Part shown: positions 1 through 64,000 of the stretch, one piece after another
How positions within the stretch are numbered: position 1 is the stretch's first letter
How the letters are laid out: each line of letters starts with the position of its first letter
Source: Chitinophagaceae bacterium
GTDB taxonomy: Bacteria > Bacteroidota > Bacteroidia > Chitinophagales > Chitinophagaceae
DNA: 64,000 nt
Reading direction: 5' to 3'
NCBI GenBank assembly: GCA_046262255.1
Contig: JBHENB010000005.1
Coordinates: 350 to 64,349 of the forward strand
Program-made: the position numbers and the translations under genes
Notes under the pieces: generated by a model
What the model was told of the DNA's origin: nothing
Database searches by the model: none
What the model saw: only the letters and a program-made list of their open reading frames with translations

Positions 1-357
1 TTTATCACCACCTTCATTTATATTTCGAATGAATCGCAAGGGCTGCATAGTGGCAGTATCAATATACGTTTCATAACGGTCACGTACTTTGTAAATCCAG
101 TCATAAGAAGGGCGTGTACCGCCTTCACCAACAACATGATAGGTTGCTGTTCCCTCCCACTGTTTTAAATTAGTTGAAAATGTTACATGACCTGCATTAA
201 CATACACACCTGCCAGAGTATAATATACGTTATAGTAAAGTTGCTCGCCGGACTGGAAAGAATTATTCCTGATGCCACAAAAATCATTTTGTGAATTTGC
301 AATGAAACTCAAAAAGAAGCCAATAATTAAGGCCGGTACCCATTTACAACTCACCAT
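1..357 (-). CDS. DUF3108-like exported protein, N-terminal part (runs off window start)
   Basis: Manual translation from ATG at 357: MVSCKWVPALIIGFFLSFIANSQNDFCGIRNNSFQSGEQLYYNVYY...YDWIYKVRDRYETYIDTATMQPLRFIRNINEGGDK. Signal peptide present; open to position 1. Confidence 0.7.
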   Translation of the reverse strand, partial: MVSCKWVPALIIGFFLSFIANSQNDFCGIRNNSFQSGEQLYYNVYYTLAGVYVNAGHVTFSTNLKQWEGTATYHVVGEGGTRPSYDWIYKVRDRYETYIDTATMQPLRFIRNINEGGDK

Positions 358-469
358 TCATCACAAAAATTTTGTACCTGCAAAACTAAGAAGATTGCTG
401 CGGGACTATGCCTTTCAGGAAATATAGAAAAATAATTTATAATTGTAGGAACAGGGCAGCGGTGAATAT

Positions 470-1015
470 ATGCACATGTATTTTATAGCCATAGTATTAC
501 ATGATGAATTGAATCAGAAAGTAATTAAGCTAAAGAATATTATGCTGGAGAAATTTGACTGCAAAGTAGGCCTAAAATCTCCTGCACACATCACGTTAAT
601 TCCGCCTTTCTGGATGGATGAAGAACAGCAGCAAGAGTTAATAGCCGATATCAATTCCATTAGCTTAAACAGACAACCGTTTATCATAATAACTAAAAAT
701 TTCTCAGCATTCAAGCCACGAACTATTTTCATTGATGTAGTTGTAAGTAATGAGCTAAAGGCTGTTAAGCTTGCAGCTGATGCTTTCTTTTCAAACCAAC
801 CGCAATACAAGATAAAAGTAGATACTCGTCCTTTTCATCCACACATAACAATTGCTACAAGAGACCTTCACAAAAAAGCATTTCATGAAGCCTGGCCACT
901 ATTTGAAAATAAAATTTTTACAGAAGAATGGAAAGCAGAAGGATTATCCTTATTACGCCACAACAAAAAAAATTGGGATGTAATTCATACATCCCAATTT
1001 TCGTTGATACTATAA
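470..1015 (+). CDS. 2H phosphoesterase / 2'-5' RNA ligase family protein
   Basis: Two HxT motifs: PAHITL and PFHPHITI. Confidence 0.85.
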   Translation: MHMYFIAIVLHDELNQKVIKLKNIMLEKFDCKVGLKSPAHITLIPPFWMDEEQQQELIADINSISLNRQPFIIITKNFSAFKPRTIFIDVVVSNELKAVKLAADAFFSNQPQYKIKVDTRPFHPHITIATRDLHKKAFHEAWPLFENKIFTEEWKAEGLSLLRHNKKNWDVIHTSQFSLIL

Positions 1016-1023
1016 AAAATCTT

Positions 1024-2001
1024 TTATTCCTGCAGGTCAAAAAAGTGAGAAGGGCCTGTTGTTTTCAGCGGATTTTTTAAAACCACCTCAAATTCAGTCC
1101 AAATGTTTTTTACAATTTCCCCCGCAGGCAAAATCTCATTCAATAAAGCACTTACCTGTCCAATCTCCAGTTCTCCTTCCTCCAGGTCACCTTCTTGCAT
1201 ACCTTTTTTAGCCCTGCCTTTTCCTAAAAGCTGATTTAGTTCTTCTGCCGAAGCCCCGCTTTGCTCTGCTGCATGCACTTTTTGAAAGAACTTATTTTTC
1301 AATAACCTTACCGGCGTTATCTGTTTCATAGACAAAAAGGTATCCCCTTCTGCTGCACTAATCACTGCTTTCTTAAAATTAATATGAGACGAAGCTTCAT
1401 TGCTGGCTACAAACCGGCTACCAATCTGCACTCCTTCTGCCCCCAAAACCATTGCTGCCAGCATTTGCCTGCCGGTGGCAATTCCCCCGGCAGCAATAAC
1501 AGGAACAGAAACTGCATTTACAACTGCCGGAACCAAAACCATAGTTGTTGTTTCTTCCCGACCGTTATGTCCGCCTGCCTCAAAACCTTCAGCAACTACT
1601 GCATCACACCCAGCCTCCTGTGCTTTTAATGCAAACTTGCTGCTGCTTACCACATGTACTACTGTTATTCCGTGCTGCTTTAAATGTTGTGTCCACGTTT
1701 TTGGGTTTCCTGCCGAGGTAAAAACAATTTTTACTCCTTCTTCAATAATTATTTCAAGGTGTTTATTCCGGTCTGGGTAAAGCAGCGGCACATTTACGCC
1801 AAAAGATTTATTAGTTGCTGCTTTACATTTTTGTATATGTTCCCGCAACACATCTGGATACATGCTGCCGGAACCAATCAATCCCAGTCCACCGGCATTG
1901 CTTACTGCACTAGCCAGCTTCCAACCACTGGCCCACACCATACCGGCCTGAATGATAGGAAAATCAATACCAAAAAGTTGTGTTACTCTATTAGAGAACA
2001 T
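1024..2001 (-). CDS. FabK-like enoyl-ACP reductase / nitronate monooxygenase family flavoprotein
   Basis: PIIQAGM, EGFEAGGH, VIAAGGI and GVQIGSRF motifs. Probable start is the ATG at 2001 (MFSNRVT). Confidence 0.85.
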   Translation of the reverse strand: MFSNRVTQLFGIDFPIIQAGMVWASGWKLASAVSNAGGLGLIGSGSMYPDVLREHIQKCKAATNKSFGVNVPLLYPDRNKHLEIIIEEGVKIVFTSAGNPKTWTQHLKQHGITVVHVVSSSKFALKAQEAGCDAVVAEGFEAGGHNGREETTTMVLVPAVVNAVSVPVIAAGGIATGRQMLAAMVLGAEGVQIGSRFVASNEASSHINFKKAVISAAEGDTFLSMKQITPVRLLKNKFFQKVHAAEQSGASAEELNQLLGKGRAKKGMQEGDLEEGELEIGQVSALLNEILPAGEIVKNIWTEFEVVLKNPLKTTGPSHFFDLQE

Positions 2002-2133
2002 GAAGTAAAAATAGTTGACAAGTTCACATGTTAACAAGTATTTTCCTCCCCTTACCTTCATTCAACTTCGCATACTCAAGTAAAGACAAATAATACGTAG
2101 GGAAATAGAACCACATTTTTATAATAAATTAAT

Positions 2134-2373
2134 GTGCAAATTTGGGGATATGGAAGGTCTATTGAACCAACTCCTATTACTTCCTATAGAGGAAAGAAAG
2201 CATATCTATCAAATGCTGAACAAAGTATAGAACTTTCAGGAGAGGATTTCAACATTCGCATGGAGGATCTTGATAAAAATATATTGTTGGAAATTGATAA
2301 CAGAATAAAAGACATCAAAAAAGAAAAAAGCTGTTTAATAGAATTTGATGACCACATCTTAACCCTTAAATAG
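2134..2373 (+). CDS. Small AT-rich hypothetical ORF, possibly a decayed foreign gene
   Basis: 79-aa GTG-start ORF with no recognisable motif. An overlapping start-less frame (2084-2230) suggests a frameshifted remnant. Confidence 0.3.
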   Translation: MQIWGYGRSIEPTPITSYRGKKAYLSNAEQSIELSGEDFNIRMEDLDKNILLEIDNRIKDIKKEKSCLIEFDDHILTLK

Positions 2374-2388
2374 GAAGTGCCAGCCTAG

Positions 2389-2414
2389 GTCCCCCTTTTA
2401 GGGGGACAGGGGGC
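2389..2414. repeat. GC-rich palindromic element end (right-end type)
   Basis: GTCCCCCT-ttt-AGGGGGAC perfect 8-bp hairpin followed by AGGGGGC; same layout as the 3' end of the metG insertion. Confidence 0.75.
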
Positions 2415-2415
2415 A

Positions 2416-3408
2416 TCACCCCAAATCAATATCCGTATTATCTCCAATATTCAATGTCCTCGTTTCCCCGCGAATTCCGGTATCGCTACCAATGATGGAG
2501 TAATCCAGGACAATGTCAAATAAGTTAGAAAAAGATCCAATGATCGAATTTTTTATAATAGAGGAATCTACGGTAGTATTTTCACCAATAGTTACATTAG
2601 GGCCAATAATAGAATTATGTATATCGCACCCGCTACCAATACGAACAGGTTGGATAATAACAGTATTATCATAAGCCTGGGAAGACATGATGCTTCCGCC
2701 AAACTTTTTCAACAGGGTTGCATTCGACTCCAGCAGTGTTTCTTTTTTCCCGCAATCAAACCAACTTTCTACTTTAAAAGCCCTGAAGTGTGCTCCTTGT
2801 TTTATCATACAATCCAGCGCATCGGTAATACTGTATTCTCCGTGTGTACGTAAGCCGTTTTTAATAATACTATCCAGACATTGAAACATCAGTTCCGATT
2901 CTTTTATTTTATAAACGCCCACCAGAGCCATGTTGGATTTTGGTATTTGTGGTTTTTCAATAACGTGCATCACTTTACCATCAAAATCAATTTCTGCTAC
3001 CCCAAAACTCCTCGGGTCATCTACTTTTTTTACTCCCAGCATAGAATGAGGGCTGTTTATTACTTCCTGTACATCGTACTCACAAATGGTATCGCCAAGC
3101 ACCACAAACATGTCATCGCCTGCAATAATATTACGTGTTAGTTTTAAAGCATGTCCAATGCCCTGCCTGTCATTTTGATACACAAAGTGAGCCTCCAGTG
3201 TGGGATAATTCAACTTTACATAATCCTGAATCTTTTCACCCAGATAGCCAACAATAAATATATATTCTTCAATCCCGGCTTGCCTTAGCTGATCAATAAT
3301 AATCCCTAGTACTGTTCTACCTGCCAGTGGTATTAATGCTTTTGGTTGCGTGTATGTGTGGGGTCGTAGTTTAGTTCCGGCACCTGCTACAGGTATAATT
3401 GCTTTCAT
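2416..3408 (-). CDS. Sugar-phosphate nucleotidyltransferase (long-form glucose-1-phosphate thymidylyltransferase type)
   Basis: AGAGTKLRPHT and PKALI motifs, EKP motif, C-terminal hexapeptide-repeat-like region. Confidence 0.9.
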   Translation of the reverse strand: MKAIIPVAGAGTKLRPHTYTQPKALIPLAGRTVLGIIIDQLRQAGIEEYIFIVGYLGEKIQDYVKLNYPTLEAHFVYQNDRQGIGHALKLTRNIIAGDDMFVVLGDTICEYDVQEVINSPHSMLGVKKVDDPRSFGVAEIDFDGKVMHVIEKPQIPKSNMALVGVYKIKESELMFQCLDSIIKNGLRTHGEYSITDALDCMIKQGAHFRAFKVESWFDCGKKETLLESNATLLKKFGGSIMSSQAYDNTVIIQPVRIGSGCDIHNSIIGPNVTIGENTTVDSSIIKNSIIGSFSNLFDIVLDYSIIGSDTGIRGETRTLNIGDNTDIDLG

Positions 3409-3716
3409 CCATAAATGTTTTGATGAGCCTGGCGCACTTTTCTATAACACGTTCCATCATGAACAATAATTCTACACGATATAGAAAGAAGGTAACGAAA
3501 TTACTGTTTTTTAAAATGGAACAAAAACAAAACAATCCTGTTATTCAATGTTGCACATACTTATTTTTGTGAGTGCTATAGTGTTACCAGCGCAAGTATT
3601 ACTATTGTACTTCGTTGCGTCGCACTCTTGTACGCTTTTCACTTTACGCAGCAGCGTTATCAATTATTCTTCATTCTTCAATAGATGCTTTGCATTTTAT
3701 AGAATGAGGGATTAAA

Positions 3717-3739
3717 TCCGCTTCAGGGCGGAATGGGGG
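3717..3739 (+). repeat. Degenerate right-end palindrome directly upstream of glyA
   Basis: TCCGC-ttcagg-GCGGA hairpin followed by ATGGGGG, ending 4 nt before the ATG. Confidence 0.5.
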
Positions 3740-3743
3740 TATT

Positions 3744-5024
3744 ATGAAAAGAGACACATTGGTTTTCGACCTTATTAAAAAAGAACTGGAACGGCAGCGC
3801 AACGGCATTGAATTAATTGCATCGGAAAATTTTGCTTCGCTGCAGGTAGTACAGGCAATGGGCAATGTAATGACAAATAAGTATGCAGAAGGTTATCCCG
3901 GCAAACGTTATTACGCCGGCTGCGAATTTGTTGACCAGACAGAACAATTAGCAATTGACCGGGTAAAGCAAATTTTTAATTGTGCTTATGCTAATGTGCA
4001 ACCGCATGCCGGTGCTCAGGCCAATGCAGCAGTAATGCTTGCAGTATTAAAACCGGGCGATAAGATTCTTGGTCTGGATTTAAGTATGGGCGGCCACCTT
4101 ACCCACGGTTCGCCTGTGAACTTCAGTGGTAAATTATACCAGCCGCTTTTTTATAGTGTACGCAAAGAAACCGGTCTGGTAGATTATGAACAACTGGAAG
4201 AACTGGCACGCCACGAAAAGCCAAAATTAATCATGTGTGGTGCTTCTGCTTATAGCCGCGATTGGGATCACAAACGCATCCGTGCTGTGGCCGATGAAAT
4301 AGGCGCATTTGTAATGGCAGATATTGCACATCCTGCAGGGTTAATAGCAAAAGGATTGATGTCTTCACCTTTTGATAATTGCCATTTTGTAACATCCACT
4401 ACGCATAAAACCTTGCGTGGCCCCCGTGGCGGTTTAATTCTGATGGGAAAAGATTTTGAAAATCCAATGGGCTTAAAAGATCCGAAAGGAAATTTACGCA
4501 TGATGAGCCATGTGCTGGATATGGCTGTGTTTCCAGGCACCCAGGGAGGCCCGCTCGAACACATAATCGCATCGAAAGCTATAGCCTTCGGAGAAATATT
4601 ATCGGATGAATTTACGCAGTATGCACAGCAGATTCAACGAAATGCACAGGCTATGGCGAAAGTTCTTGTTGCAAAAGATTACAACATTATCAGCGGCGGT
4701 ACAGAAAATCATTTAATGCTGATTGATCTGCGTAATAAAAATATTACGGGTAAAAAAGCACAGGAAACGCTGGACAAAGCACGTATAACAGTTAATAAAA
4801 ACGCAGTACCTTTTGATGATAAAAGTCCGTTTGTAACATCTGGTATTAGAATAGGGGTACCGGCTATCACCACACGGGGCATGAGGGAAGAGCACATGCA
4901 AACTGTTGTTGATTTTATAGATAATATTTTATTGCATTTAGATGATGAAGCTTTGCACAAGAAAACCAGTGATGAAGTACATCAGTTTATGCAGCAATTT
5001 CCCCTATATCCGGAATTAAATTAA
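3744..5024 (+). CDS. glyA: Serine hydroxymethyltransferase
   Basis: [21 protein letters not shown] and [12 protein letters not shown] (PLP lysine) motifs. Confidence 0.99.
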
Positions 5025-5034
5025 ATTATTATAT

Positions 5035-5451
5035 ATGCTACAACGTTTACAAAGTGTATGGTTATTCCTTGCCACTATTTTTAATGCAGTAACTTTCCGG
5101 TTTCCATTCTACAGCGGTGATTGGATGAAAGATTCCACACCTTATGTAATCGACCTGAATGCCCTTACAACCACCTGGCTAACTATTTTAACTGTGCTTA
5201 CTGCAGCACTGGCTTTTATTACCATCTTTTTATTTGACAACCGCAAGTTGCAATTGAAGCTATGTTATCTGGGCATTTTTATCACCGCGGTGCTTATTAC
5301 AATGTATTTCCTGGAGATTGGTAATTTTTATACTGGCACAGTAGCCATTTGGGCAGTTTTTTATTTTGCCATTCTATGTTGTTTTATACTTGCTGCAAGA
5401 GGGGTATGGAAAGATGAGAAACTGGTAAAGAGCATGGACCGGCTTAGATAG
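5035..5451 (+). CDS. DUF4293-family membrane protein
   Basis: MLQRLQSVWL N-terminus, four hydrophobic segments, DEKLVKSMDRLR C-terminus. Confidence 0.8.
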   Translation: MLQRLQSVWLFLATIFNAVTFRFPFYSGDWMKDSTPYVIDLNALTTTWLTILTVLTAALAFITIFLFDNRKLQLKLCYLGIFITAVLITMYFLEIGNFYTGTVAIWAVFYFAILCCFILAARGVWKDEKLVKSMDRLR

Positions 5452-5685
5452 CAGATGTAAGGCATTTTTTGTAGTTTGTCAGCCTGCGGACCTACAGGTT
5501 CAGTAATAGCGGGTCCTGTTAATGGAGCACAAGGCACTATAAGATACTCATGGACCAATGCCTCCGGAACTGTTGTAAAGATCAGCCTAAAGATGTTTAT
5601 GTATATACAGTAACGGCCATTATGGACGATCGTTCTGTTATTCATAAAAAAGGCGCCATTATATTACTTCGTTGATGAGAATGGG

Positions 5686-8559
5686 TCAGAGAAACCCTGC
5701 AGTATAGCTTTTTTTCACTTTTTTCAATCCTTCAGGCTTGCCTGCATAAACTAAATAACCTCCATTATCACCTGCTTCAGGCCCTAAATCAATAACCCAG
5801 TCAGCGCTTCTTATTACATCCATGTTGTGTTCAATAACAATAACAGAGTGCCCTTGTTCTATTAAAGCATTAAAAGAAACGAGTAATTTTTTTATATCGT
5901 GAAAGTGAAGACCCGTAGTTGGCTCATCAAAAATAAATAACACTTTACCTGCTGCTTTTCCTTTCCCTAAAAAAGAAGCAAGCTTTACGCGTTGTGCTTC
6001 GCCACCAGAGAGAGTGCCTGAAGATTGTCCCAATTTTACGTAGCCTAACCCGACTTCGCTTAATGGTTTTATTGCGGTAATAATTGCAGCCTCCGTCTTG
6101 CCTGTAACAGATGAAAAAAATTCAAGCGCTTCATCCACACTCATTTCCAAAACATCAAACACATTCTTTCCATTAAACTGTACTTCCAGCACTTCTTCCT
6201 TGAATTTTTTGCCATGGCAAACTTCACAGGTTAGATGTACATCTGCTAAAAATTGCATCTCAACAATCTTTTCACCTTCTCCTTTGCATGCATCACACCT
6301 GCCACCATCAACATTAAATGAAAAATGTTTTGGCTGAAAGCCCCGCATTTTGCTTAAAGGCTGTGCAGCAAACAAATCCCTTATACAATCCCATGCTTTA
6401 ATGTAGGTTACCGGGTTACTCCGTGATGATTTTCCAATGGGATTCTGATCCACCATTTCAACTTGTGTAATGGCATCCACATCGCCACGGATAGTTTTAT
6501 GAAAACCAACCTTATCAGCAGCTTCACCTTTTAATTTTTGTAATGCCGGATAAAGAATGTGTTTAATGAGCGTTGTTTTTCCGCTACCACTTACTCCGCT
6601 AACAACACACAATGCTTTTAAGGGGAATTCAACTGTAATGTTTTGTAAATTATGCTGTCGTGCTCCTTCTATAACAAGAGATTGATTCCACTTTCTTGTT
6701 TGTTTTGGGGCATCAATAGATAACTCACCATTTAAATATTTGCCTGTTAAACTTTTTTTAGTGCTAATAATATCCTTGTACTTCCCGCTTGCTACAATTT
6801 CACCTCCAAGGTGAGAAGCCAGTGGCCCCATATCAATAATGTAATCCGCTTCCCGCATCATCATTTCGTCATGTTCCACTACTACAACCGTGTTTCCCAA
6901 ATCCCTTAGCTCCTTTAAAACACGAATTAAATTCTGCGTATCTCTTGAATGCAGTCCAATAGAAGGTTCATCTAAAATATATAAAGAGTTGGTTAGATTA
7001 CTCCCGAGACTTCTTGTTAATTGTATCCTCTGGCTTTCACCACCGCTTAATGTATTAGCAAGCCGGTTCAGGGTTAAATATCCAAGACCTACTTTCAGCA
7101 AAGTATCTATACGATGAACTATTTCAATCTGAATACGCCTGGCTATTTCCTTCTCAAAATCATTGAAACTGGTAGCTGCTTTTTCAAACCAACTTTTAAG
7201 GTCTGTGATTGACATTAGGCTTAATTCACCGATATGTTTTCCATAAATTTTTACATATAAGGCTTCTTTACGCAAACGATACCCATTACAGTCTGGACAG
7301 CTAGTACGGCCGCGATAGCGACTCAATAAAACACGGTATTGAACCTTATATAAATTTCGCTCTACTTCCTTAAAGAAATCATCAATGCCATAAACATATT
7401 GGTTGCCTTTCCATAAAGTATTGTATTGCTCCGGCGCTAGATCTGCAATTGGTGTATGTACAGGAAAATTAATTTTGCGGGAAGCTTTTATGAAATGTTC
7501 TTTCCATTTACCCAGCTTCTCTCCTTTCCATGGAGCCACTGCACCTTCATAAACACTTAATGATTTATCAGGAATAACAAGGTCTTCATCTATTCCCAAC
7601 ACCATAGAAAAACCTTCGCAGGTTGGGCATGCTCCAAATGGATTATTGAAAGAAAATAGATTTGGAACCGGCTCCTCAAAAACTATCCCATCCAGCTCAA
7701 ACCGGTTGTTGAAGTGCAACAATTTTTTTCCTCCACCGGCCGATTCGACTTCGACATATACATCTCCTTCCCCTTCATAAAATGCAGTACCAATGGAATC
7801 GCTTAAGCGATGCTCATCGTCCTCATCCAATTCTTTTGCAACAATTCTGTCAATCAACACACCTCCTCCCATTAAAGGTGAGTTGGCAGTTTTGCGTGGG
7901 GACGATAATTTGGCCTTCAATTCATCGTCACTTAATTCGAGTAAGTCTTCGATCCTGTAAACTACGGAAAAATTTGGAGCGACCACCCTCGCAAAACCCT
8001 TTTGCATCAGTATGTTTAGTTCTTCCTTTACATCTCTGCTTCGATGTTGTTTGAATGCAGACAGAATATACACTTTACTGCCTGGCTGTAATTGTTTAAT
8101 AGCATTAAGTACATCCTTTACATCGTCTTTCTTCACCTCCCGGCCCGATGCAGGCGAAATAGTTTTTCCAACACGAGCAAAAAGCAAACGCAGGTAATCA
8201 TAAATTTCGGTCATGCTTCCAACAGTACTTCGGGGTGTGCGGGTAATAACTTTTTGCTCAATTGCAATTGCGGGTGAAAGCCCTTTGATGTAATCTACAT
8301 CGGGTTTGTCCATGCGGTTCAGGAATTGCCGTACGTAGGCACTTAAACTTTCAGCGTAGCGCCGCTGCCCTTCAGCATATAAAGTATCAATAGTAAGCGA
8401 TGATTTTCCGGAACCGGAAACACCTGTAACTACAATAAATTTGTTACGGGGAAAAGTAACATCAATGTTTTTTAAATTATGTACCCGTGCACCTTTAATA
8501 AAAATATCGTTGCCAGAATTTTTCGTTGATACATTTAATACTTGCTCCTGTTGTTTCAT
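5686..8559 (-). CDS. uvrA: Excinuclease ABC subunit A (Bacteroidota second-type UvrA)
   Basis: Two ABC ATPase modules ([32 protein letters not shown]) and Zn-finger CxxC motifs. Confidence 0.97.
7861..7903 (-). repeat. Degenerate palindromic element inside uvrA (encodes [14 protein letters not shown])
   Basis: Minus strand reads gtcccca...CTCACCtttaatGGGAGGAGGT, resembling a right-end hairpin plus G-rich tail. Confidence 0.45.
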
Positions 8560-8567
8560 GTACGCCG

Positions 8568-8575
8568 CAAATGTA
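8568..8575 (-). promoter_or_regulatory. Bacteroidota -7 promoter element upstream of uvrA
   Basis: TACATTTG matches TAnnTTTG, 8 nt upstream of the ATG at 8559. Confidence 0.55.
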
Positions 8576-8789
8576 AAGAGCGGACGATGGAAAGCTTTTA
8601 AGCCTTAACAATTATTTTGCAAAAACACCATAATAAATATTTTGGGGTTTATTGCTTATTTTCAAAAAGAAGTATATTTTTACTGTCCAATCCAACATTC
8701 TATAACATAGTAACCTTAAATCGCCTATCGTCTAATTTCTACTCCTAATTTTTATTGTCCGTATCGACCATACCTAAACCGTAGGAGTT

Positions 8790-9371
8790 ATGACTTTATT
8801 ATCCCGGCTGACCGACCACGAATTGATTAATTCGTTTACTTCCGGCAATGTAAACGCTTTAGAGATCCTTATAATACGTCACAAGGACAAGTTGTACACC
8901 TCTATTCTTTTCCTTGTTAAAGACAAGTACCTTGCCGAAGATATTTTTCAGGATGCTTTTATAAGAATTATTGATACCATGCGCAGTGGCCGCTATACTG
9001 AAGAAGGTAAATTTTTACCGTGGGCCATGCGTATAGCACACAACCTCTGTGTGGATCATTTTCGTAAAGTAAAAAGAACACCAACTATAAAGACAGGCGA
9101 TGACCAGGATATTTTTGAAGTGCTGAATTTTACAGAAGACAGTGCAGAAGATAAAATGATAAAAAAGCAAAGTCATAACCGCATTCGCGACATGCTGGAT
9201 AAATTACCGGAAGACCAGCGTGAAGTAATTATACTGCGCCATTATGCAGATATGAGTTTTAAACAAATTGCTGAGGTTACAAATTGCAGCATTAACACTG
9301 CGCTGGGTCGTATGCGTTATGGATTGATTAACCTTCGTAAGATGATGGTACAAAAACAAATAGTTCTTTAG
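8790..9371 (+). CDS. ECF sigma-70 factor (RpoE-like)
   Basis: Region 2 (AEDIFQDAF, FLPWAMRIAHNLCVDHFRK) and region 4 (LPEDQREVIILRHY, SINTALGRMRY). Confidence 0.93.
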   Translation: MTLLSRLTDHELINSFTSGNVNALEILIIRHKDKLYTSILFLVKDKYLAEDIFQDAFIRIIDTMRSGRYTEEGKFLPWAMRIAHNLCVDHFRKVKRTPTIKTGDDQDIFEVLNFTEDSAEDKMIKKQSHNRIRDMLDKLPEDQREVIILRHYADMSFKQIAEVTNCSINTALGRMRYGLINLRKMMVQKQIVL

Positions 9372-9433
9372 AAGTTACAAGACACAAGCGACAAGACACA
9401 ACGTATTTCTTATTACCTTGTTTCTTGGAACTT
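9372..9433. repeat. Inverted heptamer array forming a hairpin (possible terminator)
   Basis: AAGTTAC-AAGACAC-AAGCGAC-AAGACAC, then an inverted arm whose reverse complement is AAGTTCC-AAGAAAC-AAGGTAATAAG. Confidence 0.65.
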
Positions 9434-9447
9434 TTCCTTAACATATT

Positions 9448-9621
9448 GTCATTCCTAATCTCCATCCAAAATTTTTGCTTGCCGTGGAAGGTTGGTTAGG
9501 AATGGCGCCTAATTAAATTCCCGAACCCTGAGCTTGACGAAGGAGTCGGAGATTTTTTAGGTACCAGCATTGAAATTCTATTTTGCATCTGTTGCAAGTT
9601 TATCCTGAGCATGTCGAAGGA
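9448..9621. repeat. Cluster of REP-like palindromes
   Basis: Inverted repeat GTCATTCCTAA (9448-9458) / TTAGGAATGGC (9496-9506). Direct pair CCTGAGCTTGACGAAGG (9527-9543) and CCTGAGCATGTCGAAGG (9604-9620), 15/17 identical. Confidence 0.7.
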
Positions 9622-9732
9622 CTCATTTTATCGTTCGGTAATTCTATTAAACTTTAATACTTACATTTATTTTGTTAAGTTAAGCTTACTACATCAGCAA
9701 ATAATTTACAGATAAAAATTTTCACATCTTTT

Positions 9733-10164
9733 ATGAATACTGAACCATTATCCGCATATCATTTTATTGTTGACTGGGGAGGTGCCAATGGCGCTTTCTC
9801 AGAAATTTCCGGACTTAGCATAGAAAATGAAGTAATTGAATATAGAAATGGTAATTCAACAACACAGCAGGCTACAAAAATGCCCGGCCTGCGCAAATAC
9901 AGCAATATTACCCTTAAACGGGGTTTAACAAAGGGTGATACAGATTTTTACAAGTGGCTTAATACAGTTAATCTTAATAAGGTGGAAAAAAGAAATGTTA
10001 CTATTAGTTTGTTGAATGAAAACCATGAACCTGTTCGTGTATGGAAAGTAAGAAATGCATGGCCGTGTAAAATTTCCGGACCTCACTTAAAAGCAGACGG
10101 AAATGAAGTGGCTATTGAAACAATAGAATTAGCACACGAGGGGTTAGAAATTGAAGATGTTTGA
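9733..10164 (+). CDS. T4 gp19-like tail tube protein (Afp1/Afp5-type, contractile injection system)
   Basis: FSEISGL, EVIEYRNG, KMPGLRKYSNITLKRG, WKVRNAWP.KISGP and GNEVAIETIELAHEG are tube-protein signatures. Confidence 0.92.
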   Translation: MNTEPLSAYHFIVDWGGANGAFSEISGLSIENEVIEYRNGNSTTQQATKMPGLRKYSNITLKRGLTKGDTDFYKWLNTVNLNKVEKRNVTISLLNENHEPVRVWKVRNAWPCKISGPHLKADGNEVAIETIELAHEGLEIEDV

Positions 10165-10232
10165 TTTATTAAGACATATTTAGTTAGGATTCATATCTCT
10201 TAAGCATTTTTTAATATCCAGATTAAAAATCT

Positions 10233-10778
10233 CTAAAAAAGTCCCGGATTATCGTAACGCAGTTCGCTATTTATTACCCGTGCAACGGAAGTAAACGGAT
10301 GTACATGAGCTTTTTCGGCATCAATAATGTGCAACACTTTCCAGCCTTTTAACTTAAGATAATCTGAAACCAATGCTCTATGACACCGCCACCATACTGC
10401 TTCAGAACACATATATGCAGTTGGTTGTTGCCCGGCAATTATTTGTAAATTGTTTATTGCACTGGCAAAATCATTCGTTTACATATAATCTGCATAACCT
10501 CTAAAAGCATCATTCCGCCACCGTGTATTAACAAGAGCCAGCAAACGGCTTTCTTCTGCCACCAAGATCTTTTAAATGTATATAATTAATATGCTGTTCC
10601 TGCAAAGAAAATTGAAGTGATTCTTTATTAAAATGGGGATAACGTTTTGAGCCTGGAAAACTTCGGATATCCGCAACCATCCTGATGTTAAAAGAATTAA
10701 GAATAGCAATAAATTCATTTAGAGAACGTGTAGAATGCCCATGGTCCATATTACTTTTTCTCCTTGTTCATCTATCAT
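10233..10778 (-). pseudogene. DUF488-family protein, disrupted
   Basis: Reconstructs as MIDEQGEKVIWT[I]GHSTRS...LGGRRKP...NTRWRNDAFRGYADYM*...MCSEAVWWRCHRALVSDYL...GLF. Frameshifts near 10741 and 10530; in-frame TAA at 10479-10481. Confidence 0.85.
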
Positions 10779-10811
10779 GAATCAATTTACAAAATGCTTC
10801 TGAATAGCCCT

Positions 10812-11240
10812 CTACTTAATGAGCAGGTTATGAAACTTTCTTAATTCAGCTATTTCTGCTGCTGAAAGAATTTCATTGTTATCGTATTTCATTTTAAAAA
10901 ACAACACTCTCTTATGCTGCGGATAGTTAGCAAGTACATCTGCTATCAGTTGCCCGGTTTGGTTGTCTTTTGAGTATAGAGGTGTATTTCGGGGCAAAGC
11001 TGATTTAAATCGCGTTGGCCGTTTCAGAATTTCGGCTTCGAGAGTGGCAAGTTTGGCAGCAGGTAATGTTTTTACTTTAGCGGCCTTATGATATAAGCCT
11101 TGGAGTTGTTTTTTGCTTAAACCACCACGCTCCTGGTACTGATGCAGTAAGCTTTGAACAAAAGTGGATGCCGGATAGGCTGCCAGTGTTGTTTCCAGTA
11201 CATCTTTAATAACATCTACATCTGGCTTCTTCCTTTGCAT
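10812..11240 (-). CDS. Hypothetical protein
   Basis: 142-aa ORF with an internal repeat-like pattern (FVQSLLHQYQERGGLSKKQLQGL / FFKMKYDNNEILSAAEIAEL). Confidence 0.7.
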   Translation of the reverse strand: MQRKKPDVDVIKDVLETTLAAYPASTFVQSLLHQYQERGGLSKKQLQGLYHKAAKVKTLPAAKLATLEAEILKRPTRFKSALPRNTPLYSKDNQTGQLIADVLANYPQHKRVLFFKMKYDNNEILSAAEIAELRKFHNLLIK

Positions 11241-11315
11241 TAGAACTCTATAACAATTTTTGTATGAAAGAATAAATGTTTAATAGTTCGGTTATTACTC
11301 TTATAACGGGAATGC

Positions 11316-11672
11316 TCAAATAAATTTAGAAGAACTGATTTTACTGTAAAGCAGTCTGCCGACTCTGTCAATGTGATCTAACAGGTCTTTATTATTGATT
11401 GTATGGTAATTCAACACATCAAAAAAATATGGCATTTGTGTTTCTTCATTCAGCAAATAGCTAATGTGTCTGACAATATTAAAATTCAATGCGTCCCCTT
11501 TAACTGCAATATCAACATCACTTCCATTTTCGTAAATATTTTTTGCACGGCTGCCAAAAATGTAAGCTTCCTCCACTTCAGGATGTTGTGAAAGAATAGT
11601 GATTATATCCTTAATGTCACCTCCTTTTAAACCAAAAAAAAAGTGGTTTTTATTTTTGTCTGAAGGTGTCAT
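11316..11672 (-). CDS. Minimal nucleotidyltransferase (MNT, MntA/HI0073-like antitoxin)
   Basis: IFGSRAK...SDVDIAV (GS-x-DxD) motif; overlaps the upstream HEPN gene by 23 nt. Confidence 0.9.
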   Translation of the reverse strand: MTPSDKNKNHFFFGLKGGDIKDIITILSQHPEVEEAYIFGSRAKNIYENGSDVDIAVKGDALNFNIVRHISYLLNEETQMPYFFDVLNYHTINNKDLLDHIDRVGRLLYSKISSSKFI

Positions 11673-12066
11673 ATAATTCCTTTAAAAGGGGAAAATACTT
11701 ATCAGCAATAAACTGATGAACCTTGTTCACTGTTGCTTCATCATATGTGTGAGCAGTGATATTTCGATCATCAATCAGTTGCATCCAGCTATGGCCGTTT
11801 TGTATCAGGCCGATTTCAAACCCTTTCTTTAATGCACTCCTAGGTGATCTTATATCCGTAAATGCCTGGTCTTGCAGGTAATCTTTTATCAGATTCCCTC
11901 CAAGTTCAAAGCATATTTCGAAAAACTGAATCAGGCCTGCTTTCTGAATGATATCAGGGTTTTTAATTTCAACGGCTTCCTGAAGGTAGGACAATGCACT
12001 TACGAAATTCTGAAATCGTTGCTTCCACCGTATATCCTTACTTTTCGATATTTTAAATAATATCAA
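11650..12066 (-). CDS. HEPN protein, HI0074 family (nucleotidyltransferase substrate-binding protein / toxin)
   Basis: DIRWKQRF, GLIQFFEICFEL, SPRSALK and RNITAH (Rx4H) motifs. Start uncertain (TTG). Confidence 0.88.
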   Translation of the reverse strand: MILFKISKSKDIRWKQRFQNFVSALSYLQEAVEIKNPDIIQKAGLIQFFEICFELGGNLIKDYLQDQAFTDIRSPRSALKKGFEIGLIQNGHSWMQLIDDRNITAHTYDEATVNKVHQFIADKYFPLLKELYDTFRQK

Positions 12067-12191
12067 ATCAAGATTTATTGCTTCCTCTTACTGCTGTTAA
12101 ACTACAAGTTAAAAAAATAATTTCTAAAAGGAAATACAACCCAATGAACATCGAGAAAGTGACACTTCGAAGCACAAAAAAAATTACAAGC

Positions 12192-14171
12192 TTATAATCC
12201 CTTTTCGTCACTTAGAACAAGCTTATTTTTTCTAAATGCCTGCAGCCCACATTGCAGCCACTCCAAAAATTCTTTAGCATCCGGAGTATAGGATTTTGTT
12301 TTGGTTAGTGCTTTTTCGTCTGTGCTTATGATGGCATATTGCGGCTGGGCAACTGCATTAAAATTTTCCGACTGAAAGGTTGCCCATTTATCACCTACAG
12401 TAATAATGGGTTTTTTGTCCCCTGTTTTCGTAATGTATTCCATTTGCTGTGTTGCAGGTAATTTTTTTCGCTCATCTACATACAGGGAAACAACAATAAA
12501 ATCATTTCTCATCATGTCGGCAACATCCGGGTCTGGCCAAACTTTTTCTTCCATGCGGCGACAGTTAACACAGGCCCAGCCAGTGAAATCAATTAAAATG
12601 GGTTTATTGTGTGTCCTCGCTAATTTTAAAGCCTGTTCATAATCATTGTGAAGCGGTTCAATGCTTCGTTCGCAGTTGATTGGATGCTGATAAACACTGT
12701 AGCACAATGGTGGGGGAAACCCACTTATCATGCGTAAGTTGGCTGCACGTGTATTTGTAATTCCGGGTAATAAATACAAGGTAAGGGCTGTAAAGATTGT
12801 AATAAATGCCCACCTGGTTTTTGTCATTTTTGGTTTGCTGTCATGCGGAAAACGTATAACACCCAGCAAATACAAAACAATGGCAATTCCAATTATTACC
12901 CAGATGCCGATGAACACTTCTCTTTTTAAAATGCCCCATTGTTTTACAAGGTCTGCATTGGAAAGAAACTTAACAGCCATTGCTAATTCCAAAAAACCAA
13001 GCACAACTTTCACACTGGTGAGCCATCCGCCTGATTTTGGTAATGACTGCATCCAATTTGGGAAAAGTGCAAACAATGCAAATGGTAGAGCCAGTCCCAA
13101 CCCAAACCCCGACATGCCGGATGTTAATTGTATCGCACCTCCATCTTCCGTTAATGCTCCGGCTAATAAAGAGCCAAGAATAGGACCTGTGCAGGAAAAA
13201 GAAACAATGGCTAATGTAAGTGCCATGAAAAATAGGCCTGCAAAGTCACCTATACCCGATTTAGAGTCAACACTATTGGCAAAACTGCTGGGCAGGCCAA
13301 TTTCATAATAGCCAAAAAATGAAAATGCAAATACGACGAATATGCCGAAAAAGGTGAGGTTTAGCCATACATTGGTAGATATATTATTTAAAATTTCAGG
13401 GTCTGTTTTATCAATCAAATGAAACGGTGTGCTTAACAATGCATAGATACCAAAAATGCAAAACCCATATAGCGAGGCATTACTGATAGCTTTTCTGCGA
13501 CTCCCGGAACGTTTGGTAAAAAAAGATACGGTGAGTGGTATAAGTGGAAAAACACAGGGAGTAACAAGAGCAATTAATCCACCTACAAAACCAAGAAAAA
13601 AAATGGTTAACAGGCCTTTGTCCGCTGCTTCATCATCACCACAATCATTTAACGGGGTTTTTACATTAATTGAAGGGATTAAAATTCTTGCATTTAATGC
13701 CACACCTCCCTGTAAAGGCACTGAAAAGTTGTGTGCAGTAGAAGGATAAAATTCATCTGCCCTGCCATAAGTATAAAATAAAGTGCCTTGTAATGTTGCA
13801 GGAACTTCACCTCTAATGGTAACTTGTTGCTTCCACTTTGCAGGCCCTTCAAAAACTTTTACATTAACACCTTCAAAGATGGAGCTTAGGATATTTTTTG
13901 TGTTTCCAGAATCAATAAAGGCCCCCTTTAATTGTATTGCAGAATCCGTGAAAGTAACTTCTGTTGTTGCGACATCATTTAGCGCCTGGTTAGGTGCATA
14001 CAACTGCCATCCGCCAACTCCCGCCGTAGAAAATTGTATTTCATATTGGTTATCTGAAATTTTTTTTGCAGTAACGTTCCAGGAAAAAACTGCAGCATTA
14101 TCTTCCTGGCTGAAAGCCTGATAGCTCCATAAACCTGAAATCAAAAGCAGGCCATGTAAAAATTTTCTCAT
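12192..14171 (-). CDS. dsbD: Thiol:disulfide interchange protein DsbD
   Basis: TPCVFP and FSCTGP transmembrane cysteines; C-terminal thioredoxin fold with WACVNCR. Confidence 0.92.
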   Translation of the reverse strand: MRKFLHGLLLISGLWSYQAFSQEDNAAVFSWNVTAKKISDNQYEIQFSTAGVGGWQLYAPNQALNDVATTEVTFTDSAIQLKGAFIDSGNTKNILSSIFEGVNVKVFEGPAKWKQQVTIRGEVPATLQGTLFYTYGRADEFYPSTAHNFSVPLQGGVALNARILIPSINVKTPLNDCGDDEAADKGLLTIFFLGFVGGLIALVTPCVFPLIPLTVSFFTKRSGSRRKAISNASLYGFCIFGIYALLSTPFHLIDKTDPEILNNISTNVWLNLTFFGIFVVFAFSFFGYYEIGLPSSFANSVDSKSGIGDFAGLFFMALTLAIVSFSCTGPILGSLLAGALTEDGGAIQLTSGMSGFGLGLALPFALFALFPNWMQSLPKSGGWLTSVKVVLGFLELAMAVKFLSNADLVKQWGILKREVFIGIWVIIGIAIVLYLLGVIRFPHDSKPKMTKTRWAFITIFTALTLYLLPGITNTRAANLRMISGFPPPLCYSVYQHPINCERSIEPLHNDYEQALKLARTHNKPILIDFTGWACVNCRRMEEKVWPDPDVADMMRNDFIVVSLYVDERKKLPATQQMEYITKTGDKKPIITVGDKWATFQSENFNAVAQPQYAIISTDEKALTKTKSYTPDAKEFLEWLQCGLQAFRKNKLVLSDEKGL

Positions 14172-14237
14172 CCGGTTCTGTTAAACAATAAACGGATTCT
14201 AAATAGAATCCGTTTGCAAAAGAAAGAAAAGGTTTGT

Positions 14238-14687
14238 TTATTTTAATGCGATAGAAAAATTAACTGTTTTGGGAGGCAAACATTTTTTATCATCACAGGT
14301 CTGGAATTCCAGTTTACCTGTAACATTTGTTTTGGCATTACCTCTTAATTTTACCATTTGTACAAAATTTACTTTATTGCTGTATTGATTGGCAGCAATG
14401 TCTAATTTTTCATCTTTATATTTTTCCAGCTTGCCAATCTCTTTTACTTTGCCATCAAAGTCCAGCAAAGGATTTTTATTGAAATTAAAAGCCGTAGGCT
14501 GCGCTATAGCATCATCTGGCTGCTTTTGAGAATATAAATGCCAGCCTCGCTGAATTGTTGCTGTTAAGTGTACTTCGAAAACTTTATCGCTTATTTTTTT
14601 ACTGCTGAATGCCCATGAAACAGGACTCTGTGCAAATGCAATGCTTCCGGCGAAAACACATACAACAATAAAAATGATTCTTTTCAT
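14238..14687 (-). CDS. Exported DsbD N-terminal-domain protein
   Basis: Signal peptide, GWHLYS motif, C-terminal FQTCDDKKCLPP. Confidence 0.85.
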   Translation of the reverse strand: MKRIIFIVVCVFAGSIAFAQSPVSWAFSSKKISDKVFEVHLTATIQRGWHLYSQKQPDDAIAQPTAFNFNKNPLLDFDGKVKEIGKLEKYKDEKLDIAANQYSNKVNFVQMVKLRGNAKTNVTGKLEFQTCDDKKCLPPKTVNFSIALK

Positions 14688-14728
14688 AATCTAGGTTTGC
14701 AGCCTCAAATTTCTTTCATTATTTTTTG

Positions 14729-15424
14729 TCAAGATGTTAAAAGTTCCTGTTGTGATAATTCTCCAACTGCAGCAAATAATTTATGGAACAACCTGCGACC
14801 GTCCGTATTCCCTAAAGCTGAAGAACAGGCTCTCTCCGGGTGTGGCATCATGCCAAATACATTTCTTTCCTTGTTACAGATGCCAGCAATATTTTTTGTT
14901 GAACCATTAGGGTTTGCTGAGGGAGTTACCTTTCCTCCAGGATCACAATACCACAATATAACCTGATGATTGGTTTCTAACTCCTGTAATACTTCCCCGC
15001 TTGCGTAATACCTTCCTTCACCATGTGCTACAGGCAGCTTGTAAATATTACCTTCTGAGTCTTTCACAAAAGTATTTTTACATACAAACTGCTGCCGTTC
15101 ATTTCGTAATAAAGCACCCGGCAGTAAATGTGATTCGCACAAAATCTGAAAACCATTACAAATTCCTAATACTTTACCACCGTTCCCGGCAAATTCTATT
15201 ACACTTTGCATCATAGGACTAAACCGGGCAATAGCGCCACACCGCAGGTAATCCCCATAAGAAAAGCCCCCGGGTAAAACAATACAATCATCTGCATTAA
15301 ACTGAGACAGATCTTTTTCCTTATGCCATAATAAAATAGATTCCTGTTTCAGATCATTCACCAGAGCCTCATGAATATCCCGATCGCAATTGGAGCCGGG
15401 AAAAACTACAACACCAAATTTCAT
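14729..15424 (-). CDS. purQ: Phosphoribosylformylglycinamidine synthase subunit PurQ
   Basis: FPGSNCD, PGGFSYGDYLR, GICNGFQ and MMPHPER motifs. Confidence 0.97.
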   Translation of the reverse strand: MKFGVVVFPGSNCDRDIHEALVNDLKQESILLWHKEKDLSQFNADDCIVLPGGFSYGDYLRCGAIARFSPMMQSVIEFAGNGGKVLGICNGFQILCESHLLPGALLRNERQQFVCKNTFVKDSEGNIYKLPVAHGEGRYYASGEVLQELETNHQVILWYCDPGGKVTPSANPNGSTKNIAGICNKERNVFGMMPHPERACSSALGNTDGRRLFHKLFAAVGELSQQELLTS

Positions 15425-15464
15425 AACCTCAAATTAAAGTAAAGATAATTACCATTTTTTATAG

Positions 15465-16448
15465 CTATTGCCAGTTGGCGGTGCTGTATTGTTGTCCTAA
15501 AATAAATGCTACTGTTATTAAAAATAATAGCAGAGAAAGCCACTTTCGGGGCGGGTATAAATAGGCACAGGCATGAAAAGCAGCTAATGGTGCAGCAATA
15601 ATAACTCAGTTTTGAAATGAAGAATAGTTGCTGAAGAAAGAAATAATTAAAGCGAATAGTAAATAGAATAAAAAAATCGCCCAATTCTTACGTGCCTGAA
15701 TCAACATCTTGCCCAATTGAGTTTGTATATAAAAACCTCCTGCAATGAATGGCACCCCTAAAAGAATAATGCCGGCAATGAGCCATAGCGAACTAATTGG
15801 TTGCGGAAGCTGTATGCCAATGGCTGGCACTAAGTCTTGTAGAATTAATTGATCGGTTAGGAAAAGAGAAACTGCATAAAAATAATAAGGAGTAATAATG
15901 CCTAAAAGAAAAAGCAATAGCTCGTTAAAACGAAAAGACCGAAGGATTAACAAACCAAGTAATATACACACTGCAAGAAAAACTGAAGGAAAGAAAATCA
16001 TGGAGGAAATACCTATTATCAAACCTATATTGTAAATACTACCTCCGGCATATGGAACATTATAAAGCTTAAATAGCCTGCTACAACTCCACATCATTAA
16101 TGTAGTTGCTACTAATGCAGCAGACAGGTAATTCCATTCAGGTAAAAAGGATGTAATTAACAGATAAGACATTCCAGGTAAAAAAGTTTGCTTTGTCATT
16201 AACCGGTTCTCATTTGTAATAAAAGTTGCTACAAGAGCCTGCATATACAGAAGTAAAAAAGCTGTGATAGAGCAAAAAAAAGGATTACCTGTGGTGAAAG
16301 ACTGGAACAAATATTTATAAAGAATCCCGTCATCCACAGTAAATTGAAGTGGGCGGGGAAATAAAAATAACGGCAGCTTTATTAACAGCCCGAAAATGAG
16401 TAACAAAACAATAGTAGCAGGTGTCTTGTGCTTAAATAATCCAATCAC
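15465..16448 (-). pseudogene. DUF6427-like polytopic membrane protein with an internal TGA
   Basis: After the TGA at 15606-15608 the same frame continues VIIAAPLAAFHACAYLYPPRKWLSLLLFLITVAFILGQQYSTANWQ to a TAG at 15465. Confidence 0.7.
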
Positions 16449-16457
16449 ACATCAATG

Positions 16458-17975
16458 CTATGAATTATAATCAAGTTTTGCAAAGCAAAGATAGTTGCGG
16501 TAAAAACAAGGAATTATCATCTGACGGCTGCTTACTTGTTTTCCAAACTTGGGTAAAAAATCATACCCGCGGTCTAAATTCTTAAGGGTTGGATTACGAT
16601 TAATCTGGCCATCCGGCGCTAAAGAATAGTCGTTCAATAACTGCTTCCTTTTTTCTTCCTGATTAAAAACAAAATGTAATTGACCACCTGTATTCATCAA
16701 CTGGTAAGAAACCATGTCGCCGGCCTCATCATCAAATTGTTCTTTGTGTATTACGTTACTCCACTCCAGAGTCCCTGTATTATCAAAAGAAAGTATAGCA
16801 ATATTATCTGCATGATGCCGGGCTGCCTGGTTATTGTAACGGCTACGCCAGTACCAACTATTAAACATGGGAGAATAAGTATAGTAATCAAAAGAAGAAA
16901 GTGGCAAGCCATATAAATAATCCCACCGGCTCCAGTTATTAAAACGTGAAGTTGTATAGTAGGATTCACTGCCAATTATAAAACCACCATCTTTTTTTAC
17001 AATTATGTTGCGAATGAAGTAATCATTGAACGCCATTTTTATATTCGCATCTCCACGGGCATCTCTTCGAAGATCTTCACTAAAAGCAACGGTGTTTTCC
17101 ATAGCAACTTTCAGGGATTGCTTATCCCAAACAAGAAAATAAAACCCTTCAATATTGCCTCTGCGCTGCTTTGTATAAAAAGAGGTGAGAAAGTACCTCT
17201 TGTTCACATTATCCACTTTTATATGCGGCTCATCAAGAAAAATTTTATTTAAGGCAAGGTCAGTTATCGCTAATGAATCGCTCATAGCCGGCTTCCACAA
17301 CAAAAAAGCTTCTACAATATTCTCATTATTTTCACGCTTGAATTTGGTAAAAACAAGATCGCCTTCATTGTCAACAGAAAATTCATCGAGATATTCATTC
17401 CTCTCTTCCATCGGTAACATTATAGTGCTACGCTTTCTTAAACCCAATTGATTGTCAAAGAGAAGCGTTGTGAGTTTATAAAGTGATTTATTGCGCGAGT
17501 TGATCTTAAATACAAGAATATGGTTCTTATCTTCACTGCTAATGGTGGAATAAATTTTATTGTTAGTTGTAAACCCAATGTGAGAGGTATCCAGCGTTAT
17601 CACCTCAGAAGCTTTTTTTCCCAAGCCGTCTATTTTTATGGCATTGCAATACACTACATTTCTTCGTTGATATTGATAAATCATGTAAGCAAAGTCAGTA
17701 TAAGGAAAAAAATCAACGTTAATCAACCTGTCTTCAGGCAAATAGTTATGCTCCTCTTTGCCTATCAGCTTCATATCATTATTATAAACAGCAATCGCAT
17801 TTCTTCCGCGGGTAGTTTTATGAATTAAAAAATTCCCGCCAACCTTCCCAATAATTTCAAATTCCATTCTTCGGGTGTCATCTCTTTCCGGCTCAGAATA
17901 CACAATTCTTTGAGCATCAGAAAAAAAACTGAGCGGTAAAAGAGTCAATAAAAAAACAGTTCTGATAAAATACAT
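16458..17975 (-). CDS. Exported beta-rich hypothetical protein
   Basis: 505-aa ORF with signal peptide; aromatic, beta-strand-rich composition. Confidence 0.75.
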   Translation of the reverse strand: MYFIRTVFLLTLLPLSFFSDAQRIVYSEPERDDTRRMEFEIIGKVGGNFLIHKTTRGRNAIAVYNNDMKLIGKEEHNYLPEDRLINVDFFPYTDFAYMIYQYQRRNVVYCNAIKIDGLGKKASEVITLDTSHIGFTTNNKIYSTISSEDKNHILVFKINSRNKSLYKLTTLLFDNQLGLRKRSTIMLPMEERNEYLDEFSVDNEGDLVFTKFKRENNENIVEAFLLWKPAMSDSLAITDLALNKIFLDEPHIKVDNVNKRYFLTSFYTKQRRGNIEGFYFLVWDKQSLKVAMENTVAFSEDLRRDARGDANIKMAFNDYFIRNIIVKKDGGFIIGSESYYTTSRFNNWSRWDYLYGLPLSSFDYYTYSPMFNSWYWRSRYNNQAARHHADNIAILSFDNTGTLEWSNVIHKEQFDDEAGDMVSYQLMNTGGQLHFVFNQEEKRKQLLNDYSLAPDGQINRNPTLKNLDRGYDFLPKFGKQVSSRQMIIPCFYRNYLCFAKLDYNS

Positions 17976-18184
17976 ATCGCGAAAAAATTTAGCTGGTTTA
18001 AAGTTACTTCTTGTATTGTTATGGATGTTCTAATTTCTGTATGGGATGCATCTATTGTGCATTCTTATTAATCAAGAAGTGCATAAAGTTTACTGTTGCA
18101 AATAAAAATTAGGTATTACTTTTAACAATAGCTTTGCAAGCCCAATTGTGATGTTGTACAGAATTTATCCAATTATCAGGTAAA

Positions 18185-20155
18185 GTGAAAGTACCCATTA
18201 ACAGAGTTACACTGGCAGGACTTATTGTAGCTCTTGGAATTATTTACGGTGACATAGGCACCTCGCCACTATACGTTTTTAATGCCATAATAAATGGAAG
18301 GATCATAAGTGAGCAATTGATCATTGGAAGCCTCTCCTGCATTATATGGACCATTACTTTACAAACCACTCTTAAATACGTTACCCTTGTTTTGAGAGCA
18401 GACAACCGCGGAGAGGGCGGCACGTTTGCTTTGTATGCGCTGGTTCGGCGGCATAAAAAGTGGCTGGTAGTTCCGGCTATGATTGGTGGCGCTTCCTTAC
18501 TTGCCGATGGTATAATAACCCCGCCAATCTCCATCACTGCTGCAGTAGAAGGTTTAGAGGAGTTGCCTGCTTTTAAGGGCATTGAAGAATACGTGGTGTA
18601 CATTGTTCTTATCATAGTTGCAATGTTCTTTTTTTTACAGCAGTTTGGCACAGCTTCCATTGGAAAATTCTTTGGTCCTGTAATGTCCGTGTGGTTCTCC
18701 ATGCTTGCTATTCTTGGCATTGTGCATCTTGCAGATGATTTTAGCATTTTCCGTGCTTTCAGCCCTACATATGCTGTGCAGTTTATAGCCGAATACCCTC
18801 GGGCATTATGGTTGTTAGGCGCCGTATTTCTTTGCACCACCGGGGCAGAAGCGTTATATAGCGACCTTGGGCATTGCGGAAAAGAAAACATCCGTATCTC
18901 CTGGATATTTGTAAAAACCTGCCTCATATTACATTATCTGGGCCAGGGAGCTTCCCTTCTAGCAAATCATAGCGGCCTGACTGTTACAGAGGGTGTAAAG
19001 AAAAGTTTAGGAATAAATGCTTTTTATGACCTGATGCCACAATGGTTTATTATTCCTGGTGTAGTAATAGCAACCAGTGCTGCCATTATTGCCAGCCAGG
19101 CAATGATCTCCGGTTCGTTTACATTAATCAGCGAGGCGATGCGTTTAAATCTTTGGCCCAAACTAAAGATCCGGTATCCATCGGAAGCAAGGGGACAATT
19201 ATTTATTCCATCTCTGAATATGCTGATGTTTATAGGTTGTGTTGGCGTGGTGCTCTATTTTCAAAGCTCAGAGAAAATGGAAGCTGCATATGGTTTAGCT
19301 ATTATAATAACCATGCTGATGACCACTTTATTATTCGCCAATTTTATGGTACTGCAGCGAATACAAAAAATTTATATTTATGTTTTTCTCCTATTCTATA
19401 TAATTGTTGAAACAGTTTTCCTATTGGCTCTTTTACAAAAATTTCAACATGGCGGATACATTACGCTGTTAATAGCAGGTGTAATGTTTATTATTATGTT
19501 TGTCTGGTTTAAATCACGAAAGATTAAAAACCGTTACGTCGAATTTGTGCGGCTGGAACATTATATTCCTAAAATTCAGGAGCTTAGTAACGATCGTTCT
19601 GTTCCTAAATATGCTACACACCTGGTTTATTTAACCAGCGCTGATAATCCTAAAGAGATTGAGCACAAAATCATTTACTCCATTTTGAACAAAAAACCAA
19701 AACGTGCCGATATTTACTGGTTTGTGCATGTAGATACTCTTGATGATCCCTACACCTCTGAATATAGGGTGCAGCACATAATACCAAACGATATAATCCG
19801 TGTAGAATTTAGGTTGGGTTTCCGTGTGGAACCCCGAATTAACCTTATGTTCCGGAAAGTGGTGGAAGATCTTGTGGCAAATAAAGAAGTTAATATTACC
19901 AGCCGTTACGAAAGCCTTGAAAGAAGCAACATAGTTGGAGATTTTTCATTTATAGTAATGGAAAAATATCTAAGCCAGGATAATGATCTGCCAATCATCG
20001 AAAGATTAATCATGAAGTTGCATTTTTGGCTGAAAGAAAGAAGCCTTTCTGAAGAAAGAGGTTTTGGCCTTGATGCCAGCAACGTAACGGTTGAAAAGTT
20101 TCCGCTTATTGTAGCGCCGGTTACCAATTTAAAACTGAGACGGATACAGGAATAG
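18185..20155 (+). CDS. kup: KUP/HAK/KT potassium transporter
   Basis: YGDIGTSPLY, ADNRGEGG and GAEALYSDLGH motifs; GTG start; TAGCTTTG promoter-like box at 18129-18136. Confidence 0.96.
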   Translation: MKVPINRVTLAGLIVALGIIYGDIGTSPLYVFNAIINGRIISEQLIIGSLSCIIWTITLQTTLKYVTLVLRADNRGEGGTFALYALVRRHKKWLVVPAMIGGASLLADGIITPPISITAAVEGLEELPAFKGIEEYVVYIVLIIVAMFFFLQQFGTASIGKFFGPVMSVWFSMLAILGIVHLADDFSIFRAFSPTYAVQFIAEYPRALWLLGAVFLCTTGAEALYSDLGHCGKENIRISWIFVKTCLILHYLGQGASLLANHSGLTVTEGVKKSLGINAFYDLMPQWFIIPGVVIATSAAIIASQAMISGSFTLISEAMRLNLWPKLKIRYPSEARGQLFIPSLNMLMFIGCVGVVLYFQSSEKMEAAYGLAIIITMLMTTLLFANFMVLQRIQKIYIYVFLLFYIIVETVFLLALLQKFQHGGYITLLIAGVMFIIMFVWFKSRKIKNRYVEFVRLEHYIPKIQELSNDRSVPKYATHLVYLTSADNPKEIEHKIIYSILNKKPKRADIYWFVHVDTLDDPYTSEYRVQHIIPNDIIRVEFRLGFRVEPRINLMFRKVVEDLVANKEVNITSRYESLERSNIVGDFSFIVMEKYLSQDNDLPIIERLIMKLHFWLKERSLSEERGFGLDASNVTVEKFPLIVAPVTNLKLRRIQE

Positions 20156-20217
20156 CTATACATTCTTATAGTTTGTAGTTACTTTCGGACATAGAAGACT
20201 TGCAAAAACAATAAGCC

Positions 20218-21003
20218 ATAAACCTTTTCCTATACATCCTTGGCGCCATTTTCATTTTAAGTATTGCGGTATATTTTTTTCAGGAGAAATTTATCTTTCA
20301 ACCAGAAAAGCTCCATGCCGGTTTCAAATTCAATTATTCTGCGCCATTCAGAGAAATAAATTTTGATGTAGCTCCCGGCGTACGAATAAACGGTTTGCAT
20401 TTTCACAGAGAGAACACGCAAGGCCTTATTCTATATTTTCATGGAAATACGAGAAGTATAAAAGGATGGGCTAAATATGCACAGGATTTTTACAGATATG
20501 ATTACGATGTAGTGCTGGTTGATTACCGCGGCTTTGGTAAAAGCACTGGCAAAAGAGGTGAAAAAGATATGTTGAGTGACATGCAGTTTGTTTATGAAGC
20601 TTTGCGGTACCAATATACAGAAGACCATCTGATAGTTTATGGCCGGAGCATAGGAAGTGGTTTTGCTACAAAAATAGCTTCTGATAATAGACCAAGGTAT
20701 TTGATTCTGGATGCGCCTTATTATAACTTCAGAAAAGTGATTGAACGTTTTCTGCCATTTTTACCCATACGCTTTGTATTGCGGTACCACTTACGTACAG
20801 ATAAATGGATACTGAAAGTAAATTGTCCCATTTATATTTTACACGGAACCAAAGATTGGCTCATTCCAATTAAACATAGCGAAGACTTACAAAAATTAAA
20901 TCCACGCAGAATAACTTTAATCCGTATTAAAGGTGCAGGTCACAACAATCTGCCGCAGTTTCCGGAGTATCACAACTTCATCCGTGATATTCTTAAGACT
21001 TAA
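20218..21003 (+). CDS. Alpha/beta hydrolase (ABHD13/Bem46-like) with N-terminal TM anchor; apparent ATA start
   Basis: LYFHGN, DYRGFGKS, YGRSIG (nucleophile Ser), HGTKD and GHNNL motifs. The frame is open upstream of the ORF-track TTG (20395) to ATA at 20218 and aligns with paralog 22287-23099. Confidence 0.8.
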   Translation: MNLFLYILGAIFILSIAVYFFQEKFIFQPEKLHAGFKFNYSAPFREINFDVAPGVRINGLHFHRENTQGLILYFHGNTRSIKGWAKYAQDFYRYDYDVVLVDYRGFGKSTGKRGEKDMLSDMQFVYEALRYQYTEDHLIVYGRSIGSGFATKIASDNRPRYLILDAPYYNFRKVIERFLPFLPIRFVLRYHLRTDKWILKVNCPIYILHGTKDWLIPIKHSEDLQKLNPRRITLIRIKGAGHNNLPQFPEYHNFIRDILKT

Positions 21004-21081
21004 AATGTTTGTTAAACCAACCATTTATAACGTTTCAGAGTAACTTTTGGTCATGCTTTTGCTTTTTATAAAAAAAATGAT

Positions 21082-22224
21082 ATGACTAAATTTTACTTAC
21101 TGCTTCTAATTTCTGCCCTTTACATTACTTCCTGTAAAACTGCAGGCAAAGCATACGAAAAGGGTAATTATACGGAGGCTATTGATCTTGCTATTAAAAA
21201 GCTCAAAAAAAATCCAAATGATGGCGAAGCCAAAGCATTATTGCAAAACGCCTACAAATTTGCTGTGAACCAGCATGAAGAAAGGATTCGTATATTATCT
21301 AACAGCAATAGCGATACAAGGTTTGAAAAAATATACCACCAATACCGCTCCTTACAAAATTTGTATGAAAATATACGCCGTTACCCAACAGTTGCACAAA
21401 CAGTAAATGCTGTTGATTATTCTGATTATCTAAATACGTACAGAACTAAAGCGTCAGATGTGCATTTTGAAAAAGGCTCAAGCTTCATGAATCAGGGTAG
21501 TAAAGCTGCTTACCGCGAAGCATATCACGAATTTAAAATTGCTTTGAAATATAAGCCGGATGATATCGAAATAAGAAAAAAAGTGGAGGAAGCGTATGAG
21601 CAAGCTGTAGTGAATGTAATGGTTGTGCCTATGAATAATTATAGCGGTTATATGTACAGCAACTCGCATCATGTGCGTAATTTTCAGGAGGATATTATCC
21701 GTAGCCTTAGCTATAATACATCCAACGAATTCATTAAGTTTCACTCTGAATGGAACCTAAGAAGCCAGAGAATTGAACCAGATGAAATAATTGAAATGCA
21801 GCTTGTTAATATTGTTATAGGCCAACCATACGATCAAAGTCAAACCAGGCAGGTTTCAAAAGAAGTAGTAGTAAAAGAAATTGTTTATAAGCCAGATTCT
21901 GTTGTAAAACAGTACGGGAAAATATATGCAAGAATAACCACAACACGAAGAACACTGGTATCGCAGGGAGAGTTGTACATAAACATTCGTGATGGCAATG
22001 GAAGATTTTTATGGAGTGATAATTTCAGGGGTGAACACAGATGGCAAACCGAATTTGCAACATATACAGGTGATGAAAGAGCCTTAAGCGATCATGACCG
22101 TTCCTTGCTTAATAGCCAGGATCACTATCCTCCGCAGCAAGACCAAATTGTAACGGAGCTTTTGCGCCAGCTTGAAAATGATCTTACTTATCGTTTACGC
22201 AATTATTATAGCAGGTACAAATAG
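21082..22224 (+). CDS. Lipoprotein with TPR-like N-terminal region
   Basis: Lipobox ITSC; helical repeats (AYEKGNYTEAIDLAIKKLKKNPND). Confidence 0.75.
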   Translation: MTKFYLLLLISALYITSCKTAGKAYEKGNYTEAIDLAIKKLKKNPNDGEAKALLQNAYKFAVNQHEERIRILSNSNSDTRFEKIYHQYRSLQNLYENIRRYPTVAQTVNAVDYSDYLNTYRTKASDVHFEKGSSFMNQGSKAAYREAYHEFKIALKYKPDDIEIRKKVEEAYEQAVVNVMVVPMNNYSGYMYSNSHHVRNFQEDIIRSLSYNTSNEFIKFHSEWNLRSQRIEPDEIIEMQLVNIVIGQPYDQSQTRQVSKEVVVKEIVYKPDSVVKQYGKIYARITTTRRTLVSQGELYINIRDGNGRFLWSDNFRGEHRWQTEFATYTGDERALSDHDRSLLNSQDHYPPQQDQIVTELLRQLENDLTYRLRNYYSRYK

Positions 22225-22240
22225 AATAACTTATTTCCAT

Positions 22241-22272
22241 AAAAAGAACCAACATTATGCGTGGTTCTTTTT
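22241..22272. terminator. Intrinsic terminator-like hairpin
   Basis: AAAAAGAACCA-acattatgcg-TGGTTCTTTTT, 11-bp stem with A/T tracts, downstream of the lipoprotein gene. Confidence 0.65.
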
Positions 22273-22286
22273 TATTTTGTTGCATA

Positions 22287-23099
22287 ATGAAAGGGCAATT
22301 GGCACGTAAAATTTGGAGAGTAGTGAAAGTGGCAGTAATTGTGTATGTTCTATTTGGCGTATTGCTTTATTTTATTCAGGATCAACTGTTATTTCATCCG
22401 CAATCCCTGCCAAAAAACCATAAATTTAATTTTGTACAGCCATTTACAGAATTAAATATTCCTGTTCCCGAAGGAAGGAATTTAAGTGTAGTAAAATTTA
22501 CTGTGGATTCTCCTGTTAGGGGCGTGGTTCTGTACTTTCATGGCAACCGGCAAAATGTTGAACGTTATGCAAAGCATGCGCATCAATTTACAAGTAACGG
22601 ATACGAAGTATGGACAATGGACTATCCGGGGTTTGGTAAAAGCACCGGCAAACGAAGTGAGCAAACCATTTATAATGATGCAGTGCTTCTGTACAACATG
22701 GCCCTCCACCAAACAATACCCGATAATATTATTATTTATGGAAAATCAATGGGCACCGGGGTAGCGGCACAGTTAGCTTCCGTAAGAGAGTGCCGGCAAT
22801 TAATATTAGAAACTCCTTACTATAGTATTGACGCACTGGCTAAGCATTATTTTCCAATGTACCCTGTAATACCCTTAACCAAATATGCTTTTCCTACTCA
22901 TAAATATTTACAGAATGTAAAGGCTCCTGTTACTATTTTTCATGGAACCAACGATGAGGTTATTCCTTACAAGCAGGCAAAACAGTTAAAGAGCAAACAT
23001 AAACACGTGCAATTGATAACTATTGAAAATGGAAAACACAATAACCTGAATGAAATTGATCATTTCAGCAATAATTTAAACTCCTTATTGCAGAACTAA
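22287..23099 (+). CDS. Alpha/beta hydrolase, paralog of 20218-21003
   Basis: LYFHGN, DYPGFGKSTG, YGKSMG, HGTND and KHNNL motifs; probable ATG at 22287. Confidence 0.88.
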   Translation: MKGQLARKIWRVVKVAVIVYVLFGVLLYFIQDQLLFHPQSLPKNHKFNFVQPFTELNIPVPEGRNLSVVKFTVDSPVRGVVLYFHGNRQNVERYAKHAHQFTSNGYEVWTMDYPGFGKSTGKRSEQTIYNDAVLLYNMALHQTIPDNIIIYGKSMGTGVAAQLASVRECRQLILETPYYSIDALAKHYFPMYPVIPLTKYAFPTHKYLQNVKAPVTIFHGTNDEVIPYKQAKQLKSKHKHVQLITIENGKHNNLNEIDHFSNNLNSLLQN

Positions 23100-24007
23100 G
23101 TTTCCTCCAATTTTACTCCGTCATTACTTACAGATACCTTGTAGTAAGCTCCTATTTTTAAAGCGAAGTTTTCTTTTTCATGACTTACAGGAAATTTGAA
23201 ACAGATGGGATATTTATATTCCTTTACCTGGTCATAGATTATTTCGTAAACCGCTTTTCCGAAGGGTCTTTCCGTGTCCTTGGAATCTGTAAACCCACCC
23301 ACAATTAAAGCAGCAAGCTTCTCCAATTTTCCACTTCTTTTTAATTGTAACAGCATACGATCTATGTTGTATAAATATTCCCCAGTATCTTCTATGAACA
23401 GTATTTTATTTTTTGTATTAAAATCCGAGGCGGTACCTATCAAATGAATTAAAAGCGCAAGATTACCTCCAACAAGTTGATCTCTTGCTTTTCCTTTATT
23501 ATTAAAATCATGTGAAGCAGATTCATAAGAAGCCTTCTTTCCTTCCAAAGCATCTTTTAAGGAAAGAATGAACGGATTACCCGCTTCACCATCATTAAAT
23601 GCGGCTGCCATTGGGGCATGTAGTGAGGCAATTTTATATTTTGAAAACAGGTGTGCCTGCAAAACAGTAATATCACTGTAACCAATGATCCACTTTGGAT
23701 TTTTTCTAAACTTTTTGAAATTGAGCTTATCAATTATTCTGCTTACACCATAACCTCCACGGGCACAAAAAACAGCCTTTATTTTCTTATCATCCAGCAT
23801 TTGCTGCAGGTCGTTTAGCCTTTCTTCATCGGAGCCGGAAAAATAATTCATAGATGCACTTTGCGTAGTTGCACCCGCAATTACTTTGTACCCCCACTCC
23901 TGCAATGTATTAATGCAGGTTTGCATTTTTTCAAAAGGCATAAACCCTGCGGGAGCAACGATGCCAATGGCATCTCCTTTTTTCACGTATCGTGGAATAG
24001 TTATCAT
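23096..24007 (-). CDS. LD-carboxypeptidase (peptidase S66)
   Basis: RGGYG, IIGYSDIT, GGNL, LFIED and FPVSHE motifs; probable ATG at 24007. Confidence 0.93.
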   Translation of the reverse strand: MITIPRYVKKGDAIGIVAPAGFMPFEKMQTCINTLQEWGYKVIAGATTQSASMNYFSGSDEERLNDLQQMLDDKKIKAVFCARGGYGVSRIIDKLNFKKFRKNPKWIIGYSDITVLQAHLFSKYKIASLHAPMAAAFNDGEAGNPFILSLKDALEGKKASYESASHDFNNKGKARDQLVGGNLALLIHLIGTASDFNTKNKILFIEDTGEYLYNIDRMLLQLKRSGKLEKLAALIVGGFTDSKDTERPFGKAVYEIIYDQVKEYKYPICFKFPVSHEKENFALKIGAYYKVSVSNDGVKLEET

Positions 24008-24157
24008 ACTTCCTGCACAAAATAAAAACTTGTAATAGCAATTCAAAACAGTTTATCCGTTTACGGTAATTTCGCCACTGTCTTGTCATGTTGAAGAACA
24101 AAATCATTTTAGAAATAACTATACGATCCTCTGCAAATGATAAGCCGGTTACATAAA

Positions 24158-26833
24158 ATGAATCAACCTAAACGATACTTAATTACAGCCGCATTACCAT
24201 ATGCAAACGGTCAAAAACACATAGGGCATTTAGCCGGTGCATATTTGCCTTCAGATATCTATGTGCGGTACCTGCGGGCACAAAAGAGAGATGTGGTTTT
24301 TATTTGTGGCAGTGATGAACATGGTACCGCCATCCCCATCCAGGCAATGAAAGAAGGCACAACGCCTCAGGCTATCATTGATAAGTACCACTTGCAGATA
24401 AAACAAAATTTTGAAGATCTATTTATTTCATTTGATATATACGACCGCACAAGTAATCCTGTACACCACGATACAGCCCAGGAATTTTTTACTTACCTGA
24501 ATGACAGAGGTGAACTGGACATAAAAGAAACAGAACACTATTTCGATGAACAGGCACAAACATTTTTAGCCGACAGGTATATAAAGGGCACCTGTCCTAA
24601 TTGTGGTTTTAACGGGGCTTTTGGCGATCAATGTGAAAAATGCGGAACATCATTAAGTCCTGATGAATTGATAAATCCTGTAAGTACATTAAGCGGAAAT
24701 AAACCAATAAAAAAAGCTACAAAACACTGGTATCTGCCACTTAACAAACATGAAGAATGGCTTCGCACCTGGATACTTACTGAACATAAGGACTGGAAGA
24801 CCAATGTATTTGGTCAATGCAAAAGCTGGCTGGATACCGGTTTGCAACCCAGAGCGGTTACAAGAGATCTGGACTGGGGAGTGAAGGTACCAAGCCCCCC
24901 CACCCCCCAAAGGGGGGATTTAGCATCCACACAAAGCCAGCTTGCGAAAGAGCACTATAAATATGCAACAGCAGATCCGCTGCAATATTCTTTATTAAAA
25001 GAGTTTGTGAAAACGCATAGAAGTCAACCGACAGAAGCGGAAAGAGTTTTGTGGGAAATGCTCAGAGGGAAAAAACTTGAAGGCTATAAATTCAGACGTC
25101 AACATATAATAGGAACTTTTATCGCAGATTTTTTTTGCTTGTCTAAAAAATTAATTATTGAAGTGGATGGGCTAACTCATCAATTACCTGAAAATAAAAT
25201 AAATGATGAAGAGAGAACTAAATGGTTGAATGAAAACGGCTACGAAGTAATCCGTTTCACAAATAATGAAGTTTTACTTAATACTGAAGGAGTATTAAAT
25301 ACACTTCTGCACAAGCTACAAATATTACCAAATCACAAAACCAATGATGAAGATGCAAAAAGAGAGGTTAGTGCGGATGCTGAATTCCCCCTTCGGGGGG
25401 ACTTAGGGGGGCTGAGCGGAAAGGTCCTCTACGTGTGGTTTGATGCACCAATAGGCTACATCAGTGCAACAAAGCAATGGGCTTTAAATACAGGAAAAGA
25501 CTGGAAATCGTACTGGCTGGATAAAGAAACCAAACTGGTACATTTTGTTGGCAAGGATAATATCGTTTTCCATTGCATCATTTTCCCTGTAATGCTAAAG
25601 TTGCATGGCTACATTCTTCCCGATAACGTTCCTGCAAATGAGTTCATGAATTTAGAAGGTGATAAAATGAGTACCAGCCGAAACTGGAAGCTGGACATGC
25701 AGGATTACATTGATGATTTTGTAAAGAAAGAAAATGGCGGTCCTGCAATGGTGGACGCCTTGCGTTACTATTTAACTACTATATTGCCGGAAACAAAAGA
25801 CAGTGAATTTACCTGGAGAGGGTTTCAGGATGCAGCAAATAGTGAGTTGGTAGCTGTATTTGCCAACTTCGTTAATAGAACATTTGTGTTGATGCACAAA
25901 CTGTGTAAAGGAAAAGTGCCGAAGTTTCATAAGGATAGTGCTGATGAGAAAGACCAGGCATTGATTGAAGAGATCAAAGCATCAAAAACTAAAATAGAAA
26001 ATGCATTAGAACAATACAAATTTCGGGATGCTCTTTTTGGAGTGATAGACCTGGCACGAAGTGGAAACAAATACCTGCAGGAAAAGGAACCGTGGAAAAA
26101 AGCCTCAAGCGATAAGACGCAAGCTACAAGTGAGGAAAATCAAATACTTGTTGACAATTGCCTTCATGTGTGCTTACAGCTTTCTGCTAACCTTGCAATT
26201 TACATAAATCCCTTTCTTCCAAACATCGCAAAGAAAATTTGCCACATGATGAAGGTTGTAGATAAAATGTTGGAGTGGGAAAATGCTGGTAAGCTGAACT
26301 TACTGAGTGTAGGTTATTCTCTGCGGGCACCTGAACTATTATTCAGAAAAATTGAAGATACCGAAGTACAGCATCAAATTGAAAAATTAAAACAAGGATT
26401 AGAAAGATCAAAAATGGAAAAAAAGAACCAACCGACAAATAGCAATGAGCAAACAAATCAAAGTTCTGGAAGCGAGCATGCTCAATCTGCAATCTTAAAT
26501 CTTAAATCTGAAATTGTTTATGATGATTTTGCAAAGCTGGACTTACGCATTGGCACTATAACAGCAGCAGAAAAAGTAAAAAAAGCAGACAAACTCTTAA
26601 AGCTGGAAGTGGATCTTGGTTTTGAAAAAAGAACAATAGTTTCAGGCATAGGGCAGCATTTTCAGCCCGATTCACTCTTGAATAAACAGGTAATACTTGT
26701 AGCTAATCTTGCACCACGAAAAATGAGAGGAATTGAAAGCCAGGGAATGATCCTTACTGCTGAACAGCCCGATGGGAAGCTGATCCTGGTAAGCCCCGAT
26801 GCCATTACAAACAATGGCTCGGAGGTTCGTTAA
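24158..26833 (+). CDS. metG: Methionine--tRNA ligase with in-frame DUF559 endonuclease insertion and C-terminal tRNA-binding domain
   Basis: PYANGQKHIGH (HIGH), Zn knuckles CPNC/CEKC, KMSTS, C-terminal Trbp111-like domain; ~175-codon insert between WGVKVP and GKVLYVWFD. Confidence 0.97.
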   Translation: MNQPKRYLITAALPYANGQKHIGHLAGAYLPSDIYVRYLRAQKRDVVFICGSDEHGTAIPIQAMKEGTTPQAIIDKYHLQIKQNFEDLFISFDIYDRTSNPVHHDTAQEFFTYLNDRGELDIKETEHYFDEQAQTFLADRYIKGTCPNCGFNGAFGDQCEKCGTSLSPDELINPVSTLSGNKPIKKATKHWYLPLNKHEEWLRTWILTEHKDWKTNVFGQCKSWLDTGLQPRAVTRDLDWGVKVPSPPTPQRGDLASTQSQLAKEHYKYATADPLQYSLLKEFVKTHRSQPTEAERVLWEMLRGKKLEGYKFRRQHIIGTFIADFFCLSKKLIIEVDGLTHQLPENKINDEERTKWLNENGYEVIRFTNNEVLLNTEGVLNTLLHKLQILPNHKTNDEDAKREVSADAEFPLRGDLGGLSGKVLYVWFDAPIGYISATKQWALNTGKDWKSYWLDKETKLVHFVGKDNIVFHCIIFPVMLKLHGYILPDNVPANEFMNLEGDKMSTSRNWKLDMQDYIDDFVKKENGGPAMVDALRYYLTTILPETKDSEFTWRGFQDAANSELVAVFANFVNRTFVLMHKLCKGKVPKFHKDSADEKDQALIEEIKASKTKIENALEQYKFRDALFGVIDLARSGNKYLQEKEPWKKASSDKTQATSEENQILVDNCLHVCLQLSANLAIYINPFLPNIAKKICHMMKVVDKMLEWENAGKLNLLSVGYSLRAPELLFRKIEDTEVQHQIEKLKQGLERSKMEKKNQPTNSNEQTNQSSGSEHAQSAILNLKSEIVYDDFAKLDLRIGTITAAEKVKKADKLLKLEVDLGFEKRTIVSGIGQHFQPDSLLNKQVILVANLAPRKMRGIESQGMILTAEQPDGKLILVSPDAITNNGSEVR
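24893..25413 (+). mobile_element. Putative palindrome-bounded element encoding a DUF559/Vsr-like endonuclease domain, in frame with metG
   Basis: TEAERVLWEMLR, FRRQHIIG, IADF, IIEVDG..H, D..RTKWL...GYEVIRF motifs. Ends are AGCCCCCC (24893-24900) and GGGGGGCT (25406-25413), each beside an internal hairpin. Confidence 0.8.
26100..26134 (+). repeat. Heptamer tandem array inside metG
   Basis: AAGCCTC-AAGCGAT-AAGACGC-AAGCTAC-AAGTGAG, period 7, same AAG family as 9372-9399. Confidence 0.6.
26484..26515 (+). repeat. Heptamer tandem array in the metG linker
   Basis: AATCTGC-AATCTTA-AATCTTA-AATCTGA-AATT. Confidence 0.65.
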
Positions 26834-26912
26834 CATTTAATTACACAAACTTCCTTCAGAACATGTTAATTTTAAGCTATGCTCGGTATAACCCAGACGA
26901 GACACGTGCCTG

Positions 26913-29900
26913 ATGACAGTCTTCCAAAAAAAATTCATACGTATTAGTCTTTCCATTGGAATTATTCTAATAATTGCTTTTGCTTCCCTCCATTTTTGGT
27001 TTAAGTATAACGCTTCGAATTTTTTGCAGAGTGTTGTTCATGATAAATCAAACGGTAAACTAAAGCTGGAAGTAAAAGGATTTACATTCAACTATTTGAA
27101 CAATTACATTGAAATACGAAAAGCCAGCCTTTCTTCTACTGACACGCTTTCGCAGTCTGCCACTTATAATGTTGAGTTTAGTAAGCTGTCACTGCGTATT
27201 ACTTCCTTTTGGCCTTTACTCAGAGGAAAATTGCTGTTGGATTCTGTAAAAATATTTAATCCGGATATTCGGGTAACCCGTTGGCGCCCAGATACTATTG
27301 CCAATAAAAAAACGGTGGATGTTTCCATTCCCCAGGAAATGGGAAAAATGTATAATTCACTGCTTGATGCGCTGGATGCTTTCGGCATAAAAAGAGTTTT
27401 GATTGATAATGGCCGCTTCACTGCAATTAATAAAATGAAGCCGCAACAGGAACCAGTGGTTGTAAGCAATATTTTTTTAAATCTTGTAAGAACCGCAGGG
27501 GATACCGAAGAGCGGGATGAGTATGTAAAAGGCAGACAAACTGTGGAGCTACAAACGTATAACCAGACGATTGCGCTACCAGGGGGCCGGCACATTTTAT
27601 CTTTTAAAAAATTCAATTTACAGCTTTTCAAAAAACACATTCAAATAGATAGCTGCACTGTAACGGCATTGCCTACAGATACTTCAAACAGTACCTATAA
27701 GATATTTTTCAACAAGCTTTTATTGGTAGGCGTTGATTTTAATGCCATGTATGAAAATAACCTCATTAGGGCAGATTCAGTTTATTGCGAAAGCCCGGTT
27801 TTCAATATCCAGATAGATAGAAGTGATTTGAATGTTACTGGTAAGAAAAAGGAAAAGCCTGATCCTGAGAAAATATTAAGAGATATTACAGGCGACCTGG
27901 AGCTTGCTTTTGTTGGTGTAAAAGGGGCGGGAATACATATTGACATTATAGGTGGCAAAAAAAGATCACTGTTCAACTCCAATAAAGATGACTTTGCTCT
28001 TTATGGGCTGCGCATTAATGCAGATTCATCAAAACCGGTGGTTGTTGACCGGTTTGATATGCTGGTACGGGACTACAGGCTGTACAATGCGGACAGCTCT
28101 TCTGCATTTAGCTTTGACAGCATACATTTTAAAAATAACAGAATTGTTTTAAGTAATTTTTCTGTGGTAACTACCTCCAGCCGGTACGGATTGCACAATG
28201 AAAGAGATTTTATTATCCCTTATTTTGAACTTACAGGGCTTAATTGGTCCGACCTCATTTTTGAGGAAACACTTCGGGCACATGAAGCAGTATTATATAA
28301 TCCTGTAATAAATTATACCAAAAAGAAACCTTCAAAGAAGCGCCGGAAAACTAATTTTTTCCATACGCTGCAAACGCTGGATGACATGATGGTTCTGGAT
28401 AAAATAAAAGTTATAAACGGAACCATTAATATGAAAATGGGTGCTGCTGCTTTTAATCTCCAAAATGCCAATCTGCAATTGAACAGCAGCCACTTATTGG
28501 AATCAGAAAACATAAAAGACCTGCGGAGTGCAATTGAAAACCTCTCTTTCTCCAACGGCATTATACGTATCAAAGACAATATAATTCGGCTTCAAAACGT
28601 ACGGCACACTGCAAATAACGTAGTAGAAGCTGATAAAATGAATATTAGAAGCACATCTAATAAATTAAACGGATCGGCGACCAACATTACCGTAAAAAAT
28701 ATGTTGCTGGATGATGAGGCAGAAACCATTGTAGTGGATGGTATTGGGTGGAAAAACGCACAAATAGCTATTCGTTCTTCAGCTCCTTCCGGAAAAAATA
28801 AATCAGCAACAGGCAATGTTATGATAAAAAATATTTCCGGGAGTAATACCAAATTAAATTTCATAACCGGAAAAACAAATATCACCACAAACGTTTCATC
28901 CTTAAAAATTGCTTCTTTAAATAAACCATCAAAGAGTTCCATGCAAATTGAGGGACTATTAATAAATGGAAATCACTTATCCATGAAAAGCGGTTCAATG
29001 CAGGTGAATGCATCGGATTATCAAATTAGCAGTGACCGCCCATCTTATCTTTCGCAATTTCATCTTACCCGGCTAGAACCATTAGATTCTATAGAAGTTC
29101 AATCACCCCGCATTAATTTTCTTGCGGACATAAACAGCATCCTCGCAAAGGATATTCATTTATTTTCAGTTGAAACACTATCGCCGGTAATAAAAATCAG
29201 TAAGTGGTCTTCGGATATAAAGAAGGATTCTTCTAAACAACAACCGTCCATCCGTATTGACAGGATTTTTGCATCTACTCCTTCTGTTTATGTGGCTACC
29301 CACCGTACCGATTCAGTTTCCATCATCAACATACCAAAGTCAGACAATAGTTTTTTTGAAGTATCCAATCTCACCATGGATGAAGGAATTACGGAAATTG
29401 GGACGTTAACATTAAATACTACCTCCGGCACATTTATAAAGCGTAGCGGAGAAACATTGGGAGTGGAAAAAGGTAAGGTGGATGTACAGCTCTCCAATAT
29501 ACGGTTGAGCAACACTAATGGCAAACCTGCATGGAGTGCTTTGATTACTTCATTATATCTCCAGAATCCTAATAATTTTTTGGTAGGTGCTAAAAAAAAT
29601 ATGCTTTCTGTTAATGAAGCATCTGCAGGCAACGTACAATTATCATCCGATGTTGTTACTGACTTCAATAAGCTGGTTCGCTTAAACGTATCGGCCTGGC
29701 TGCGTACTGCAACTGGTCAGTACGTTGACAGTACAACAACGTTAAAATGGTATAATGCGGCGTATGATTATAAGAATAGAACGCTAAGTCTTGATTCGTT
29801 TAATTATCACCCTACACAGACAAGAGATTCTGTTATTGCCCATACTCCCCATCAAACAGATTATATAACATTGAAAACCGGGCCTTTAAAAATTACAGAT

Positions 29901-30749
29901 TTCAACCTGGAAAAGTATAACAAGGATAGCGCTTTTATTGCACAGGCTATTAGTATAACTAAACCCCTTATCACCATTTACCGCGATAAAAGGCCACCGT
30001 TTTTACACGGCGCTGTAAAACCGCTGCCTGTAGATATGATAAAGAGCATTGCAGTTCCTGTTTCCTTACAACGGGTTAACATTAATGATGGATTGCTTAC
30101 CTATACAGAAGTAAATGCAAAAACAGGAGCTGAAGGCACTGTATTATTAACGCACATCAACGGCGGACTGAGTAATATTAAAAATAGCAACATAAGCAAT
30201 ACTGATTCTTTGACGTTAGCTATAAATGCTTATTTAATGGATTCAACTTTGGTAAATTTAAGAGTTAAAGAATCCTATACGGATACGCTCAGCGGCTTTT
30301 TAATGACATTGCGGATGAAGCCAACATCACTTGGTTTTTTAAATCCTGTTCTCGCACCTCTATCAAATATAAAAATAGTGTCCGGCACAATAGATTCATT
30401 GCATCTGCGGGCTATAGGCAGAGAACATATTGCATTGGGAGAAATGAAAATGTATTATCATAACCTGCGTATTCAATTGATAAAAGATGGTGACCCGGAT
30501 AAAACATCATTTTTACGCAATGTGGCAAGTTTCCTTGCAAATACGCTGGTAATTAAAAAAAATAACAGTGGCCGCACCGGTCTTGTTTACTTCCAACGAC
30601 TCCGTGACCGATCTTTCTTCAACTATATTATAAAAATGACGTTTAGTGGTATGGCAACCAGTGTAGGTGTAAAGAAGAATAAAAAATATTTAAAGCAATA
30701 CAGGCAGGAGCTAAAAGACCAAAAGCTCCCTCCTATCGAGTTTGAATAA
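26913..30749 (+). CDS. Large AsmA/TamB-like envelope protein
   Basis: 1278 aa, single N-terminal TM helix, repetitive amphipathic beta-strands. Family assignment is inferred from architecture. Confidence 0.55.
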   Translation: MTVFQKKFIRISLSIGIILIIAFASLHFWFKYNASNFLQSVVHDKSNGKLKLEVKGFTFNYLNNYIEIRKASLSSTDTLSQSATYNVEFSKLSLRITSFWPLLRGKLLLDSVKIFNPDIRVTRWRPDTIANKKTVDVSIPQEMGKMYNSLLDALDAFGIKRVLIDNGRFTAINKMKPQQEPVVVSNIFLNLVRTAGDTEERDEYVKGRQTVELQTYNQTIALPGGRHILSFKKFNLQLFKKHIQIDSCTVTALPTDTSNSTYKIFFNKLLLVGVDFNAMYENNLIRADSVYCESPVFNIQIDRSDLNVTGKKKEKPDPEKILRDITGDLELAFVGVKGAGIHIDIIGGKKRSLFNSNKDDFALYGLRINADSSKPVVVDRFDMLVRDYRLYNADSSSAFSFDSIHFKNNRIVLSNFSVVTTSSRYGLHNERDFIIPYFELTGLNWSDLIFEETLRAHEAVLYNPVINYTKKKPSKKRRKTNFFHTLQTLDDMMVLDKIKVINGTINMKMGAAAFNLQNANLQLNSSHLLESENIKDLRSAIENLSFSNGIIRIKDNIIRLQNVRHTANNVVEADKMNIRSTSNKLNGSATNITVKNMLLDDEAETIVVDGIGWKNAQIAIRSSAPSGKNKSATGNVMIKNISGSNTKLNFITGKTNITTNVSSLKIASLNKPSKSSMQIEGLLINGNHLSMKSGSMQVNASDYQISSDRPSYLSQFHLTRLEPLDSIEVQSPRINFLADINSILAKDIHLFSVETLSPVIKISKWSSDIKKDSSKQQPSIRIDRIFASTPSVYVATHRTDSVSIINIPKSDNSFFEVSNLTMDEGITEIGTLTLNTTSGTFIKRSGETLGVEKGKVDVQLSNIRLSNTNGKPAWSALITSLYLQNPNNFLVGAKKNMLSVNEASAGNVQLSSDVVTDFNKLVRLNVSAWLRTATGQYVDSTTTLKWYNAAYDYKNRTLSLDSFNYHPTQTRDSVIAHTPHQTDYITLKTGPLKITDFNLEKYNKDSAFIAQAISITKPLITIYRDKRPPFLHGAVKPLPVDMIKSIAVPVSLQRVNINDGLLTYTEVNAKTGAEGTVLLTHINGGLSNIKNSNISNTDSLTLAINAYLMDSTLVNLRVKESYTDTLSGFLMTLRMKPTSLGFLNPVLAPLSNIKIVSGTIDSLHLRAIGREHIALGEMKMYYHNLRIQLIKDGDPDKTSFLRNVASFLANTLVIKKNNSGRTGLVYFQRLRDRSFFNYIIKMTFSGMATSVGVKKNKKYLKQYRQELKDQKLPPIEFE

Positions 30750-30933
30750 AGAAAACACAGCGGCTCCAATCCTATTTCATATGATTTTATAAATAATGCC
30801 CGCAGAGATAATCTTCTATTAACTTGTATTTTAGCACCCGCAGTTCAGCACATTTTAAAAAAAAATAAGAATAAGAATTGCCAATAACTATTAATTCAGC
30901 GTATTCCGTGTTTTCCGCGAGATAATTTCCTTT

Positions 30934-33357
30934 ATGGCCAAACGAATAATCAAAAAAGTTGCAGTATTAGGTAGTGGAGTTATGGGCTCAAGAATTGCCT
31001 GTCATTTTGCAGGCATCGGCTTACAGGTTCTTTTGCTGGATATTGTGGCCCCTTCTGACTCCCCCGAACGGGAAGAAATAAAGGCCCAAAGAAATAAAAT
31101 AGTCAATGACTCGTTAGCTGCAGCAATTAAGTCTAATCCCTCACCTGTTTATTATAAAGATGTAGTAAACCGCATTACAACGGGAAATTTTGATGACAAC
31201 CTGAAAGACATTGCCGACTGCGATTGGGTAATTGAAGTGGTGGTGGAAAGATTGGATATTAAACGTTCCCTGTATGAGAAAGTAGAACAATTCAGAAAAC
31301 CAGGAACATTAATTACATCCAACACTTCCGGCATACCTGTAACTATGCTAAGTGAAGGAAGAAGCGATGATTTTAAAAAACACTTTTGCGGCACACACTT
31401 TTTTAATCCCCCAAGATACCTGCGGTTACTGGAAATAATCCCTACCGTTCATACCAATGCGGAGGTAACTAATTTCTTAATGTATTACGGCGATTTGTAT
31501 TTAGGTAAAACCACTGTTCTTGCAAAAGACACTCCTGCATTCATTGCCAACCGTATTGGCGTATTTGGTATTATGTCAGTTTTTCAGTTAGTAGAAAAAC
31601 TTGCTTTATCCATTGATGAAGTAGATGCATTAACAGGGCCAGTTATCGGGCGCCCAAAGTCAGCAACGTTTAGAACTGCAGATGTAGTGGGTATTGACAC
31701 ATTGGTAAAAGTGGCCAAAGGTGTTTATGAAAATTGCCCCCACGACGAAGCAAGAAACATTTTTATAATACCAGAATGGCTTGACAAAATAGTTTCTAAC
31801 AACTGGTTGGGTGATAAAACAGGCCAGGGATTTTTTAAAAAAATGCCCCCATCTCCTAAAGGGGAGAAAGAGATTCATGTTTTGAATCTTTCAACTCTTG
31901 AGTACGAACCCCGCCAAAAACCAGGGTTTGCTTCCTTAGATGCCGCCAAGCCTGTGGAGGATTTAAAACAGCGGTTAAAAATGCTGATGGCGGCGCAGGA
32001 TAAAGCTGGTGAATTCTACCGTCACCTGCACTATGGGTTATTCTCTTATGTGTCGCACCGCATTCCTGAAATCAGTGATGAAATATACCGTATTGACGAT
32101 GCCATGAAGGCCGGTTTCGGGTGGGAAATTGGTGCTTTTGAAAGCTGGGATGTGTTAGGCGTTGAAAAAGTAGCGAAAGAGATGCAGAATGCCGCCCGCC
32201 CGGATGATCCACTTGGACGGGGATACAAAGTTGCAGAATGGGTGGAAGATATGCTGGCAAAAGGAATCAAATCTTTTTACACAGAAGAAAATGAAGTAAG
32301 GAAAGCCTATTCACCTTTTAATAAAGGTACTGAAAAGACAGAGGTTCCCCAATTCTCCTCTTCTATCAGGGGAGGACGGGAGGGGGATAATCTTGTTTGG
32401 AAAAACGCCAGTTGCCATGTTTATAACATTGGTGATGATGTTCTGAGGCTTCAGTGGAATACAAAAATGAATAGTATTGGCGGAGATGTTTTAAGTGGAA
32501 TAAACAAAGCAATTGAGCTGGCGGAAAAAGACTACAAGGGATTGGTGATTGCAAATAAAGGCGCCAACTTTAGTGCCGGCGCCAATGTCGGTATGATCTT
32601 CATGTATGCTATTGAACAGGAATTTGATGAACTGAATTTTGCCATACGCTTATTTCAAAATACGGCTATGCGCATCCGCAATTCTTCTGTTCCTGTTGTA
32701 GTGGCTCCGCATGGTTTAACCTTAGGTGGCGCTTCTGAAATTTGCTTACACAGCGATAAAGCATGTGCGGCAGCAGAAACGTATGCAGGACTGGTGGAGT
32801 TGGGTGTAGGCCTTATCCCCGGTGGGGGTGGAACAAAAGAATTTGTACTCAGAGCCTCTGATGAAATGCACCAGGATGAACCGGAAACCATTACTTTAAA
32901 AAATCGGTTTTTAACCATCGCAACCGCAAAAGTGGGTACATCTGCCTTTGAAAGTTTAGAAATAGGAATTTTCAGAAAAGGCGTTGACGAAATAGTAATT
33001 AATGCGGACAGGCGTATTGAGGAAGCAAAAAAAGCGGTTATTGAATTGCACGACAGTGGGTATGTGATGCCGGTGCAGCGAAAGGATATTAAAGTTTTAG
33101 GACGAAGCGCATTGGGTGCATTGTACTCCGGTATCCACGGCATGTGGCGTGCAGGGTATGCAACAGATCACGATGCATTGGTTGCAAAAAAATTAGCTTA
33201 TGTTATGTGCGGCGGCGACCTCAGTGAACCCTCTTTAGTAAGTGAACAATATTTGCTGGACCTGGAACGGGAAGCTTTTTTATCTCTTTGCGGTGAAAGA
33301 AAAACGCTGGAACGGATTCAAAGTGTACTAAAAAGCGGTAAACCAATTCGCAATTAA
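30934..33357 (+). CDS. 3-hydroxyacyl-CoA dehydrogenase / enoyl-CoA hydratase (FadN-like)
   Basis: VLGSGVMG, EVVVERLDIK, SNTSG and HFFNPPRY motifs; C-terminal crotonase domain (FSAGAN, ELGVGLIPGGGG). Confidence 0.95.
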   Translation: MAKRIIKKVAVLGSGVMGSRIACHFAGIGLQVLLLDIVAPSDSPEREEIKAQRNKIVNDSLAAAIKSNPSPVYYKDVVNRITTGNFDDNLKDIADCDWVIEVVVERLDIKRSLYEKVEQFRKPGTLITSNTSGIPVTMLSEGRSDDFKKHFCGTHFFNPPRYLRLLEIIPTVHTNAEVTNFLMYYGDLYLGKTTVLAKDTPAFIANRIGVFGIMSVFQLVEKLALSIDEVDALTGPVIGRPKSATFRTADVVGIDTLVKVAKGVYENCPHDEARNIFIIPEWLDKIVSNNWLGDKTGQGFFKKMPPSPKGEKEIHVLNLSTLEYEPRQKPGFASLDAAKPVEDLKQRLKMLMAAQDKAGEFYRHLHYGLFSYVSHRIPEISDEIYRIDDAMKAGFGWEIGAFESWDVLGVEKVAKEMQNAARPDDPLGRGYKVAEWVEDMLAKGIKSFYTEENEVRKAYSPFNKGTEKTEVPQFSSSIRGGREGDNLVWKNASCHVYNIGDDVLRLQWNTKMNSIGGDVLSGINKAIELAEKDYKGLVIANKGANFSAGANVGMIFMYAIEQEFDELNFAIRLFQNTAMRIRNSSVPVVVAPHGLTLGGASEICLHSDKACAAAETYAGLVELGVGLIPGGGGTKEFVLRASDEMHQDEPETITLKNRFLTIATAKVGTSAFESLEIGIFRKGVDEIVINADRRIEEAKKAVIELHDSGYVMPVQRKDIKVLGRSALGALYSGIHGMWRAGYATDHDALVAKKLAYVMCGGDLSEPSLVSEQYLLDLEREAFLSLCGERKTLERIQSVLKSGKPIRN
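31048..31075 (+). repeat. Left-end-like palindrome in FadN-like gene (APSDSPERE)
   Basis: GCCCC-ttctgac-TCCC-ccgaac-GGGA. Confidence 0.5.
31845..31867 (+). repeat. Left-end-like palindrome in FadN-like gene (PPSPKGE)
   Basis: GCCCCC-A-TCTCC-taaagg-GGAGA, same layout as the metG left end GCCCCCCC-A-CCCCCC-aaa-GGGGGG. Confidence 0.65.
32194..32221 (+). repeat. Short palindromic insert in FadN-like gene (RPDDPLGR)
   Basis: CCCGCCC-ggatgatccactt-GGACGGG imperfect hairpin; 24-nt in-frame peptide between AA and GYKV. Confidence 0.55.
32305..32386 (+). repeat. Miniature two-ended palindromic element in FadN-like gene
   Basis: Left hairpin ACCTTT-taat-AAAGGT (32313-32328); right hairpin CTCCTCT-tctatc-AGGGGAG (32355-32374) followed by GACGGGAGGGGG. 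Confidence 0.6.
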
Positions 33358-33395
33358 TAAAATTCCGCAGGCCTTACATTTGCGGAGGATTTTCT

Positions 33396-34454
33396 ATGCC
33401 AAAAAAATTATTGTACTTCCGGCTTCGTACCCTTATTACTATTTCCATGATCTGGATGATCTTTGGAATAGTTTTCTATGAAAACCTGCTGAAGCCATCA
33501 AACGATTTACGTGTAAACGTTTCCATCACCCAGTTTACTTTCACATTCTGGATCATTGGTCTTATCATCACTGCCACCACTATCTTTTTTTTAAAGCCGG
33601 CATTTAACCATCAGCCCGTATGGTTTGCTACAGTGCTTAAATTATTAATCACTGTTTTTTTATTTTTCATCATTACATTTTTAATACTCACAGTCTATTA
33701 TGTGTTCCGCTATCATCGCGATCTGGATAGCTTTATAAACAGCTTTTTTACCAAAATTGTCCAAACCAGAACGTTCAAGGTTTTTATAGTGGATATGGGT
33801 TTAATGACCCTGCTCTCCATTATGTTGCTGGAAGTAACCGAAACTTACGGTCCAGGCATGTTCTGGAGCATGTTAAGTGGCGAATACAATAAACCAAAAA
33901 AAGAAAAACGGATTTTTGTTTTCCTGGACTTGAATAATTCCACAACCATTGCTGAACAAATTGGCCATGAAAGATATTTTCGCCTCTTAAGAACTTTTTA
34001 TGCAGACATCACCCTGCCGGTGTTAGCCAATGACGGTGAAGTATACCAGTATGTTGGTGATGAGATTGTACTGTCGTGGCGTAATACACCGGAAAATAAG
34101 GCCAAAAGCCTGAAGTTTATACGCAATGCATATTTTCTGATTCAGCGCAGGAGCAAATTTTACATGAGGAAGTATGGAGTTGTGCCCGGGTTTAAGGCAG
34201 GCCTGCATGCGGGTGAAGTAACTGCGGGCTTTGTTGGCCTAATTAAAAGGGAACTTATTTATTGTGGCGATACCTTAAATACTACTGCACGCATCCGAAG
34301 CCTTTGTAACGAATTGAACGAAACCTACATTCTTTCGGATGATTTTGTGCAGGACTTTGAAACTCCCCACGGCTATACGGTTGAAAATATCGGCACAACA
34401 GAATTAAGAGGTAAAACAGAGCCGGTGAATATTTACTCCGTGAATTTTGAGTAA
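33396..34454 (+). CDS. Membrane-anchored class III nucleotide cyclase
   Basis: Four TM helices, then FLDLNNST, YVGDEI, GLHAG and GDTLNTTARI motifs; TACATTTG promoter box at 33375-33382. Confidence 0.9.
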   Translation: MPKKLLYFRLRTLITISMIWMIFGIVFYENLLKPSNDLRVNVSITQFTFTFWIIGLIITATTIFFLKPAFNHQPVWFATVLKLLITVFLFFIITFLILTVYYVFRYHRDLDSFINSFFTKIVQTRTFKVFIVDMGLMTLLSIMLLEVTETYGPGMFWSMLSGEYNKPKKEKRIFVFLDLNNSTTIAEQIGHERYFRLLRTFYADITLPVLANDGEVYQYVGDEIVLSWRNTPENKAKSLKFIRNAYFLIQRRSKFYMRKYGVVPGFKAGLHAGEVTAGFVGLIKRELIYCGDTLNTTARIRSLCNELNETYILSDDFVQDFETPHGYTVENIGTTELRGKTEPVNIYSVNFE

Positions 34455-35143
34455 TGGGGGAAGCGGAAATTAATAAAGAAAGAAAAGCACTTGTCATTCA
34501 TTCACATATCATCACCTATGGTAATGCTGCGGATGAACCATTATCAGAGCAAATACGTGATGAAATTGAAACGATGTGGAACGAGCCACATGCAACTGGG
34601 TATATAAATGGCACCAGTTACCTGGTTCAGTTTCGCATTACAGCAGAATTAAGAAAAGACATTACCGACCTGGAAGTATATCAGAATGTAACTGCACGCA
34701 ATAATTACTTCCGGATTGAAGAATATGCCCACGGAAACATTTCGTTTGTAGATGGCCTGGGGTGCAACAGCGGTTATTTTAAACTGGAAAATTTATACCA
34801 GGGTTCTACTACCGCTGCACACGAATATGGCCATACACTTGGTTTAGATCATCCGAATGATTTGGACTTAAGGGGAAAAGGTGTTCCCGGCATTATGTAT
34901 CCCCGGGGTACCCTTGTTGATCCGCAATTTCAGTACGATCCAATGAAACCGGCGGGTGTAACCGGCAGTACTATGCATCCAATGCACAGGCGTGTAAAGC
35001 AAACAGATATAGATCTTTTAAGATTACATCGTTTGCCATTCAAAAATGAAAGATCAATTATAGGTCAGTTCACTAACATTTATCACTGGAATCATACAGA
35101 CATTGGCTATGAAGATTTTGTCAAGCCTCCAATTTTTGGATAG
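34454..35143 (+). CDS. Zinc metallopeptidase (metzincin-like)
   Basis: HEYGHTLGLDH (HExxHxxGxxH) followed by Met-turn-like GIMYP; TAATG overlap with the cyclase gene. Confidence 0.8.
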   Translation: MGEAEINKERKALVIHSHIITYGNAADEPLSEQIRDEIETMWNEPHATGYINGTSYLVQFRITAELRKDITDLEVYQNVTARNNYFRIEEYAHGNISFVDGLGCNSGYFKLENLYQGSTTAAHEYGHTLGLDHPNDLDLRGKGVPGIMYPRGTLVDPQFQYDPMKPAGVTGSTMHPMHRRVKQTDIDLLRLHRLPFKNERSIIGQFTNIYHWNHTDIGYEDFVKPPIFG

Positions 35144-36047
35144 CTTCTTTAGCAGTGGGATAACGATACACAAAACCCGACGCCTGCACTTTTGCCGGTA
35201 TAACCGTTGTGCTTTTTAAAACTTCAGTACTCAGTTCCCCAAACATCTTTTTTAAAACCGGCGCTGGCACACGGAATGGTATAAAAAACTTCTTCCGGGT
35301 TCTTGCAATGGTTAGCATTAATCGTTTATTGGTAACCGGGTAGGGGGTAACTGCATTGTACACCCCGCTCCATTGCGCATCTTCAATAGTTGCAATATAC
35401 AGGCGAACCAGGTCATGAATATGTATCCAGCTAATTACTTGTTTGCCTTTGCCAAAAATGGCCGCCACACCATATTTTAATGGTTTTTTAAATTCTTTAT
35501 AGGCGCCACCGTCATTACTAAAAACAAGCCCGGTGCGTAGTTTCACTAATCGTACACCCAATGCTGTTACTGGTTCTATACTTTCCTCCCATTGTTTACA
35601 TGCTTGTCCAAGGAAACCTGTGTCTGCCGGAAAATTTTCATCAAAGGGTGTAGGGTTGGGTATTTTTGGATCTTGCCCATACCAGCCTACTCCAGAAGCG
35701 CTGGTAACTGCTTTTACATCGTTCACGATTTCATTTAAAGCTTTTACCAGCAGTGCACTGCTACTTGTACGGCTTTCCACAATTTCTTTTTTTCGCTCCT
35801 CTGTCCAGCTATGTTCTGCAATATTTGCTCCGGCCAGATGAATAATGTAATCTGCATTTTTTATTGCCTGCTCATCAATAATTTGCTCTTCTATATTCCA
35901 CTCAGCATAAGAAACATTTGGTGTAAAGCGGTCCGTTTTGGGTATTGCTCTTGTAAGAATGGTTACTTTATACCCTTTTGCTACAAGTGCTTTTGTCAGT
36001 GCTGTGCCAATTAAGCCTGTACCGCCGGTAATAAGTACTGTTGCCAT
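35121..36047 (-). CDS. TIGR01777-family NAD-dependent epimerase (YfcH-like)
   Basis: ITGGTGLIG, IIHLAG, SASGVGWYG, SWIHIHD and YNAVTP motifs; ATG at 36047. Confidence 0.9.
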   Translation of the reverse strand: MATVLITGGTGLIGTALTKALVAKGYKVTILTRAIPKTDRFTPNVSYAEWNIEEQIIDEQAIKNADYIIHLAGANIAEHSWTEERKKEIVESRTSSSALLVKALNEIVNDVKAVTSASGVGWYGQDPKIPNPTPFDENFPADTGFLGQACKQWEESIEPVTALGVRLVKLRTGLVFSNDGGAYKEFKKPLKYGVAAIFGKGKQVISWIHIHDLVRLYIATIEDAQWSGVYNAVTPYPVTNKRLMLTIARTRKKFFIPFRVPAPVLKKMFGELSTEVLKSTTVIPAKVQASGFVYRYPTAKEAIQKLEA

Positions 36048-36180
36048 TAATATAAAGGTACTATGCGGCTGAATACAGGAAGTTGATATCAGTAACAAAC
36101 CGCTGCACCCGCTAAATCATTAATAACTCATTTGCTTCTTTTGCATCAAACTTGTAACTTTCTACTACACACTAACTCTT

Positions 36181-37989
36181 ATGCGCTTCAAATCTCCCCA
36201 AATCAGCGGCTATACTGTAGTCGCCGTCACAGGCATTAACACCGTAAGCTTTGCTATTGACTTCCGCAATGCCGACACAGCAGGACTTCTTGGCTTTGCA
36301 GTAGAACGCCACGATAAAAAAGAAGAGGAACGATATTTTATTAAAGGCTTCAAGGTATTCAAAGAGTTCGATCCTAATCCATCAGAAACAGTTGAAGTAT
36401 CCACTTTCGACCAGCCGGTGCAAAGCTTTGCGTGGGAAGATTTCACCGCTAAGTCCGGTTATGAATACGACTATTATTTCTATCCCTTAAAAGGGAAGCC
36501 CAAAAATCTCGATCGCTCTGCACAGCCCATTAAAATCACTGTACAAACGGAAGAATTGTATGACCCCAACAGCCAGCATGATGTTTTCTTCAACCGTGGT
36601 GTGGCCAGCAGCCAGGCATATATCCGCCGCTTCGGCTACCGCTCACTGGATTACCTGAAACCAGCTAAAAAGCGGGAAGCAAAAAAATGGCTTACACGTG
36701 ACCTGAAAACAGCGCTGCTAAAGTTTATTAAACAAGCTGAGGCAGGTGAACACCTGTATGCCTGTGTTTATGAATTTCATCATCCTGGGGTGGTAGAGGC
36801 ATTCAAAGACGCCATTGATAAAGGCGTAAACGTGAAGATCATTATTGACGCCAAGAACAATCCTAAAACAGACACGAAAGGGAAATTAGGCGACCCCTTT
36901 CCAAAACAGATCAACCTTGATACTATTAAGGCTGCAGGCATTTCTCTTAATCACATAATTTTAAGACAAAGCAATAAGAGCAACATACAGCATAACAAAT
37001 TTATAGTGTATGCCGGTACAAATAATAAAACAGTGGCTGTATGGACGGGGTCTACTAACATTTCCGACGGCGGCATTTACGGACAAACCAACGTAGGCCA
37101 CTGGATAAAAAATGCAGACGTAGCAGACAAATTTCTGCAATACTGGAACATTTTAAAAGACGATCCCGGCGGTAAAGAAGGAAACACAATAGCAGAAAAT
37201 AAAACCCTGAACAAAGAATTTAAAGAAAAAGTAATTGCATTACAGGCTGATATTGAGCACAAGCGTAATAAGCCTTTCGACCGCTCAAAAATAACAGCTA
37301 ATGCCACTACTGCTGTGTTTTCGCCACGCACATCCAATGCTATGATGGAAGTGTATGCAAAAATGATGGATGCCTGCTCTGACTGTGCCTGCATTACGCT
37401 GGCGTTTGGCATAAACAAACGCTTCAAAAGCTACCTGGTGGATAACACCAATAACAACCACATTTGCTTTTTTCTGCTGGAAAAAAAAGACAAAGCAAGT
37501 GAAAAGAATAAGGATACTTTCGTTACTATCAATGCATCGCATAATGTGTACAAAGCATGGGGCTCATATTTTAAGGACCCGTTATACCAATGGGTGAAGG
37601 AAACCAGCACAAAATCGCTTAAGCTCAACAGGCATGTAATGTACATTCATAGCAAGTTTATGCTGCTTGATCCATTGAGCAATGATCCCGTTGTGGTAAC
37701 GGGCTCAGCCAATTTCAGCGATAATTCCACAAGTAAGAACGATGAGAACATGGTGATCATCCGTGGTGATAAAAGGGTGGCTGATATTTATTTTACTGAG
37801 TTCATGCGGTTGTTTAATCATTACTACTTCCGCTCTGTTATTGAAGACCTGCGCGACCAAAACAGACCGCCGGACCAGGGAAGTATATTTCTTGCTTCCA
37901 AAGCGGAGGAGTGGCTAAAAAAATACGAACCGGGCACATTTAAAACAAAGCGTATTGAAATGATGGCAAAGCTCGAAGGAGTGGTGTAA
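36181..37989 (+). CDS. Cytoplasmic phospholipase D-superfamily protein with two HKD-type motifs
   Basis: HNKFIVYA...WTGSTN and HSKFMLLD...TGSANFS...NDEN motifs; no signal peptide. Confidence 0.88.
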   Translation: MRFKSPQISGYTVVAVTGINTVSFAIDFRNADTAGLLGFAVERHDKKEEERYFIKGFKVFKEFDPNPSETVEVSTFDQPVQSFAWEDFTAKSGYEYDYYFYPLKGKPKNLDRSAQPIKITVQTEELYDPNSQHDVFFNRGVASSQAYIRRFGYRSLDYLKPAKKREAKKWLTRDLKTALLKFIKQAEAGEHLYACVYEFHHPGVVEAFKDAIDKGVNVKIIIDAKNNPKTDTKGKLGDPFPKQINLDTIKAAGISLNHIILRQSNKSNIQHNKFIVYAGTNNKTVAVWTGSTNISDGGIYGQTNVGHWIKNADVADKFLQYWNILKDDPGGKEGNTIAENKTLNKEFKEKVIALQADIEHKRNKPFDRSKITANATTAVFSPRTSNAMMEVYAKMMDACSDCACITLAFGINKRFKSYLVDNTNNNHICFFLLEKKDKASEKNKDTFVTINASHNVYKAWGSYFKDPLYQWVKETSTKSLKLNRHVMYIHSKFMLLDPLSNDPVVVTGSANFSDNSTSKNDENMVIIRGDKRVADIYFTEFMRLFNHYYFRSVIEDLRDQNRPPDQGSIFLASKAEEWLKKYEPGTFKTKRIEMMAKLEGVV

Positions 37990-38022
37990 TAAGTTATTTG
38001 ATCTGTTATATTTACTCCACAC

Positions 38023-38306
38023 ATGAAGTTTTACGACCAGCCAAAAGAGCAAAGGCAAAAACTTGTTGAAGACATTCATGCACATATACTTGTGGACATA
38101 CGCAGGAACACGTTACACATATCCACCGCTAGTTTTCTGAGGACACCTATATAAGAAAAGCAGCCTGCCACGCCGTTGGTAAAATTTACCTGGGCAATGC
38201 ATCATTACAGGAGAAAACAATTAAACTGCTTGGCAATCTATTGAATGATGCCAAACCCACAGTGCGGCAGACAACCATAAATGCTGCCGGTGAAATAGGC
38301 ATATAA
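38023..38306 (+). pseudogene. HEAT-repeat protein fragment (frameshifted, truncated)
   Basis: MKFYDQPKEQRQKLVEDI..., frameshift near 38130, then FSEDTYIRKAACHAVGKIY...VRQTTINAAGEIGI*. Confidence 0.7.
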
Positions 38307-38367
38307 GTGTGCACCCAGCAAATTAAAACCGCATAAAAAGCTTAGATTTGGTAATTATCAATCTAAA

Positions 38368-38589
38368 ATGAATTTTATGAAATTAGTTAAGGTTATTGAA
38401 GTGATTTCTGCATCGGAAAAAGGAATTGAAGATGCTGTACACAATGCAGTTGCAGAAGTTTCTAAAACAGTTCGCAATATTGATTCTGTTTATATAAAAG
38501 AAATAAAAGCACACGTAAAAGATGGAAAGGTGACAACCTTTGGTGTTAACTGCCAGGTTTCTTTTAGAGTAGAAAATGCAGGAGAGTAG
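38368..38589 (+). CDS. Dodecin-family protein
   Basis: KVIEVISAS..GIEDAVHNAV...KTVRNIDSVYIKE...CQVSF pattern; TAGATTTG promoter-like box at 38343-38350. Confidence 0.85.
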   Translation: MNFMKLVKVIEVISASEKGIEDAVHNAVAEVSKTVRNIDSVYIKEIKAHVKDGKVTTFGVNCQVSFRVENAGE

Positions 38590-38625
38590 AACTAAACAAT
38601 TTTCTTTTTCTTAAAAAATTAATTT

Positions 38626-39216
38626 ATGCTTAAAGAACTATTTGAGCTTGTAAAAGCTAATGCCGCAGAACCTGTTATTAATAATCCTGATATACCAAAT
38701 GAAAAAAATAACGAAGTTGTAGCCGAGGCTACCAACACTGTTGCATCAGGCCTGCGTAATATAGTAGCCGGTGGTGGCGTGCAAAGCCTCGTGTCTCTTT
38801 TAAACAGTGGTAACCGGGATAAAAAAAGTTTACTAAGCAATCCTATTGTATCTATGATGATGGGGCATTTTGCAGGTAAGCTTATGAATAAGTTTAACCT
38901 GAATAACAACCAGGCAAATAATGTATCAGGCAGCCTGATTCCCAATATCCTTAGCTCTCTTATTAATAAAACCAATGATCCCAGTGACCAGGCATTTTCT
39001 CTGGAGAAAATTTTAGGTTCCATTACGGGAAATAAAAGTGGCCTTAGTCAAGGAGGCAGTTTACAGGATTTGCTTTCACAATTAAGTGGTGGTGGAACCC
39101 AGGGAGCCGGTGGTGGTATGTTGGATATTATTAAAAGTCTTGCAGGTGGTGCACAACAGCAACAGCAAACAAATGGTGATAAATTGCTGGATATTATAAA
39201 GGGGTTTGCGAGGTAA
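38626..39216 (+). CDS. Hypothetical Gly-rich protein (DUF937-like)
   Basis: 196-aa ORF with a low-complexity GG/QQ-rich C-terminus. Confidence 0.65.
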   Translation: MLKELFELVKANAAEPVINNPDIPNEKNNEVVAEATNTVASGLRNIVAGGGVQSLVSLLNSGNRDKKSLLSNPIVSMMMGHFAGKLMNKFNLNNNQANNVSGSLIPNILSSLINKTNDPSDQAFSLEKILGSITGNKSGLSQGGSLQDLLSQLSGGGTQGAGGGMLDIIKSLAGGAQQQQQTNGDKLLDIIKGFAR

Positions 39217-39261
39217 ATTCTCATTGGAATGATTTCTGGCTGGAAGATGTTTGTAAATGGT

Positions 39262-39333
39262 GAGATTGCGTTCTATAATGAGGGGATTGCTTCATTCCTC
39301 GCAATGAAGTTCGAGTTGGTGGGCGCAATGACG
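39262..39333. repeat. Nested REP-like palindrome between convergent genes
   Basis: Inner GATTGC-ttcattcctc-GCAAT; outer ATTGCG (39265-39270) / CGCAAT (39324-39329). Confidence 0.55.
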
Positions 39334-39346
39334 CTTGTGAATGGTG

Positions 39347-40414
39347 TCAATGAAAAACGGGCATTTTCTTATCTAACTCCCGGAGGTGTTTGAAATGTTT
39401 GTTGGCTCTCCTGGTAAACCCTAAACCTTCTGTCAGCGTTTTGCATTTGACTCCCTGCCTGTTATGATATCTGGCAATGGAAAACAGTATATGCCAATGG
39501 TGAACAATAATTTTAAATGCCTGGAATAAATTATTACCGTTGCCATACATATGATGCGGCTCAGCGCCGGTGCCATTAAATTCTAATATAGAAAAGTTTT
39601 TTCCCTCTTTCAGATCATTGACAGAAGCACATTTTACATCATACCTTCCATAATACAAATTGCCGGAAGCATGACTGATCCTGTCAAATACCTGTAACAG
39701 GTTATCATCTTTTTCCTCTTCAAGGCTTACCAGTCTTGCACCGCGACTTAGGTTTGCAACCCATGACAATCTGAATATTTCTCCTGCCGGAATTATTTCC
39801 CCCAATCTGCTTCTGTGTTTAGCCTCCCATTCATCATATTTAAAGCCAGGCCGGTTTAAAAGCTGTTGCATCAATGTTCCTAATGTTGAAGATCCATCAC
39901 CAACAACTTCCAAAGCTTCCTTTTTTACAAAACCGGTAATGTTACCTCTTTCCTCTGCGGGCATTCTATAATAAAAAACACTTACTTCAACAGGATAATG
40001 AACCAACTCCTGCAGTATATACTCCGCAGTCATTGTTTGATGATATATGGAGAGTTCTTCTTTGTTATCTATTTTACGAAACATCAAACCCATCATTCCT
40101 ATGTTCGGTTTCACCGCAATGGGGTAAGATAGCCCGGCCTCCGCCAGTCCTTTTTCCACCTGTTGCAGGGGCCAGGTGGGATCTATATAAATGCTGTTCG
40201 GAAAAGTTTCTTTAGGCAGGTGGTTATAAATCTCCCTCTTAGGACCACCTTCAAACCCACCAAAGGTTAAAGTAGGGTTAGCGGGTGTAAAAAAATAAAA
40301 AGAACGGGCACGTAAACTGTACCAAAGCCAGACGGGTGAAAGGAGCACATACTTTACATTGTAATGCCATTGTTCCCAATGCGTCACAACATAACACCAT
40401 CTTTTCAACTTCAT
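39347..40414 (-). CDS. ATP-grasp-like hypothetical protein
   Basis: YPIAVKPNIG, YILQE, YYGRYDVK and ILEFNG motifs. Confidence 0.7.
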   Translation of the reverse strand: MKLKRWCYVVTHWEQWHYNVKYVLLSPVWLWYSLRARSFYFFTPANPTLTFGGFEGGPKREIYNHLPKETFPNSIYIDPTWPLQQVEKGLAEAGLSYPIAVKPNIGMMGLMFRKIDNKEELSIYHQTMTAEYILQELVHYPVEVSVFYYRMPAEERGNITGFVKKEALEVVGDGSSTLGTLMQQLLNRPGFKYDEWEAKHRSRLGEIIPAGEIFRLSWVANLSRGARLVSLEEEKDDNLLQVFDRISHASGNLYYGRYDVKCASVNDLKEGKNFSILEFNGTGAEPHHMYGNGNNLFQAFKIIVHHWHILFSIARYHNRQGVKCKTLTEGLGFTRRANKHFKHLRELDKKMPVFH

Positions 40415-40458
40415 CTGGTTATGTTATTTTGGCGTGTTATTCTGCTCTGACATGAATT

Positions 40459-41865
40459 CTATTTTTTAATCCTGATCCTATCCAGAAGCCGCCCTTCTAC
40501 ATCAAGCTGTTGAAAAATCAATTGATCTGTGCTGGTTTCAATGAGACTATAGGAATAAACGTGCGAAATTAATTTCACCGTAAAAGGTACCCAGTTCGCT
40601 TCCGGTTCATGCGCCCATAAGTTCGGTTTATTACTGAAAGCTGTATCGTACAAACCGGCTCCACCCGCCCCTGTAACAATATAAACCACACCATCAGGCT
40701 TCATTCTTCTTTTACCATCAAAGTATTTATCTAAAATAAATTTGCCGTCCACTCTTCCGGTGCTATCAATTAATGCCTTACCTGCAGCATTTAGTTTTGG
40801 GTTAAACTTTAAAGGATAACTACGCTGATAATTATGTACATGGCCGTTCAGTACAAGGTCCACCGCAGATCTTTCAAAAACAGGTGATAATACCCGCATC
40901 CATTGTGCATTATAATGTGCGTTGCTGGAATGAAATCCCGGGTGATGAAAAGCAACAATTTTCCATTTTGCTTTACTGTTCTTCAGATCGTTTTCCAGCC
41001 AGGTCAAAAAATCAGTTTCAAATGGGTGAACATAAGGGTTAGAGTCAATGCAAGCAATATGCACATTGCCATGGTCAAATGAATAATTGGCCATGTTTGG
41101 GTAGCGTCCTTCTGTAGCCTTTCTAAAACTGTCAAGCTGCTCGGGTCTTCCTTTGGCCGTTACCATTCTTTGAAAAGCAGGAGCATTCAGCGGCAGGTCG
41201 AAATAATAAAAATATCCCAATCCATCCGGGTATGTCCCTAGATCCGCCGCATATACATCGTGATTGCCAACAGCAAGATAGATTGGAACAGAGCGCATCA
41301 GAGGTGCTCCGGTTTGTGGAGAGGATCCTGTATTATTGAAATACGGAAAATAGTATTTTAAGTATTCACTCACCCTTCCTCTTGAATAAACATTATCCCC
41401 GGTTATCAAAACAAATTGAGGCTTGCTTAAATAAGCCCTGTAAGCAATCTGTGCTTCAGCTGCAGTGCCTATACCACAATCGCCAAACACAACAAACCGT
41501 GAAGAAAATTTTGCAGACCGGGTGGTAAATGATGATTCAGCAACAGGTCTACCGTTCATGGATACACGATAATAATACTCCTCATCGAAACTGAGGTCTG
41601 GAAGAATGGCGCGGTATATGAGTGGATACGAATTACCAAAATTCAGCATAGTGGCTTTCACCAACGCGGATTTATTGTATCGCCTGCTGCTGCCATATTC
41701 TACAGTGAACGATGCCGGAATACTATCTGTTTGCCAGATAATAACCTTTTCTTCTTTGTTTAGCGTTGGTGCATTCCCAGGTTGTATATAAGGAGTGACT
41801 ATTAACTGCTGTGAAAGGCAGGTGGTACAGCTAATAAGCGAAATAAAAAGTAATCGCATCTTCAT
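40459..41865 (-). CDS. Exported purple-acid-phosphatase-type metallophosphoesterase
   Basis: Signal peptide, FN3-like N-domain, FGDCG, TGDNVY, GNHD and GHVHNYQR motifs. Confidence 0.9.
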   Translation of the reverse strand: MKMRLLFISLISCTTCLSQQLIVTPYIQPGNAPTLNKEEKVIIWQTDSIPASFTVEYGSSRRYNKSALVKATMLNFGNSYPLIYRAILPDLSFDEEYYYRVSMNGRPVAESSFTTRSAKFSSRFVVFGDCGIGTAAEAQIAYRAYLSKPQFVLITGDNVYSRGRVSEYLKYYFPYFNNTGSSPQTGAPLMRSVPIYLAVGNHDVYAADLGTYPDGLGYFYYFDLPLNAPAFQRMVTAKGRPEQLDSFRKATEGRYPNMANYSFDHGNVHIACIDSNPYVHPFETDFLTWLENDLKNSKAKWKIVAFHHPGFHSSNAHYNAQWMRVLSPVFERSAVDLVLNGHVHNYQRSYPLKFNPKLNAAGKALIDSTGRVDGKFILDKYFDGKRRMKPDGVVYIVTGAGGAGLYDTAFSNKPNLWAHEPEANWVPFTVKLISHVYSYSLIETSTDQLIFQQLDVEGRLLDRIRIKK

Positions 41866-42060
41866 TAGTTATAGTTATCATTAAAGATAACCATTAGGAA
41901 CTCGCTATATGTTTTGTCAGAGGTGCACTTTCAGGCATCAAAAATCTGTAGCGCAGCAAATTGCACGGAAAAGTACATTCAGTTGAAGAAAAGTTGTTCT
42001 CTTTTGGTTGGTGCATTATTCGTCACCAACAACCATCAGATTCCGAACAGCGCAAATACA

Positions 42061-42288
42061 TTACACCTGCTTCTTCGGTGGCAAGCTAAATGCATTGGCT
42101 TCATGTTCAAAATGACCTTTATGGGAAGCATCGCAAAACGGTTTATTTTGAGATCGTCCGCAACGGCACATAGACACTACTGTTCTTCCTCCAAGATCAT
42201 ACACGTTGCCATTCTTATCTACAATTTCAAAATCACCCTCCACTTTCAGTGAGCCATTACTGTTTACCGTTATTCTTGTTATTGCCAT
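42061..42288 (-). CDS. CDGSH iron-sulfur domain protein
   Basis: CRCGRSQNKPFCDASH motif. Confidence 0.93.
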   Translation of the reverse strand: MAITRITVNSNGSLKVEGDFEIVDKNGNVYDLGGRTVVSMCRCGRSQNKPFCDASHKGHFEHEANAFSLPPKKQV

Positions 42289-42366
42289 GTAATAAAAATA
42301 ATTATGTGGTAATTTAATGAATTAACAGCAGTTCCGGAATTCTAAATGTCAGCTGATATAATCTCT

Positions 42367-43458
42367 TTAATCTTTACCTAAACCTTTAATAATAATGTTG
42401 GGGTTGTTACACGGGTAGGTGAACTCTGCCCTCATTTTTTTTGCATCGTTAATGGTTGCATAAAAGCCATCGAGAAATTTGATGGTGGCGTTTATATATT
42501 TTGCATCCAGCAAAGTGCAATTCGTATAAACGTTGTAAAACTCTTTTTTCAGCCGGTTAAATGTAGCAATCACTTCATCCATTGTTCTCCAGTCTGTAAT
42601 GCAATAACCGCGGAAACGCCGGTGCTGTGTGGATCTTAATGCCAACTCTTCTGCAGGCAAAGCATACGGTGCATTTACTATACCTGCATGGTCAAAGTCA
42701 TAGGGAACTACGGAAGGAATACTAAATGAGTCAATAGCCATTATACGGATGTTGTGTAAAAATTCAACTGACCAGTCTGTATTGCCAATCATATATTGAA
42801 ACACGGCCATCTTTAAAAAGGTTTCTGTTTCTGTACTTTCTCCCCGCATCATTTTTTTATTCAGTATTAGTGTTCTGTTGCGTTTTGCCATTTGCTCATC
42901 CTCTTCCAGCAACATTGTGTACAAAGCGGTTTCTCTTTTTCTTTCCGCATCATAAAAATTCACCTTTGCAAGTCTTGCCCGGAAACTTTTTGGCGTTAGA
43001 ATGTTGTACAGTTTGTAAACGAGGTATTCCCTTATAACATGACTTTCCTCTTTGCAGGGCATTACCATTTTCAATTTATCCTGATTCTCGAAAAGAGTGG
43101 ATTTACTCCCAATCTTTTGAAAATTAAGCAGGATGGGCGGGTAAGTACAATTGGATTTGTCCCTGCGAAAATTACCTCTTGTTTTCGCTTTTAAAGAAAC
43201 AGAAACTTCGTTGCTGTCAACTTTTCTATAAGAAAGCACTACCGGATGGTATGCAGGCACCTCTCCCCTGTCTGCAAATAACTGCCGGATGTTGCCGGAC
43301 AATTTAAAATGGAGCACTTCATCACTGCCAAATAAATCGTTCACAGATGAAGGATGTGTAGAAGGTGAACCAGTTTTGCTATACGCAGAAAGAGTTGTTT
43401 CCGGTAAGATAAAGAACCAGCAGATTACAGGAATAGCAATTAATAACAATAATTTCAA
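42367..43458 (-). CDS. Exported hypothetical protein with atypical-kinase-like motifs (CotH/HipA-like)
   Basis: Signal peptide; KTRG, EYLVYKLY, IGNTDWS and PYDFD motifs. Kinase-like fold is inferred. Confidence 0.55.
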   Translation of the reverse strand: MKLLLLIAIPVICWFFILPETTLSAYSKTGSPSTHPSSVNDLFGSDEVLHFKLSGNIRQLFADRGEVPAYHPVVLSYRKVDSNEVSVSLKAKTRGNFRRDKSNCTYPPILLNFQKIGSKSTLFENQDKLKMVMPCKEESHVIREYLVYKLYNILTPKSFRARLAKVNFYDAERKRETALYTMLLEEDEQMAKRNRTLILNKKMMRGESTETETFLKMAVFQYMIGNTDWSVEFLHNIRIMAIDSFSIPSVVPYDFDHAGIVNAPYALPAEELALRSTQHRRFRGYCITDWRTMDEVIATFNRLKKEFYNVYTNCTLLDAKYINATIKFLDGFYATINDAKKMRAEFTYPCNNPNIIIKGLGKD

Positions 43459-43584
43459 AAAATTCAGTTTTGGAACAGAAAGTTAGTAAATACAAGTGGG
43501 AAAGCAAAACGATGTCAGAGCCAACAATATTAAGTAATAAAATTGTTTATGTTTATTACCTCACTAAAACCAAAACTATCAAAC

Positions 43585-44127
43585 ATGAAAAAGTTCTTAT
43601 TTCTTTTAATTACTGCAACTATTTTTTTAGCATGTAATAATGACGCAACGAACAACACCGAATCTGTATCCGGCGATACAGCTAACAATAACCAACAGGT
43701 GAACCTGCCTTATACCGTTGAAAAAACTCCGGACTGGGAAAGAGGGGATGCCAACAACGTGGCAATTGCAATGAATACTTTACGGGCTTTTGAAGTAAAT
43801 GATTTGAATGCTCTGCAACAGTACCTCGCTGATACTTTAGAATTCTATTATGATAATATGAGCTTTAAAGGATCAAGAGACAGCCTGATTAAATTTTTTA
43901 CAGGCTTCCGCAACAGTATAAACAGTATGAATGTAAAGATGCATGATTATGAATCTGTAAAAAGTAAAAACCGGAATGAGGAATGGGTTGGGCTTTGGTA
44001 CACAGAAACTGTTACCGATAAAAAAGGAAAAACAGATTCATCAATGGTAATGGATGATATAAAAATTGTTAATGGAAAGGTTGCCATTATTGATAGTAAG
44101 ATGAGGCGTTTATCGAAAAAGCAATAA
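43585..44127 (+). CDS. Lipoprotein with NTF2/SnoaL-like domain
   Basis: Lipobox FLAC; probable ATG at 43585. Confidence 0.7.
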   Translation: MKKFLFLLITATIFLACNNDATNNTESVSGDTANNNQQVNLPYTVEKTPDWERGDANNVAIAMNTLRAFEVNDLNALQQYLADTLEFYYDNMSFKGSRDSLIKFFTGFRNSINSMNVKMHDYESVKSKNRNEEWVGLWYTETVTDKKGKTDSSMVMDDIKIVNGKVAIIDSKMRRLSKKQ

Positions 44128-44216
44128 GTACTTTATTTTGAACGCCGCCTCATTGGAAATATTCTATGTTCTCTTGCAAGATGCCACTTACTTCCAACTA
44201 TGGAGTTAGTTTCAAT

Positions 44217-44244
44217 AAAAAACCCCCACCGAAAACAGTGGGGG
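44217..44244 (-). terminator. Intrinsic terminator of the dcw cluster (downstream of ftsZ)
   Basis: Minus strand CCCCCAC-tgttttcg-GTGGGGG-TTTTTT. Confidence 0.8.
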
Positions 44245-44295
44245 AACAACTAAACACCAGTCTTCATTGGTTACTTCATGGGATACTGACGGCGT

Positions 44296-46131
44296 TTAAT
44301 CTGGCTTTTTGCCATCTAAGAAAGTATTGATTGTACTGATCTGCCCCTTGTTGTTTTCTCCGGTTTTTACGGTGTAATTGCTGTAAAAATTTTCTACATT
44401 GGAAGTAGTGTTGTACAGCTCCATATTTCTTCGGATGTATGCAGGTACTGACTCAAACTCGTTATTTGGATCGGCAGCATTTATATTGAACGACAGGTTA
44501 CGCAACTTTTGAAGCCGTTCTGCTGCTTTCAGCTTTTCATCATCACAATCAGACGGCGGCACTACATCTTCCTTCTTTGGATCTGCAGGAACTACAGCCT
44601 TTGCAACAGGTTCTTCTGTTACAGGCACATCAGTCTTAATAACCAATTGCATATTCGGTGCTTCGGACTCTTCTGCATTTGCGGTTGGCGTAACAACCGG
44701 TATCTCTGCGGGCTTAACAGGTTCTGCTTTTTGTTCTGCATAAATATTTGATGGCCTTGATAGATAACCACCGGATGCTCCAGATGATTGTGATTCATTT
44801 TTTCCAATGACATTCTGGCGTAACCGCTCAAACTTTTCATCCAGTGCTTTCTTTTTTAGTTCCAGATCTTTCTTTTCGGCTTCTGCATTTACTTCTTCTT
44901 TTATTTTCAAATGCAAGTGCACCGGTGATTCCTCCTCAGGTTCATTTTGGAATAACAGGTCCGCATCTGCATCTTGTATTTTAGGCATTGGTATTGTTGA
45001 AGACATGTTAGCAATTTCCTCGTCTATCAATTTTGGTGCAAGAGGATCGCTTGCCGGTTTTTTAACTTCCGCTACCTGCTTTTTTGATTCTGTTTCCCCC
45101 AATACCATTATAATTTTTTCTTCCTTTGGTTCTTGCTTTACAGGTGCACTTTTCATAAAAGGATCTTTATGCTCAAAACCTGTTGCAATTAACGTAATGC
45201 CTATTTTATCATCCAGTGAATTGTCATAACCAATTCCTAAAATCACATCTGTACCTTCCCCAGCCTGATTTTGCAAATAATTCTGAATGATCTCTACTTC
45301 GTCCATGGTAAACTCATGATCGCCTTCAGCAGAATTAATATTGATCAGTATCCATTGTGCACCACGTATGTCATTATCATTCAAAAGCGGGGAATGCAAT
45401 GCCTCTTCAATAGCTTTTTGTGCACGGTTTTCGCCGTTGCATGCTGCGCTACCTAAAATTGCTACGCCACCGTTCTTCATTACTGTACATACGTCTGCAA
45501 AGTCCACATTAATCTGCCCTGTACTGCTAATTACATCTGTAATACATTTAGCAGCAGTTGCCAAAACATTATCTGCTCTTGCAAAAGCATCCCGCATTTT
45601 TAAATTTCCAAACTGGTGCCGCAGTTTATCGTTACTTATCACCAATAAAGTATCTACATACTCTTTTAAAATTCTAATGCCGTCTTCCGCCTGCTGCTGA
45701 CGTTTTTTTCCTTCGTAAGCAAAAGGAGTAGTAACAATGCCAACGGTAAGGATGCCAAGGTCTTTACAAACCTTAGAAATAATGGGTGCACCTCCCGTAC
45801 CAGTACCACCACCCATTCCGGCTGTAACAAAAGCCATTTTAGTGTTTACTTCTAAAATGCTTTTTATTTCTTCCAGGCTTTCTTCAGTAGCCTGCCGTCC
45901 AATTTCGGGATTGGCTCCAGCTCCCAAGCCCTGGGTGAGGTGGGGACCTAACTGCACTTTGTTAGGGACATTACTTTGAGCAATAGCCTGTGCATCGGTG
46001 TTACAGATAATGAAGTTTACTCCGTCAATTTGCTGGCTGTACATGTAATTGACTGCATTGCTTCCACCACCACCAATGCCAATTACTTTTATGATGGAGG
46101 ATTTTTCTTTAGGAAGATCAAAGTGTATCAT
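44296..46131 (-). CDS. ftsZ: Cell division protein FtsZ with long C-terminal linker
   Basis: GGGGSNA and GMGGGTGTG (tubulin signature) motifs; C-terminal PAYIRR. Confidence 0.99.
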   Translation of the reverse strand: MIHFDLPKEKSSIIKVIGIGGGGSNAVNYMYSQQIDGVNFIICNTDAQAIAQSNVPNKVQLGPHLTQGLGAGANPEIGRQATEESLEEIKSILEVNTKMAFVTAGMGGGTGTGGAPIISKVCKDLGILTVGIVTTPFAYEGKKRQQQAEDGIRILKEYVDTLLVISNDKLRHQFGNLKMRDAFARADNVLATAAKCITDVISSTGQINVDFADVCTVMKNGGVAILGSAACNGENRAQKAIEEALHSPLLNDNDIRGAQWILININSAEGDHEFTMDEVEIIQNYLQNQAGEGTDVILGIGYDNSLDDKIGITLIATGFEHKDPFMKSAPVKQEPKEEKIIMVLGETESKKQVAEVKKPASDPLAPKLIDEEIANMSSTIPMPKIQDADADLLFQNEPEEESPVHLHLKIKEEVNAEAEKKDLELKKKALDEKFERLRQNVIGKNESQSSGASGGYLSRPSNIYAEQKAEPVKPAEIPVVTPTANAEESEAPNMQLVIKTDVPVTEEPVAKAVVPADPKKEDVVPPSDCDDEKLKAAERLQKLRNLSFNINAADPNNEFESVPAYIRRNMELYNTTSNVENFYSNYTVKTGENNKGQISTINTFLDGKKPD

Positions 46132-46200
46132 AGTTGTTGAATTTGTGCCGTTGGGTAAACAGCGTTATGGGATTAGTAAAGTAAAAAATGGTGTAGCTCA

Positions 46201-47565
46201 TTATAGTTGATGGTCTTCTTCTTCTTTGAAAATATCTATAAGACTCGTTTTAAATTTCCCCCAGAAATTACCCATGCTTTTTTTACGCATGCTGCTGTTA
46301 ATTGATTGTTGTTCCAGGGTTTCCTGTTCAACGGCAATACCCTTTAAGACATCTGGCACTACTATGCCTCCTGAATTACTTGTAAATTTTTTGCGGTTAT
46401 GCTCGTAATCATCGTAACCTTTTAAAATCAGTCCCAAACAAGTTGAGTAGGTAGGCTTAGCCAATTCTTCTATATGCCCCGATGCCAATTGCTCAGTAGG
46501 ATAACCAATGCGGGAATTTAACCCTGTTACATACTCTGTTAATTGTATCAGGTGTTTTAATTGAGAGCCGCCGCCTGTTAAAATAATACCACCATTCAAC
46601 ATTTTGTTATCCAGGCCAACCTGCTTTAAGTGATAAGTAACAAAATCAAGTATTTCACTCATTCTTGCCTGTATTATGTTTGCAAGATTCTTTACACTTA
46701 TTTCTTTGGCCGGCATCCCACGCAAACCGGGGATAGTGATGTAGGCATTTGCTTTTGCTTCGTTTGCCAATGCGCTTCCAAACTGTGCTTTCATTTGCTC
46801 TGCCTGCGTACGCAATACCCCCAAACCAGTTTTAATATCATTGGTAATGTTTTCCCCTGCAAAAGGAATAACAGCTGTATGTTTTAAAATGCCTTCGTAA
46901 AAAACTGCAAGGTCTGTTGTGCCGCCGCCAATATCCACTATTGCTACACCTGCTTCCAGATCTTCCTGTGCCATTACTGCTGCAGAAGATGCCAGCGGTT
47001 GCAACACAAGGTCTTTGGTTGTGAGACCTGCTTTTTCAACAGACCGGTTAATGTTGCGTATAGCATTTTTATCGCCGGTGATGATGTGAAAATTTGCTCC
47101 TACTTTCACGCCGCCATAACCAATCGGGTCAGGGATGTTCTGAAAATTATCTACTGTATATTCCTGAGGAATTACATCAATAATCTGATCGCCTGCAGGT
47201 ATGTATGTTTTGTATTGATCATTTACCAATTGATCAATTTCCCGCTGAGTAATTTCATTATCTGTATCATGCCGTACAATGTCGCCACGGGTTTGCAGGC
47301 TTTTTATATGATGGCCCGCAATGCCAACGTACACTTCACTTACTTCCAGGTTTGGATTGGATGCATAACAATTCTCCAGCGCTGTTTTAATGGCTTTGAT
47401 GGTTTCATCAATATTAAGCACCTGCCCGTGCTTAACACCACTTGAATTTGCCCGACCAAATCCAAGAACTTCCAGCTTGCCGTATTCATTTTTACGCCCG
47501 GCAATCACTGCAATTTTCGTGGTTCCAATGTCGAGCCCTACAATAATGGGTTGCTCGTTGTTCAT
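46201..47565 (-). CDS. ftsA: Cell division protein FtsA
   Basis: VGLDIGTTKI, VDIGGGTTD and LTGGGS motifs; ATG at 47565. Confidence 0.98.
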   Translation of the reverse strand: MNNEQPIIVGLDIGTTKIAVIAGRKNEYGKLEVLGFGRANSSGVKHGQVLNIDETIKAIKTALENCYASNPNLEVSEVYVGIAGHHIKSLQTRGDIVRHDTDNEITQREIDQLVNDQYKTYIPAGDQIIDVIPQEYTVDNFQNIPDPIGYGGVKVGANFHIITGDKNAIRNINRSVEKAGLTTKDLVLQPLASSAAVMAQEDLEAGVAIVDIGGGTTDLAVFYEGILKHTAVIPFAGENITNDIKTGLGVLRTQAEQMKAQFGSALANEAKANAYITIPGLRGMPAKEISVKNLANIIQARMSEILDFVTYHLKQVGLDNKMLNGGIILTGGGSQLKHLIQLTEYVTGLNSRIGYPTEQLASGHIEELAKPTYSTCLGLILKGYDDYEHNRKKFTSNSGGIVVPDVLKGIAVEQETLEQQSINSSMRKKSMGNFWGKFKTSLIDIFKEEEDHQL

Positions 47566-47650
47566 GTTTATGGTTGTTTTAGTTGTTTTATTAAAAGAAC
47601 TTTTAGTTTCCATATGTTATATTTCATACTTCACACCATTACATCTCAGC

Positions 47651-48730
47651 TCAATAATCATTTTCAGGCATCACTGCCTTTGGTTTATTTTCATCTTTTT
47701 TTCTGCCGACGTTTTTCTTTTTGTTTTCCTTTGGTTTAGATGGTAAAGAAGTTTTTATAGGGTTGGGATTGGGGTTAACAACCAAGGTTTTCTTTTTGGT
47801 TGTTGCTGGTCTTCTTTTTACAGAAGATGAGTCTTTTCTTATAGCAATTTCTTCCTGCAATACTGCAACAGCAATAGAATCTATTAATTGTTGCCTGTGT
47901 TCTTCAAACAATGCTTCAATATTTTTTTGTAATTGAATAGAATCAATGGCAGATAAAGGCACATTGTGTCGTGCTATCACCTGCCCTTCATATTGCACAT
48001 CCAATACACGGTATTTGTCAAATCCTGCTTTACTCATTACCTGCCGGTAGAAAATAAGCAGCCGGTTAAACTTGGCTTCCAAATCCTCTGCTGTTCCAAT
48101 TCTTATTATGTGATTGCCAACTGTAGGAGTTAATTCGAACTTGCGATATGGTGTTATATCAATTTGGGCAATTTGGGCATTCCAGAAAGCGTCTGCTGTT
48201 ATAAATTGTGTCAGTTTTTTGACCTCATTTAGCAACAGGCTCTCCTTTCTGTTGAATTTCTTTGCATTGGCGAAATTGGTAACCACCGGCAAACGAAGAG
48301 ATAAATCCTCCAGCAGAGGCATGCGTCTTCCACTACTATCCATATAAAAGGAATTATATGCCGTAGTGAATACTCTTGCAACAGGTACTCTTTCCTGTAC
48401 CCGTACGTGCAATACATCCTGGCTGTCAAAATAGATTTCAGCAGATTTTATCCATGGGTTTTTCTCTAATACATTTTCAAGGTGTGAAAGATTTACTGCA
48501 GTTATGGACTGGTTGACTAAGGTGCTTTTTGCAGCTTTTTGTAAAATTTTCAAAACTTCTTCTTTGCCAACAAATGCCTTATTACCACTATTGATAGAAA
48601 TTTTTATTTCTTTACATACATGTTTCTGTTCTTTTTTATTAGCAGCTATAAGCAACACTGTCATGCCACTGCCAACCACCAGCCAGACAATAATTATTAA
48701 AACTTTTTGTATGGTGCGTTTAGCGTTCAT
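47651..48730 (-). CDS. ftsQ: Cell division protein FtsQ/DivIB
   Basis: TM anchor, POTRA-like region, position between murC and ftsA. Confidence 0.88.
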   Translation of the reverse strand: MNAKRTIQKVLIIIVWLVVGSGMTVLLIAANKKEQKHVCKEIKISINSGNKAFVGKEEVLKILQKAAKSTLVNQSITAVNLSHLENVLEKNPWIKSAEIYFDSQDVLHVRVQERVPVARVFTTAYNSFYMDSSGRRMPLLEDLSLRLPVVTNFANAKKFNRKESLLLNEVKKLTQFITADAFWNAQIAQIDITPYRKFELTPTVGNHIIRIGTAEDLEAKFNRLLIFYRQVMSKAGFDKYRVLDVQYEGQVIARHNVPLSAIDSIQLQKNIEALFEEHRQQLIDSIAVAVLQEEIAIRKDSSSVKRRPATTKKKTLVVNPNPNPIKTSLPSKPKENKKKNVGRKKDENKPKAVMPENDY

Positions 48731-50172
48731 TGAGCTTCTTCAATTATTTTTTTTATTGGTTGTACTAATGCATCAATATCTCCTGCTCCCGCTGTAATAA
48801 TTACTTCTCCAAATTCTTTATTTATGCTTTTTGAATATGTTTTTATCCATTCCAACAGTTGTTCTTTGCTCATTGATTTTTTTTCTTCAAAATCAATCTT
48901 ATTTAAGATCAACTCGCTTGTTACACCTTCTATTGGTAATTCACGGGCGGGGTAAATTGGCAGCAGAATAATTTTATCTGCCAGTTGAAGACTTTTTGCA
49001 AATTCCTCAGCAAAATCTCTTGTACGGGTAAACAAATGAGGCTGAAAAATGATAGTGCTTTTTCTTTGCGGAAATAAACTTTTTATGCTTTTTAGTAATG
49101 CATTTAACTCTTCCGGGTGGTGTGCATAATCATCAATAAATACAGGTTGTATGTAAGACCCTTTTTGGTGTGGCCTTGGTGCAATTATATATTCAAAGCG
49201 ACGCTTTATTCCTTTAAACTCTTTTATGGCTGCTTTAATTTTTTCCGGTTCAATATCTAATTCGTTTGCAACAGCAATAGCTGCTAAAGTGTTCTCCACA
49301 TTATGCATTCCTCCAATATTCAGCTCTATACCGGATATTCTGTTATTGTGTACCTGCATATTGAAATGGTAACCGCCATTATTTATTTTTATATCAGAGG
49401 CAAAAACATCTGCACTGTTATTTTGCAAGCTGTAAGTAAACTTTTTTGCTGTTTGCACTTCTTCCATTCTCTTCAATCCAAACCTGCTTAATAACAAACC
49501 ATTTTCTTTTGTTTTATTACCAAATTCAACAAATGCATCCTGCATTGCTTTTTCATCTCCATAAATATCAAGGTGATCTGCATCCATGGCAGTAATTACA
49601 GAAATATCTGGTTGTAGTTTTAAAAAACTGCGGTCGTACTCATCTGCTTCTACTACACAAACATTATTATTGCTGCTCCAAAAGTTGGTGTTGTAGTTTA
49701 CAGAGACACCGCCTAGAAATGCATTGCAACCATAATCACTATGTCTTAATATATGAGCGATGATTGTACTGATAGTGGTTTTACCGTGTGTGCCTGCAAC
49801 ACAAATATTAAAAGTTTCTGCAGTTATACAACCTAAGACATCACTTCTTTTCACCACTTTATAGTTGTGCTGCTGGTAATAAAGAAGTTCTTTATGATCT
49901 TTAGGAACGGCTGGGGTGTACACCACTAAATCCGCATCTTTTGGGACAGCAGCAACATCTTCAGTAAAATGCACATCTATCCCTTCTTTCTTTATTTGCT
50001 TTACCAATTCTGTTTCTGTTTTATCATAACCACTTACCTTAATTCCTCTTGCGTGAAAGTAACGGGCAATAGCACTCATACCTATTCCACCTATGCCAAT
50101 GAAATACACATTTTTTACACCATCCATTTTCGCAGGTGCTGAATTTATTTGTGTATTTACTTCGATACCCAT
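48727..50172 (-). CDS. murC: UDP-N-acetylmuramate--L-alanine ligase
   Basis: GIGGIGMS, GTHGKTT, EADEYD and DDYAHHP motifs. Confidence 0.98.
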   Translation of the reverse strand: MGIEVNTQINSAPAKMDGVKNVYFIGIGGIGMSAIARYFHARGIKVSGYDKTETELVKQIKKEGIDVHFTEDVAAVPKDADLVVYTPAVPKDHKELLYYQQHNYKVVKRSDVLGCITAETFNICVAGTHGKTTISTIIAHILRHSDYGCNAFLGGVSVNYNTNFWSSNNNVCVVEADEYDRSFLKLQPDISVITAMDADHLDIYGDEKAMQDAFVEFGNKTKENGLLLSRFGLKRMEEVQTAKKFTYSLQNNSADVFASDIKINNGGYHFNMQVHNNRISGIELNIGGMHNVENTLAAIAVANELDIEPEKIKAAIKEFKGIKRRFEYIIAPRPHQKGSYIQPVFIDDYAHHPEELNALLKSIKSLFPQRKSTIIFQPHLFTRTRDFAEEFAKSLQLADKIILLPIYPARELPIEGVTSELILNKIDFEEKKSMSKEQLLEWIKTYSKSINKEFGEVIITAGAGDIDALVQPIKKIIEEAQ

Positions 50173-51326
50173 TAATTATAAATTGTTTTAAGAATTTCTT
50201 CTGCTATATGTTTATCAGCATTAAGTATAGCATAACTGGCAATATTTTTTTTTAATTCCTGCTGTTGTATTTCATCCGCTGCTAATTCAATTACCACAGG
50301 TATTGCTTTATCTATTGCTTCACTATCGCTGATCATTAAAGCAGCTCTTTTATTTACAAAATTTATTGCATTTACAGTTTGATGGTCTTCTGCTGCAAAC
50401 GGATAAGGCACAAACACTACCGGTTTTTGTGCAGCACATAATTCTGCAACAGCCATAGCTCCTGCACGGGATATTACAATATCAACAGCGGCATAAGCAA
50501 ATTCCATTTGTGTAATAAACTCGTTTACCCAAATATTAGCGTTGCCTGCTGAACGCTGCTGCCATTTTTGTTTATCTGCTTTTCCTGTTTGCCATATAAG
50601 CTGTATGTCATGTTTAATGATGTCATCAAAATGTTTATAAATAGCTTCATTTATTGACCGTGCTCCAAGGCTTCCACCTACAGCCAGCACGGTTTTCTTA
50701 CCCTCAACCAAACCAAAATGCTGTAATGCTTCTTTTTTGGAAAGAAACGGAACATTAGCAATACCGGGGCGTACAGGATTACCGGTAATAATGATCTTGC
50801 TAGCAGGAAAAAATTTCTCCATACCGTCTGTGGCTACAAACACTCTTGTCGCTTTTTTCCCTAACAGAATATTTGACTTACCTGCAAATGAATTAGATTC
50901 ATGAATGAATGTTGGAATGCCTTTGAACTGTGCATATCGCAATACTGGAAAAGAAGAATAACCACCAACACCTACTACTGCATGTGGCGAAAAATTTTTT
51001 ATGATAGTCCGCACCTGAAACCAACTTGTAACCAACTTGAAGGGTAAGCCAATATTCTTCATCAAGGAACTTCTGTGGAATCCTGCTATATCAATTCCCT
51101 TTATCTTATAGCCTGCCTGCGGAACTTTTTCCATTTCCATTTTGCCTTTAGCGCCTACAAATAATATTTCGTTTTTACTGTTCATTTGTTTCAGTGCATT
51201 TGCAATGGCAATAGCTGGAAAAATATGTCCGCCTGTACCACCACCCGCAATTATTATACGTTTTCCAGGAGCCCCTTCATCCAGTGAAGACTCCTTTGCA
51301 TGATTATTGATATTACTATTGCTCAC
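50172..51326 (-). CDS. murG: Undecaprenyl-PP-MurNAc-pentapeptide GlcNAc transferase
   Basis: GGGTGGHIFP, GGSLGA, SRAGA and EDHQ motifs; probable GTG start at 51326. Confidence 0.97.
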   Translation of the reverse strand: MSNSNINNHAKESSLDEGAPGKRIIIAGGGTGGHIFPAIAIANALKQMNSKNEILFVGAKGKMEMEKVPQAGYKIKGIDIAGFHRSSLMKNIGLPFKLVTSWFQVRTIIKNFSPHAVVGVGGYSSFPVLRYAQFKGIPTFIHESNSFAGKSNILLGKKATRVFVATDGMEKFFPASKIIITGNPVRPGIANVPFLSKKEALQHFGLVEGKKTVLAVGGSLGARSINEAIYKHFDDIIKHDIQLIWQTGKADKQKWQQRSAGNANIWVNEFITQMEFAYAAVDIVISRAGAMAVAELCAAQKPVVFVPYPFAAEDHQTVNAINFVNKRAALMISDSEAIDKAIPVVIELAADEIQQQELKKNIASYAILNADKHIAEEILKTIYN

Positions 51327-51328
51327 AA

Positions 51329-52660
51329 TCAAACCTGATTTTCCTCTTCTAAAACAGCTTCCTCTTCTTCCATTTCTTCTTCCTTTGCTTTTTCCTGTTG
51401 TTCCACTGCAATTAATTTTTTCTGACCTTCTATCTGTTCTACATTTCGTGAAACACTTAAAATAATTCCTATTGACAAGCAAGTAAATAAGAAACTGCTA
51501 CCGCCCATGCTTACCAATGGCAGGGTAACCCCTGTCACGGGAAACAAGTTGACATTCACAGCCATATTTGCCATTGCCTGAATTACCAATGTAAAACTGA
51601 GCCCCAATGCGAGGAATGCACCAAATGCAAAAGGGCACCTCTTGAACAAACGAATGCTCCGATACAAAAACACCAGGTAAACAAATATGATGAATGCCCC
51701 GCCTATCAATCCATACTCTTCTATTATTATTACGTATATAAAATCATTATACGCTTGTGGCAGAAAGTTGCGTTGTTCGCTATTACCCGGCCCTACACCC
51801 ATGATACCACCTTTCGCAATTGCAATCTTGGCCTGATTCACCTGGTACATGTTATCATTGTTGGCTTCGGTACCGCCGTAAATGAACTGTTCTACCCGGT
51901 TTACCCATGTACTTACACGGCCTGTGAGCTTAGATGATTTTTCTTTTACGACGCTACTTTCTTCAGCAGTAGAATTATGTTTAATAACTGCTGCACCAAT
52001 CAAGCCCATTACAGGAATCAAGGCAACTGCAATAGCTAACAATAAATGTTTTGTGCTTACTCTGCCGATAAACAATAAAAGCATACAACTGGCACCTAAT
52101 AAAAGTGCTGTAGATAAATTAGCAGGTGCAATTAATAAACAGGTAATAGCTACCGGAATAATCACCGGCAAAAAACCTTTCTTAAAATCTTTTATCTTGT
52201 TCTGTTTGCGGCTAAGCAGCCTGGCAAGAAACATAAACAGTGCAAGCTTTGCCAGGTCCGAGGTTTGCAGGGTCATATTTATAATAGGCAACTTGATCCA
52301 GCGGCTTCCTTCGTTTAATGTTAATCCAAAAAATAAAGTATAGAAAAGAAGAGGAATAGATACCAGGAAAAGAATTTTGGCAATTTTTGAATAAATGGTA
52401 TAATTAACCCTGTGAGCAAAATAAATAATACAAAAACCTATTGTGATAAAAGCTACCTGCTTAAACAAATAAACTTCTGTATTTCCCTTATACATCTTGT
52501 ACGCTAATGAACCCGTAGCACTATATACCACCAACAGAGATACAAGAACCAGCAATACAACCACACCCCATATTACTTTATCACCCTTAGTTCTCTTAAG
52601 AATGTTTGTATTTCTTAACTGGGTAAGGTCTGAAAAACGTATATCTGATACTTGGTTCAT
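51329..52660 (-). CDS. ftsW: SEDS peptidoglycan polymerase FtsW
   Basis: SRWIKL, QTSDLAK, PQAYNDFI and LPLVSMGGSS motifs. Confidence 0.96.
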   Translation of the reverse strand: MNQVSDIRFSDLTQLRNTNILKRTKGDKVIWGVVVLLVLVSLLVVYSATGSLAYKMYKGNTEVYLFKQVAFITIGFCIIYFAHRVNYTIYSKIAKILFLVSIPLLFYTLFFGLTLNEGSRWIKLPIINMTLQTSDLAKLALFMFLARLLSRKQNKIKDFKKGFLPVIIPVAITCLLIAPANLSTALLLGASCMLLLFIGRVSTKHLLLAIAVALIPVMGLIGAAVIKHNSTAEESSVVKEKSSKLTGRVSTWVNRVEQFIYGGTEANNDNMYQVNQAKIAIAKGGIMGVGPGNSEQRNFLPQAYNDFIYVIIIEEYGLIGGAFIIFVYLVFLYRSIRLFKRCPFAFGAFLALGLSFTLVIQAMANMAVNVNLFPVTGVTLPLVSMGGSSFLFTCLSIGIILSVSRNVEQIEGQKKLIAVEQQEKAKEEEMEEEEAVLEEENQV

Positions 52661-53994
52661 AGATTTTTTACAGCTTTTTTAAATTGTACACCCCTGTCTT
52701 CATAGTTTTTAAATAAGTCAAAACTTGCACATGCTGGACTTAATAATACAGCATCACCTTGTGTTGCCAATTGAAAAGCGGCCTTCACGGCCTCGTCGGC
52801 ACCGGAAGTATCCACCACTTTTTTTATATCACCAAAAGCTTCATGAATTTTATGGTTATCTACACCAAGACATACAATAGCTTTTACCTTTTCACTTACT
52901 AAATGTTTAATAAGATTATAATCATTGCCTTTATCAATCCCACCTAATATTAAAATTGTTGACTTATCCATACTTTCCAATGCGAACCAGGTAGAGTTTA
53001 CATTTGTGGCTTTACTATCATTAATGAACTCCACACCCCGTACTGTTGCCACACTCTCCATACGGTGCTCCAGGCTCCGAAAAGTTTGTACCGCTTCGCG
53101 AATTTTATTTTTTCGTATTTCTATTGTTGCTCCTGCCACACATGCTGCCATAGTGTTGTATTGATTATGTTTCCCTTTCAAGGCAAAATCATATATACTC
53201 ATAGATACCTGCTCAGTACCTACTATAATATGCATCTCCCCATCTTTTATAAATGCCCCTGGTTTCACTTCCTGTTTCATAGTTATTGGTAATTGGTTGG
53301 ATTTTAGTTTATAGTTACTCCTGTTCTTCATTATCACTACATCATCCATGTTATAGATAAAATAGTCCTTCGATGTCTGGTTCATCGCAATACGAAACTT
53401 GCTGCGGATGTAGTGTTCAAACTTGTAATCATATCTGTCCAGGTGATCTTCGGTAATGTTTAATAAGACCGCTACATCTGCACGAAAATTTTTAATATCA
53501 TCTAATTGAAAACTGCTGATCTCCGCAACATATAGCTGCTTTGGATCTTGCGCCACCTGCCTTGCAAATGAATATCCAATGTTTCCTACCAATGCACAAT
53601 CCAAGCCTGCATGCCTGCAAATGTGAAAGGTTAAAGCAGTGGTGGTGGATTTACCGTTACTCCCGGTAATAGCAATGATCTTGCTTTTACCTTTATAACG
53701 ATAAGCCAGTTCAATTTCACTTATTACAGAAATACCATTTGCCCGTATTTTTTTCACCCACACATTTCCATCAGGTATTCCGGGACTTTTCACCACTTCA
53801 TCAGCATTTAACAACAATTGCTCATCTGCACTTTTTTCTGCAAACCGTATTTGAGCCTGCAGCAGTTCGTTGCGATAATTTTCTTTCAAAGAGCTTTCAT
53901 CAAAAACAAATACATCGTATCCTTTTCCTTTCGCCAGTAATGCCGCTCCTATGCCGCTTTCACCACCCCCAAGTATTACCAGCCGGTTTTGCAT
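52657..53994 (-). CDS. murD: UDP-MurNAc-L-Ala--D-Glu ligase
   Basis: TGSNGKSTT, EISSFQL, NDSKATN and SPACASFD motifs. Confidence 0.98.
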   Translation of the reverse strand: MQNRLVILGGGESGIGAALLAKGKGYDVFVFDESSLKENYRNELLQAQIRFAEKSADEQLLLNADEVVKSPGIPDGNVWVKKIRANGISVISEIELAYRYKGKSKIIAITGSNGKSTTTALTFHICRHAGLDCALVGNIGYSFARQVAQDPKQLYVAEISSFQLDDIKNFRADVAVLLNITEDHLDRYDYKFEHYIRSKFRIAMNQTSKDYFIYNMDDVVIMKNRSNYKLKSNQLPITMKQEVKPGAFIKDGEMHIIVGTEQVSMSIYDFALKGKHNQYNTMAACVAGATIEIRKNKIREAVQTFRSLEHRMESVATVRGVEFINDSKATNVNSTWFALESMDKSTILILGGIDKGNDYNLIKHLVSEKVKAIVCLGVDNHKIHEAFGDIKKVVDTSGADEAVKAAFQLATQGDAVLLSPACASFDLFKNYEDRGVQFKKAVKNL

Positions 53995-54031
53995 TGCATA
54001 AAAAAATTATTACATCATCACCTTTTGCTAC

Positions 54032-55309
54032 CTATCTAAGCTTTAAAGTCACTATTGAGAACACTACACACCCTATAGTCACTATCCAAAAACGTGTTAC
54101 AATTTTTGCTTCATGATAACCCAGTTTTTGAAAATGATGATGCAACGGGCTCATTAAAAAAATGCGTCGCCCCTCACCATATTTTTTTCTTGTGTATTTG
54201 AAATAAGCAACTTGCATCATTACACTTATATTCTCCACCAGGAAAACTCCACAGAAAATGGGTATTAATAATTCTTTGTGTACAATGATGGCCAATGCCG
54301 CAATGATCCCCCCTAATGTTAAACTTCCCGTATCACCCATAAATACCTGCGCCGGGTAGGAGTTGTACCATAAAAAGCCAACACAACCTCCAATTAATGC
54401 ACCTATAAAAATGGATAGTTCTCCAAGATTAGGGATGTACATAATGTTCAGATAATCAGCAAAAAGCAGGTTACCGCTTGCATATGCAAAAATGCCAAGA
54501 CAGACGCCAATTAATGCTGATGTTCCTGTCGCCAATCCATCCAAACCATCCGCAATATTGGAACCGTTAGATACAGCAGTAATAATGAAAATGACGATAA
54601 GAATATAAAGTACCCAGGAGTAGTTCCGCAAACCTTCAGGTAATAACTTGGTATAGTTAAACTCGTGATTTTTTATAAAAGGAATGGTAGTAATTGGCTC
54701 CCTTACCGGAACAAAATGTTTAGTACGATTGTTTACCTCTCGTGTAATAACTTTTGTATCCCCCACCTTAGGAGTACCCTGGTATTCCCGCCAGATAATT
54801 ACATTATCATTAAAGTAAAGAGTAGCCCCAATGGCTATGCCCAACACTACCTGGCCAAAAACTTTAAACCAGGCTGCAAGTCCATCGTTACCCGCTTTTT
54901 TATACTCTAAACCTTTTTCATGTGCGAGCCTTTTAGACCGCAGTTTTAAATAGTCATCTATAAATCCAATTATTGCCAGCCATATTGTACTAAGAACCAT
55001 CAGGCGTACGTACACTTTCTCCAGGTTGGCCAATAAAAGAGTGGGGATAAGTATTGCCAGAATAATAATAATGCCGCCCATGGTGGGTGTACCTTTTTTT
55101 ATTTGCTCACCCGCCAGGCCAAGTTCCCTAACTGTTTCGCCTATTTGTCTGCGCTTAAGGATGTTTATTATTCTTTTTCCGATTAAGGTGGATATAATCA
55201 AAGACAGTATAACAGCCACTAACACCCGGAATGTTATAAACTGAAATAATGCACTTCCGGGGAACCGGTAGCCTTCAGCTTTAAACCATTCAAACAGGTG
55301 ATACAGCAT
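54032..55309 (-). CDS. mraY: Phospho-MurNAc-pentapeptide transferase
   Basis: [24 protein letters not shown] and PLHHHF motifs. Confidence 0.98.
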
Positions 55310-55315
55310 CGCTAT

Positions 55316-55343
55316 GTACGATTTACGATTTTAAATTTTAGAA
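55316..55343. repeat. Heptamer array between murE and mraY
   Basis: GTACGAT-TTACGAT-TTTAAAT-TTTAGAA. Confidence 0.5.
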
Positions 55344-55381
55344 TTACCCGCAACTATCATTTCTCTTTTGTCATCTACACC

Positions 55382-56848
55382 TTACTTTCCAAGCAATTCG
55401 AACATTTCCTTAAGCACTTCTTTATCATCAAAATGATTTTTTACGCCATTTACTTCCTGATATTTTTCATGTCCTTTACCAGCTATTAAAACAATATCTT
55501 CTGGTTGTGCTACGCTTACTGCTGTTTTAATGGCTTGTTTTCTATCTGGTATAGAAACATATTTTCTTTTTGCTGCAGTATTCAGTCCTGCTTCCATGTC
55601 TTTTATTATTTGAAATGGATCTTCTGTTCGTGGATTGTCGGAAGTAAAAATTACTCTATCACTATGCTCACAGCTTACCTGCCCCATTACAGGTCTTTTG
55701 GTTCTGTCTCTGTCGCCACCACAGCCAACTACAGTGATAACCTGTTCAAAGCCTTTTTTTAATTTTTTTATTGTGCCTAACACGTTCAGCAAGGCGTCGG
55801 GTGTATGTGCATAATCAACAATGCCAATTACTTTTTCTTTTGGTGAAATAGTATAATCAAATCTTCCTTCGGCACCTGTTAAACTACTTAAGCATTGCAA
55901 TACCTGCTGCCTGGCTTCTCCTAAAGCAATAGCTGCAGCATAAACGGCCAGCAGGTTGTATGCATTAAATTCACCTATCAAAAGAAAATGAACTTCCTGA
56001 TCATTAATGGTCATTACTAAACCTGAAAGGGTGTTTTCTAATATTTTCCCTTTGAAATCTGCAGCGGTGCGGAGGCTGTATGTATATTTTTTAGCCGCTG
56101 TATTTTGCAACATCACCATACCACGTTTATCATCCATGTTGGTGACTGCAAATGCTGCAGAAAGCAGAGTATCGAAAAATTGTTTTTTTGTTTTTATGTA
56201 TTCGTCGAATGTTTTATGGTAATCTAAATGTTCATGGGTAATGTTGCTAAATATTGCGCCGGCAAACTCTATTCCTGCAATTCGCCTTTGATGTATAGCA
56301 TGAGAGCTCACCTCCATAAAAACATGTGAGCACCCTTCATTGGCCATTTGCTTTAGTAATGCATTTAAACTAACAGCATCTGGGGTTGTATGGGTTGAAG
56401 AAATTGCTCTTCCCCCAATTCGGTTCTCAACTGTACTGATGAGGCCACATTTGTAACCAAGCGTTGTAAATAATTTATAGAGAAGCGTAGCAATAGTTGT
56501 CTTCCCGTTTGTTCCGGTTACCCCTGTTAATTTTAATTGGTGTGAAGGCTGGTCGAAATAATTATGTGCAATGTAACCAGCAGCCTCTGCGCTGTTATTG
56601 GTTTGCACATAGGTAACATTTGGAAGTTGACTATATGGCTGTGTTTCGCAAACAACAGCGGCAGCACCTTTCTGTATTGCTGCATCAATAAACAGATGAC
56701 CATCAGATGCAGAACCTTTTACTGCAATAAACAAACTGCCCTGCTGTATTCTGCGTGAATCTATTTGTACATCAGACACGGTTATATCTGTACTGCCTGC
56801 AAGGGCAGTAATGTGTACTTTATATAATATGTCCGACAATTTTTTCAC
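55382..56848 (-). CDS. murE: UDP-MurNAc-tripeptide synthetase
   Basis: TGTNGKTT, MEVSSH, DYAHTPD and DNPR motifs (DNPR indicates m-DAP specificity). Confidence 0.98.
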   Translation of the reverse strand: MKKLSDILYKVHITALAGSTDITVSDVQIDSRRIQQGSLFIAVKGSASDGHLFIDAAIQKGAAAVVCETQPYSQLPNVTYVQTNNSAEAAGYIAHNYFDQPSHQLKLTGVTGTNGKTTIATLLYKLFTTLGYKCGLISTVENRIGGRAISSTHTTPDAVSLNALLKQMANEGCSHVFMEVSSHAIHQRRIAGIEFAGAIFSNITHEHLDYHKTFDEYIKTKKQFFDTLLSAAFAVTNMDDKRGMVMLQNTAAKKYTYSLRTAADFKGKILENTLSGLVMTINDQEVHFLLIGEFNAYNLLAVYAAAIALGEARQQVLQCLSSLTGAEGRFDYTISPKEKVIGIVDYAHTPDALLNVLGTIKKLKKGFEQVITVVGCGGDRDRTKRPVMGQVSCEHSDRVIFTSDNPRTEDPFQIIKDMEAGLNTAAKRKYVSIPDRKQAIKTAVSVAQPEDIVLIAGKGHEKYQEVNGVKNHFDDKEVLKEMFELLGK

Positions 56849-58956
56849 TAATTCAATAAAATAGTTACTGTTTGATTGTTTGTGACCGGAGTGCCGGGAG
56901 CAATAGTTTGTGTAACTACTTTTCCTTTTCCTTTAGCTACTACTTTTAACTTTCTGGTTTCTAAAATGTATAAGGCATCTTTTAAACTCATATTCATCAA
57001 ATGAGGCATTGTAGTTTTAGAATAAAAATTGGCTTTTACAACAGGCTCCTGATAACTTGTTGTCATCCTACTCCATTGACTTCTTGCTGAAGAATCTTTG
57101 TAGTGCACTTGTAAAAAATTCAACACATTTTTTATATCCGTTGTACTTCCGGTGTAGGTATACAGCAAGCTATCCTGAACAGTTTGTAATGGTGTACTCT
57201 TTTTCTTCTGTACATACAAAGCATATAATTTATCCGCTACTTCCTTAAATACCGGTGCCGCTAACTGACCGCCATAATGTAAAGGAGCATGTGGTTTTGT
57301 TTTGATCAAAACGATACAGGAATATTCGGGCTGGTCAGCCGGGAAGTACCCTACAAAAGACGCCTGGTACACACCGTCATGATACTTCACATTGCCACCT
57401 GCTACGTGTGCAGTGCCCGTTTTGCCGGCAACAGAGTAAGGCGATCCTTCAAAAACTCTTTTTGCAGTGCCTTCCGTAACTACGGCTTCCATACATTGCC
57501 GGGCTGCTGCCACTACACCCGATTTGCAAATATTTTCTTCTATAACGGTGGGAGTAAATTCCTGAAGGGTTACCCCATTATTTTTAATACTATTTACCAG
57601 GTATGGCTGCATCTGCTTTCCATTGTTGGCTATAGCATTATAAAGCATCAATGTGTGCAATGGGCTTACTTCAATAGCATAGCCAAAACTCATAGTCACC
57701 ATTGCATGTAAACCTTCTGTATTACGCTTCCATTTTGGTAAAACAGGCATCTCTTCACCAACTAGTCCAACACCGGTTCTTTTATTTAGCCCAAAGCGAT
57801 GCAGATACTTTTTAAACTCGTCCGGCTCACTTGCAAAAGCTTTATACGCCAGTTTGCTCATGCCTACATTGGAGCTGTGTGCAAAACATTCTTTAACTGT
57901 TAATATTGGTTTTGGTGAACGCTCCGCATCTGTAACATTACGTACTCCTACATATGCATTACCTCTGGAGCCTACTTCTACTTCGTCATCTACTTTGCTG
58001 TTTCCTGATTCCAATACAGCAAGTAAAGTGGCCAGTTTCATAGTAGAACCTGGTTCTGTCGTCTGTAAAGCATAATTTAAGCTTTCATCATATTCACCAT
58101 TAGCATTCCTTCCGAGGTTCGCAATAGCTTTAATTTTTCCAGTTTTGGTTTCCATCACGATGCAGGTGCCGTATTGAGATTCGCTCTGCACCATCATTTT
58201 CATCAGTGCATTTTCTGCAATGTCCTGTATGTTCACATCCAGTGTGGTATTAATGTCTTTTCCATTTTCCGGTTCAATTTCATATCCTTCAACAGGAACA
58301 TAAGCACCGCCGGAAATAAATCGAACCAAACGCTTACCTGTAGTACCTTTTAATAATGTATCATAGGTTCTTTCCAGCCCCACATTCTGAGCATTCTCCC
58401 TGGAAAGACCAATAGTTCTTCTTGCCAATAATCCAAATGGATTTAGCCTTTTGCTTTTAACTTCTGCAATAACTCCGCTTTGATTGCGCCCTAATCTTGC
58501 TAAAGGAAATTCTCTGAAAACTTTATACTGTTCAAATGAAAGGCCTTTTCTGAGTAAGTAATAACGACTTTTTGCCGTGTAGCCTTTATTGAGGTCTCTT
58601 TTATACTCAGCAACAGTTTTATCATTAAAATAATTGGCAAGCGCAAGTGCAAATGAGTCAACATTTTTTTTAAACCTGCGGCCGTTTTTGTCTCTTAACC
58701 CTTCTGCAGCAAAGTCTATGTAAATATCAAAATAAGGAATTGATGTGCTAAGCATTTGTCCATCCTCGCTGTAAATAGTACCACGCTCTGCATCCAATTC
58801 TATAAATTTTTGATGCATACTGTCGCTCATATTACGCCAGTGCTCACCCTGAAACTTTTGAATGTAAAATGCCCTTCCTAAAACAAAAAAACTCAATAAA
58901 ACAATTCCAATAAAACTCAGGTACACCCTCCATAATATGTCACGTTTTATTTCCAT
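56848..58956 (-). CDS. ftsI: Penicillin-binding protein 3 (FtsI) with PASTA domain
   Basis: STMK (SxxK), SSN (SxN) and KTG motifs; C-terminal PASTA. Confidence 0.95.
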   Translation of the reverse strand: MEIKRDILWRVYLSFIGIVLLSFFVLGRAFYIQKFQGEHWRNMSDSMHQKFIELDAERGTIYSEDGQMLSTSIPYFDIYIDFAAEGLRDKNGRRFKKNVDSFALALANYFNDKTVAEYKRDLNKGYTAKSRYYLLRKGLSFEQYKVFREFPLARLGRNQSGVIAEVKSKRLNPFGLLARRTIGLSRENAQNVGLERTYDTLLKGTTGKRLVRFISGGAYVPVEGYEIEPENGKDINTTLDVNIQDIAENALMKMMVQSESQYGTCIVMETKTGKIKAIANLGRNANGEYDESLNYALQTTEPGSTMKLATLLAVLESGNSKVDDEVEVGSRGNAYVGVRNVTDAERSPKPILTVKECFAHSSNVGMSKLAYKAFASEPDEFKKYLHRFGLNKRTGVGLVGEEMPVLPKWKRNTEGLHAMVTMSFGYAIEVSPLHTLMLYNAIANNGKQMQPYLVNSIKNNGVTLQEFTPTVIEENICKSGVVAAARQCMEAVVTEGTAKRVFEGSPYSVAGKTGTAHVAGGNVKYHDGVYQASFVGYFPADQPEYSCIVLIKTKPHAPLHYGGQLAAPVFKEVADKLYALYVQKKKSTPLQTVQDSLLYTYTGSTTDIKNVLNFLQVHYKDSSARSQWSRMTTSYQEPVVKANFYSKTTMPHLMNMSLKDALYILETRKLKVVAKGKGKVVTQTIAPGTPVTNNQTVTILLN

Positions 58957-58965
58957 TGGAGTTGC

Positions 58966-59307
58966 TTATTTTGAATTTATATAATTATTGTCCAGTAATA
59001 CTACCGGTGCTGTGGTTAGCTCCTTTAAACCCAATGGCTCAACAGCTTTAATTAATTCACTTTGCTTGCTTCTGAACAGCGCATCTCCTTTAACCATTTT
59101 ATACTCGTACTGCAGCTCTTTTAATTCTTTGGAAGTTCTTGCAATGTCCCTGCTAAACCGGTCTGCGTAATGACCGTTATAGATGTAAAGTATTGCCAGC
59201 AATGCCAGGAATAAAAAGAAGGGAATTTGTTCAACAATTGACTGATAGTTCAGTACCCTTTTCCATCGGGAATGCAATTCTTTTTCATTTTTAGCAGTTG
59301 TAATCAT
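58966..59307 (-). CDS. ftsL: FtsL-like cell division protein
   Basis: TM helix plus coiled coil, located between rsmH and ftsI. Confidence 0.85.
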   Translation of the reverse strand: MITTAKNEKELHSRWKRVLNYQSIVEQIPFFLFLALLAILYIYNGHYADRFSRDIARTSKELKELQYEYKMVKGDALFRSKQSELIKAVEPLGLKELTTAPVVLLDNNYINSK

Positions 59308-59352
59308 TACAGTTGTTAAGGTTAATCAAAGAATATTGAGATTTTCATTCGT

Positions 59353-60354
59353 TCATAACTTTTCAGCTAATCGCAGTTTTGCACTGCGGGATCTTGGATT
59401 TTTGGTTTTTTCTTGTTCTGTAGCTTCAATGGGTTTTTTATTAATTGCTTTCATAGGGTTGGATATTTTCTGGTTTTCAAAAGGATTATCATTTTGTATA
59501 TTGAAAGTTCCATCTCGGAAGAACCTTTTTACAAGTCTGTCTTCCAACGAGTGAAACGTAGTTATAGCTACTCTGCCGCCTGATTTTAGCACCTGTGGAA
59601 TTTGTTCCAGTAAATCTTTTAAAGCTCCCAGTTCATCATTAACTTCTATTCTCAACGCCTGAAATACCTGTGCAAAATATTTGTTCGGATTTCCTTTTAC
59701 CACGTAATGCACTGTCCTTTTAAATGCATCAATTGTTTGCAGTGGTTCGACCTGCCGGGCTTCTACAATTTTTTTTGCAAGTGTTTTAGCATTGGTTACT
59801 TCACCATATTGTTCAAACATTTTATGCAATTGTTGCTCTGTATAATTTTGAACCACCTCAAAAGCAGTAGTTGTTTGCCGCTGATCCATTCTCATATCCA
59901 GCTTAGCGTTGAACCGGGTAGAAAAACCCCGGTTGCTTTCATCTAACTGATGGCTGCTCACACCTAAATCCGCAAGTATTCCATCTACTTCATTTATCCC
60001 GTACAACTGCAAAAAGCGCTTCACATAACGGAAGTTGTGCGGTACAAACAACACGCGATCATCGTCTGGTATATTTTGTTTTGCATCTTCGTCCTGGTCA
60101 AAAGCTATTAATCGTCCATTAATATTTAACTTTTTTAGAATTGCTTTACTATGTCCTCCGCCGCCGAATGTGCAATCCACATAAATACCTTCTGGTTTAA
60201 TATTTAGTCCTTCCAGCACCTCATTTAACAGAACCGGAATATGGTATCTGGTAGTTAGAGATTTGTCCGAAAGGCTTGACCTTTGCAGGAAATTGGCCCC
60301 CATAACTCCTTTTGGAGAAAAGTGAGAACGTGACTTCTCCTTTTTCTTTTTCAT
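59353..60354 (-). CDS. rsmH: 16S rRNA m4C1402 methyltransferase with N-terminal extension
   Basis: HIPVLL, DCTFGGGGHS, DLGVSSHQ, FHSLEDR and NPRSRSAKLR motifs. Confidence 0.97.
   Translation of the reverse strand: MKKKKEKSRSHFSPKGVMGANFLQRSSLSDKSLTTRYHIPVLLNEVLEGLNIKPEGIYVDCTFGGGGHSKAILKKLNINGRLIAFDQDEDAKQNIPDDDRVLFVPHNFRYVKRFLQLYGINEVDGILADLGVSSHQLDESNRGFSTRFNAKLDMRMDQRQTTTAFEVVQNYTEQQLHKMFEQYGEVTNAKTLAKKIVEARQVEPLQTIDAFKRTVHYVVKGNPNKYFAQVFQALRIEVNDELGALKDLLEQIPQVLKSGGRVAITTFHSLEDRLVKRFFRDGTFNIQNDNPFENQKISNPMKAINKKPIEATEQEKTKNPRSRSAKLRLAEKL
60295..60320 (-). repeat. Degenerate right-end palindrome in the rsmH N-terminal extension (SPKGVMGA)
   Basis: Minus strand CTCC-aaaa-GGAG-TTATGGGGGCC, compare metG right end TCCCCC-ttcg-GGGGGA-CTTAGGGGGGCT. 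Confidence 0.6.
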
Positions 60355-60355
60355 T

Positions 60356-60817
60356 TTAATCGTAGTTAGACTTACCTACCATTACCGTTTGCGCTAAGGC
60401 ACTAAAATCTTCAGGTGAATAGTTTTCAAAGAACTTCTGATATTTTTTTGTATCCCATATCTCTATTTTATTAACCCCTGCCACCAGCACAATATCTCTT
60501 TCCAGACTTGCATAGCTTTTAAGATTTTGAGGAACCAGTATTCTGCCCGCAACGTCTGGCTCAACTTCTATTGCTCCATTCAAAAAAATTCTGGTAAACT
60601 CTCTTACTTTTGGATCAAATTGATTTAAGGTGCTTATCTGGTCGTAAAGTGGTTGCCAGCTTTGAATGGGGTAAAGGCTCAGGCATTTTTCAAAACCTCT
60701 GTTCATAACAAAACGGAGATTTTCCTGTTCGGGCAGTTGCCTTTTAAATCCTGCTGGTAAAAGAAAGCGTCCCTTTGCATCCAGAGTAGCTTCAAATTCT
60801 CCAAGAAAGCCTATCAT
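60356..60817 (-). CDS. mraZ: Transcriptional regulator MraZ
   Basis: LDAKGRFLLP and DVAGRILVP motifs; ATG at 60817. Confidence 0.96.
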   Translation of the reverse strand: MIGFLGEFEATLDAKGRFLLPAGFKRQLPEQENLRFVMNRGFEKCLSLYPIQSWQPLYDQISTLNQFDPKVREFTRIFLNGAIEVEPDVAGRILVPQNLKSYASLERDIVLVAGVNKIEIWDTKKYQKFFENYSPEDFSALAQTVMVGKSNYD

Positions 60818-60850
60818 TATGAATGAATTACGAGGTTTGTGGCTTAAAGT

Positions 60851-60880
60851 GACACAAATTAACACTTTTTACCACTTTTG
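60851..60880 (-). promoter_or_regulatory. Putative MraZ-binding direct repeats
   Basis: Minus strand AAAGTGGTAA-AAAGTGTTAA-TTTGTGTC, GTG cores at 10-nt period upstream of mraZ. Confidence 0.6.
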
Positions 60881-60996
60881 TATTTTTTTCTTTAGCTTTT
60901 CTTTTTCCACAACCCGGATATTATCACGTAAGTCATGCCTGCTCTGCTTTTTCTTACTTCAGAATAAAAATTTAAATCGTTTTAACCTTAATGCGA

Positions 60997-61025
60997 TGTG
61001 GATTGCTGTGGATTTCTGTGGATAA
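60997..61025 (+). promoter_or_regulatory. Three TGTGGA repeats at 10-nt period including a perfect DnaA box
   Basis: TGTGGATTG, TGTGGATTT and TGTGGATAA (= TTATCCACA on the minus strand). Confidence 0.55.
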
Positions 61026-61030
61026 CCGTC

Positions 61031-62269
61031 ATGAAAAACCACTTGCAAAATATTTCCATTAAAGAATACAATTATGATTTATCACCACATTCTATTGCTA
61101 AGCATCCGACATCAGAAAGGGATGAATCCAGATTATTGATTTTCAGAAAAGGGAGAATTGAGGAAGATATATTCCAGAATTTAGATGATCATTTGCCTGC
61201 AGGCGCCACTTTGGTGTTGAACAATACTAAAGTAATTGAAGCGAGAATATTTTTTGCGAAACCTACTCGTGGTATTATCGAGATCTTCTGTCTGGCCCCT
61301 TACGAACCGTCAGAAATAGATGCGGCTATGCAACAGTCAGGTAAAGTAAAATGGAAGTGTTTGATTGGTGGTGCTTCAAAATGGAAACGAGGGCAATTAT
61401 TAAAAAAAACGATTTTTCTGGATAAGCCTGTTGCATTGGCGGCACGGTTTATTGAAAAGCACCATGAAGATTCTGTAATTGAGTTCAGTTGGAATACGGA
61501 ACATCCTTTTGCAGAGGTGTTACATGCAGCAGGAGTAGTTCCTTTACCACCTTATATTAAGAGAAGTGTTGAAGTTTCTGACTCATACAGATATCAGACA
61601 ATTTTTGCTAAACTACAAGGTTCAGTAGCAGCACCTACAGCAGCATTACATTTTACAGAACGTGTTTTTATAAAATTATCTCATAAAAATATTTGTTGCG
61701 AGTATTTAACGTTGCATGTAGGTTCAGGAACATTTAAACCCGTAAAGTCCGCAACTATTGCAGAGCATTCCATGCATGCGGAAACATTTACTGTTTCTTT
61801 AAAAACTTTAAAAACTTTAGCAGGTGCAAATGAAATAATAGCAGTAGGAACTACTTCTCTACGCACCCTGGAAAGTTTACATTGGCTTGGAGTAAAATTT
61901 CGGCTAAATAAATCATCCTTTGATTACGCACTGCACCAGTGGGAGGCTTACGAGTTAGCCCATCATAATATCACTTTTACCGAAAGCCTAAATACACTTG
62001 TACAATTTATGGAGCAAACAAACCAGGATCAAATTTCTTGTCGTACCAGCCTTATGATTATACCCGGCTATTCGTTTAAATCTGCAAGAGGATTAATAAC
62101 CAACTTTCACCAGCCAAAATCTACGTTATTGCTACTGGTAGCAGCTTTTATTGGAGAAGACCAGCCTACCGGTCAGGCAGGTTGGAAAGAAATATACAAT
62201 TATGCATTGCAAAACAACTACCGCTTTTTAAGTTATGGCGATAGCAGCCTGTTGTGGAGAAACTTTTGA
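61031..62269 (+). CDS. queA: S-adenosylmethionine:tRNA ribosyltransferase-isomerase
   Basis: LVLNNTKVI, PLPPYIKR, YQTIFA, AAPTAALHF, TNFHQPKSTL and FLSYGDS motifs; probable ATG at 61031. Confidence 0.96.
   Translation: MKNHLQNISIKEYNYDLSPHSIAKHPTSERDESRLLIFRKGRIEEDIFQNLDDHLPAGATLVLNNTKVIEARIFFAKPTRGIIEIFCLAPYEPSEIDAAMQQSGKVKWKCLIGGASKWKRGQLLKKTIFLDKPVALAARFIEKHHEDSVIEFSWNTEHPFAEVLHAAGVVPLPPYIKRSVEVSDSYRYQTIFAKLQGSVAAPTAALHFTERVFIKLSHKNICCEYLTLHVGSGTFKPVKSATIAEHSMHAETFTVSLKTLKTLAGANEIIAVGTTSLRTLESLHWLGVKFRLNKSSFDYALHQWEAYELAHHNITFTESLNTLVQFMEQTNQDQISCRTSLMIIPGYSFKSARGLITNFHQPKSTLLLLVAAFIGEDQPTGQAGWKEIYNYALQNNYRFLSYGDSSLLWRNF
62162..62182 (+). repeat. 21-nt palindromic in-frame insert in queA (QPTGQAG)
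   Basis: CAGCCTACCGGTCAGGCAGGT between GED and WKEIY; imperfect CCT.CC...GGCAGG palindrome. Confidence 0.65.
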
Positions 62270-62380
62270 TAGTTGACAGTTTTGGCAGCTGATACCTCAT
62301 TAAATCGTACATCTAAAATGGTACTGCAGTTGGCAGTGATGGATGACAGTACATATACATCTACATCTACAATTGCACAA

Positions 62381-63706
62381 TTACTTCAATGGAAGTTCTA
62401 TGGTAAAGCTGCTGCCTTTACCTAAAGTACTGTCTGCCTTAATACTTCCATCATGTGCTTCTACAACTGTTTTAACATAACTCAACCCAAGTCCAAACCC
62501 TTTAACGTTATGAATATTGCCTGTGTGTGCCCTGTAAAATTTTTCAAATATTCTTTTTAAGGTTTCTCTATTCATGCCTATTCCATTATCTTCTATACGA
62601 AAAATAAATTTTTTGTTGCTGGAAAATGTGGTGATACATATTTTTGGAGGCAAGTTTTCCCTTGAATACTTTACTGCATTATCCATTAAATTATTAACGA
62701 GATTAGAAAAATGAACCTCATCAGCTTGTATCAGGTCATTGGAAGCATTCAATGATAATTCAAGCGATCCCTGTTTTTCCTGTAACCGCAGAAGAAAGTT
62801 ATCAGCAACATCCTGTATTATTTCATGCGCATGCATATCTTTCAGATTTAACTGAACTTCCTGCCGGTCCATTAATGCAGATTTTAAAATAGTTTCCACC
62901 TGGCGATTCATTCTCTGGTTCTCTTCTTTAATGATAGTGCTGAAATAAGACATTTTTTGCCGGTCATTAATCACCTTCTCATTTTTTAAAGCATCCACTG
63001 CAAGAGAAATTGTAGCTATAGGTGTTTTAAATTCGTGCGTCATATTATTAATAAAATCATTTTTTATTTCGCTCATCTTTTTTTGGCGCAGCATGGTACG
63101 TACAGTTAAAAAGAATGCTGTAAAAATCACCAGAGTGAAAATAATGGCAATAAGAATATTGGGTCGCAAACCTTTAACAACAATATTTTTAGGGATAATA
63201 ATCGTCAGCACTTCATCAACTGCAAGGTTTTCTGCAGCGCTGCCACTTGGAGGAGTCAACACAGAATGAAACGGATCATAATGCGTTGAATCTACATCCC
63301 ACATTGCAAAATTTGCAGATTGTCTTTGATATTCTAATACTCCGTTTCTAACTGTTGCCAATCCAAATTCAAATGGAACATCTTCAAGCCCCTGTGTTAA
63401 AAATGCCTGATGAACTTTTTCATTAAGCTCCTGTGCAGTAAAACGTTGTGCTACACTGTGTGGCTTCAAATACTCTAAAGTAAAATCATCGCCAAAAGAC
63501 GGAAAGCCCTTACCTGGTGTTGCAGTTGAAGATCCTTTATACTGAGCCAGTTCCTCACCCACCATTTCAGTAGCATTCCTCACTCGTTGTCTTACCTGGT
63601 CTTCCCTCAATAAAAGCATGTTTTTGAGCCAGGAGATTTGAATGAAAATAATGCCAATAAGAGACACTGTTACCAGTATGAGAATTATAGGAAAAATTCG
63701 TTTCAC
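62381..63706 (-). CDS. Membrane sensor histidine kinase
   Basis: THEFKTP (H box), NLMDNAVKYS (N), DNGIG (G1), IFEKFYR (F) and GFGLGL (G2) motifs; two TM helices. Confidence 0.95.
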   Translation of the reverse strand: MKRIFPIILILVTVSLIGIIFIQISWLKNMLLLREDQVRQRVRNATEMVGEELAQYKGSSTATPGKGFPSFGDDFTLEYLKPHSVAQRFTAQELNEKVHQAFLTQGLEDVPFEFGLATVRNGVLEYQRQSANFAMWDVDSTHYDPFHSVLTPPSGSAAENLAVDEVLTIIIPKNIVVKGLRPNILIAIIFTLVIFTAFFLTVRTMLRQKKMSEIKNDFINNMTHEFKTPIATISLAVDALKNEKVINDRQKMSYFSTIIKEENQRMNRQVETILKSALMDRQEVQLNLKDMHAHEIIQDVADNFLLRLQEKQGSLELSLNASNDLIQADEVHFSNLVNNLMDNAVKYSRENLPPKICITTFSSNKKFIFRIEDNGIGMNRETLKRIFEKFYRAHTGNIHNVKGFGLGLSYVKTVVEAHDGSIKADSTLGKGSSFTIELPLK

Positions 63707-63783
63707 AACTTAATTAAAAGGTGGTTACAAAAATATTGCGCAGTAATCAATAACTATGGCATAAGTTTATTATCAGGAAAAAT

Positions 63784-63802
63784 TCAGGTATTACATACCT
63801 GA
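63784..63802. promoter_or_regulatory. Palindrome in divergent promoter region
   Basis: TCAGGTA-ttaca-TACCTGA perfect 7-bp inverted repeat; possible regulator site. Confidence 0.35.
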
Positions 63803-63823
63803 TTTAACTATACGTTTAAATAT

Positions 63824-64000
63824 ATGAAAGAACCGGCACCAGGAGTACTTTTAATTGCAGACCCTTTTTTAAAGGATCCAAACTTTATGCGCACAGTGGT
63901 TTTTTTAGCGGAACATCGCGAAGAAGGTACTGTAGGATTTGTATTAAACCGCCAATATGAGAATACATTGGATGAGTTGATCCCGGAGATTGCAGGATTT
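63824..64000 (+). CDS. YqgE/AlgH-family protein, 5' part (runs off window end)
   Basis: Manual translation: MKEPAPGVLLIADPFLKDPNFMRTVVFLAEHREEGTVGFVLNR... Confidence 0.88.
   Translation, partial: MKEPAPGVLLIADPFLKDPNFMRTVVFLAEHREEGTVGFVLNRQYENTLDELIPEIAGF

Follow-up and report, generated by a model that had tools for sequence, protein, structure and literature searches.

The window analysed here, a 64,000-nt stretch of DNA from a Chitinophagaceae bacterium, contains a metG gene that holds a DUF559 cassette in frame, the reference autonomous element of this study (Table 1). The full element is a cassette of about 500 bp that lies in frame inside a host gene and codes solely for a DUF559 nuclease, a Vsr-like PD-(D/E)XK enzyme. 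Within MetRS, the insert matches Pfam DUF559 with an E value of 2.7e-34 and PDB entry 3hrl with an E value of 7e-23; it replaces the native residues LPDAE, and the site is empty in 30 of 30 relatives. The two ends of the cassette, proposed in the initial annotation, are confirmed as real by the 33-nt inverted repeat that they form, which is 85% complementary. The genome contains five DUF559 genes, all flanked by ends of the same layout, and the nuclease lineages (40 to 69% identical) each have ends of a different subfamily. Across 81 in-frame copies, conservation of the D...E-x-D...H motif of the nuclease is 90% or higher. At 80 DUF559 loci from other Bacteroidota, a GC hairpin is located upstream in 71 and downstream in 70, compared with 32 of 299 control windows, and 16 to 17 distinct compensating stems were seen among the same 80 loci. 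Cultured carriers include Flavobacterium akiainvivens, Pedobacter chinensis and Formosa maritima. Judged from intact reading frames alone, as was done for all inserts, the cassette is read through to give an additional domain of the host protein. An AlphaFold2 model of MetRS with its insert, built from a 10-row alignment, had a pLDDT of 47, which is too poor for loop mapping.

The termini of these elements consist of an outer pyrimidine run, a spacer of 1 to 6 nt, a pyrimidine arm, a loop of 3 to 5 nt and a purine arm, followed by a subterminal inverted repeat. The outer C-run is a mirror image of the C-arm of the hairpin, which is the layout of an intrastrand triplex; of 187 strand tests, 79 revealed a mirror copy with no more than one mismatch and 34 a direct copy, and about 85% of the informative hairpins have a mirror copy on one side. 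This layout agrees with the published consensus of the TMECO/boxC/PIT triplex motifs, namely, a hairpin with a third segment mirroring one arm. C-runs and G-runs are read as Pro and Gly whatever the frame and cannot include a stop codon, so that the ends also serve as flexible linkers.

More than 100 GC-rich hairpin repeat ends are present in the genome; many are solo ends, and many lie in frame within housekeeping genes. A profile of the element ends gave 144 matches in the 2.57-Mb genome versus 2 to 5 in shuffled genomes, a full-length family B profile gave 126 matches versus 1 in shuffled sequence, and CCCCC-loop-GGGGG occurs 57 to 61 times in the genome versus 1 to 3 times for the mirrored control (G5-N-C5). 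The enrichment of the profile over shuffled sequence amounts to about 30- to 100-fold, and the dispersed family of nuclease-less ends put forward in the initial annotation is real and far bigger than the copies listed there. One mixed profile of all ends missed the copy at 32355 and gave a weak score for the copy at 31048, and family-specific profiles together with short BLAST searches were required to detect these two properly. An Rfam scan of the window and of six family A elements gave no match.

Table 1. Cassette, ends, repeats and candidate copies in the window
Feature	Position	Strand	Description
Solo family A right end	2384..2416	+	Hairpin CCCCC-TTTTA-GGGGG at 2391-2405, then ACA, GGGGGC
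Hairpin upstream of glyA	3717..3740	+	TCCGC-TTCAGG-GCGGA + ATGGGGGT; directly upstream of glyA start
uvrA 8-residue insertion	7861..7884	-	ANSPLMGGG; gap in 10 same-genus orthologs
Reference autonomous element, in-frame DUF559 cassette in metG	24893..25417	+	525 nt, 175 codons
metG cassette left end	24895-24917	+	C7 24895-24901, A, C6 24903-24908, AAA, G6 24912-24917
metG cassette right end	25387-25411	+	C5 25387-25391, TTC, G6 25395-25400, ACTTA, G6 25406-25411
Decayed family B left end in FadB-like gene	31041..31079	+	Peptide APSDSPEREE; variable native loop replaced
Family D end in FadB-like gene	31845..31867	+	GCCCCCATCTCCTAAAGGGGAG; peptide PPSPKGE; net +1 residue vs orthologs
Palindrome family E in FadB-like gene	32193..32222	+	GCCCGCCCGGATGA..GGACGGG; 9-residue insertion ARPDDPLGR; gap in 16 orthologs
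Alleged left-end-like copy in FadB-like gene	32305..32345	+	Unsupported
Right end, B subfamily, in FadB-like gene	32355..32388	+	CTCCTC..GGGGAGG ACG GGAGGGGG; peptide SSSIRGGREG
Alleged copy in rsmH 5' extension	60295..60320	-	Unsupported
Palindrome family F in queA	62162..62182	+	CCTGCCTNCCGGTCAGGCAGG type; read as QPTGQAG

Eight copies had been listed for the window. Four of these (2389, 31048, 31845 and 32355) are members of the family, the copy at 7861 is ambiguous, and no support was found for those at 3717, 32305 and 60295. The 2389 copy is identical over 23 of 23 nt to C24:26249-26271, with 33 BLAST matches at an E value of <1 and an end profile E value of 0.06; it is located 2 nt past the stop codon of a nucleotidyltransferase gene (2416..3408, minus strand), and a search across positions 2030 to 2384 revealed no left partner. 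The other three members lie in the FadB-like gene, for which inserts were judged by alignment with 16 orthologs. The 31048 copy shares 27 of 31 nt with C14:10038-10068 (family B profile E value of 0.12), and its peptide is similar to APSNSPERGE. At the same site, the FadB-like ortholog from the same-genus genome G002 contains a near-perfect family B left end, GGCCCCCTCTAACTCGCCCAACGGGGGAGAA, and the other congeners have unrelated native sequence. The 31845 copy matches both ends of the DUF559 element C26:18443-18886 at 20 of 21 nt (end profile E value of 0.13). At 32355, where the ortholog alignment indicates replacement of the conserved native residues DFIILSNYQ, GGGGAGGACGGGAGGGG is identical (17 of 17 nt) to the right end of the C117 miniature element (C117:2529-2545), and 26 of 29 nt are shared with C14:8021-8049.

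For the copies at 3717, 7861, 32305 and 60295, we lean toward ordinary hairpins or Pro/Gly-rich loops with a chance resemblance to element ends. None of the four has a profile or BLAST match, the 32305 peptide aligns with native residues, and 60295 falls outside the conserved region of RsmH, as the orthologs align only from residue 32 or so. Since the 60295 peptide, SPKGVMG, lies within an N-terminal extension common to no RsmH ortholog, it is probably not translated. Against a chance resemblance, 7861 is a genuine 8-residue insertion with an SP..GGG peptide like those of element right ends, and 3717 is located directly upstream of a start codon, as are family D ends at C26 and C3. The 7861 insertion is possibly a decayed right end, and profile and BLAST searches revealed no significant nucleotide similarity to any end family. 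The 3717 hairpin bears a loose resemblance to family D right ends and is not a demonstrable family member. We also considered positions 32305 to 32386 as a two-ended mini element and rejected its left half, in which YSPFNKGTEK aligns with native YDPASKAYK and which has no matches.

The window contains copies of two additional repeat families. Family E is a separate small palindrome family that is not among the eight listed copies, with about 21 genomic copies, several of which are nested in family A elements. Family F is likewise a separate small repeat family, with about 14 loci, elsewhere nested in the spacer of triplex-type ends; its queA copy has 18/18- and 24/26-nt matches at C4:47777, C65:8677 and C4:45702.

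About 25 miniature elements of 130 to 150 bp were identified, each consisting of the left ~70 nt and the right ~80 nt of a nuclease cassette. The right half of the metG cassette matches positions 70 to 148 of the family B profile (E value of 1.6e-8), the left end of the acs cassette matches positions 4 to 75, and the miniature copies have a common deletion junction, at which QDA(A/D) is joined to INKNISISEVSAAD. The miniature elements have the regions at both termini, internal sequence included, in common with the nuclease cassettes, and one deletion junction in common with one another; they thus derive from the cassettes, presumably by internal deletion. This bears out the proposal of an autonomous DUF559 element with non-autonomous partners. 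The family B copies, with a median pairwise identity of 53% and a maximum of 76%, are by this measure old.

Of about 24 full family B copies, 18 lie within long ORFs. All 18 are read in the sense frame of the nuclease, contain no stops and are absent from orthologs. Every cassette (80/80 and 17/17 loci) likewise keeps the frame open without stops. Peptides of the type PNLPPTGEG... were considered as reverse-orientation copies; this was rejected, as all oriented family B copies use the sense frame. The earlier view that the copies encode Pro/Gly loops in host genes fits the intact frames and the loops that appear replaced or extended relative to orthologs. The related expectation that copies fall in ortholog gaps with the frame preserved holds as well, except that native residues are mostly replaced, rather than simply added to, in metG, acs and the FadB-like gene. 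The derivatives replace native loop residues that are putatively at the surface. No target-site duplication was seen at these three genes; replacement without such a duplication fits break repair, though it is not diagnostic.

In metH, metG, ileS and acs genes from across Bacteroidota, close relatives of the nuclease occupy the same in-frame positions, and the junctions of cassettes and their ends with the host gene at such shared sites are identical between genera. The metG site, empty in close relatives of this genome, is filled in about 11 other Chitinophagaceae assemblies. The acs site is also empty in close relatives, with both inserts being absent in 20 of 20, and G043 has identical junctions. 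At the ileS and metH sites, which contain a cassette elsewhere, this genome contains a nuclease-less remnant. As had been anticipated, copy number tracks the presence of DUF559. Within the genus, hairpin and DUF559 numbers correlate with a Spearman rho of 0.73 (p 8e-8, with genome counts taken as independent), and DUF559 is present in 14/14 hairpin-rich genomes versus 9/27 of the rest; within the order, it is present in 10/11 hairpin-rich genomes versus 61/151 overall. The DUF559 search gave no match in G007, G009, G177, G186 and G083, despite five to eight hairpins in each.

Taken together, the likely explanation is that small selfish DNA elements of one superfamily left the window copies behind as relics, and that the DUF559 cassettes of this superfamily spread by homing and then decay to miniatures and solo ends. 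The nuclease itself would spread the ends by cutting empty alleles, into which break repair would copy the cassette. Such homing would explain why, in distant Bacteroidota, the cassettes in metH, metG, ileS and acs are inserted at the same sites with identical junctions. New sites may be seeded by ectopic repair, and cassettes would decay by internal deletion to miniature elements and subsequently to solo ends, with selection shortening the inserted loop back toward its native length. The triplex/hairpin ends would be DNA features needed by the nuclease or the repair process.

It is conceivable, if unlikely, that the triplex-type repeats are instead an independent, unstable and self-spreading class similar to TMECO/boxC/PIT, propagated by host replication and repair, and that DUF559 genes home into or beside these repeats as parasites rather than mobilisers. 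The different end subfamilies of the divergent nuclease lineages, the many solo ends and the genomes with hairpins and no DUF559 match would all be in keeping with such a class, as would E. coli, with 26 TMECO hairpins and one DUF559 gene, and the report by Holder et al. that no mobility gene is present at TMECO sites (PMC4666352). However, sequence from the cassette extends past the repeats at both ends of the miniatures, which have a single deletion junction in common; cassettes and ends recur with the same junctions at shared host sites across genera; and hairpin and DUF559 counts are strongly correlated, all of which speaks against such a class. We consider it highly improbable that RNA splicing, translational bypass or protein splicing takes the inserts out ahead of the mature protein, so that the peptides would be missing from the host proteins. 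Stable GC hairpins flanking an insert could in principle bring its ends together, but an open host frame in every cassette and in all 18 genic family B copies would be needless with removal at the RNA level. Furthermore, Pfam finds DUF559 only and no Hint/intein domain, the junction residues VP/SPP and LS/GKV lack intein nucleophiles, and there is no Rfam intron or ribozyme match.

If relics of homing DUF559 cassettes are indeed what we describe here, in-frame palindromic repeats gain an identified enzyme partner, which to our knowledge has been missing for RPE-like elements for 25 years, and a homing nuclease can live in essential genes without an intron or intein for splicing out. This would also provide a possible origin for the unexplained triplex-type repeats (boxC/TMECO/PIT) and account for many of the unusual Pro/Gly-rich loops inserted in housekeeping proteins of Bacteroidota and of the differences in length between such proteins, both of which can mislead annotation and alignment. 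The ends would be natural frame-independent linker modules for domain insertion. More tentatively, and as a possibility rather than a probability, DUF559 nucleases with mirror-repeat/hairpin termini may form an unrecognised class of mobile elements and occupy a fourth homing-nuclease niche, that of an insertion which stays in frame and unspliced between Pro/Gly linkers that it encodes itself, with the triplex repeats found in other bacteria, among them boxC/TMECO beside ycjD in E. coli, being its non-autonomous relics. In a literature search, neither DUF559 cassettes nor miniatures derived from them were found to have been described within coding genes, and the triplex-repeat paper alone touches on the ends.

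Several known systems resemble parts of this picture. The Rickettsia palindromic elements (RPE), reportedly described by Ogata et al. in 2000 and 2002, are short palindromic repeats that lie in frame in protein genes, are read through as extra loop peptides and vary in copy number between related genomes; we know of no autonomous partner or enzyme for them. The elements described here are likewise palindromic, in frame in ORFs and read through, as in the 18 full family B copies. In contrast to RPE, they have unrelated sequences, mirror-repeat/hairpin ends, miniatures derived from DUF559 cassettes and Bacteroidota hosts. Homology to the RPE-1 to RPE-8 consensus is unlikely because of the different phylum and the GC-run ends.

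In MITEs and REP/RAYT systems, too, an autonomous partner that encodes a protein is accompanied by short non-autonomous copies with hairpins or terminal inverted repeats, and the 130- to 150-bp family B copies, which match the DUF559 cassettes of metG and acs in their ends and subterminal sequence, are MITE-like in this respect. However, the partner encodes only DUF559, a PD-(D/E)XK nuclease rather than a DDE or HUH transposase, and no target-site duplication was seen at metG, acs or the FadB-like gene. In addition, REPs are extragenic palindromes with an HUH tyrosine transposase, whereas the present copies are largely inside coding sequence and in one fixed frame.

The TMECO/boxC/PIT repeats are G/C-rich intrastrand triplex motifs, with TMECO reported to be always intergenic (Holder et al. 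2015, PMC4666352). They share with our ends a C-rich arm, a loop, a G-rich arm, a short spacer and a second G-rich arm mirroring the first, and they are dispersed with a copy number that varies between close relatives. In contrast, the motifs here are the termini of nuclease cassettes and miniatures, many of them apparently translated, and triplex refers to the layout only. In E. coli MG1655, whose only DUF559 gene is ycjD, one TMECO is located 189 nt 3' of this gene, and the ycjD stop codon lies within a stretch overlapped by a degenerate TMECO.

Inteins and the cassettes are both selfish insertions that keep the frame at conserved positions of housekeeping proteins, frequently include a homing nuclease and are expressed from the host gene; unlike inteins, the cassettes lack a Hint domain and splice-junction residues (VP/SPPTP, GGLS/GKV), and the insert apparently stays in the protein. 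The nuclease belongs to the fold group of the Vsr-like/EDxHD homing endonucleases, including I-Bth0305I (PDB 3r3p), which have been grouped with DUF559 (PMC3424549). As with homing endonuclease genes, the cassettes encode a nuclease with an intact active-site motif at orthologous sites, and they are found in distant taxa at conserved positions of conserved genes, positions that are empty in close relatives. They differ in being neither free-standing nor within an intron or intein; the DUF559 cassette is in frame and unspliced, has hairpin ends that code for Pro and Gly and spawns miniature derivatives.

Among named relatives, the genome under study (2.57 Mb, 150 contigs, 38% GC) is closest to Ferruginibacter and other Chitinophagaceae MAGs. 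In metG it carries an in-frame cassette coding for a DUF559 protein, a Vsr-like PD-(D/E)XK nuclease. The product matches PDB 3hrl (E 7e-23) and, weakly, the homing nuclease I-Bth0305I. The site is empty in 30 of 30 relatives searched, which read GVKVP-LPDAE-GKVLYVWFDAP; the native LPDAE has been exchanged for the insert, whose ends form a 33-nt inverted repeat with C/G runs outside.

The initial annotation had proposed that metG-like ends are dispersed without the nuclease, and this family proved to be real. An HMM built from 112 oriented ends gave 144 genomic matches (E<10) versus 2 and 5 in two Markov-shuffled genomes, and a profile of the full-length family B element (~150 nt) gave 126 versus 1 in a shuffled genome. 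In two independent counts, CCCCC-N(2-7)-GGGGG occurred 57 and 61 times and the mirrored GGGGG-N-CCCCC 3 times and once, respectively. Comparison of the conserved flanks splits the hairpins into subfamilies A (GGCCCCCTGT-CCCCC-nnn-GGGGG-AACTTAGAT), B (GGCCCCCTCTAA-CTCCCCC-AAC-GGGGGAG), C (the metG type), D (CCCCCAT-CCCC-TAAA-GGGG), and G (an 11-bp stem, at C64); the superfamily is large, structured, and variable by lineage.

Of the eight window sites initially listed as copies, four hold members, one is ambiguous, and three found no support (see the table). At 31048, the ortholog in another genome (G002) has a near-perfect B left end, and the remaining congeners have unrelated native sequence. 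At 32355, ortholog alignment showed that a conserved DFIILSNYQ was exchanged for the end. The insertion at 7861 in uvrA is genuine, but its similarity to the end family is undetectable. Beside it, 11 residues (…IAQKENPVNES…) that are present in 10/10 same-genus orthologs are missing. No further tail genes were seen among the window ORFs beside the lone tube-like ORF.

Coordinates of features (bare numbers, positions in the window, C5:350-64349; C-numbers, contigs of the same genome)
Feature	Position	Description
metG	24137-26833	host gene of insert
DUF559 insert	24893-25417	525 nt, in frame; Pfam DUF559 E 2.7e-34
Member	2389	clean family A right end, 23/23 nt with C24
Member	31048	decayed B left end, 27/31 nt with C14
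Member	31845	20/21 nt with each end of C26 DUF559 element
Member	32355	GGGGAGGACGGGAGGGG in common with C117 miniature right end; 26/29 nt with C14:8021
Ambiguous	7861	8-residue uvrA insertion
uvrA gap	7900-8000	minus strand
Unsupported	3717	no profile or BLAST match
Unsupported	32305	no profile or BLAST match; aligns to native residues of orthologs
Unsupported	60295	no match; in rsmH extension without ortholog counterpart
Palindrome E	32193	true 9-residue insertion in FadB-like gene
Palindrome F	62162	in queA
Lone ORF	9733-10164	143 aa (MNTEPLSAYHFIVDWGGANGAFSEISGL…), resembles contractile-tail tube protein
Family D DUF559 elements	C26:18445-18890; C3:46261-46735	
Family A elements	C49:13783-14085; C29:7670-7930; C93:2595-2875; C10:42555-42830	intergenic, 200-300 bp
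Nested F palindromes	C17:14899; C4:47774; C4:45705; C12:36879	CCTGCCTGCCGGTCAGGCAGG
metH halves	C1:7074-8279; C1:8881-11691	
ORF inserted in metH	C1:8280-8880	

A tblastn search found five DUF559 genes in the genome, all bracketed by ends of common layout, each from a different subfamily. Profile comparison revealed that B miniature elements (nuclease-less, 130-150 bp) are homologous to the cassettes past the hairpins: B profile positions 70-148 match the metG cassette's right half (E 1.6e-8), and positions 4-75 match the acs cassette's left end. Read as peptides, B copies share one junction, between …QDA(A/D) and INKNISISEVSAAD…, which corresponds to nuclease loss from cassettes such as that of locus L075. 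About 24 full B copies were found. Long ORFs (metH, acs, gcvP, ileS, a miaB-like gene, and others) contain 18 of them, in every case in the sense frame of the nuclease, though antisense frames are often open as well. B copies are old: their median identity is 53%, and many compensating stem changes have built up. Cassettes, miniatures, and solo ends (single ends without a partner) are related in that order, and they reside in frame with native loops exchanged for element sequence. The two family D DUF559 elements in the table lie directly upstream of the start codons of an argB-like gene and a nucleotidyltransferase; at C26, the host ATG may itself come from the element's right end (GGGGATGGGGGGAAA).

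Copy number tracks the number of DUF559 hits within the genus (rho 0.73, p 8e-8; 41 genomes, kinship ignored), where hairpins range from 0 to 76 per genome and control counts are ≤5. With kinship likewise ignored, DUF559 is carried by 14/14 congeneric genomes with ≥10 hairpins and 9/27 others, and, by raw counts across the order, by 10/11 hairpin-rich genomes versus 61/151 overall (Fisher p 5e-4).

Many of the matches in these 61 genomes lie within frames of 400-1466 aa. We recovered 80 loci with nucleases 50-74% identical from other genomes (Chitinophagales, Flavobacteriales, Sphingobacteriales, Cytophagales, Bacteroidales, and Ignavibacteria), nearly all in frame at recurrent host sites: metH before KILLATVKGDVHDIG (about 45 loci), metG exactly at the window's insertion site (about 11), metH between SLADFIKP and DYMGAFAVT (about 10), and ileS, acs, cinA, and others. 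The same sites recur across taxa: in G043, which belongs to a different genus, the acs junctions are those of the genome under study, whereas 20 closer relatives are empty, and ileS and one metH site hold nuclease-less remnants here and full cassettes elsewhere. GC hairpins accompany the nucleases upstream in 71/80 and downstream in 70/80 loci, versus 32/299 control windows, and the catalytic motif is kept in at least 90% of copies. These hairpins comprise 16-17 distinct complementary stems, a diversity suggesting that the structure of the nucleic acid, and not the peptide, is under selection. Outside the window, metH of the genome under study is split in two by an ORF encoding an ORF6N/KilA-N-like DNA-binding protein.

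The DUF559 nuclease probably acts in homing, and miniature copies would be mobilized in trans or new sites seeded through repair; the triplex/hairpin ends would have a structural role, and the Pro/Gly peptides would serve as linkers.

Family A elements have an internal box in common (GTGCGAC…CAACAGAAGTATCATAGTGGTACTTCTGTTGG) that is able to form a hairpin, and E or F palindromes, from separate small families, are nested inside this box, always at the same position; Rfam gave no match to these elements. Elsewhere, F palindromes repeatedly sit exactly in the short spacer between outer run and hairpin, as if F targets the spacer of triplex-type ends.

The outer run of each end repeats the pyrimidine arm in mirror orientation, as in CCCCCTC-TAA-CTCCCCC-AAC-GGGGGAG and CCCCTCC-AA-CCTCCCC; a mirror copy with ≤1 mismatch was present in 79/187 strand tests versus 34 for a direct copy. 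TMECO/boxC elements, which were reported to lie between genes and to lack a mobility gene, have the layout CCCTCNCCC-N3-6-GGGNGAGGG-N3-GGGNGAGGG (PMC4666352). E. coli MG1655 has a single DUF559 gene, ycjD. Of the 26 TMECO hairpins in this strain, one is located 189 nt downstream of the gene (chance about 0.005), and a degenerate copy overlaps the ycjD stop codon. At this locus (L200, NC_000913.3:1351200-1351830), ycjD ends within the degenerate hairpin; next come a duplicate of the ycjD 3' end and, after it, a perfect TMECO. Six more MG1655 TMECO hairpins are paired 60-80 nt apart, resembling miniature elements. The ends described here share with TMECO/boxC the same intrastrand-triplex layout.

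Follow-up and report, generated by a model that had tools for sequence, protein, structure and literature searches.

The tube gene described here is probably a paralogue of eCIS inner-tube genes that has been put to new use: it stands by itself, and selection appears to have retained it for a job performed without sheath, baseplate or spike. It lies within a window of 64,000 nucleotides, by which we mean the whole stretch of DNA that was analysed, corresponding to positions 350-64349 of a 64,858-bp contig (C5) in the genome (G000) of a soil-type member of the Chitinophagaceae. The assembly comprises 2.57 Mb in 150 contigs, with an estimated completeness of 93.65%, and the genome is the smallest of its genus in our sample. 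The features of the window on which the argument draws are as follows.

8790..9371, + strand: ECF-type sigma factor gene, context (Sigma70_r2, Sigma70_r4_2, Sigma70_ECF)
9372..9732, no strand: intergenic spacer 5' of the tube gene, 361 bp, with short repeats (repeat search)
9733..10164, + strand: tube gene, stand-alone Cis1/Alg1-type inner tube (PF06841, solved tubes, AF2, tree)
10233..10749, - strand: DUF488 pseudogene in two pieces, context (Pfam)

The tube gene and its surroundings

The gene at 9733-10164 (+) is an intact ORF of 143 residues that begins with ATG and ends with TGA. In a profile search its product matches the Phage_T4_gp19 family, PF06841, with an E-value of 2.4e-49 and 167 bits (cut-off 28.2), over positions 2-134 of the 134 in the model, and it matches TIGR02241 with 146.9 bits (cut-off 62.4); the equivalog cut-offs of the NCBIfam models CIS1_fam (40.1 bits against 220) and CIS5_fam (90.3 bits against 260) are not reached. 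Among solved structures the closest tubes are Alg1 of AlgoCIS from Algoriphagus machipongonensis (7ADZ, PMC8894135) and All3324 of the thylakoid-anchored CIS of Anabaena (7B5H, PMC8894136), each matched with 195 bits at ~60% identity; Pvc1 and Afp1 come next, with 96-100 bits and 37-38% identity. An AlphaFold (AF2) model of the protein has a pLDDT of 87.8, and Foldseek aligns it to the tube chains of 7B5H and 7ADZ with TM scores of 0.84-0.86 and a probability of 1.00. Profiles, solved tubes and predicted fold all agree with the original prediction of an intact gp19/Afp1-like tube ORF, and on the evidence of sequence and model the product is a Cis1/Alg1-type inner-tube protein, predicted to have the β-barrel fold of Hcp/gp19-like tubes.

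The resemblance to Alg1 and All3324 extends beyond identity and fold to a short N-terminus. The genes for these two proteins, in contrast, sit in operons together with those for sheath, tube adaptor, spike, baseplate, cap and ATPase, whereas the window gene is alone, and the window protein differs from the Alg1/All3324 type in having the lineage-specific residues Y9, S29, C112 and S115. Pvc1 of the Photorhabdus PVC and Afp1 of the Serratia Afp (6J0B, 6RAO, 9QGL) have family and fold in common with the window protein (TM ~0.8), but are more distant, are embedded in operons, and carry an N-terminal arm that is longer by about eight residues.

On the contig the tube gene occupies C5:10082-10510 and is the only copy in the genome. 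It is found ~10 kb from the contig end among housekeeping genes, with uvrA and a DsbD-like gene as flanks, so that an assembly break between it and a complete eCIS locus, one of the ways in which the original prediction might have failed, is not the explanation for its isolation and was rejected. Upstream, uvrA lies on the reverse strand beside the ECF sigma factor gene. The link between sigma factor and tube is kept at no related locus when the neighbours of 18 lone-tube loci are compared. In the spacer that separates the two genes, a 21-nt sequence is found at 9527-9547 and again, in direct orientation, at 9604-9624; positions 9372-9399 hold a 14-nt tandem repeat. The core of the 21-nt repeat, CCTGAGCnTGnCGAAGGA, occurs just four times in the whole genome, so that 'REP-like cluster', the name originally given, was a generous label; the ECF sigma gene and the DUF488 pseudogene, named with them as neighbours, are both present.

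No Rfam match was obtained for 9300-10900. A scan of the spacer for sigma-70-type promoters gave hits that were not above chance and no terminator was found in it; the Bacteroidota-type -33/-7 promoter pattern is matched nowhere in the whole window, and its absence from this spacer therefore carries no information. At 9427-9450 (+), 56 bp 3' of the ECF sigma gene and ~280 bp 5' of the tube start, the sequence fits GGAAC-N16-GTC, which is ECF-promoter-like as a pattern match only.

Downstream of the tube gene, the DUF488 pseudogene is made up of one ORF at 10528-10749, matching model positions 2-58, and another at 10233-10412, matching positions 103-121. An intact DUF488 gene (L112:2566-3078) is found two genes upstream of a lone tube on an Ignavibacteriaceae contig; this is the one other locus at which the two occur near each other, and the proximity is probably coincidence. 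Beyond the DUF488 pieces come a 142-residue ORF with no family match and, at 11316-12066 (-), an overlapping pair that encodes a Polbeta-type nucleotidyltransferase (117 residues) and an NTase_sub_bind/HepT-like protein (137 residues). This pair is a toxin-antitoxin module of the MNT-HEPN type, and the DsbD-like gene comes next. The GC content is slightly lower around the tube gene (0.33-0.36) than in the flanks (0.38-0.41), and the sequence shows no sharp edge of an island. As regards the phage-assembly decoy, another of the readings first put forward, PADLOC models of defence systems match neither the tube, nor a neighbour, nor the sheath described below.

The rest of the machine in the genome

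That no other tail gene is present in the 64-kb window, as had been predicted, is borne out by tblastn searches with every ORF of two complete eCIS loci from a congener (G003) and of partial loci from G029 and G013, in which contig C5 is matched solely at the tube. The same queries match only one further gene in the whole genome, which encodes a sheath and is located on a different contig:

G000:C2:82774-84195 (L005:10772-12196), - strand: lone full-length sheath gene (sheath model, tblastn, All3325)

No sheath gene adjoins the tube in the window, and the gene on C2 is the only one in the genome. Neither the gp25-like model (PF04965) nor the Baseplate_J model (PF04865) has a match in the assembly. 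The VgrG, PAAR, gp25, BPJ and LysM proteins of the relatives have no tblastn match there, nor do their cap-like (DUF4255-type) ORFs, and the eCIS AAA+ ATPase finds only a generic AAA gene on contig C20, at 25% identity. Pfam models for gp25, Baseplate_J, sheath and tube, combined with tblastn of the relatives' loci, thus revealed no complete contractile system elsewhere in the genome, and a hidden eCIS locus was rejected. The proposed search for the missing parts has therefore had a divided outcome: baseplate and spike genes are absent genome-wide, whereas a sheath gene, albeit unlinked, is not.

Could the gene nevertheless supply a spare or specialised tube subunit to a complete system whose genes lie at another site in the genome or on an unbinned element? 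The analogy would be with orphan Hcp proteins, which serve complete type VI secretion systems (T6SS) encoded at a distance. Like the lone tubes, orphan or 'evolved' Hcp proteins are encoded away from the main cluster and sometimes bear added segments; an orphan Hcp, however, serves a complete T6SS in the same genome, whereas the genome of the window tube has no contractile machine, and Hcp belongs to a different sequence family, only about 10-13% identical to the window protein. With 150 contigs and 93.65% completeness, ~6% of the genome is unseen, and eCIS loci do occur in 25-30% of Chitinophagaceae genomes. Against this, homologues of gp25, Baseplate_J, VgrG, PAAR, cap and ATPase are all absent, and relatives whose genomes are complete or 99-100% complete have a lone tube without other CIS genes; four such relatives, at 99-100% completeness, have no match to sheath, gp25 or Baseplate_J. 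Within 6-10 kb of the 27 tubes of the main clade described below, no eCIS core gene was found. A role analogous to that of orphan Hcp is accordingly very improbable, and the earlier suggestion, an alternative tube that acts in trans on a distant locus, finds no such locus in this 93.65%-complete assembly.

A recurrent lineage of solitary tubes

Solitary tube genes recur. A scan of our genome collection gave 80 related tube loci, 67 of which are canonical operons with the order cap-like, sheath, tube, tube adaptor, LysM, VgrG, PAAR, gp25, baseplate; the other 13 are lone, having no other core gene within 10 kb of the tube, and 10 of these 13 are from Chitinophagaceae or Chitinophagales. A tube is present in 99 of 300 Chitinophagaceae genomes surveyed at a completeness of at least 90%, and ~22 genomes (~7%) have exactly one. 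All 17 of the single-tube loci that were retrieved lack any eCIS gene within 6 kb. A sheath model match is missing from 14 of the 22 single-tube genomes, and five have an unlinked lone sheath that has no eCIS neighbours. The remaining three comprise one whose tube lies beside its sheath on a short contig and therefore counts as operon-type instead of lone, one with a sheath fragment (G014) and one with a weak sub-threshold match (G114).

The lone tubes span at least eight genera of the family. In five genomes from several genera, the tube directly follows the phosphofructokinase and pyruvate kinase genes, pfkA and pyk (L127 in G161, L131 in G262, L128 in G167, L133 in G267, and L110 in a Chitinophagaceae MAG), implying vertical inheritance at a housekeeping locus. 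An all-against-all comparison of the neighbours at 18 lone loci uncovered no conserved partner gene. Outside the main clade, two lone tubes from Cytophagales and Ignavibacteriaceae (L111:9577-9999 and L112:3090-3527) are each preceded by a common ORF of 140-145 residues that has no Pfam match; the 142-residue ORF of the window shows no similarity to it.

The tube phylogeny called for by the original prediction places the window tube with other lone tubes. In a tree of 87 tubes, the window tube and 15 other lone tubes form a single bipartition that contains no operon tube (SH-aLRT 96), and in a tree of 104 tubes the main lone group comprises 27 rows, the window tube included (SH-aLRT 92); within it, the sister of the window tube is that of 'Chitinophagales bacterium 65-1' (support 91). 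Three further small lone lineages are located elsewhere in the larger tree, indicating that the lone state arose more than once. In both trees the lone tubes have longer end branches than the operon tubes. Four residues are characteristic of the lone tubes (n=27) when compared with eCIS tubes (n=69): Y9 (24 against 1), S29 (10 against 1), C112 (12 against 0) and S115 (9 against 0). The window tube has all four; at these positions the two operon tubes from its genus carry F, T, V/I and E. An AU test did not reject a topology in which it is joined to those two tubes (p 0.47, with only 143 columns), and its probable membership of the lone clade thus rests on branch support and the four common residues, not on a decisive topology test.

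The most telling feature of the clade is an N-terminal helix. An in-frame extension of 11-44 residues, initiated by its own ATG, precedes the tube sequence in 22 of the 26 main-clade relatives of the window tube, whereas it is missing from all 69 operon tubes and from the eight other lone tubes; public gene calls include it in the protein. In the cultured Ginsengibacter hankyongi BR5-29, a carrier of the clade, the extension (locus L108) reads MIFFKRLIRKI. Seventeen of the extensions are cationic amphipathic helices, with hydrophobic moments of 0.34-0.85 and net charges of +2 to +6. The other five are transmembrane-like, with a mean Kyte-Doolittle hydropathy of 2.5-3.0 in four of them and 1.4 in L132; these lack the N-terminal charge and have a lysine after the hydrophobic stretch. 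In the AF2 model of one helix-bearing member (pLDDT 91.7), residues 2-19 are predicted to be helical, with the tube fold after them. The codons of the extension, in the two closest pairs, give dN values of 0.00-0.02 against dS values of 0.20-0.22.

The window tube does not have this helix. An in-frame TAA at 9676-9678, 18 codons upstream, is followed by no start codon before the ATG, and an extension is thus impossible. Its nearest kin, L044, P0002, P0003 and P0005 (65-79% identical, 141-144 residues), are also without it. In the 104-tube tree the helix-less pair is nested, with weak support, among helix-bearing members, which suggests that the helix was lost secondarily in the window tube and its closest kin. 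The 11 in-frame codons that precede the tube start, at 9700-9732 (+), contain no start codon and read NNLQIKIFTSF, which faintly resembles the short helix MNLFERLIKKI of the relative L054; these codons could be a relic of the lost helix.

Selection, the unlinked sheath and a possible role

Does selection still act on these proteins? Five close pairs of lone tubes give dN/dS values of 0.031-0.10, compared with 0.048-0.075 for eCIS pairs of similar divergence. Invariance of at least 95% across the 69 operon tubes is seen in 42 columns; the window tube retains the invariant residue in 38 of them, and its four changes (Y4E, F9Y, V25I and R86K) are mostly conservative. With L044, the nearest relative compared at the DNA level (65% identical), dS is saturated, so that selection on the window's own branch is seen only at the protein level, over the path that joins it to P0002. 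This protein and P0003, both of 143 residues and found in a large protein database, are closer relatives, at 79% and 77% identity. Only two of the 31 differences between the window tube and P0002 fall within the 40 conserved (low-entropy) columns (Fisher p 0.0027). None of the five substitutions assignable to the window branch falls in a conserved column; three of them (I>L, I>L, I>V) are conservative. At the level of its sequence the window tube shows no sign of decay.

These results bear directly on the possibility that the gene is a slowly decaying relic, either what remains of a lost eCIS operon or a dead, helix-less member of the clade in which a disabling mutation is yet to come. The missing helix would fit such a relic, as would the adjoining DUF488 pseudogene and toxin-antitoxin pair, the slightly AT-richer stretch in which they lie, and the small size of the genome; the AU test is compatible with a close tie to the operon tubes of the genus, and the end branches of the lone tubes are, as noted above, the longer ones. 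The reading frame is nevertheless intact, however, with its invariant residues largely preserved, and a frame of 143 codons would not remain open by chance over a saturated dS. The differences from P0002 avoid the conserved columns, and the low dN/dS of the clade contradicts both the relaxed selection that a relic should display and the earlier proposal of a remnant. Several helix-less relatives are intact as well, implying that the helix-less form has persisted through much divergence. We consider a relic unlikely. Nonetheless, with the most telling feature of its clade absent, a pseudogene next to it and a reduced genome around it, the window copy itself could be on its way out.

The lone sheath gene on contig C2 raises a different question. 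Its product is full length and conserved like operon sheaths, with 470 bits to Anabaena All3325 over residues 2-474, compared with 457 bits for the operon sheath of a relative. The gene directly follows tRNA-Lys(ttt) and lies between plsX plus an unmatched ORF of 275 residues on one side and a cupin gene on the other, with no other CIS gene nearby. In the complete genome of a congener, G014, a remnant of ~93 residues from the C-terminus of a sheath (L041:8563-8841; G014:C1:2480562-2480840) is 55% identical to residues 379-471 of the G000 protein and is found at the syntenic DUF3810-yceD-plsX locus. A sheath at this site is thus ancestral and has decayed in one lineage, which keeps its tube. 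Elsewhere in the same genome, gp25-like and weak sheath-like matches 5 kb apart (L146; G014:C1:3161000-3178000) probably represent a Bacteroidota-type T6SS that is unrelated to the lone tube.

It might be supposed that the lone tube and the unlinked sheath form a minimal pair, building a contractile or tubular assembly that has no baseplate. Beyond the good preservation of the G000 sheath, lone tube and unlinked lone sheath are found together in five other genomes (G286, G124, G265, G105 and G226), somewhat more than the ~1.4 that a rough calculation assuming independent occurrence would predict, and lone sheaths recur in other Chitinophagaceae, with one pair giving a dN/dS of 0.146. The co-occurrence may, however, merely reflect common descent from one lost locus. 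The 14 single-tube genomes without a sheath, together with about 10 of the 300 genomes that have a sheath without a tube, imply that neither gene needs the other, and the decay of the sheath in G014 has left the tube in place. Lone sheaths also lie on very long branches (0.84-1.56, compared with a median of 0.14). Known sheaths, moreover, polymerise on a tube initiated by a baseplate, and G000 has no baseplate initiator. Taken together, these observations make a functional sheath-tube pair distinctly improbable.

We return, then, to a tube that works by itself. According to this preferred reading, the tube would have been cut loose from an injection machine and then kept by selection. Since the lone protein has kept the invariant residues found in tubes that assemble, it would be expected still to form hexameric rings like those of Hcp. 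In most members of the clade, the cationic amphipathic helices, and the charge pattern of the transmembrane variants, suggest that six N-terminal helices could tether such a ring to the cytoplasmic face of the inner membrane. The N-terminus of a tube subunit is located on the distal, cap-facing surface of the ring (PMC12546770); a helix at this position would hinder stacking and tip the balance from long tubes towards single rings. The window form, having lost the helix, may instead be a soluble ring or short tube that is free to stack. How such a ring might be used is a matter on which we can offer only a tentative and rather doubtful model: an autonomous module, tethered by its helices to the inner membrane in most members and soluble here, that could act as a pore, gate or exclusion device without contractile apparatus, perhaps accompanied in some genomes, G000 included, by an autonomous sheath. 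Of the four readings first put forward for this gene, a 'domesticated free hexamer' comes closest. The gene probably belongs to a stand-alone group that is conserved and under selection, and the hexamer itself is predicted from sequence.

To our knowledge, the surveys published on contractile injection systems are confined to complete loci, with the result that parts occurring alone drop out of them and are regarded as debris. Our search of the literature for orphan, solitary or domesticated eCIS tube genes found nothing relevant, and the stand-alone tube clade of the Chitinophagaceae is undescribed. It comprises a lineage of solitary tubes that spans many genera, experiences selection as in working tubes, usually carries a membrane-type helix, and resides in genomes that lack the machine. 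If our reading is correct, this would be a clear example of how a structural protein of phage tails can be recruited to a role in the cell, and would provide a simple one-gene system in which to ask what a tube ring does on its own. The annotation 'phage tail protein' in these genomes, finally, does not imply the presence of a prophage or an injection system.

Follow-up and report, generated by a model that had tools for sequence, protein, structure and literature searches.

The metG gene (methionine--tRNA ligase) of this Chitinophagaceae genome encodes an essential synthetase that is interrupted by a predicted nuclease domain. This raises the question of how the domain entered the gene, whether the finished enzyme retains it and what moves it. 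The window referred to below is the whole 64,000-nucleotide stretch of DNA that was analysed.

An in-frame insert in an intact metG gene

The metG product matches NF001100 with 803.9 bits, and its reading frame is unbroken across 898 codons, with both the HIGH and the KMSTS motifs present. Judged by relatives, translation probably begins at the ATG at 24158 (MNQPKRYL). The Pfam tRNA-synt_1g match falls into two parts, residues 14-253 corresponding to model positions 1-239 and the rest following after the insert. The motifs WGVKVP and GKVLYVWFD are separated by 175 codons, in agreement with the approximately 175 extra codons reported in the earlier note, compared to about five codons in 40/40 relatives (24 congeners and 16 members of other families within the order), in which the flanks are adjacent and the junction reads WGVKVP-LPDAE-GKVLYVWFD. 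Since the empty site keeps LPDAE in the relatives, the net insert is 170 codons. The metG cassette thus measures 510 bases and lies in frame and in sense, with neither a start nor a stop codon of its own (Table 1).

Table 1. Features of metG and its cassette (window positions).
Feature	Position	Strand	Remarks
metG (methionine--tRNA ligase) ORF including insert	24137..26833	+	898 codons, single open frame
Left three-block end unit	24893..24917	+	AG-C7, A, C6, AAA, G6; translated SPPTPQRG
Left-end blocks	C7 24895-24901; C6 24903-24908; G6 24912-24917	+	A24893 first
Left arm, 33-nt sub-terminal inverted repeat	24903..24935	+	85% complementary to right arm
N-terminal linker of cassette	24918..24997	+	predicted disordered; pLDDT <50, residues 243-281
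DUF559 / Vsr-like PD-(D/E)xK nuclease domain (residues 288-394)	24998..25318	+	Pfam match
C-terminal linker of cassette	25319..25386	+	fast-evolving; pLDDT <50, residues 401-431
Right arm, 33-nt sub-terminal inverted repeat	25368..25400	+	85% complementary to left arm
Right three-block end unit	25387..25413	+	C5, TTC, G6, ACTTA, G6-CT; translated (F)PLRGDLGGL
Right-end blocks	C5 25387-25391; G6 25395-25400; G6 25406-25411	+	T25413 last

The insert does encode the DUF559/Vsr-like domain that had been claimed for it: it scores 117.7 bits with the DUF559 model (PF04480), whose cut-off is 20.6, at E=2.7e-34, and the match covers model positions 4-108 of 109. VSR, DUF559 and DUF2726 form one PD-(D/E)xK clade (PMC3424549). 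The nuclease domain is matched by PDB 3HRL (E=1e-22) and weakly by I-Bth0305I (PDB 3R3P, E=0.035), a proven homing endonuclease of the same fold family. Its core residues (T299, E302, W306, R320, R321, H323, D331, E342, D344, G345, H348, D357, R373 and N376) are at least 96% conserved among 167 embedded DUF559 copies, and the acidic/His core (D...E-x-D-G-x-x-H) formed by D331, E342, D344, G345 and H348 is intact, with conservation of at least 98% in the same copies. In the AlphaFold2 model MetRS is folded, the insert forms an alpha/beta fold of its own and the two linkers have low confidence. In Caulobacter, the DUF559 protein VsrA causes DNA damage in vivo (PMC12907096). A role as a defence-system component was rejected, as PADLOC returned nothing for the cassette nuclease beyond a weak 'homing endonuclease' match.

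Three-block ends recur throughout the genome

The description of the ends in the earlier note holds, including the exact 8-bp terminal inverted repeat (AGCCCCCC/GGGGGGCT), but the ends are more than the simple hairpins given there, as each comprises three successive blocks that could form C-G-G or C-C-G triplets. Neither metG nor the C1 unit shows a clear target-site duplication, their boundaries not being fixed by any same-species empty allele. An AGC triplet at both junctions, considered as a target-site duplication or as bypass codons, was discarded because it is not kept in L064, an independent metagenome contig that is the nearest sampled relative with a cassette at the same metG site.

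Single ends fold no better than shuffled sequence (z = -0.4 to -1.5), and therefore the evidence for them is recurrence, not thermodynamics. The genome contains 55 C5-loop-G5 hairpins compared to four in reverse order, and 36 instances of the three-block pattern compared to one for the reversed control. Taken together, the ends are much too frequent to be due to chance. Approximately 57 end units with the layout G-C5+ / spacer / C4+ / loop / G4+ are present, many of them in frame, and no target motif outside the ends is shared among the 57. The earlier note proposed a search for further copies bounded by the same ends; such ends occur with other DUF559 copies and with units that lack a nuclease, both here and in related genomes. 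The nuclease-less two-unit derivatives are approximately 110-140 bp long, and the left end of a cassette in the acetyl-CoA synthetase gene (Acs) shares 32 nt with nuclease-less units at 100% identity. The commonest end type (GCCCCCTGTCCCCC...) has no nuclease partner in the genome. Given many solo units and end types without a resident nuclease, the ends may have a life of their own. Paired units of the T3 end type were considered as one MITE family and rejected, since their interiors are non-homologous; the units are solo, independent of each other and located at the starts of genes.

We compared the occurrence of end units and DUF559 in 201 genomes of 135 genera, whose kinship is known by genus codes only. 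DUF559 is present in 20/21 genomes with at least 10 end units and in 70/180 of the rest (p=4e-7). After subtraction of two ends per cassette, the mean surplus is 3.5 units in genomes with DUF559 and 0.34 in those without it (p=7e-5), and 17 of the 19 genomes with at least five surplus units have DUF559, although such co-occurrence is also expected if ends and nuclease were merely transferred together. In other families, 8-9 of 12 stand-alone DUF559 ORFs are bracketed by block-palindrome inverted repeats. In E. coli K-12, in which ycjD is the only DUF559 gene, a perfect TMECO unit lies 168 nt downstream of the ycjD stop codon (a single observation).

The same MetRS site is filled in scattered lineages

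Aligning MetRS from relatives, as had been proposed earlier, revealed empty sites in 40/40, including all 24 sampled congeners, so the insert is not universally conserved by vertical descent. In a MetRS tree of 123 rows the genome branches within congeners whose site is empty, and at least five changes are required to explain the filled state; three clades, of 8, 23 and 5 rows, are wholly filled. At least 41 other MetRS proteins bear a DUF559 cassette at the identical site, and in other lineages the same loop is filled by nuclease-less two-unit inserts of several types. The site is a short variable loop between conserved stretches of MetRS, and its flanks are the most conserved pair of 15-residue windows in the protein (rank 1 of 673). 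A metagenome scan found no filled and empty alleles within one species (no contig exceeded 78% identity), and the flanks of metG show no sign of a co-conversion tract.

A family of cassettes in unrelated genes

The genome holds five DUF559 copies, the metG copy and four others, which share at most 59% amino-acid identity with it; the copies within the genome are old. One is in frame in Acs and another occupies a LeuRS site that is also used by a congener. The LeuRS cassette, on contig C64, is located at a suspicious junction.

Beyond this genome, 1,946 proteins of at least 494 residues match the insert at E<=1e-10, and long proteins with close relatives of the domain include MetH, IleRS, LeuRS, CinA and adenine deaminase. 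We also searched 185,579 species genomes with a single protein as the query. Every one of the best 80 matches falls in an open frame of 280 residues or more, and 77 of them fall in frames of at least 400; the carriers include the cultured strains Flavobacterium micromati DSM 17659, Winogradskyella sediminis DSM 28134 and Nubsella zeaxanthinifaciens TDMA-5. Because cultured carriers exist, direct tests are possible. One of them, F. micromati DSM 17659, has two cassettes in its MetH. On the nuclease tree, two cassette copies in one protein are sisters. The nuclease clades follow end types across host genes, requiring 16 label changes compared to 45.4 after shuffling, and the T3 end type corresponds to a single nuclease clade with 96% support. 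No cargo other than DUF559 was found between such ends at the loci examined.

The nuclease and the right end are conserved while the linkers diverge

Comparison with L064 indicates purifying selection on the nuclease core (dN/dS 0.085 at dS 1.1), which has 81% amino-acid identity, equal to that of the host MetRS. The cassette linkers have a dN/dS of approximately 1.5, and the C-terminal linker differs by an 11-codon in-frame indel. Synonymous difference is 0.185 in the right end unit and 0.58-0.81 in the surrounding sequence. Thus, the end hairpin is kept at the DNA level and the linkers are free to evolve. The median dN/dS over 237 pairs is 0.25.

Proposed mechanism and alternative explanations

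We are nearly certain that the metG insert belongs to a widespread family of mobile cassettes found in essential genes of Bacteroidota, and it is probable that the finished MetRS protein retains the cassette. Whether its predicted nuclease drives its own mobility is evenly balanced. For the whole chain together, in which a mobile cassette is kept in the protein and moved by its own nuclease, we estimate a probability of roughly 0.5. The suggestion in the earlier note that a selfish nuclease survives as an in-frame fusion that the essential synthetase tolerates is supported, and it fits all tests.

The cassette is built of two inverted three-block G/C ends, sub-terminal repeats and a DUF559 ORF between them. 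According to this model, it entered the common lineage of this genome and L064 after their split from the 24 sampled congeners, the same MetRS site having been filled independently in other lineages. The cassette would be transcribed and translated together with metG and its C/G runs read as Pro/Gly-rich flexible linkers; with the runs read in this way, the nuclease would be an extra MetRS domain that is not spliced out. We infer that the nuclease nicks or breaks structured end units, or sites bearing such units, and that repair from a cassette-bearing copy could then fill the corresponding site of another allele, whether incoming or resident, with new sites occasionally filled by the same repair copying. 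Movement would thus resemble gene conversion by homing and not the chemistry of a transposase, and nuclease-less two-unit and solo-unit derivatives may have been moved or generated in trans. Classical sequence-specific homing is disfavoured because the nucleases are about 60% identical across different host genes.

Two explanations deny the insert a place in the working enzyme. That it reflects an assembly artefact or a dead gene is hardly credible. The genome was assembled from metagenomic data in 150 contigs, and the LeuRS cassette on C64 lies at a questionable junction, but the 898-codon metG frame is intact with both signature motifs, it is the only metG of a 93.65%-complete genome (one tRNA-synt_1g MetRS locus), and the same cassette occurs at the same site on the independent contig L064 with coding-type divergence, as does the same architecture in dozens of independent assemblies. 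Removal of the cassette before the enzyme is made or used, by RNA excision via paired ends, by translational bypass or by unrecognised protein splicing or cleavage, is very unlikely. The 8-bp terminal and 33-nt sub-terminal repeats can pair, which would place the metG flanks side by side in RNA, and the first insert residue is a serine (Ser253); this residue is not accompanied by splicing blocks. Pfam matches of the whole protein and of the insert include no Hint or intein family, and the C-terminal junction (...GDLGGLS|GKV) has Gly at +1 and lacks a His-Asn motif, as had been noticed from the sequence. An intein was rejected because these Hint blocks and splice junction residues are missing. 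The sole Rfam match is no better than chance (E=0.46; 19 bits compared to a gathering score of 45), and a group I/II intron or other known RNA was rejected because no Rfam family is present. Removal is further contradicted by amino-acid-level selection in the host frame on a nuclease that has no start codon of its own, by linker indels that stay in frame and by the junction AGC triplets, which are not kept in L064. The longest known bypass gap, that of T4 gene 60, is about one tenth of 510 nt, which counts against bypass.

The other two explanations accept the fusion and differ on what the nuclease does there. It could be the end units themselves that are mobile or recombinogenic, being moved or generated by a host process or by another enzyme, with DUF559 as trapped cargo or as a homing gene that enters two-unit elements already in place. 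We regard this as possible, if doubtful. It would account for the excess of units over cassettes (57 compared to five DUF559 copies), the commonest end type having no nuclease partner in the genome and the several types of nuclease-less units in the same MetRS loop, and E. coli TMECO is reported without a mobility gene (PMC4666352). It is at odds with the presence of DUF559 in most unit-rich genomes (20/21 with at least 10 units, 17/19 with at least five surplus units), with the co-variation of nuclease clades and end types across host genes, with stand-alone DUF559 genes that adjoin block palindromes of their own, also in E. coli, and with the lack of any other cargo between the ends at the loci examined. 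Alternatively, the nuclease may be a domesticated domain that is useful to the cell, for instance in defence, in the stress response or in repair of the mismatch or very-short-patch type, the fusion being a means of expression. Purifying selection on the nuclease equals that on the host gene at dS >1, and the cassette is fixed in MetRS clades of 8, 23 and 5 rows, where a purely selfish homing gene should decay after fixation. In addition, the DUF559 protein VsrA of Caulobacter has a cellular role tied to cytosine methylation (PMC12907096). Even so, we consider domestication improbable, as the domain is patchy among close relatives (metG being empty in 24/24 sampled congeners), the cassette has inverted-repeat ends and nuclease-less derivatives, and the PADLOC match is only a weak one to 'homing endonuclease'. 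The same domain also occurs in dozens of enzymes that are unrelated to one another and can occupy several sites within one enzyme, and for this reason the narrower proposal in the earlier note, domestication for MetRS itself, is unlikely.

Comparison with known systems and implications

We found no published description of the cassette in the literature on DUF559, Bacteroidetes palindromic elements and Vsr-like homing endonucleases. Tentatively, DUF559 cassettes and three-block ends may constitute a new class of mobile element, a minimal Vsr-like nuclease on its own structured ends that takes a third route into essential genes by being translated through and left in the protein, with YcjD and the TMECO/PIT/BoxC repeats forming the same partnership. 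If the proposed model is correct, a selfish nuclease gene colonises essential genes without splicing, by means of ends that any frame turns into flexible linkers. It would represent natural domain insertion in core enzymes on a large scale, with thousands of cases (MetRS, MetH, IleRS, LeuRS, CinA and others), and would provide a ready map of permissive insertion sites beside catalytic motifs as well as a testable function for DUF559, a very common domain of unknown role.

One close analogy is found in Rickettsia palindromic elements (RPEs) and in-frame MITEs, palindromes that occur in frame in unrelated housekeeping genes (PMC10969869). Both RPEs and the cassette are in-frame palindromic repeats read as an extra fold-compatible peptide, and the nuclease-less two-unit derivatives behave as RPEs do. 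The family also has the terminal inverted repeats and many dispersed copies, some of them intragenic and in frame, that are traits of MITEs and RPEs. The small, enzyme-less state typical of those elements applies only to the nuclease-less derivatives and not to the metG copy. RPEs have no enzyme and no known autonomous partner, whereas the cassette contains a complete nuclease domain under selection, and it differs from them further in its three-block G/C ends coding for Pro/Gly linkers and in its occurrence in Bacteroidota.

With homing endonuclease genes, of which I-Bth0305I represents the Vsr-like/EDxHD family (PMC3239194, PMC2677866), and with inteins that bear homing endonucleases, the cassette shares the PD-(D/E)xK clade and a location in essential genes beside the most conserved motifs; one and the same site is filled in lineages scattered over the tree and empty in their close relatives. 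Unlike them, it has no intron, intein or split-intein context and does not stand free beside a target, is in frame and probably kept by the host protein, and has the terminal inverted repeats and nuclease-less derivatives of a transposon. It also differs in that near-identical nucleases are found in many target genes, and recognition of each host sequence is therefore unlikely. REP/RAYT systems resemble the cassette in that dispersed short palindromes depend on one enzyme gene flanked by repeats, but their enzyme is an HUH/Y1 transposase and the REPs are extragenic, whereas the cassette encodes a PD-(D/E)xK nuclease. The genome has no Y1_Tnp match above the cut-off of 23 (best 19.1 and 17.7 bits), and the REP/RAYT analogy was rejected on that ground.

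In the architecture of their ends, the cassettes resemble the TMECO, PIT and BoxC repeats of E. coli, which are intrastrand-triplex repeats, dispersed, often in inverted pairs and associated with local genetic instability (Holder et al. 2015, PMC4666352). TMECO and the cassette ends share the three-block arrangement of C-block, loop, G-block, loop and G-block, a likeness of architecture for which homology is not shown. TMECO occupies 23 loci in E. coli. Its consensus is CCCTCNCCC N3-6 GGGNGAGGG N3 GGGNGAGGG, and it is strictly intergenic, whereas the cassette blocks are homopolymeric and many are intragenic. If the proposed model is correct, it could supply the missing enzyme for these triplex-type palindromes, and a partnership of YcjD with TMECO/PIT/BoxC would explain orphan triplex-type repeats in E. 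coli and other bacteria.

Anatomy of the metG cassette

The source genome (G000, assembly 93.65% complete) encodes a single metG, and this gene is interrupted in frame by a 510-base cassette. The Pfam tRNA-synt_1g match to its product runs to residue 253 (model position 239), then restarts beyond the insert, within which an earlier note, made from the sequence alone, had recognized a DUF559 (Vsr-like) nuclease domain; the Pfam match confirms this assignment, and the note's description of both ends and of an 8-bp terminal inverted repeat, which is exact, is also borne out. Its figure of about 175 extra codons holds for the 175 residues between VP and GK, but the net gain is 170 codons. Each end had further been taken for one hairpin: the sequence stands, but the end is not a plain hairpin, being a three-block unit, two runs of C and one of G, that is mirrored at the opposite end. 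The folding energy of single ends is not better than that of shuffled sequence.

Features of the metG cassette and of related copies and units (positions without a contig are those of the window; C numbers are contigs of G000)
Feature	Position	Strand	Details
metG, methionine--tRNA ligase	24137-26833	+	898 uninterrupted codons; NCBIfam NF001100, 803.9 bits
DUF559 domain, complete	residues 288-394 of metG product		E=2.7e-34, 117.7 bits against a cut-off of 20.6
Left end unit	24893-24917		AG-C7-A-C6-AAA-G6
Right end unit	25387-25413		C5-TTC-G6-ACTTA-G6-CT
Sub-terminal inverted repeat	24903-24935 and 25368-25400		33 nt, 85% complementary
Further end unit	2391-2414		CCCCCTTTTAGGGGG-ACA-GGGGGC; adjoins gene end near window start
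Acetyl-CoA synthetase (Acs) gene with a DUF559 copy	C4:34665-35860 (locus L002 49-2532)		in frame; outside window
DUF559 copy at LeuRS site			on C64 (see below); site also used in a congener
DUF559 copy fused to argB start
DUF559 copy, free-standing ORF			120 codons
The LeuRS-site DUF559 copy, linking DUF5606-like ORF to LeuRS part	C64:3-1403 (locus L003)		LeuRS part begins CYTTRPDT
LeuRS N-terminus	C55:13642-14151		runs off contig end
Solo GCCCCCTGTCCCCC-type units, inverted pairs	C49:13792-14075; C36:21960-22217; C90:1171-1402; C41:13170-13347; C27:5972-6194		bracket AT-rich divergent intergenic regions
TMECO consensus match, perfect	locus L227 7206-7240; NC_000913.3 about 1351205-1351239	-	168 nt downstream of ycjD stop, same strand

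The absence of an intein splice signature was likewise upheld, as the metG product has neither a Hint domain nor a His-Asn junction, and an intein is therefore ruled out. The insert matches no known RNA family, no Y1 transposase of a REP/RAYT system was found above cut-off, and the cassette nuclease is not a known defence gene.

Empty and filled sites

The metG flanks adjoin directly in all 40 relatives searched (24 congeneric species and 16 that represent other families of the order), so that the alignment proposed in the earlier note did yield empty alleles, with WGVKVP-LPDAE-GKVLYVWFD as the empty-site sequence at both the DNA and the protein level. An empty metG allele from the same species was looked for and not found. 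A few congeners have different short inserts of 15-22 residues in the same loop (L044, L047, L039 and L056, from the metG genes of G005, G021, G015 and G019), one of which, that of L044, includes the hairpin CCTCCCaaaacaGGGGAGG; they may have been left behind by earlier occupancy or have arisen independently as small insertions.

On a tree of 123 MetRS sequences, from which the loop had been taken out, the filled state requires at least five changes. Three clades are filled throughout (8, 23 and 5 rows), and in the clade of the source genome's congeners G000 and P0072 are separate filled rows, with cassettes that are not mutual relatives. Twelve rows have short inserts at the same loop, mostly nuclease-less elements of two units, with at least three end types. 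In all filled and two-unit alleles the native five-residue loop is absent and the element lies directly against VP and (G)KVLY.

A family of embedded cassettes

When the insert was searched against proteins 494-1571 aa long, 1,946 matched at E<=1e-10, with host Pfam combinations of MetRS, methionine synthase, IleRS, LeuRS, adenine deaminase, CinA, urocanase, Acs and RarA. All 41 MetRS matches have the domain at exactly the site used in the source genome, and two of them have an additional cassette in the anticodon-binding domain. A survey of one genome for each of 185,579 species yielded more than 530 stretches that code for relatives. Every one of the 80 best is part of an open frame no shorter than 280 aa, and for 77 of the 80 the frame reaches 400 aa or more. 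The carriers belong to Chitinophagales, Sphingobacteriales, Flavobacteriales and Cytophagales, and include the cultured Flavobacterium micromati DSM 17659, Winogradskyella sediminis DSM 28134 and Nubsella zeaxanthinifaciens TDMA-5. A literature search found no published description of these cassettes.

Many hosts have two DUF559 cassettes at different sites (P0002 and P0003 in MetRS, P0004-P0018 in MetH, P0019-P0030 in IleRS and LeuRS); in several of them the paired copies are more closely related to each other than to any other copy, suggesting that spread or conversion took place inside a single gene. Two contigs labelled as a Streptomyces griseus MAG and Candidatus Saccharibacteria (L165, L185) encode Bacteroidota-type MetRS and HutU with cassettes, and are probably mis-binned rather than evidence for spread to other phyla.

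Within the source genome, the search for further DUF559 ORFs with shared ends that the earlier note had suggested recovered four copies besides that in metG. Over 32 nt, the Acs cassette has a left end identical (100%) to that of nuclease-less two-unit elements of about 140 bp, which lie in frame within several proteins and establish such derivatives as part of the cassette family. The DUF559 copies in this genome are old. In the acetyl-CoA synthetase gene the DUF559 cassette is preceded by another in-frame insert, a two-unit element that lacks a nuclease (SPNGEEPNPQ...SSPVGGSLGWLGG). LeuRS residues ~170-300 were not found. For the arrangement of leuS on contigs C64 and C55 there are two explanations: either contigs were joined during assembly at repeated end units, or leuS has genuinely been rearranged or split at the cassette.

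C5-loop-G5 hairpins number 55 in the genome, compared with 4 in reverse order, and there are 57 three-block units of several sequence subtypes; the strict three-block pattern occurs 36 times, against once for the reversed control. Many units lie inside long ORFs, where they are translated as SPxGG, PPxGGGG and similar, and many are solo, some end types having no resident nuclease. Solo units of the GCCCCCTGTCCCCC type are also translated as N-terminal extensions (..LSSPxGGQGA..) of flanking genes, and the interiors between their pairs are non-homologous except for a 15-17-nt motif (AGTGCGACGC). No conserved sequence was found outside the end units among the 57, and, as the earlier note had stated for metG, no target-site duplication is evident at the units examined.

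Selection on the nuclease and its ends

We compared the metG cassette with that of its nearest cassette-bearing relative, a JGI metagenome contig (L064). The nuclease core is 81% identical at the amino-acid level, equal to the MetRS body, with dN/dS of 0.085 at dS 1.1; the C-terminal linker has dN/dS of about 1.5 and an 11-codon in-frame indel, and the proportion of synonymous differences is 0.185 in the right end unit and 0.58-0.81 in the sequence around it. Selection thus acts both on the nuclease protein and, at the nucleotide level, on the end, and the linkers are free. Across 237 further pairs of embedded copies dN/dS has a median of 0.25 and a maximum of 0.47. In 167 embedded copies, conservation is 96% or higher at T299, E302, W306, R320/R321, H323, D331, E342, D344, G345, H348, D357, R373 and N376.

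In an AlphaFold2 model based on an alignment of 35 filled MetRS, the synthetase is folded (pLDDT mostly 70-95), the core of the insert shows alpha/beta elements (50-80), and two linkers, residues 243-281 and 401-431, have pLDDT below 50. The nearest solved structure to the insert domain is the endonuclease-like protein 3HRL (E=1e-22), and I-Bth0305I (3R3P), a homing endonuclease, matches weakly (E=0.035). A survey of PD-(D/E)xK enzymes places VSR, DUF559 and DUF2726, with 1cw0, 3hrl and 3r3p, in one clade (PMC3424549), and the Caulobacter DUF559 protein VsrA triggers an SOS response when its cognate methylation is absent (PMC12907096).

Association of the nuclease with end units

End types cluster on the nuclease tree (16 changes against 45.4 when shuffled), and this clustering spans host genes: type T3 corresponds to one nuclease clade (96% support) with copies in M23 peptidase and MetH, and type T2 joins RibD, N-terminal fusion and MetH copies. 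Uncorrected for kinship, the presence of at least two end units is associated with DUF559 in 25 genomes of the genus (Fisher p=2e-4), and in 201 genomes from 135 genera DUF559 occurs in 20/21 with at least ten units against 70/180 of the rest (p=4e-7), surplus units after deducting two per cassette averaging 3.5 with DUF559 and 0.34 without (p=7e-5). DUF559 is present in 17 of the 19 genomes with at least five surplus units.

Stand-alone DUF559 ORFs of other families have block-palindrome inverted repeats on both sides in 8-9 of 12 examined, with different sequences (e.g. CACCCC-TAAAT-CCCC-TAAA-GGGG; CCCTCTCC-ATTT-GGAGAGGG). The sole DUF559 gene of E. coli K-12, ycjD, has a block-palindrome-like sequence overlapping its stop codon, and a degenerate duplicate of its 3' end lies between it and a perfect match to TMECO, a triplex-type repeat; the TMECO paper reports 23 copies, gives no mobility gene and nowhere mentions ycjD (PMC4666352). 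The association of ends with the nuclease is established, and co-variation, co-occurrence, the stand-alone genes and ycjD together make a functional partnership likely, short of proof.

Proposed mode of spread and character of insertion sites

The cassette would be translated together with metG, its C and G runs giving Pro/Gly linkers and the nuclease remaining attached to MetRS. We propose that the nuclease nicks or cuts the structured end units, and that break repair could then copy the cassette from allele to allele and sometimes into new sites. Since nucleases that are ~60% identical occupy many different genes, homing of the classical, sequence-specific kind is unlikely.

In a comparison of 69 empty MetRS sequences, no other pair of 15-residue windows in the protein is as well conserved as the pair on either side of the metG site (rank 1 of 673); the window to the right (KVLYVWFDAPIGYIS) has rank 3 of 694. 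Six other host sites fall within the top 3-11% for conservation, in a test biased by its anchoring on conserved motifs; these are in MetH (before the B12-binding DxHxxG stretch), CinA, adenine deaminase, the second MetRS site, and IleRS and LeuRS, each before the Thr-rich motif of the editing domain. Such placement fits allele-to-allele copying through conserved homology arms, and fits equally well a 'safe haven' in which imprecise loss kills. Inteins and homing endonuclease genes are known to insert beside conserved motifs, and the cassette, next to the most conserved windows of MetRS, has the same placement.

What the first reader, a model, noticed from the sequence alone, without database searches (positions are those of the whole stretch)
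31048..32386. One FadN-like gene carries four separate palindromic in-frame inserts
Seen: hairpin-derived segments at 31048-31075 (APSDSPERE), 31845-31867 (PPSPKGE), 32194-32221 (RPDDPLGR) and 32305-32386, all without breaking the 807-codon frame. Inference: an insertion hotspot, or a loop-tolerant enzyme that records repeated invasions by at least two repeat families.
Basis: partly seen in the sequence, partly recalled or inferred. Interest (0 to 1): 0.7.

Follow-up and report, generated by a model that had tools for sequence, protein, structure and literature searches.

The report
Repeat relics inside a fatty-acid enzyme gene
The only FadN-type beta-oxidation gene of this Chitinophagaceae bacterium carries, read through in frame, four short worn-down copies of G/C-rich repeats that are scattered through the genome and sit inside many of its housekeeping genes, and related bacteria have separately picked up repeats at the same four loop positions.

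Summary
The gene (window 30934-33357, 807 aa) is an intact FadN/FadB-type enzyme. All four flagged segments derive from repeats, shown by matches to dispersed families rather than by their own folding.

- **Site 1** (31047-31077): a decayed left end.
- **Site 2** (31844-31866): matches 20/21 the left ends of DUF559 nuclease cassettes.
- **Site 4** (32345-32386): a right end, 26/29 to another copy.
- **Site 3** (32194-32220): a clean 27-nt (9-codon) insert from a separate hairpin family with 13 genomic copies.

Sites 1, 2 and 4 have the layout C-run/hairpin or hairpin/G-run. Genome-wide the outer run mirrors the adjacent arm (86 against 1), as in intrastrand-triplex motifs.

Only site 3 is a pure insertion. 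The others replace native codons; site 4 overwrites a motif conserved across Bacteroidota.

About 227 orthologs show a patchy distribution. Site 3 occurs in three non-sister lineages (AU p=0.002), with the insert far better conserved than its flanks. Other lineages carry different repeats at the same positions.

A good AlphaFold model places all four in loops or linkers.

FadN is not unique: IleRS carries five such segments.

The closest analogues are Rickettsia palindromic elements. The mechanism of entry is not shown.

The parts
30934..33357 (+). FadN/FadB-type 3-hydroxyacyl-CoA dehydrogenase / enoyl-CoA hydratase gene, 807 aa, intact
   Evidence: ORF. Pfam 3HCDH_N, 3HCDH, ECH_1 and ECH_2. 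About 78% identity to Chitinophagaceae orthologs, whose modal length is 793 aa. It is the only full-length copy in the genome. Positions invariant across 79 orthologs are kept, including H155, E167, E602 and E622. I take these four to be the catalytic residues from my own recollection of the family.
31047..31077 (+). Site 1: decayed left-end unit (C-run, spacer, hairpin), read as APSDSPEREE. It replaces about 8 native codons, net +2.
   Evidence: Match of 27/31 to C14:10038-10068 and 20/22 to C1:6035; 4 of 300 shuffles do as well. It resembles the left end of the Acs DUF559 cassette, GCCCCCTCTAACTCCCCCAACGGGGGAGAA. G002's FadN carries a 27/28 copy at the same place. In the model it is the loop after strand beta-2; pLDDT dips to 64.
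31844..31866 (+). Site 2: solo left end (CCCCCATCT-CCTAAAGGGGAG), read as PPSPKGE. It replaces native K-G-x-G-G-E, net +1 codon.
   Evidence: Match of 20/21 to C26:18443 and C26:18886, the two ends of a DUF559 cassette; 0 of 300 shuffles. The 12-mer occurs 14 times in the genome. Orthologs L033, L035 and L061 hold near-perfect copies in the same register. It is a beta-hairpin loop just after the end of the classical HAD fold.
32194..32220 (+). Site 3: clean 27-nt insertion of the plain hairpin family GCCCGCCCGGATGA..GGACGGG, read as ARPDDPLGR
   Evidence: A 9-codon gap in all other orthologs except L031 and L032. There are 13 pattern matches in G000 and at most 1 in each of 40 relatives. The same unit is read as ARPDDPVGRG in what looks like a thiolase of G001 and G022. 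It is a loop between helices 410-419 and 435-442.
32345..32386 (+). Site 4: right-end unit (hairpin CTCCTC..GGGGAGG, spacer AC, mirror G-run GGGAGGGGG) with a short C-run upstream, read as PQFSSSIRGGREG. It overwrites the conserved PGxxxFIILSNYQ block.
   Evidence: Match of 26/29 to C14:8021-8049, 17/17 to C117:2529 and 17/18 to the IleRS copy at C1:27551; 0 of 300 shuffles. Twelve codons are replaced at equal length, with a 2-codon indel upstream. The motif is nearly invariant in orthologs. pLDDT is below 50 at residues 473-484.
32313..32328 (+).
   Evidence: Appears in the minimum-free-energy fold, but the whole segment has z=-0.83 only. No GC-rich family match. The words are common AT-rich 12-mers.
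24893..25413 (+). Reference full-length element in the same window: a DUF559 cassette in frame in metG, with a C-run+hairpin left end and a hairpin+G-run right end
   Evidence: Sequence. DUF559 hit at C5:25347-25667 inside a 904-aa open frame. Ends compared.

Best explanation
The four segments are separate relics, of different ages, of short G/C-rich selfish DNA units that have spread through this genome and its relatives.

**What the units are**
- Three of them (sites 1, 2 and 4) are single ends of one element class. Its complete forms are 92-143-nt hairpin-ended mini-elements and roughly 500-nt cassettes that encode a DUF559 (Vsr-like) nuclease.
- Each end is a three-part unit: a C-run mirroring the C-arm of a C/G hairpin, or on the other strand a hairpin followed by a mirror G-run. 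This is the architecture of an intrastrand-triplex motif.
- The fourth (site 3) is a 27-nt unit of a separate plain-hairpin family.

**How they came to be here**
- The units entered the coding DNA of FadN. This is shown by comparison with orthologs and by family membership.
- Copies persist only where they keep the frame, carry no stop codon and fall in surface loops or linkers. This is inferred from the model and from the same positions being used again in other lineages.
- They then decay by point mutation, which is why none of the four is a good hairpin now.
- I infer that entry is by a break followed by copying from another genomic copy, often with loss of neighbouring native codons. This would explain why three of the four events are replacements. 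It would also explain why the same unit sits at the identical nucleotide position in diverged lineages.
- The enzyme responsible is not identified. The DUF559 nuclease is the only candidate encoded by the element class.
- The enzyme itself appears to remain functional.
For: **Family membership of each site**
-.

**The phenomenon is genome-wide**
- Strict C/G hairpins: 178 in the genome against 15 in the reversed-sequence control.
- 127 of these carry a flanking C-run or G-run, against 2 in the control. About half lie inside ORFs of 200 aa or more.
- 27 paired elements and 73 solo ends.
- The outer run mirrors the adjacent arm in 86 of 87 decisive cases, p=1e-24.
- In-frame copies occur in ORFs whose translations read as MetH, Acs, UvrA, IspG, PcrA, GcvP, IleRS, AspRS and others; these names are my reading, with no family search run.
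- There are 5 DUF559 copies, 4 of them inside host ORFs.

**The segments are derived**
- They are absent from 29 GTDB relatives and 78 diverse genomes, except as noted.

**The distribution is patchy**
- Tree and state-change counts.
- Monophyly of the three site-3 carriers is rejected: delta lnL 79, p-AU 0.0024.
- The site-3 insert is 97% identical between L031 and L032, while the 60-nt flanks are 65-72% identical.

**The same positions are used by other families elsewhere**
- Site 1: L005, L057, L062, L064, L074.
- Site 2: L034, L032, L014.
- Two residues from site 3: L094, LPDGQAG.
- Site 4: P0009, L053.

**Location in the protein**
- Loops and linkers of a model with mean pLDDT 85.2 and pTM 0.80.
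- Residues 4-302 align to solved HAD structures. The fold search aligns about 470 columns of the model to trifunctional-enzyme alpha subunits.

**Replacement is common elsewhere too**
- In IleRS some events are pure insertions and others replace native codons.
Against: - None of the four FadN segments meets the strict hairpin criteria or folds significantly. Each is assigned by similarity to short, low-complexity families.
- Site 1 is the weakest: 4 of 300 shuffles match as well.
- No target-site duplication or common target motif was found.
- No transposase was identified. A Y1/RAYT-type enzyme is absent, and nuclease activity of DUF559 is untested.
- The break-and-copy step is inference only.
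- Solo ends outnumber paired elements (73 against 27). The nuclease may therefore be a passenger rather than the driver.
- The ortholog tree has many weakly supported forks, so counts of gains are approximate.
Confidence: 0.8

Rival explanations
1. Classical cut-or-copy transposition of complete two-ended elements (a mini-element or a DUF559 cassette) into FadN. Deletion between the two near-identical hairpins, or decay, then leaves single-end footprints. The replacements are later compensatory deletions that restore loop length.
For: Complete two-ended forms exist in the same genome, with the same ends as sites 1 and 2. Site 4 has a short C-run upstream and a G-run downstream of one hairpin, the layout expected after collapse between the two end hairpins. 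IleRS holds a two-ended mini-element between LPPTPKGEQ and IPPSGGGGAA.
Against: Sites 1 and 2 carry only the C-run side, not the C-run/hairpin/G-run footprint. The identical 21-nt relic at site 2 recurs in non-sister lineages, so it would have to form the same way each time. No full element was seen at these FadN sites in about 227 orthologs; the one long insert, in L101, is not hairpin-ended as far as I checked. No target-site duplications were found.
Confidence: 0.3
2. The segments are kept because they do something, for example as flexible Pro/Gly linkers that tune the enzyme, or as mRNA or DNA structures that affect expression or local recombination. Under this view their family resemblance reflects selection rather than selfish spread.
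For: The site-3 insert is much better conserved than the flanking coding DNA: 97% against 65-72%. The stems are conserved while the loop varies. The triplex-motif architecture is strongly maintained genome-wide. In E. coli such motifs are linked to local instability (PMC4666352).
Against: In FadN the hairpins are decayed and fold no better than shuffles. The same units sit in dozens of unrelated genes and in intergenic DNA. Most orthologs do without them. Site 4 destroys a conserved motif instead of adding a linker.
Confidence: 0.08
3. Ordinary variable loops that happen to be GC-rich, with no mobile origin; or an assembly or binning artefact of a metagenome-assembled genome.
For: All four positions are indel-prone in the family anyway. 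The segments are short and of low complexity. The assembly is a 150-contig MAG and contains a stray second FadN N-terminal fragment, C150.
Against: For sites 2 and 4, 0 of 300 shuffles reach the observed family match. A 17-nt exact GC-rich match and 14-17 copies of 12-mers occur in a genome of 38% GC. The same units are found at the same sites in independent assemblies from other samples: L031, L032, L033, L035 and L061.
Confidence: 0.03

Closest known systems
Rickettsia palindromic elements (RPEs; Ogata et al. 2000, as reviewed in PMC10969869)
   Same: Dispersed palindromic repeat families inserted in frame into many unrelated housekeeping genes. They are translated as extra peptides, are absent from orthologs, and lie where the fold tolerates them.
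   Different: - RPEs are about 100-150 bp and come from AT-rich obligate intracellular Alphaproteobacteria.
- Here the FadN units are 21-42 nt and strongly G/C-rich in a genome of 38% GC, in free-living Chitinophagaceae.
- The units have a three-part mirror-plus-hairpin architecture and also occur as the ends of nuclease-encoding cassettes.
- Several are replacements, not insertions.
- No sequence homology to RPEs was tested or is expected.
Intrastrand triplex motifs: PIT / BoxC / TMECO repeats (Hoyne et al. 2000, cited in Holder et al. 2015, PMC4666352)
   Same: A three-segment G/C-rich unit, pyrimidine arm, purine arm, then a second purine run after a short loop (class II); on the other strand, a C-run followed by the hairpin. 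The units are highly repeated and no transposase is associated. The mirror relation is met here in 86 of 87 decisive cases.
   Different: TMECO in E. coli K-12 is reported as always intergenic (PMC4666352). Here about half of the units lie inside ORFs and are translated, and they also flank DUF559 cassettes. Triplex formation by these sequences is untested. Site 3 lacks a third segment.
Very small dispersed repeats of heterocyst-forming cyanobacteria (Elhai et al. 2008; from my own recollection, cited in PMC3116915 and PMC2884548)
   Same: Mobile-looking imperfect palindromes of about 21-27 nt. They appear at sites that are empty in related strains, including inside genes without breaking frames.
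   Different: Different phylum and sequences. I could not re-read the paper here, so this comparison is a lead and not a test.
Homing endonuclease genes of the Vsr-like/EDxHD family
   Same: The pattern expected of homing is seen: a patchy phylogenetic distribution at the same site of a conserved gene, with the insert more conserved than its flanks. The complete elements of this class encode a Vsr-like (DUF559) nuclease.
   Different: The FadN units encode no protein. There is no intron or intein context. No elevated flank identity suggests co-conversion.

Membership tests
RPE-like in-frame palindromic repeats (functional class) | Member of a repeat family dispersed in the same genome | tested here: met
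   Site 1 is the weakest: 27/31, with 4 of 300 shuffles doing as well.
RPE-like in-frame palindromic repeats (functional class) | Inserted in frame, stop-free, in an otherwise intact conserved gene, and absent from orthologs | tested here: met
   Only site 3 is a pure insertion; sites 1, 2 and 4 replace native codons.
RPE-like in-frame palindromic repeats (functional class) | Located in surface loops or linkers compatible with the fold | tested here: met
   AlphaFold model with pLDDT 85.2. The sites fall at 37-44, 304-313, 420-434 and 459-486, all non-regular segments with dips in confidence. Solvent exposure itself was not computed.
RPE-like in-frame palindromic repeats (functional class) | Element of about 100-150 bp with sequence homology to Rickettsia RPE families | tested here: not met
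   The units are 21-42 nt. Homology to RPEs was not searched and is not claimed. This is an analogue, not a member.
Intrastrand triplex motif (PIT/BoxC/TMECO type) | Three segments: hairpin arms plus a third run that mirrors the adjacent arm after a short spacer | tested here: met
   Genome-wide, mirror beats direct in 86 cases against 1, and 61 are perfect mirrors. In FadN, site 4 has G-arm GGGGAGG and third run GGAGGGG, a perfect mirror. Site 1 has CCCCTTC against arm CTCCCCC, a mirror match of 6/7. Site 2 is trivially C-only. Site 3 has no third segment.
Intrastrand triplex motif (PIT/BoxC/TMECO type) | Forms a triplex in vitro | not testable with these tools
   Needs CD or NMR on oligonucleotides, as in PMC4666352.
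Intrastrand triplex motif (PIT/BoxC/TMECO type) | Intergenic location (as reported for E. coli TMECO) | tested here: not met
   67 of the 127 run-flanked hairpins lie inside ORFs of 200 aa or more. All FadN copies are intragenic.
Ends of DUF559 (Vsr-like nuclease) cassettes | Sequence match to the terminal inverted repeats of nuclease-bearing cassettes in the same genome | tested here: met
   Site 2 matches the ends of the C26 cassette 20/21 and resembles those of the C3 cassette. Site 1 resembles the left end of the Acs cassette. For site 4 the matching copies are solo ends, not cassette ends.
Ends of DUF559 (Vsr-like nuclease) cassettes | Nuclease ORF between two ends at the locus | tested here: not met
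   FadN has no DUF559 domain. The units are solo.
REP/RAYT system | Cognate Y1 (IS200-like) transposase in the genome | tested here: not met
   No PF01797 match in G000, which is 93.7% complete; the controls give hits.
FadN/FadB-type bifunctional beta-oxidation enzyme (the host gene) | NAD-binding 3HCDH domain plus C-terminal crotonase domain, with the family-invariant residues kept | tested here: met
   Pfam domains. Positions H155, E167, E602 and E622 are invariant across 79 orthologs and kept in the query. HAD structures are matched over residues 4-302, and the fold search finds trifunctional-enzyme alpha subunits. Enzyme activity is not testable here.

The most novel reading that the evidence does not exclude
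Protein-free DNA units of 21-30 nt (triplex-type ends and plain hairpins) integrate in a sequence-directed, homing-like way. The same unit then lands at the identical nucleotide of a conserved gene in lineages whose flanking DNA has diverged to about 70% identity, often overwriting native codons. On this reading FadN is a natural allelic series of filled, empty and differently filled sites. That series would make the targeting rule, and the role of the DUF559 nuclease, directly testable.
Probability: 0.25. Interest if true: 0.8.

Novelty: new variant of a known kind. Interest (0 to 1): 0.6.

Why it matters
Translated selfish repeats inside essential genes are best known from Rickettsia. Here the same behaviour appears in free-living soil and water Bacteroidota, with units that are much smaller, G/C-rich and triplex-shaped, and that are tied to a nuclease cassette family I could not find described in print.

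FadN adds three points.
- Single ends persist as worn relics that can only be recognised by family comparison.
- The same loop positions, and in some cases the same nucleotide, are hit again and again in separate lineages.
- Entry often replaces native codons, once erasing a motif conserved across the phylum.

In practice, such relics inflate apparent loop divergence, shift alignments and mislead annotation of 'lineage-specific' insertions. They also mark positions in enzymes that tolerate insertions.

Tried and rejected
- **Inverted-repeat scan and folding of the four segments**: not significant. The 'palindromic' label rests on family homology only.
- **First structure model from 20 close sequences**: mean pLDDT 41, unusable. 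Replaced by a 79-sequence model.
- **GC-island and loose k-mer censuses**: too noisy, because conserved native motifs such as IPGGGGT are counted. Even the strict word census counts two native motifs in FadN. I therefore do not claim a formal per-gene excess.
- **Compensated frameshift as the cause of site 4**: rejected. The replaced 36 nt share no similarity with the native block in any register, and their composition differs sharply.
- **Homologous-recombination transfer of site 3 between lineages**: flank identity is not elevated.
- **REP/RAYT mechanism**: no Y1 transposase.
- **Rfam match for the ~100-nt intergenic element that holds most family-A hairpins**: none.
- **Literature searches** for in-frame palindromic repeats in Bacteroidota or for DUF559 cassettes found nothing specific.
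Full report
**The gene**

Window 30934-33357 (+) is an 807-codon ORF. It carries an N-terminal NAD-binding 3-hydroxyacyl-CoA dehydrogenase domain, its C-terminal domain, and a C-terminal crotonase domain.
- It is the only full-length gene of this type in the 2.57-Mb, 150-contig, 38%-GC assembly.
- The best database relatives are Chitinophagaceae proteins at about 78% identity. Their modal length is 793 aa, so the query is 14 residues longer.
- The adenylate-cyclase gene downstream is syntenic in relatives.
- Positions invariant across 79 orthologs are kept, including H155, E167, E602 and E622. From my own recollection of the family these are the catalytic residues.

**Are the four segments palindromes?**

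Only weakly.
- An inverted-repeat scan of the gene with 6-nt seeds lists none of them.
- Folded as single strands, none beats dinucleotide shuffles; z ranges from +0.39 to -0.90.

Taken alone, then, the observation would be unconvincing.

**Are they repeat-derived?**

Yes, by comparison with the rest of the genome.

The genome is full of G/C-rich repeat words, such as CTGCCTGCCGG, GGGGGACAGGGGGC, TCCCCCTTCGGGGGA, TCCCCCGTTGGGGGA, CCCGCCCGGATGA and CCCCAACCCCT.

| Site | Evidence of family membership |
|---|---|
| 2 | CCTAAAGGGGAG occurs 14 times, always preceded by a C-run. Best non-self match 20/21; 0 of 300 shuffles reach it. |
| 3 | CCGCCCGGATGA occurs 17 times. Gapped match 27/30 at C22:13602. 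|
| 4 | 17-nt exact match at C117, 26/29 at C14:8021-8049, 17/18 in IleRS; 0 of 300 shuffles. |
| 1 | 27/31 at C14:10038-10068; 4 of 300 shuffles do as well. |

Site 1 gains support from a congener. G002's FadN holds, at the same position, GCCCCCTCTAACTCgCCCAACGGGGGAGAA. That is a 27/28 copy of a unit found in frame in the ORFs I read as MetH and Acs, and in a third ORF, in G000.

**What the units are**

G000 has five DUF559 (PF04480) domains. Four sit inside larger open frames, including the one in metG in this window.
- Each cassette begins with [C-run][spacer][C-arm, loop, G-arm] and ends with the inverted form, [hairpin][spacer][G-run].
- Site 2 matches the ends of the C26 and C3 cassettes. 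Site 1 matches the left end of the Acs cassette. Site 4 has the right-end layout.

A strict scan gives the genome-wide picture.
- It required a perfect stem of 5 bp or more, a pyrimidine 5' arm with at least 4 C, and a loop of 3-7 nt.
- It finds 178 hairpins, against 15 in the reversed-sequence control.
- 127 of them have a flanking C-run or G-run, against 2 in the control.
- 67 of those 127 lie inside ORFs of at least 200 aa, spread over 49 genes.

Pairing them gives 27 two-ended elements and 73 solo ends. Most paired elements measure 92-143 nt, and three measure about 500-527 nt.

Following a lead in earlier notes of this scan, I tested whether the outer run mirrors the adjacent arm.
- Among 104 informative ends, the mirror matches better than the direct sequence in 86 cases and worse in 1 (p=1e-24). 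Sixty-one are perfect mirrors.
- This is the architecture of class II/IV intrastrand-triplex motifs, known as PIT, BoxC or TMECO (PMC4666352).
- In E. coli those motifs are reported as strictly intergenic.

Site 3 belongs to a different family, a plain hairpin.
- There are 13 pattern matches in G000 and at most one in each of 40 relatives.
- Most G000 copies sit inside a roughly 100-nt intergenic repeat with no Rfam match.

No Y1/RAYT transposase is present.

**Insert or replacement?**

I codon-aligned the query with 29 GTDB relatives, 6 metagenome contigs and 78 diverse genomes.
- Site 3 is a clean 27-nt insertion.
- Site 1 replaces about 8 native codons with 10.
- Site 2 replaces K-G-x-G-G-E with MPPSPKGE (+1).
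- Site 4 replaces 12 codons at equal length, with a 2-codon indel just upstream.

Site 4 erases PGxxxFI[IV][LM]xN, which is nearly invariant across Chitinophagaceae, Sphingobacteriales, Flavobacteriales and even Ignavibacteria-labelled MAGs. The new block shares nothing with the old in any register, so it is not a compensated frameshift.

IleRS of the same genome shows the same mix of pure insertions and replacements.

**Distribution among orthologs**

- **Site 3.** Only three of about 227 orthologs carry it: the query, L031 and L032. On a tree built with the four sites masked they are not sisters. The AU test rejects holding them together (delta lnL 79, p=0.0024). I named the group after seeing a first tree, so the p-value is somewhat optimistic.
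- **Insert against flanks.** The site-3 insert is 97% identical between L031 and L032 and 80-83% identical to the query's copy. The 60-nt flanks are 58-72% identical, with no local rise that would suggest recombinational transfer.
- **Same unit in another gene.** The same 27-28-nt unit, read in the same frame as ARPDDPVGRG, sits in what looks like a thiolase gene of G001 and G022.
- **Site 2.** The PPSPKGE form occurs in 44 of 149 close orthologs and in several other genera. Near-perfect DNA copies in the same register are interspersed with native-state lineages. Other lineages carry a right-end unit there (L034, L032, L014).
- **Site 1.** Different units occupy it in L002, P0086, P0109, L032, L005, L057, L062, L064 and L074.
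- **Near site 3.** L094 has a CCTGCCTG-family hairpin two residues away (LPDGQAG).
- **Site 4 region.** P0009 and L053 carry other units.
- **Overall.** The four positions are landing or survival sites used again and again across the family.

**Structure**

A second, from 79 sequences, has mean pLDDT 85.2 and pTM 0.80.

| Site | Location in the model |
|---|---|
| 1 | Loop after strand beta-2 of the Rossmann fold; pLDDT 64 in that block |
| 2 | Beta-hairpin loop just past the end of the classical HAD fold |
| 3 | Loop between helices 410-419 and 435-442 |
| 4 | The 459-486 stretch before the first strand (487-490) that follows it; residues 473-484 fall below pLDDT 50 |

The fold search aligns about 470 columns of the model to trifunctional-enzyme alpha subunits.

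**Is FadN special?**

It lies in the upper tail but is not unique.
- By crude counts it ranks among the top dozen or so of 2212 ORFs. Those counts include native motifs.
- IleRS carries five repeat-derived segments. The ORFs I read as Acs, MetH, GcvP, UvrA and others carry two or more.

**Mechanism**

- **Shown:** family membership, derived state, patchy recurrence, loop location, and frequent replacement of native codons.
- **Inferred:** selfish spread with a selection filter for frame, absence of stops and loop position, followed by decay.
- **Proposed:** entry by a break and copying from another genomic copy, possibly aided by short similarity between the target and the unit. This is my preferred reading because it accounts for both the replacements and the same-nucleotide recurrence. 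It is not demonstrated.
- **Main rival:** classical transposition of two-ended elements followed by collapse.

**Literature**

Searches of the held library found no description of in-frame G/C-rich repeats or DUF559 cassettes in Bacteroidota. The nearest printed analogues are these:
- Rickettsia palindromic elements (PMC10969869);
- intrastrand-triplex repeats (PMC4666352);
- from my own recollection, the very small dispersed repeats of cyanobacteria.

Noticed in passing
G000 contigs C6:43448, C10:42679, C13:42214, C16:32456, C17:10883, C22:13863 and 26104, C49:13930, C93:2721, C108:4668 (loci L117-L123): About 10-12 copies of a roughly 100-nt intergenic repeat (...TTATGTTACCAAC..CTATT.AACTTTTGTTGC-CCGCCCGGATGAACCGTTCGGACGGGCG-TCGCACTCTTGTAC..TAATTCTA..). 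Its core is the site-3 hairpin. It often lies about 70 nt downstream of a GCCCCCTGTCCCCCGAAGGGGGA unit. It has no Rfam match.
   Followed up: partly
G000 contig C150 (502 nt, outside the window): A stray contig encodes a second FadN N-terminus (MQKRIIKKVAVLGSG...LLLDIAPQDAADEKSRN). It is 87% identical to residues 1-46 and lacks the site-1 repeat. It probably comes from a related strain or species binned into the MAG. It also carries a CCCTCTCCACAAGTGGAGAGGG hairpin.
   Followed up: partly
G000 C1:25798-29352 (IleRS; locus L131): IleRS carries five in-frame repeat-derived segments that are absent from 11 relatives: AAPLNLPEGETSASA, MFSSPAGGGREGA, a two-ended mini-element running from LPPTPKGEQ to IPPSGGGGAA, and a clean 21-nt LPTGQVG insert. 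In the second, the native DNA next to the unit looks frame-shifted by 1 nt (ggcggtgatgta against ggagtgatgtt). This hints at insertions that are not multiples of three being rescued by nearby indels.
   Followed up: partly
G001:C201:1653-1680 and G022:C30:67788-67815 (loci L124, L125): The site-3 hairpin unit is read in frame as ARPDDPVGRG at the same position of a thiolase-like ORF in two congeners. So the same unit and the same frame occur in a second apparent beta-oxidation gene. The thiolase call is my reading of the translation; no family search was run.
   Followed up: partly
L101:301-2859 (Chitinophagaceae MAG CBDFFM010000011.1): This FadN ortholog has a 55-aa insertion at site 2 (AAGPQKADAPTMGKDTAEAVNDGKATFTKSPEEHGDETKVDPIGSGAKKEVPAPK). 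It does not look like a hairpin unit.
   Followed up: no
L037, L044, L046, L071, L072, L036, P0103, P0110 (FadN site 2): A clade-spanning 8-aa insertion, (V/L)P(I/M/L/V)T(Q/E)GSP, followed by EERKS, sits at site 2. In L037 its GC content is 0.40, the same as the gene, so it is not repeat-like. It is a third, unrelated kind of change at the same loop.
   Followed up: no
G000 C4:33981-36464 (the ORF I read as Acs) and C64:3-1403: The ORF I read as acetyl-CoA synthetase carries both a roughly 150-nt mini-element and a full DUF559 cassette in frame. The partial ORF on C64 carries a DUF559 cassette plus an extra solo end immediately after its right end.
   Followed up: partly
L094:301-2688 (Bacteroidia MAG), two residues after FadN site 3: A perfect CCTGCCTG-ACGGA-CAGGCAGG hairpin is read as LPDGQAG. 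This is the same family as the 21-nt QueA insert noted at window 62162-62182 and as IleRS LPTGQVG.
   Followed up: partly
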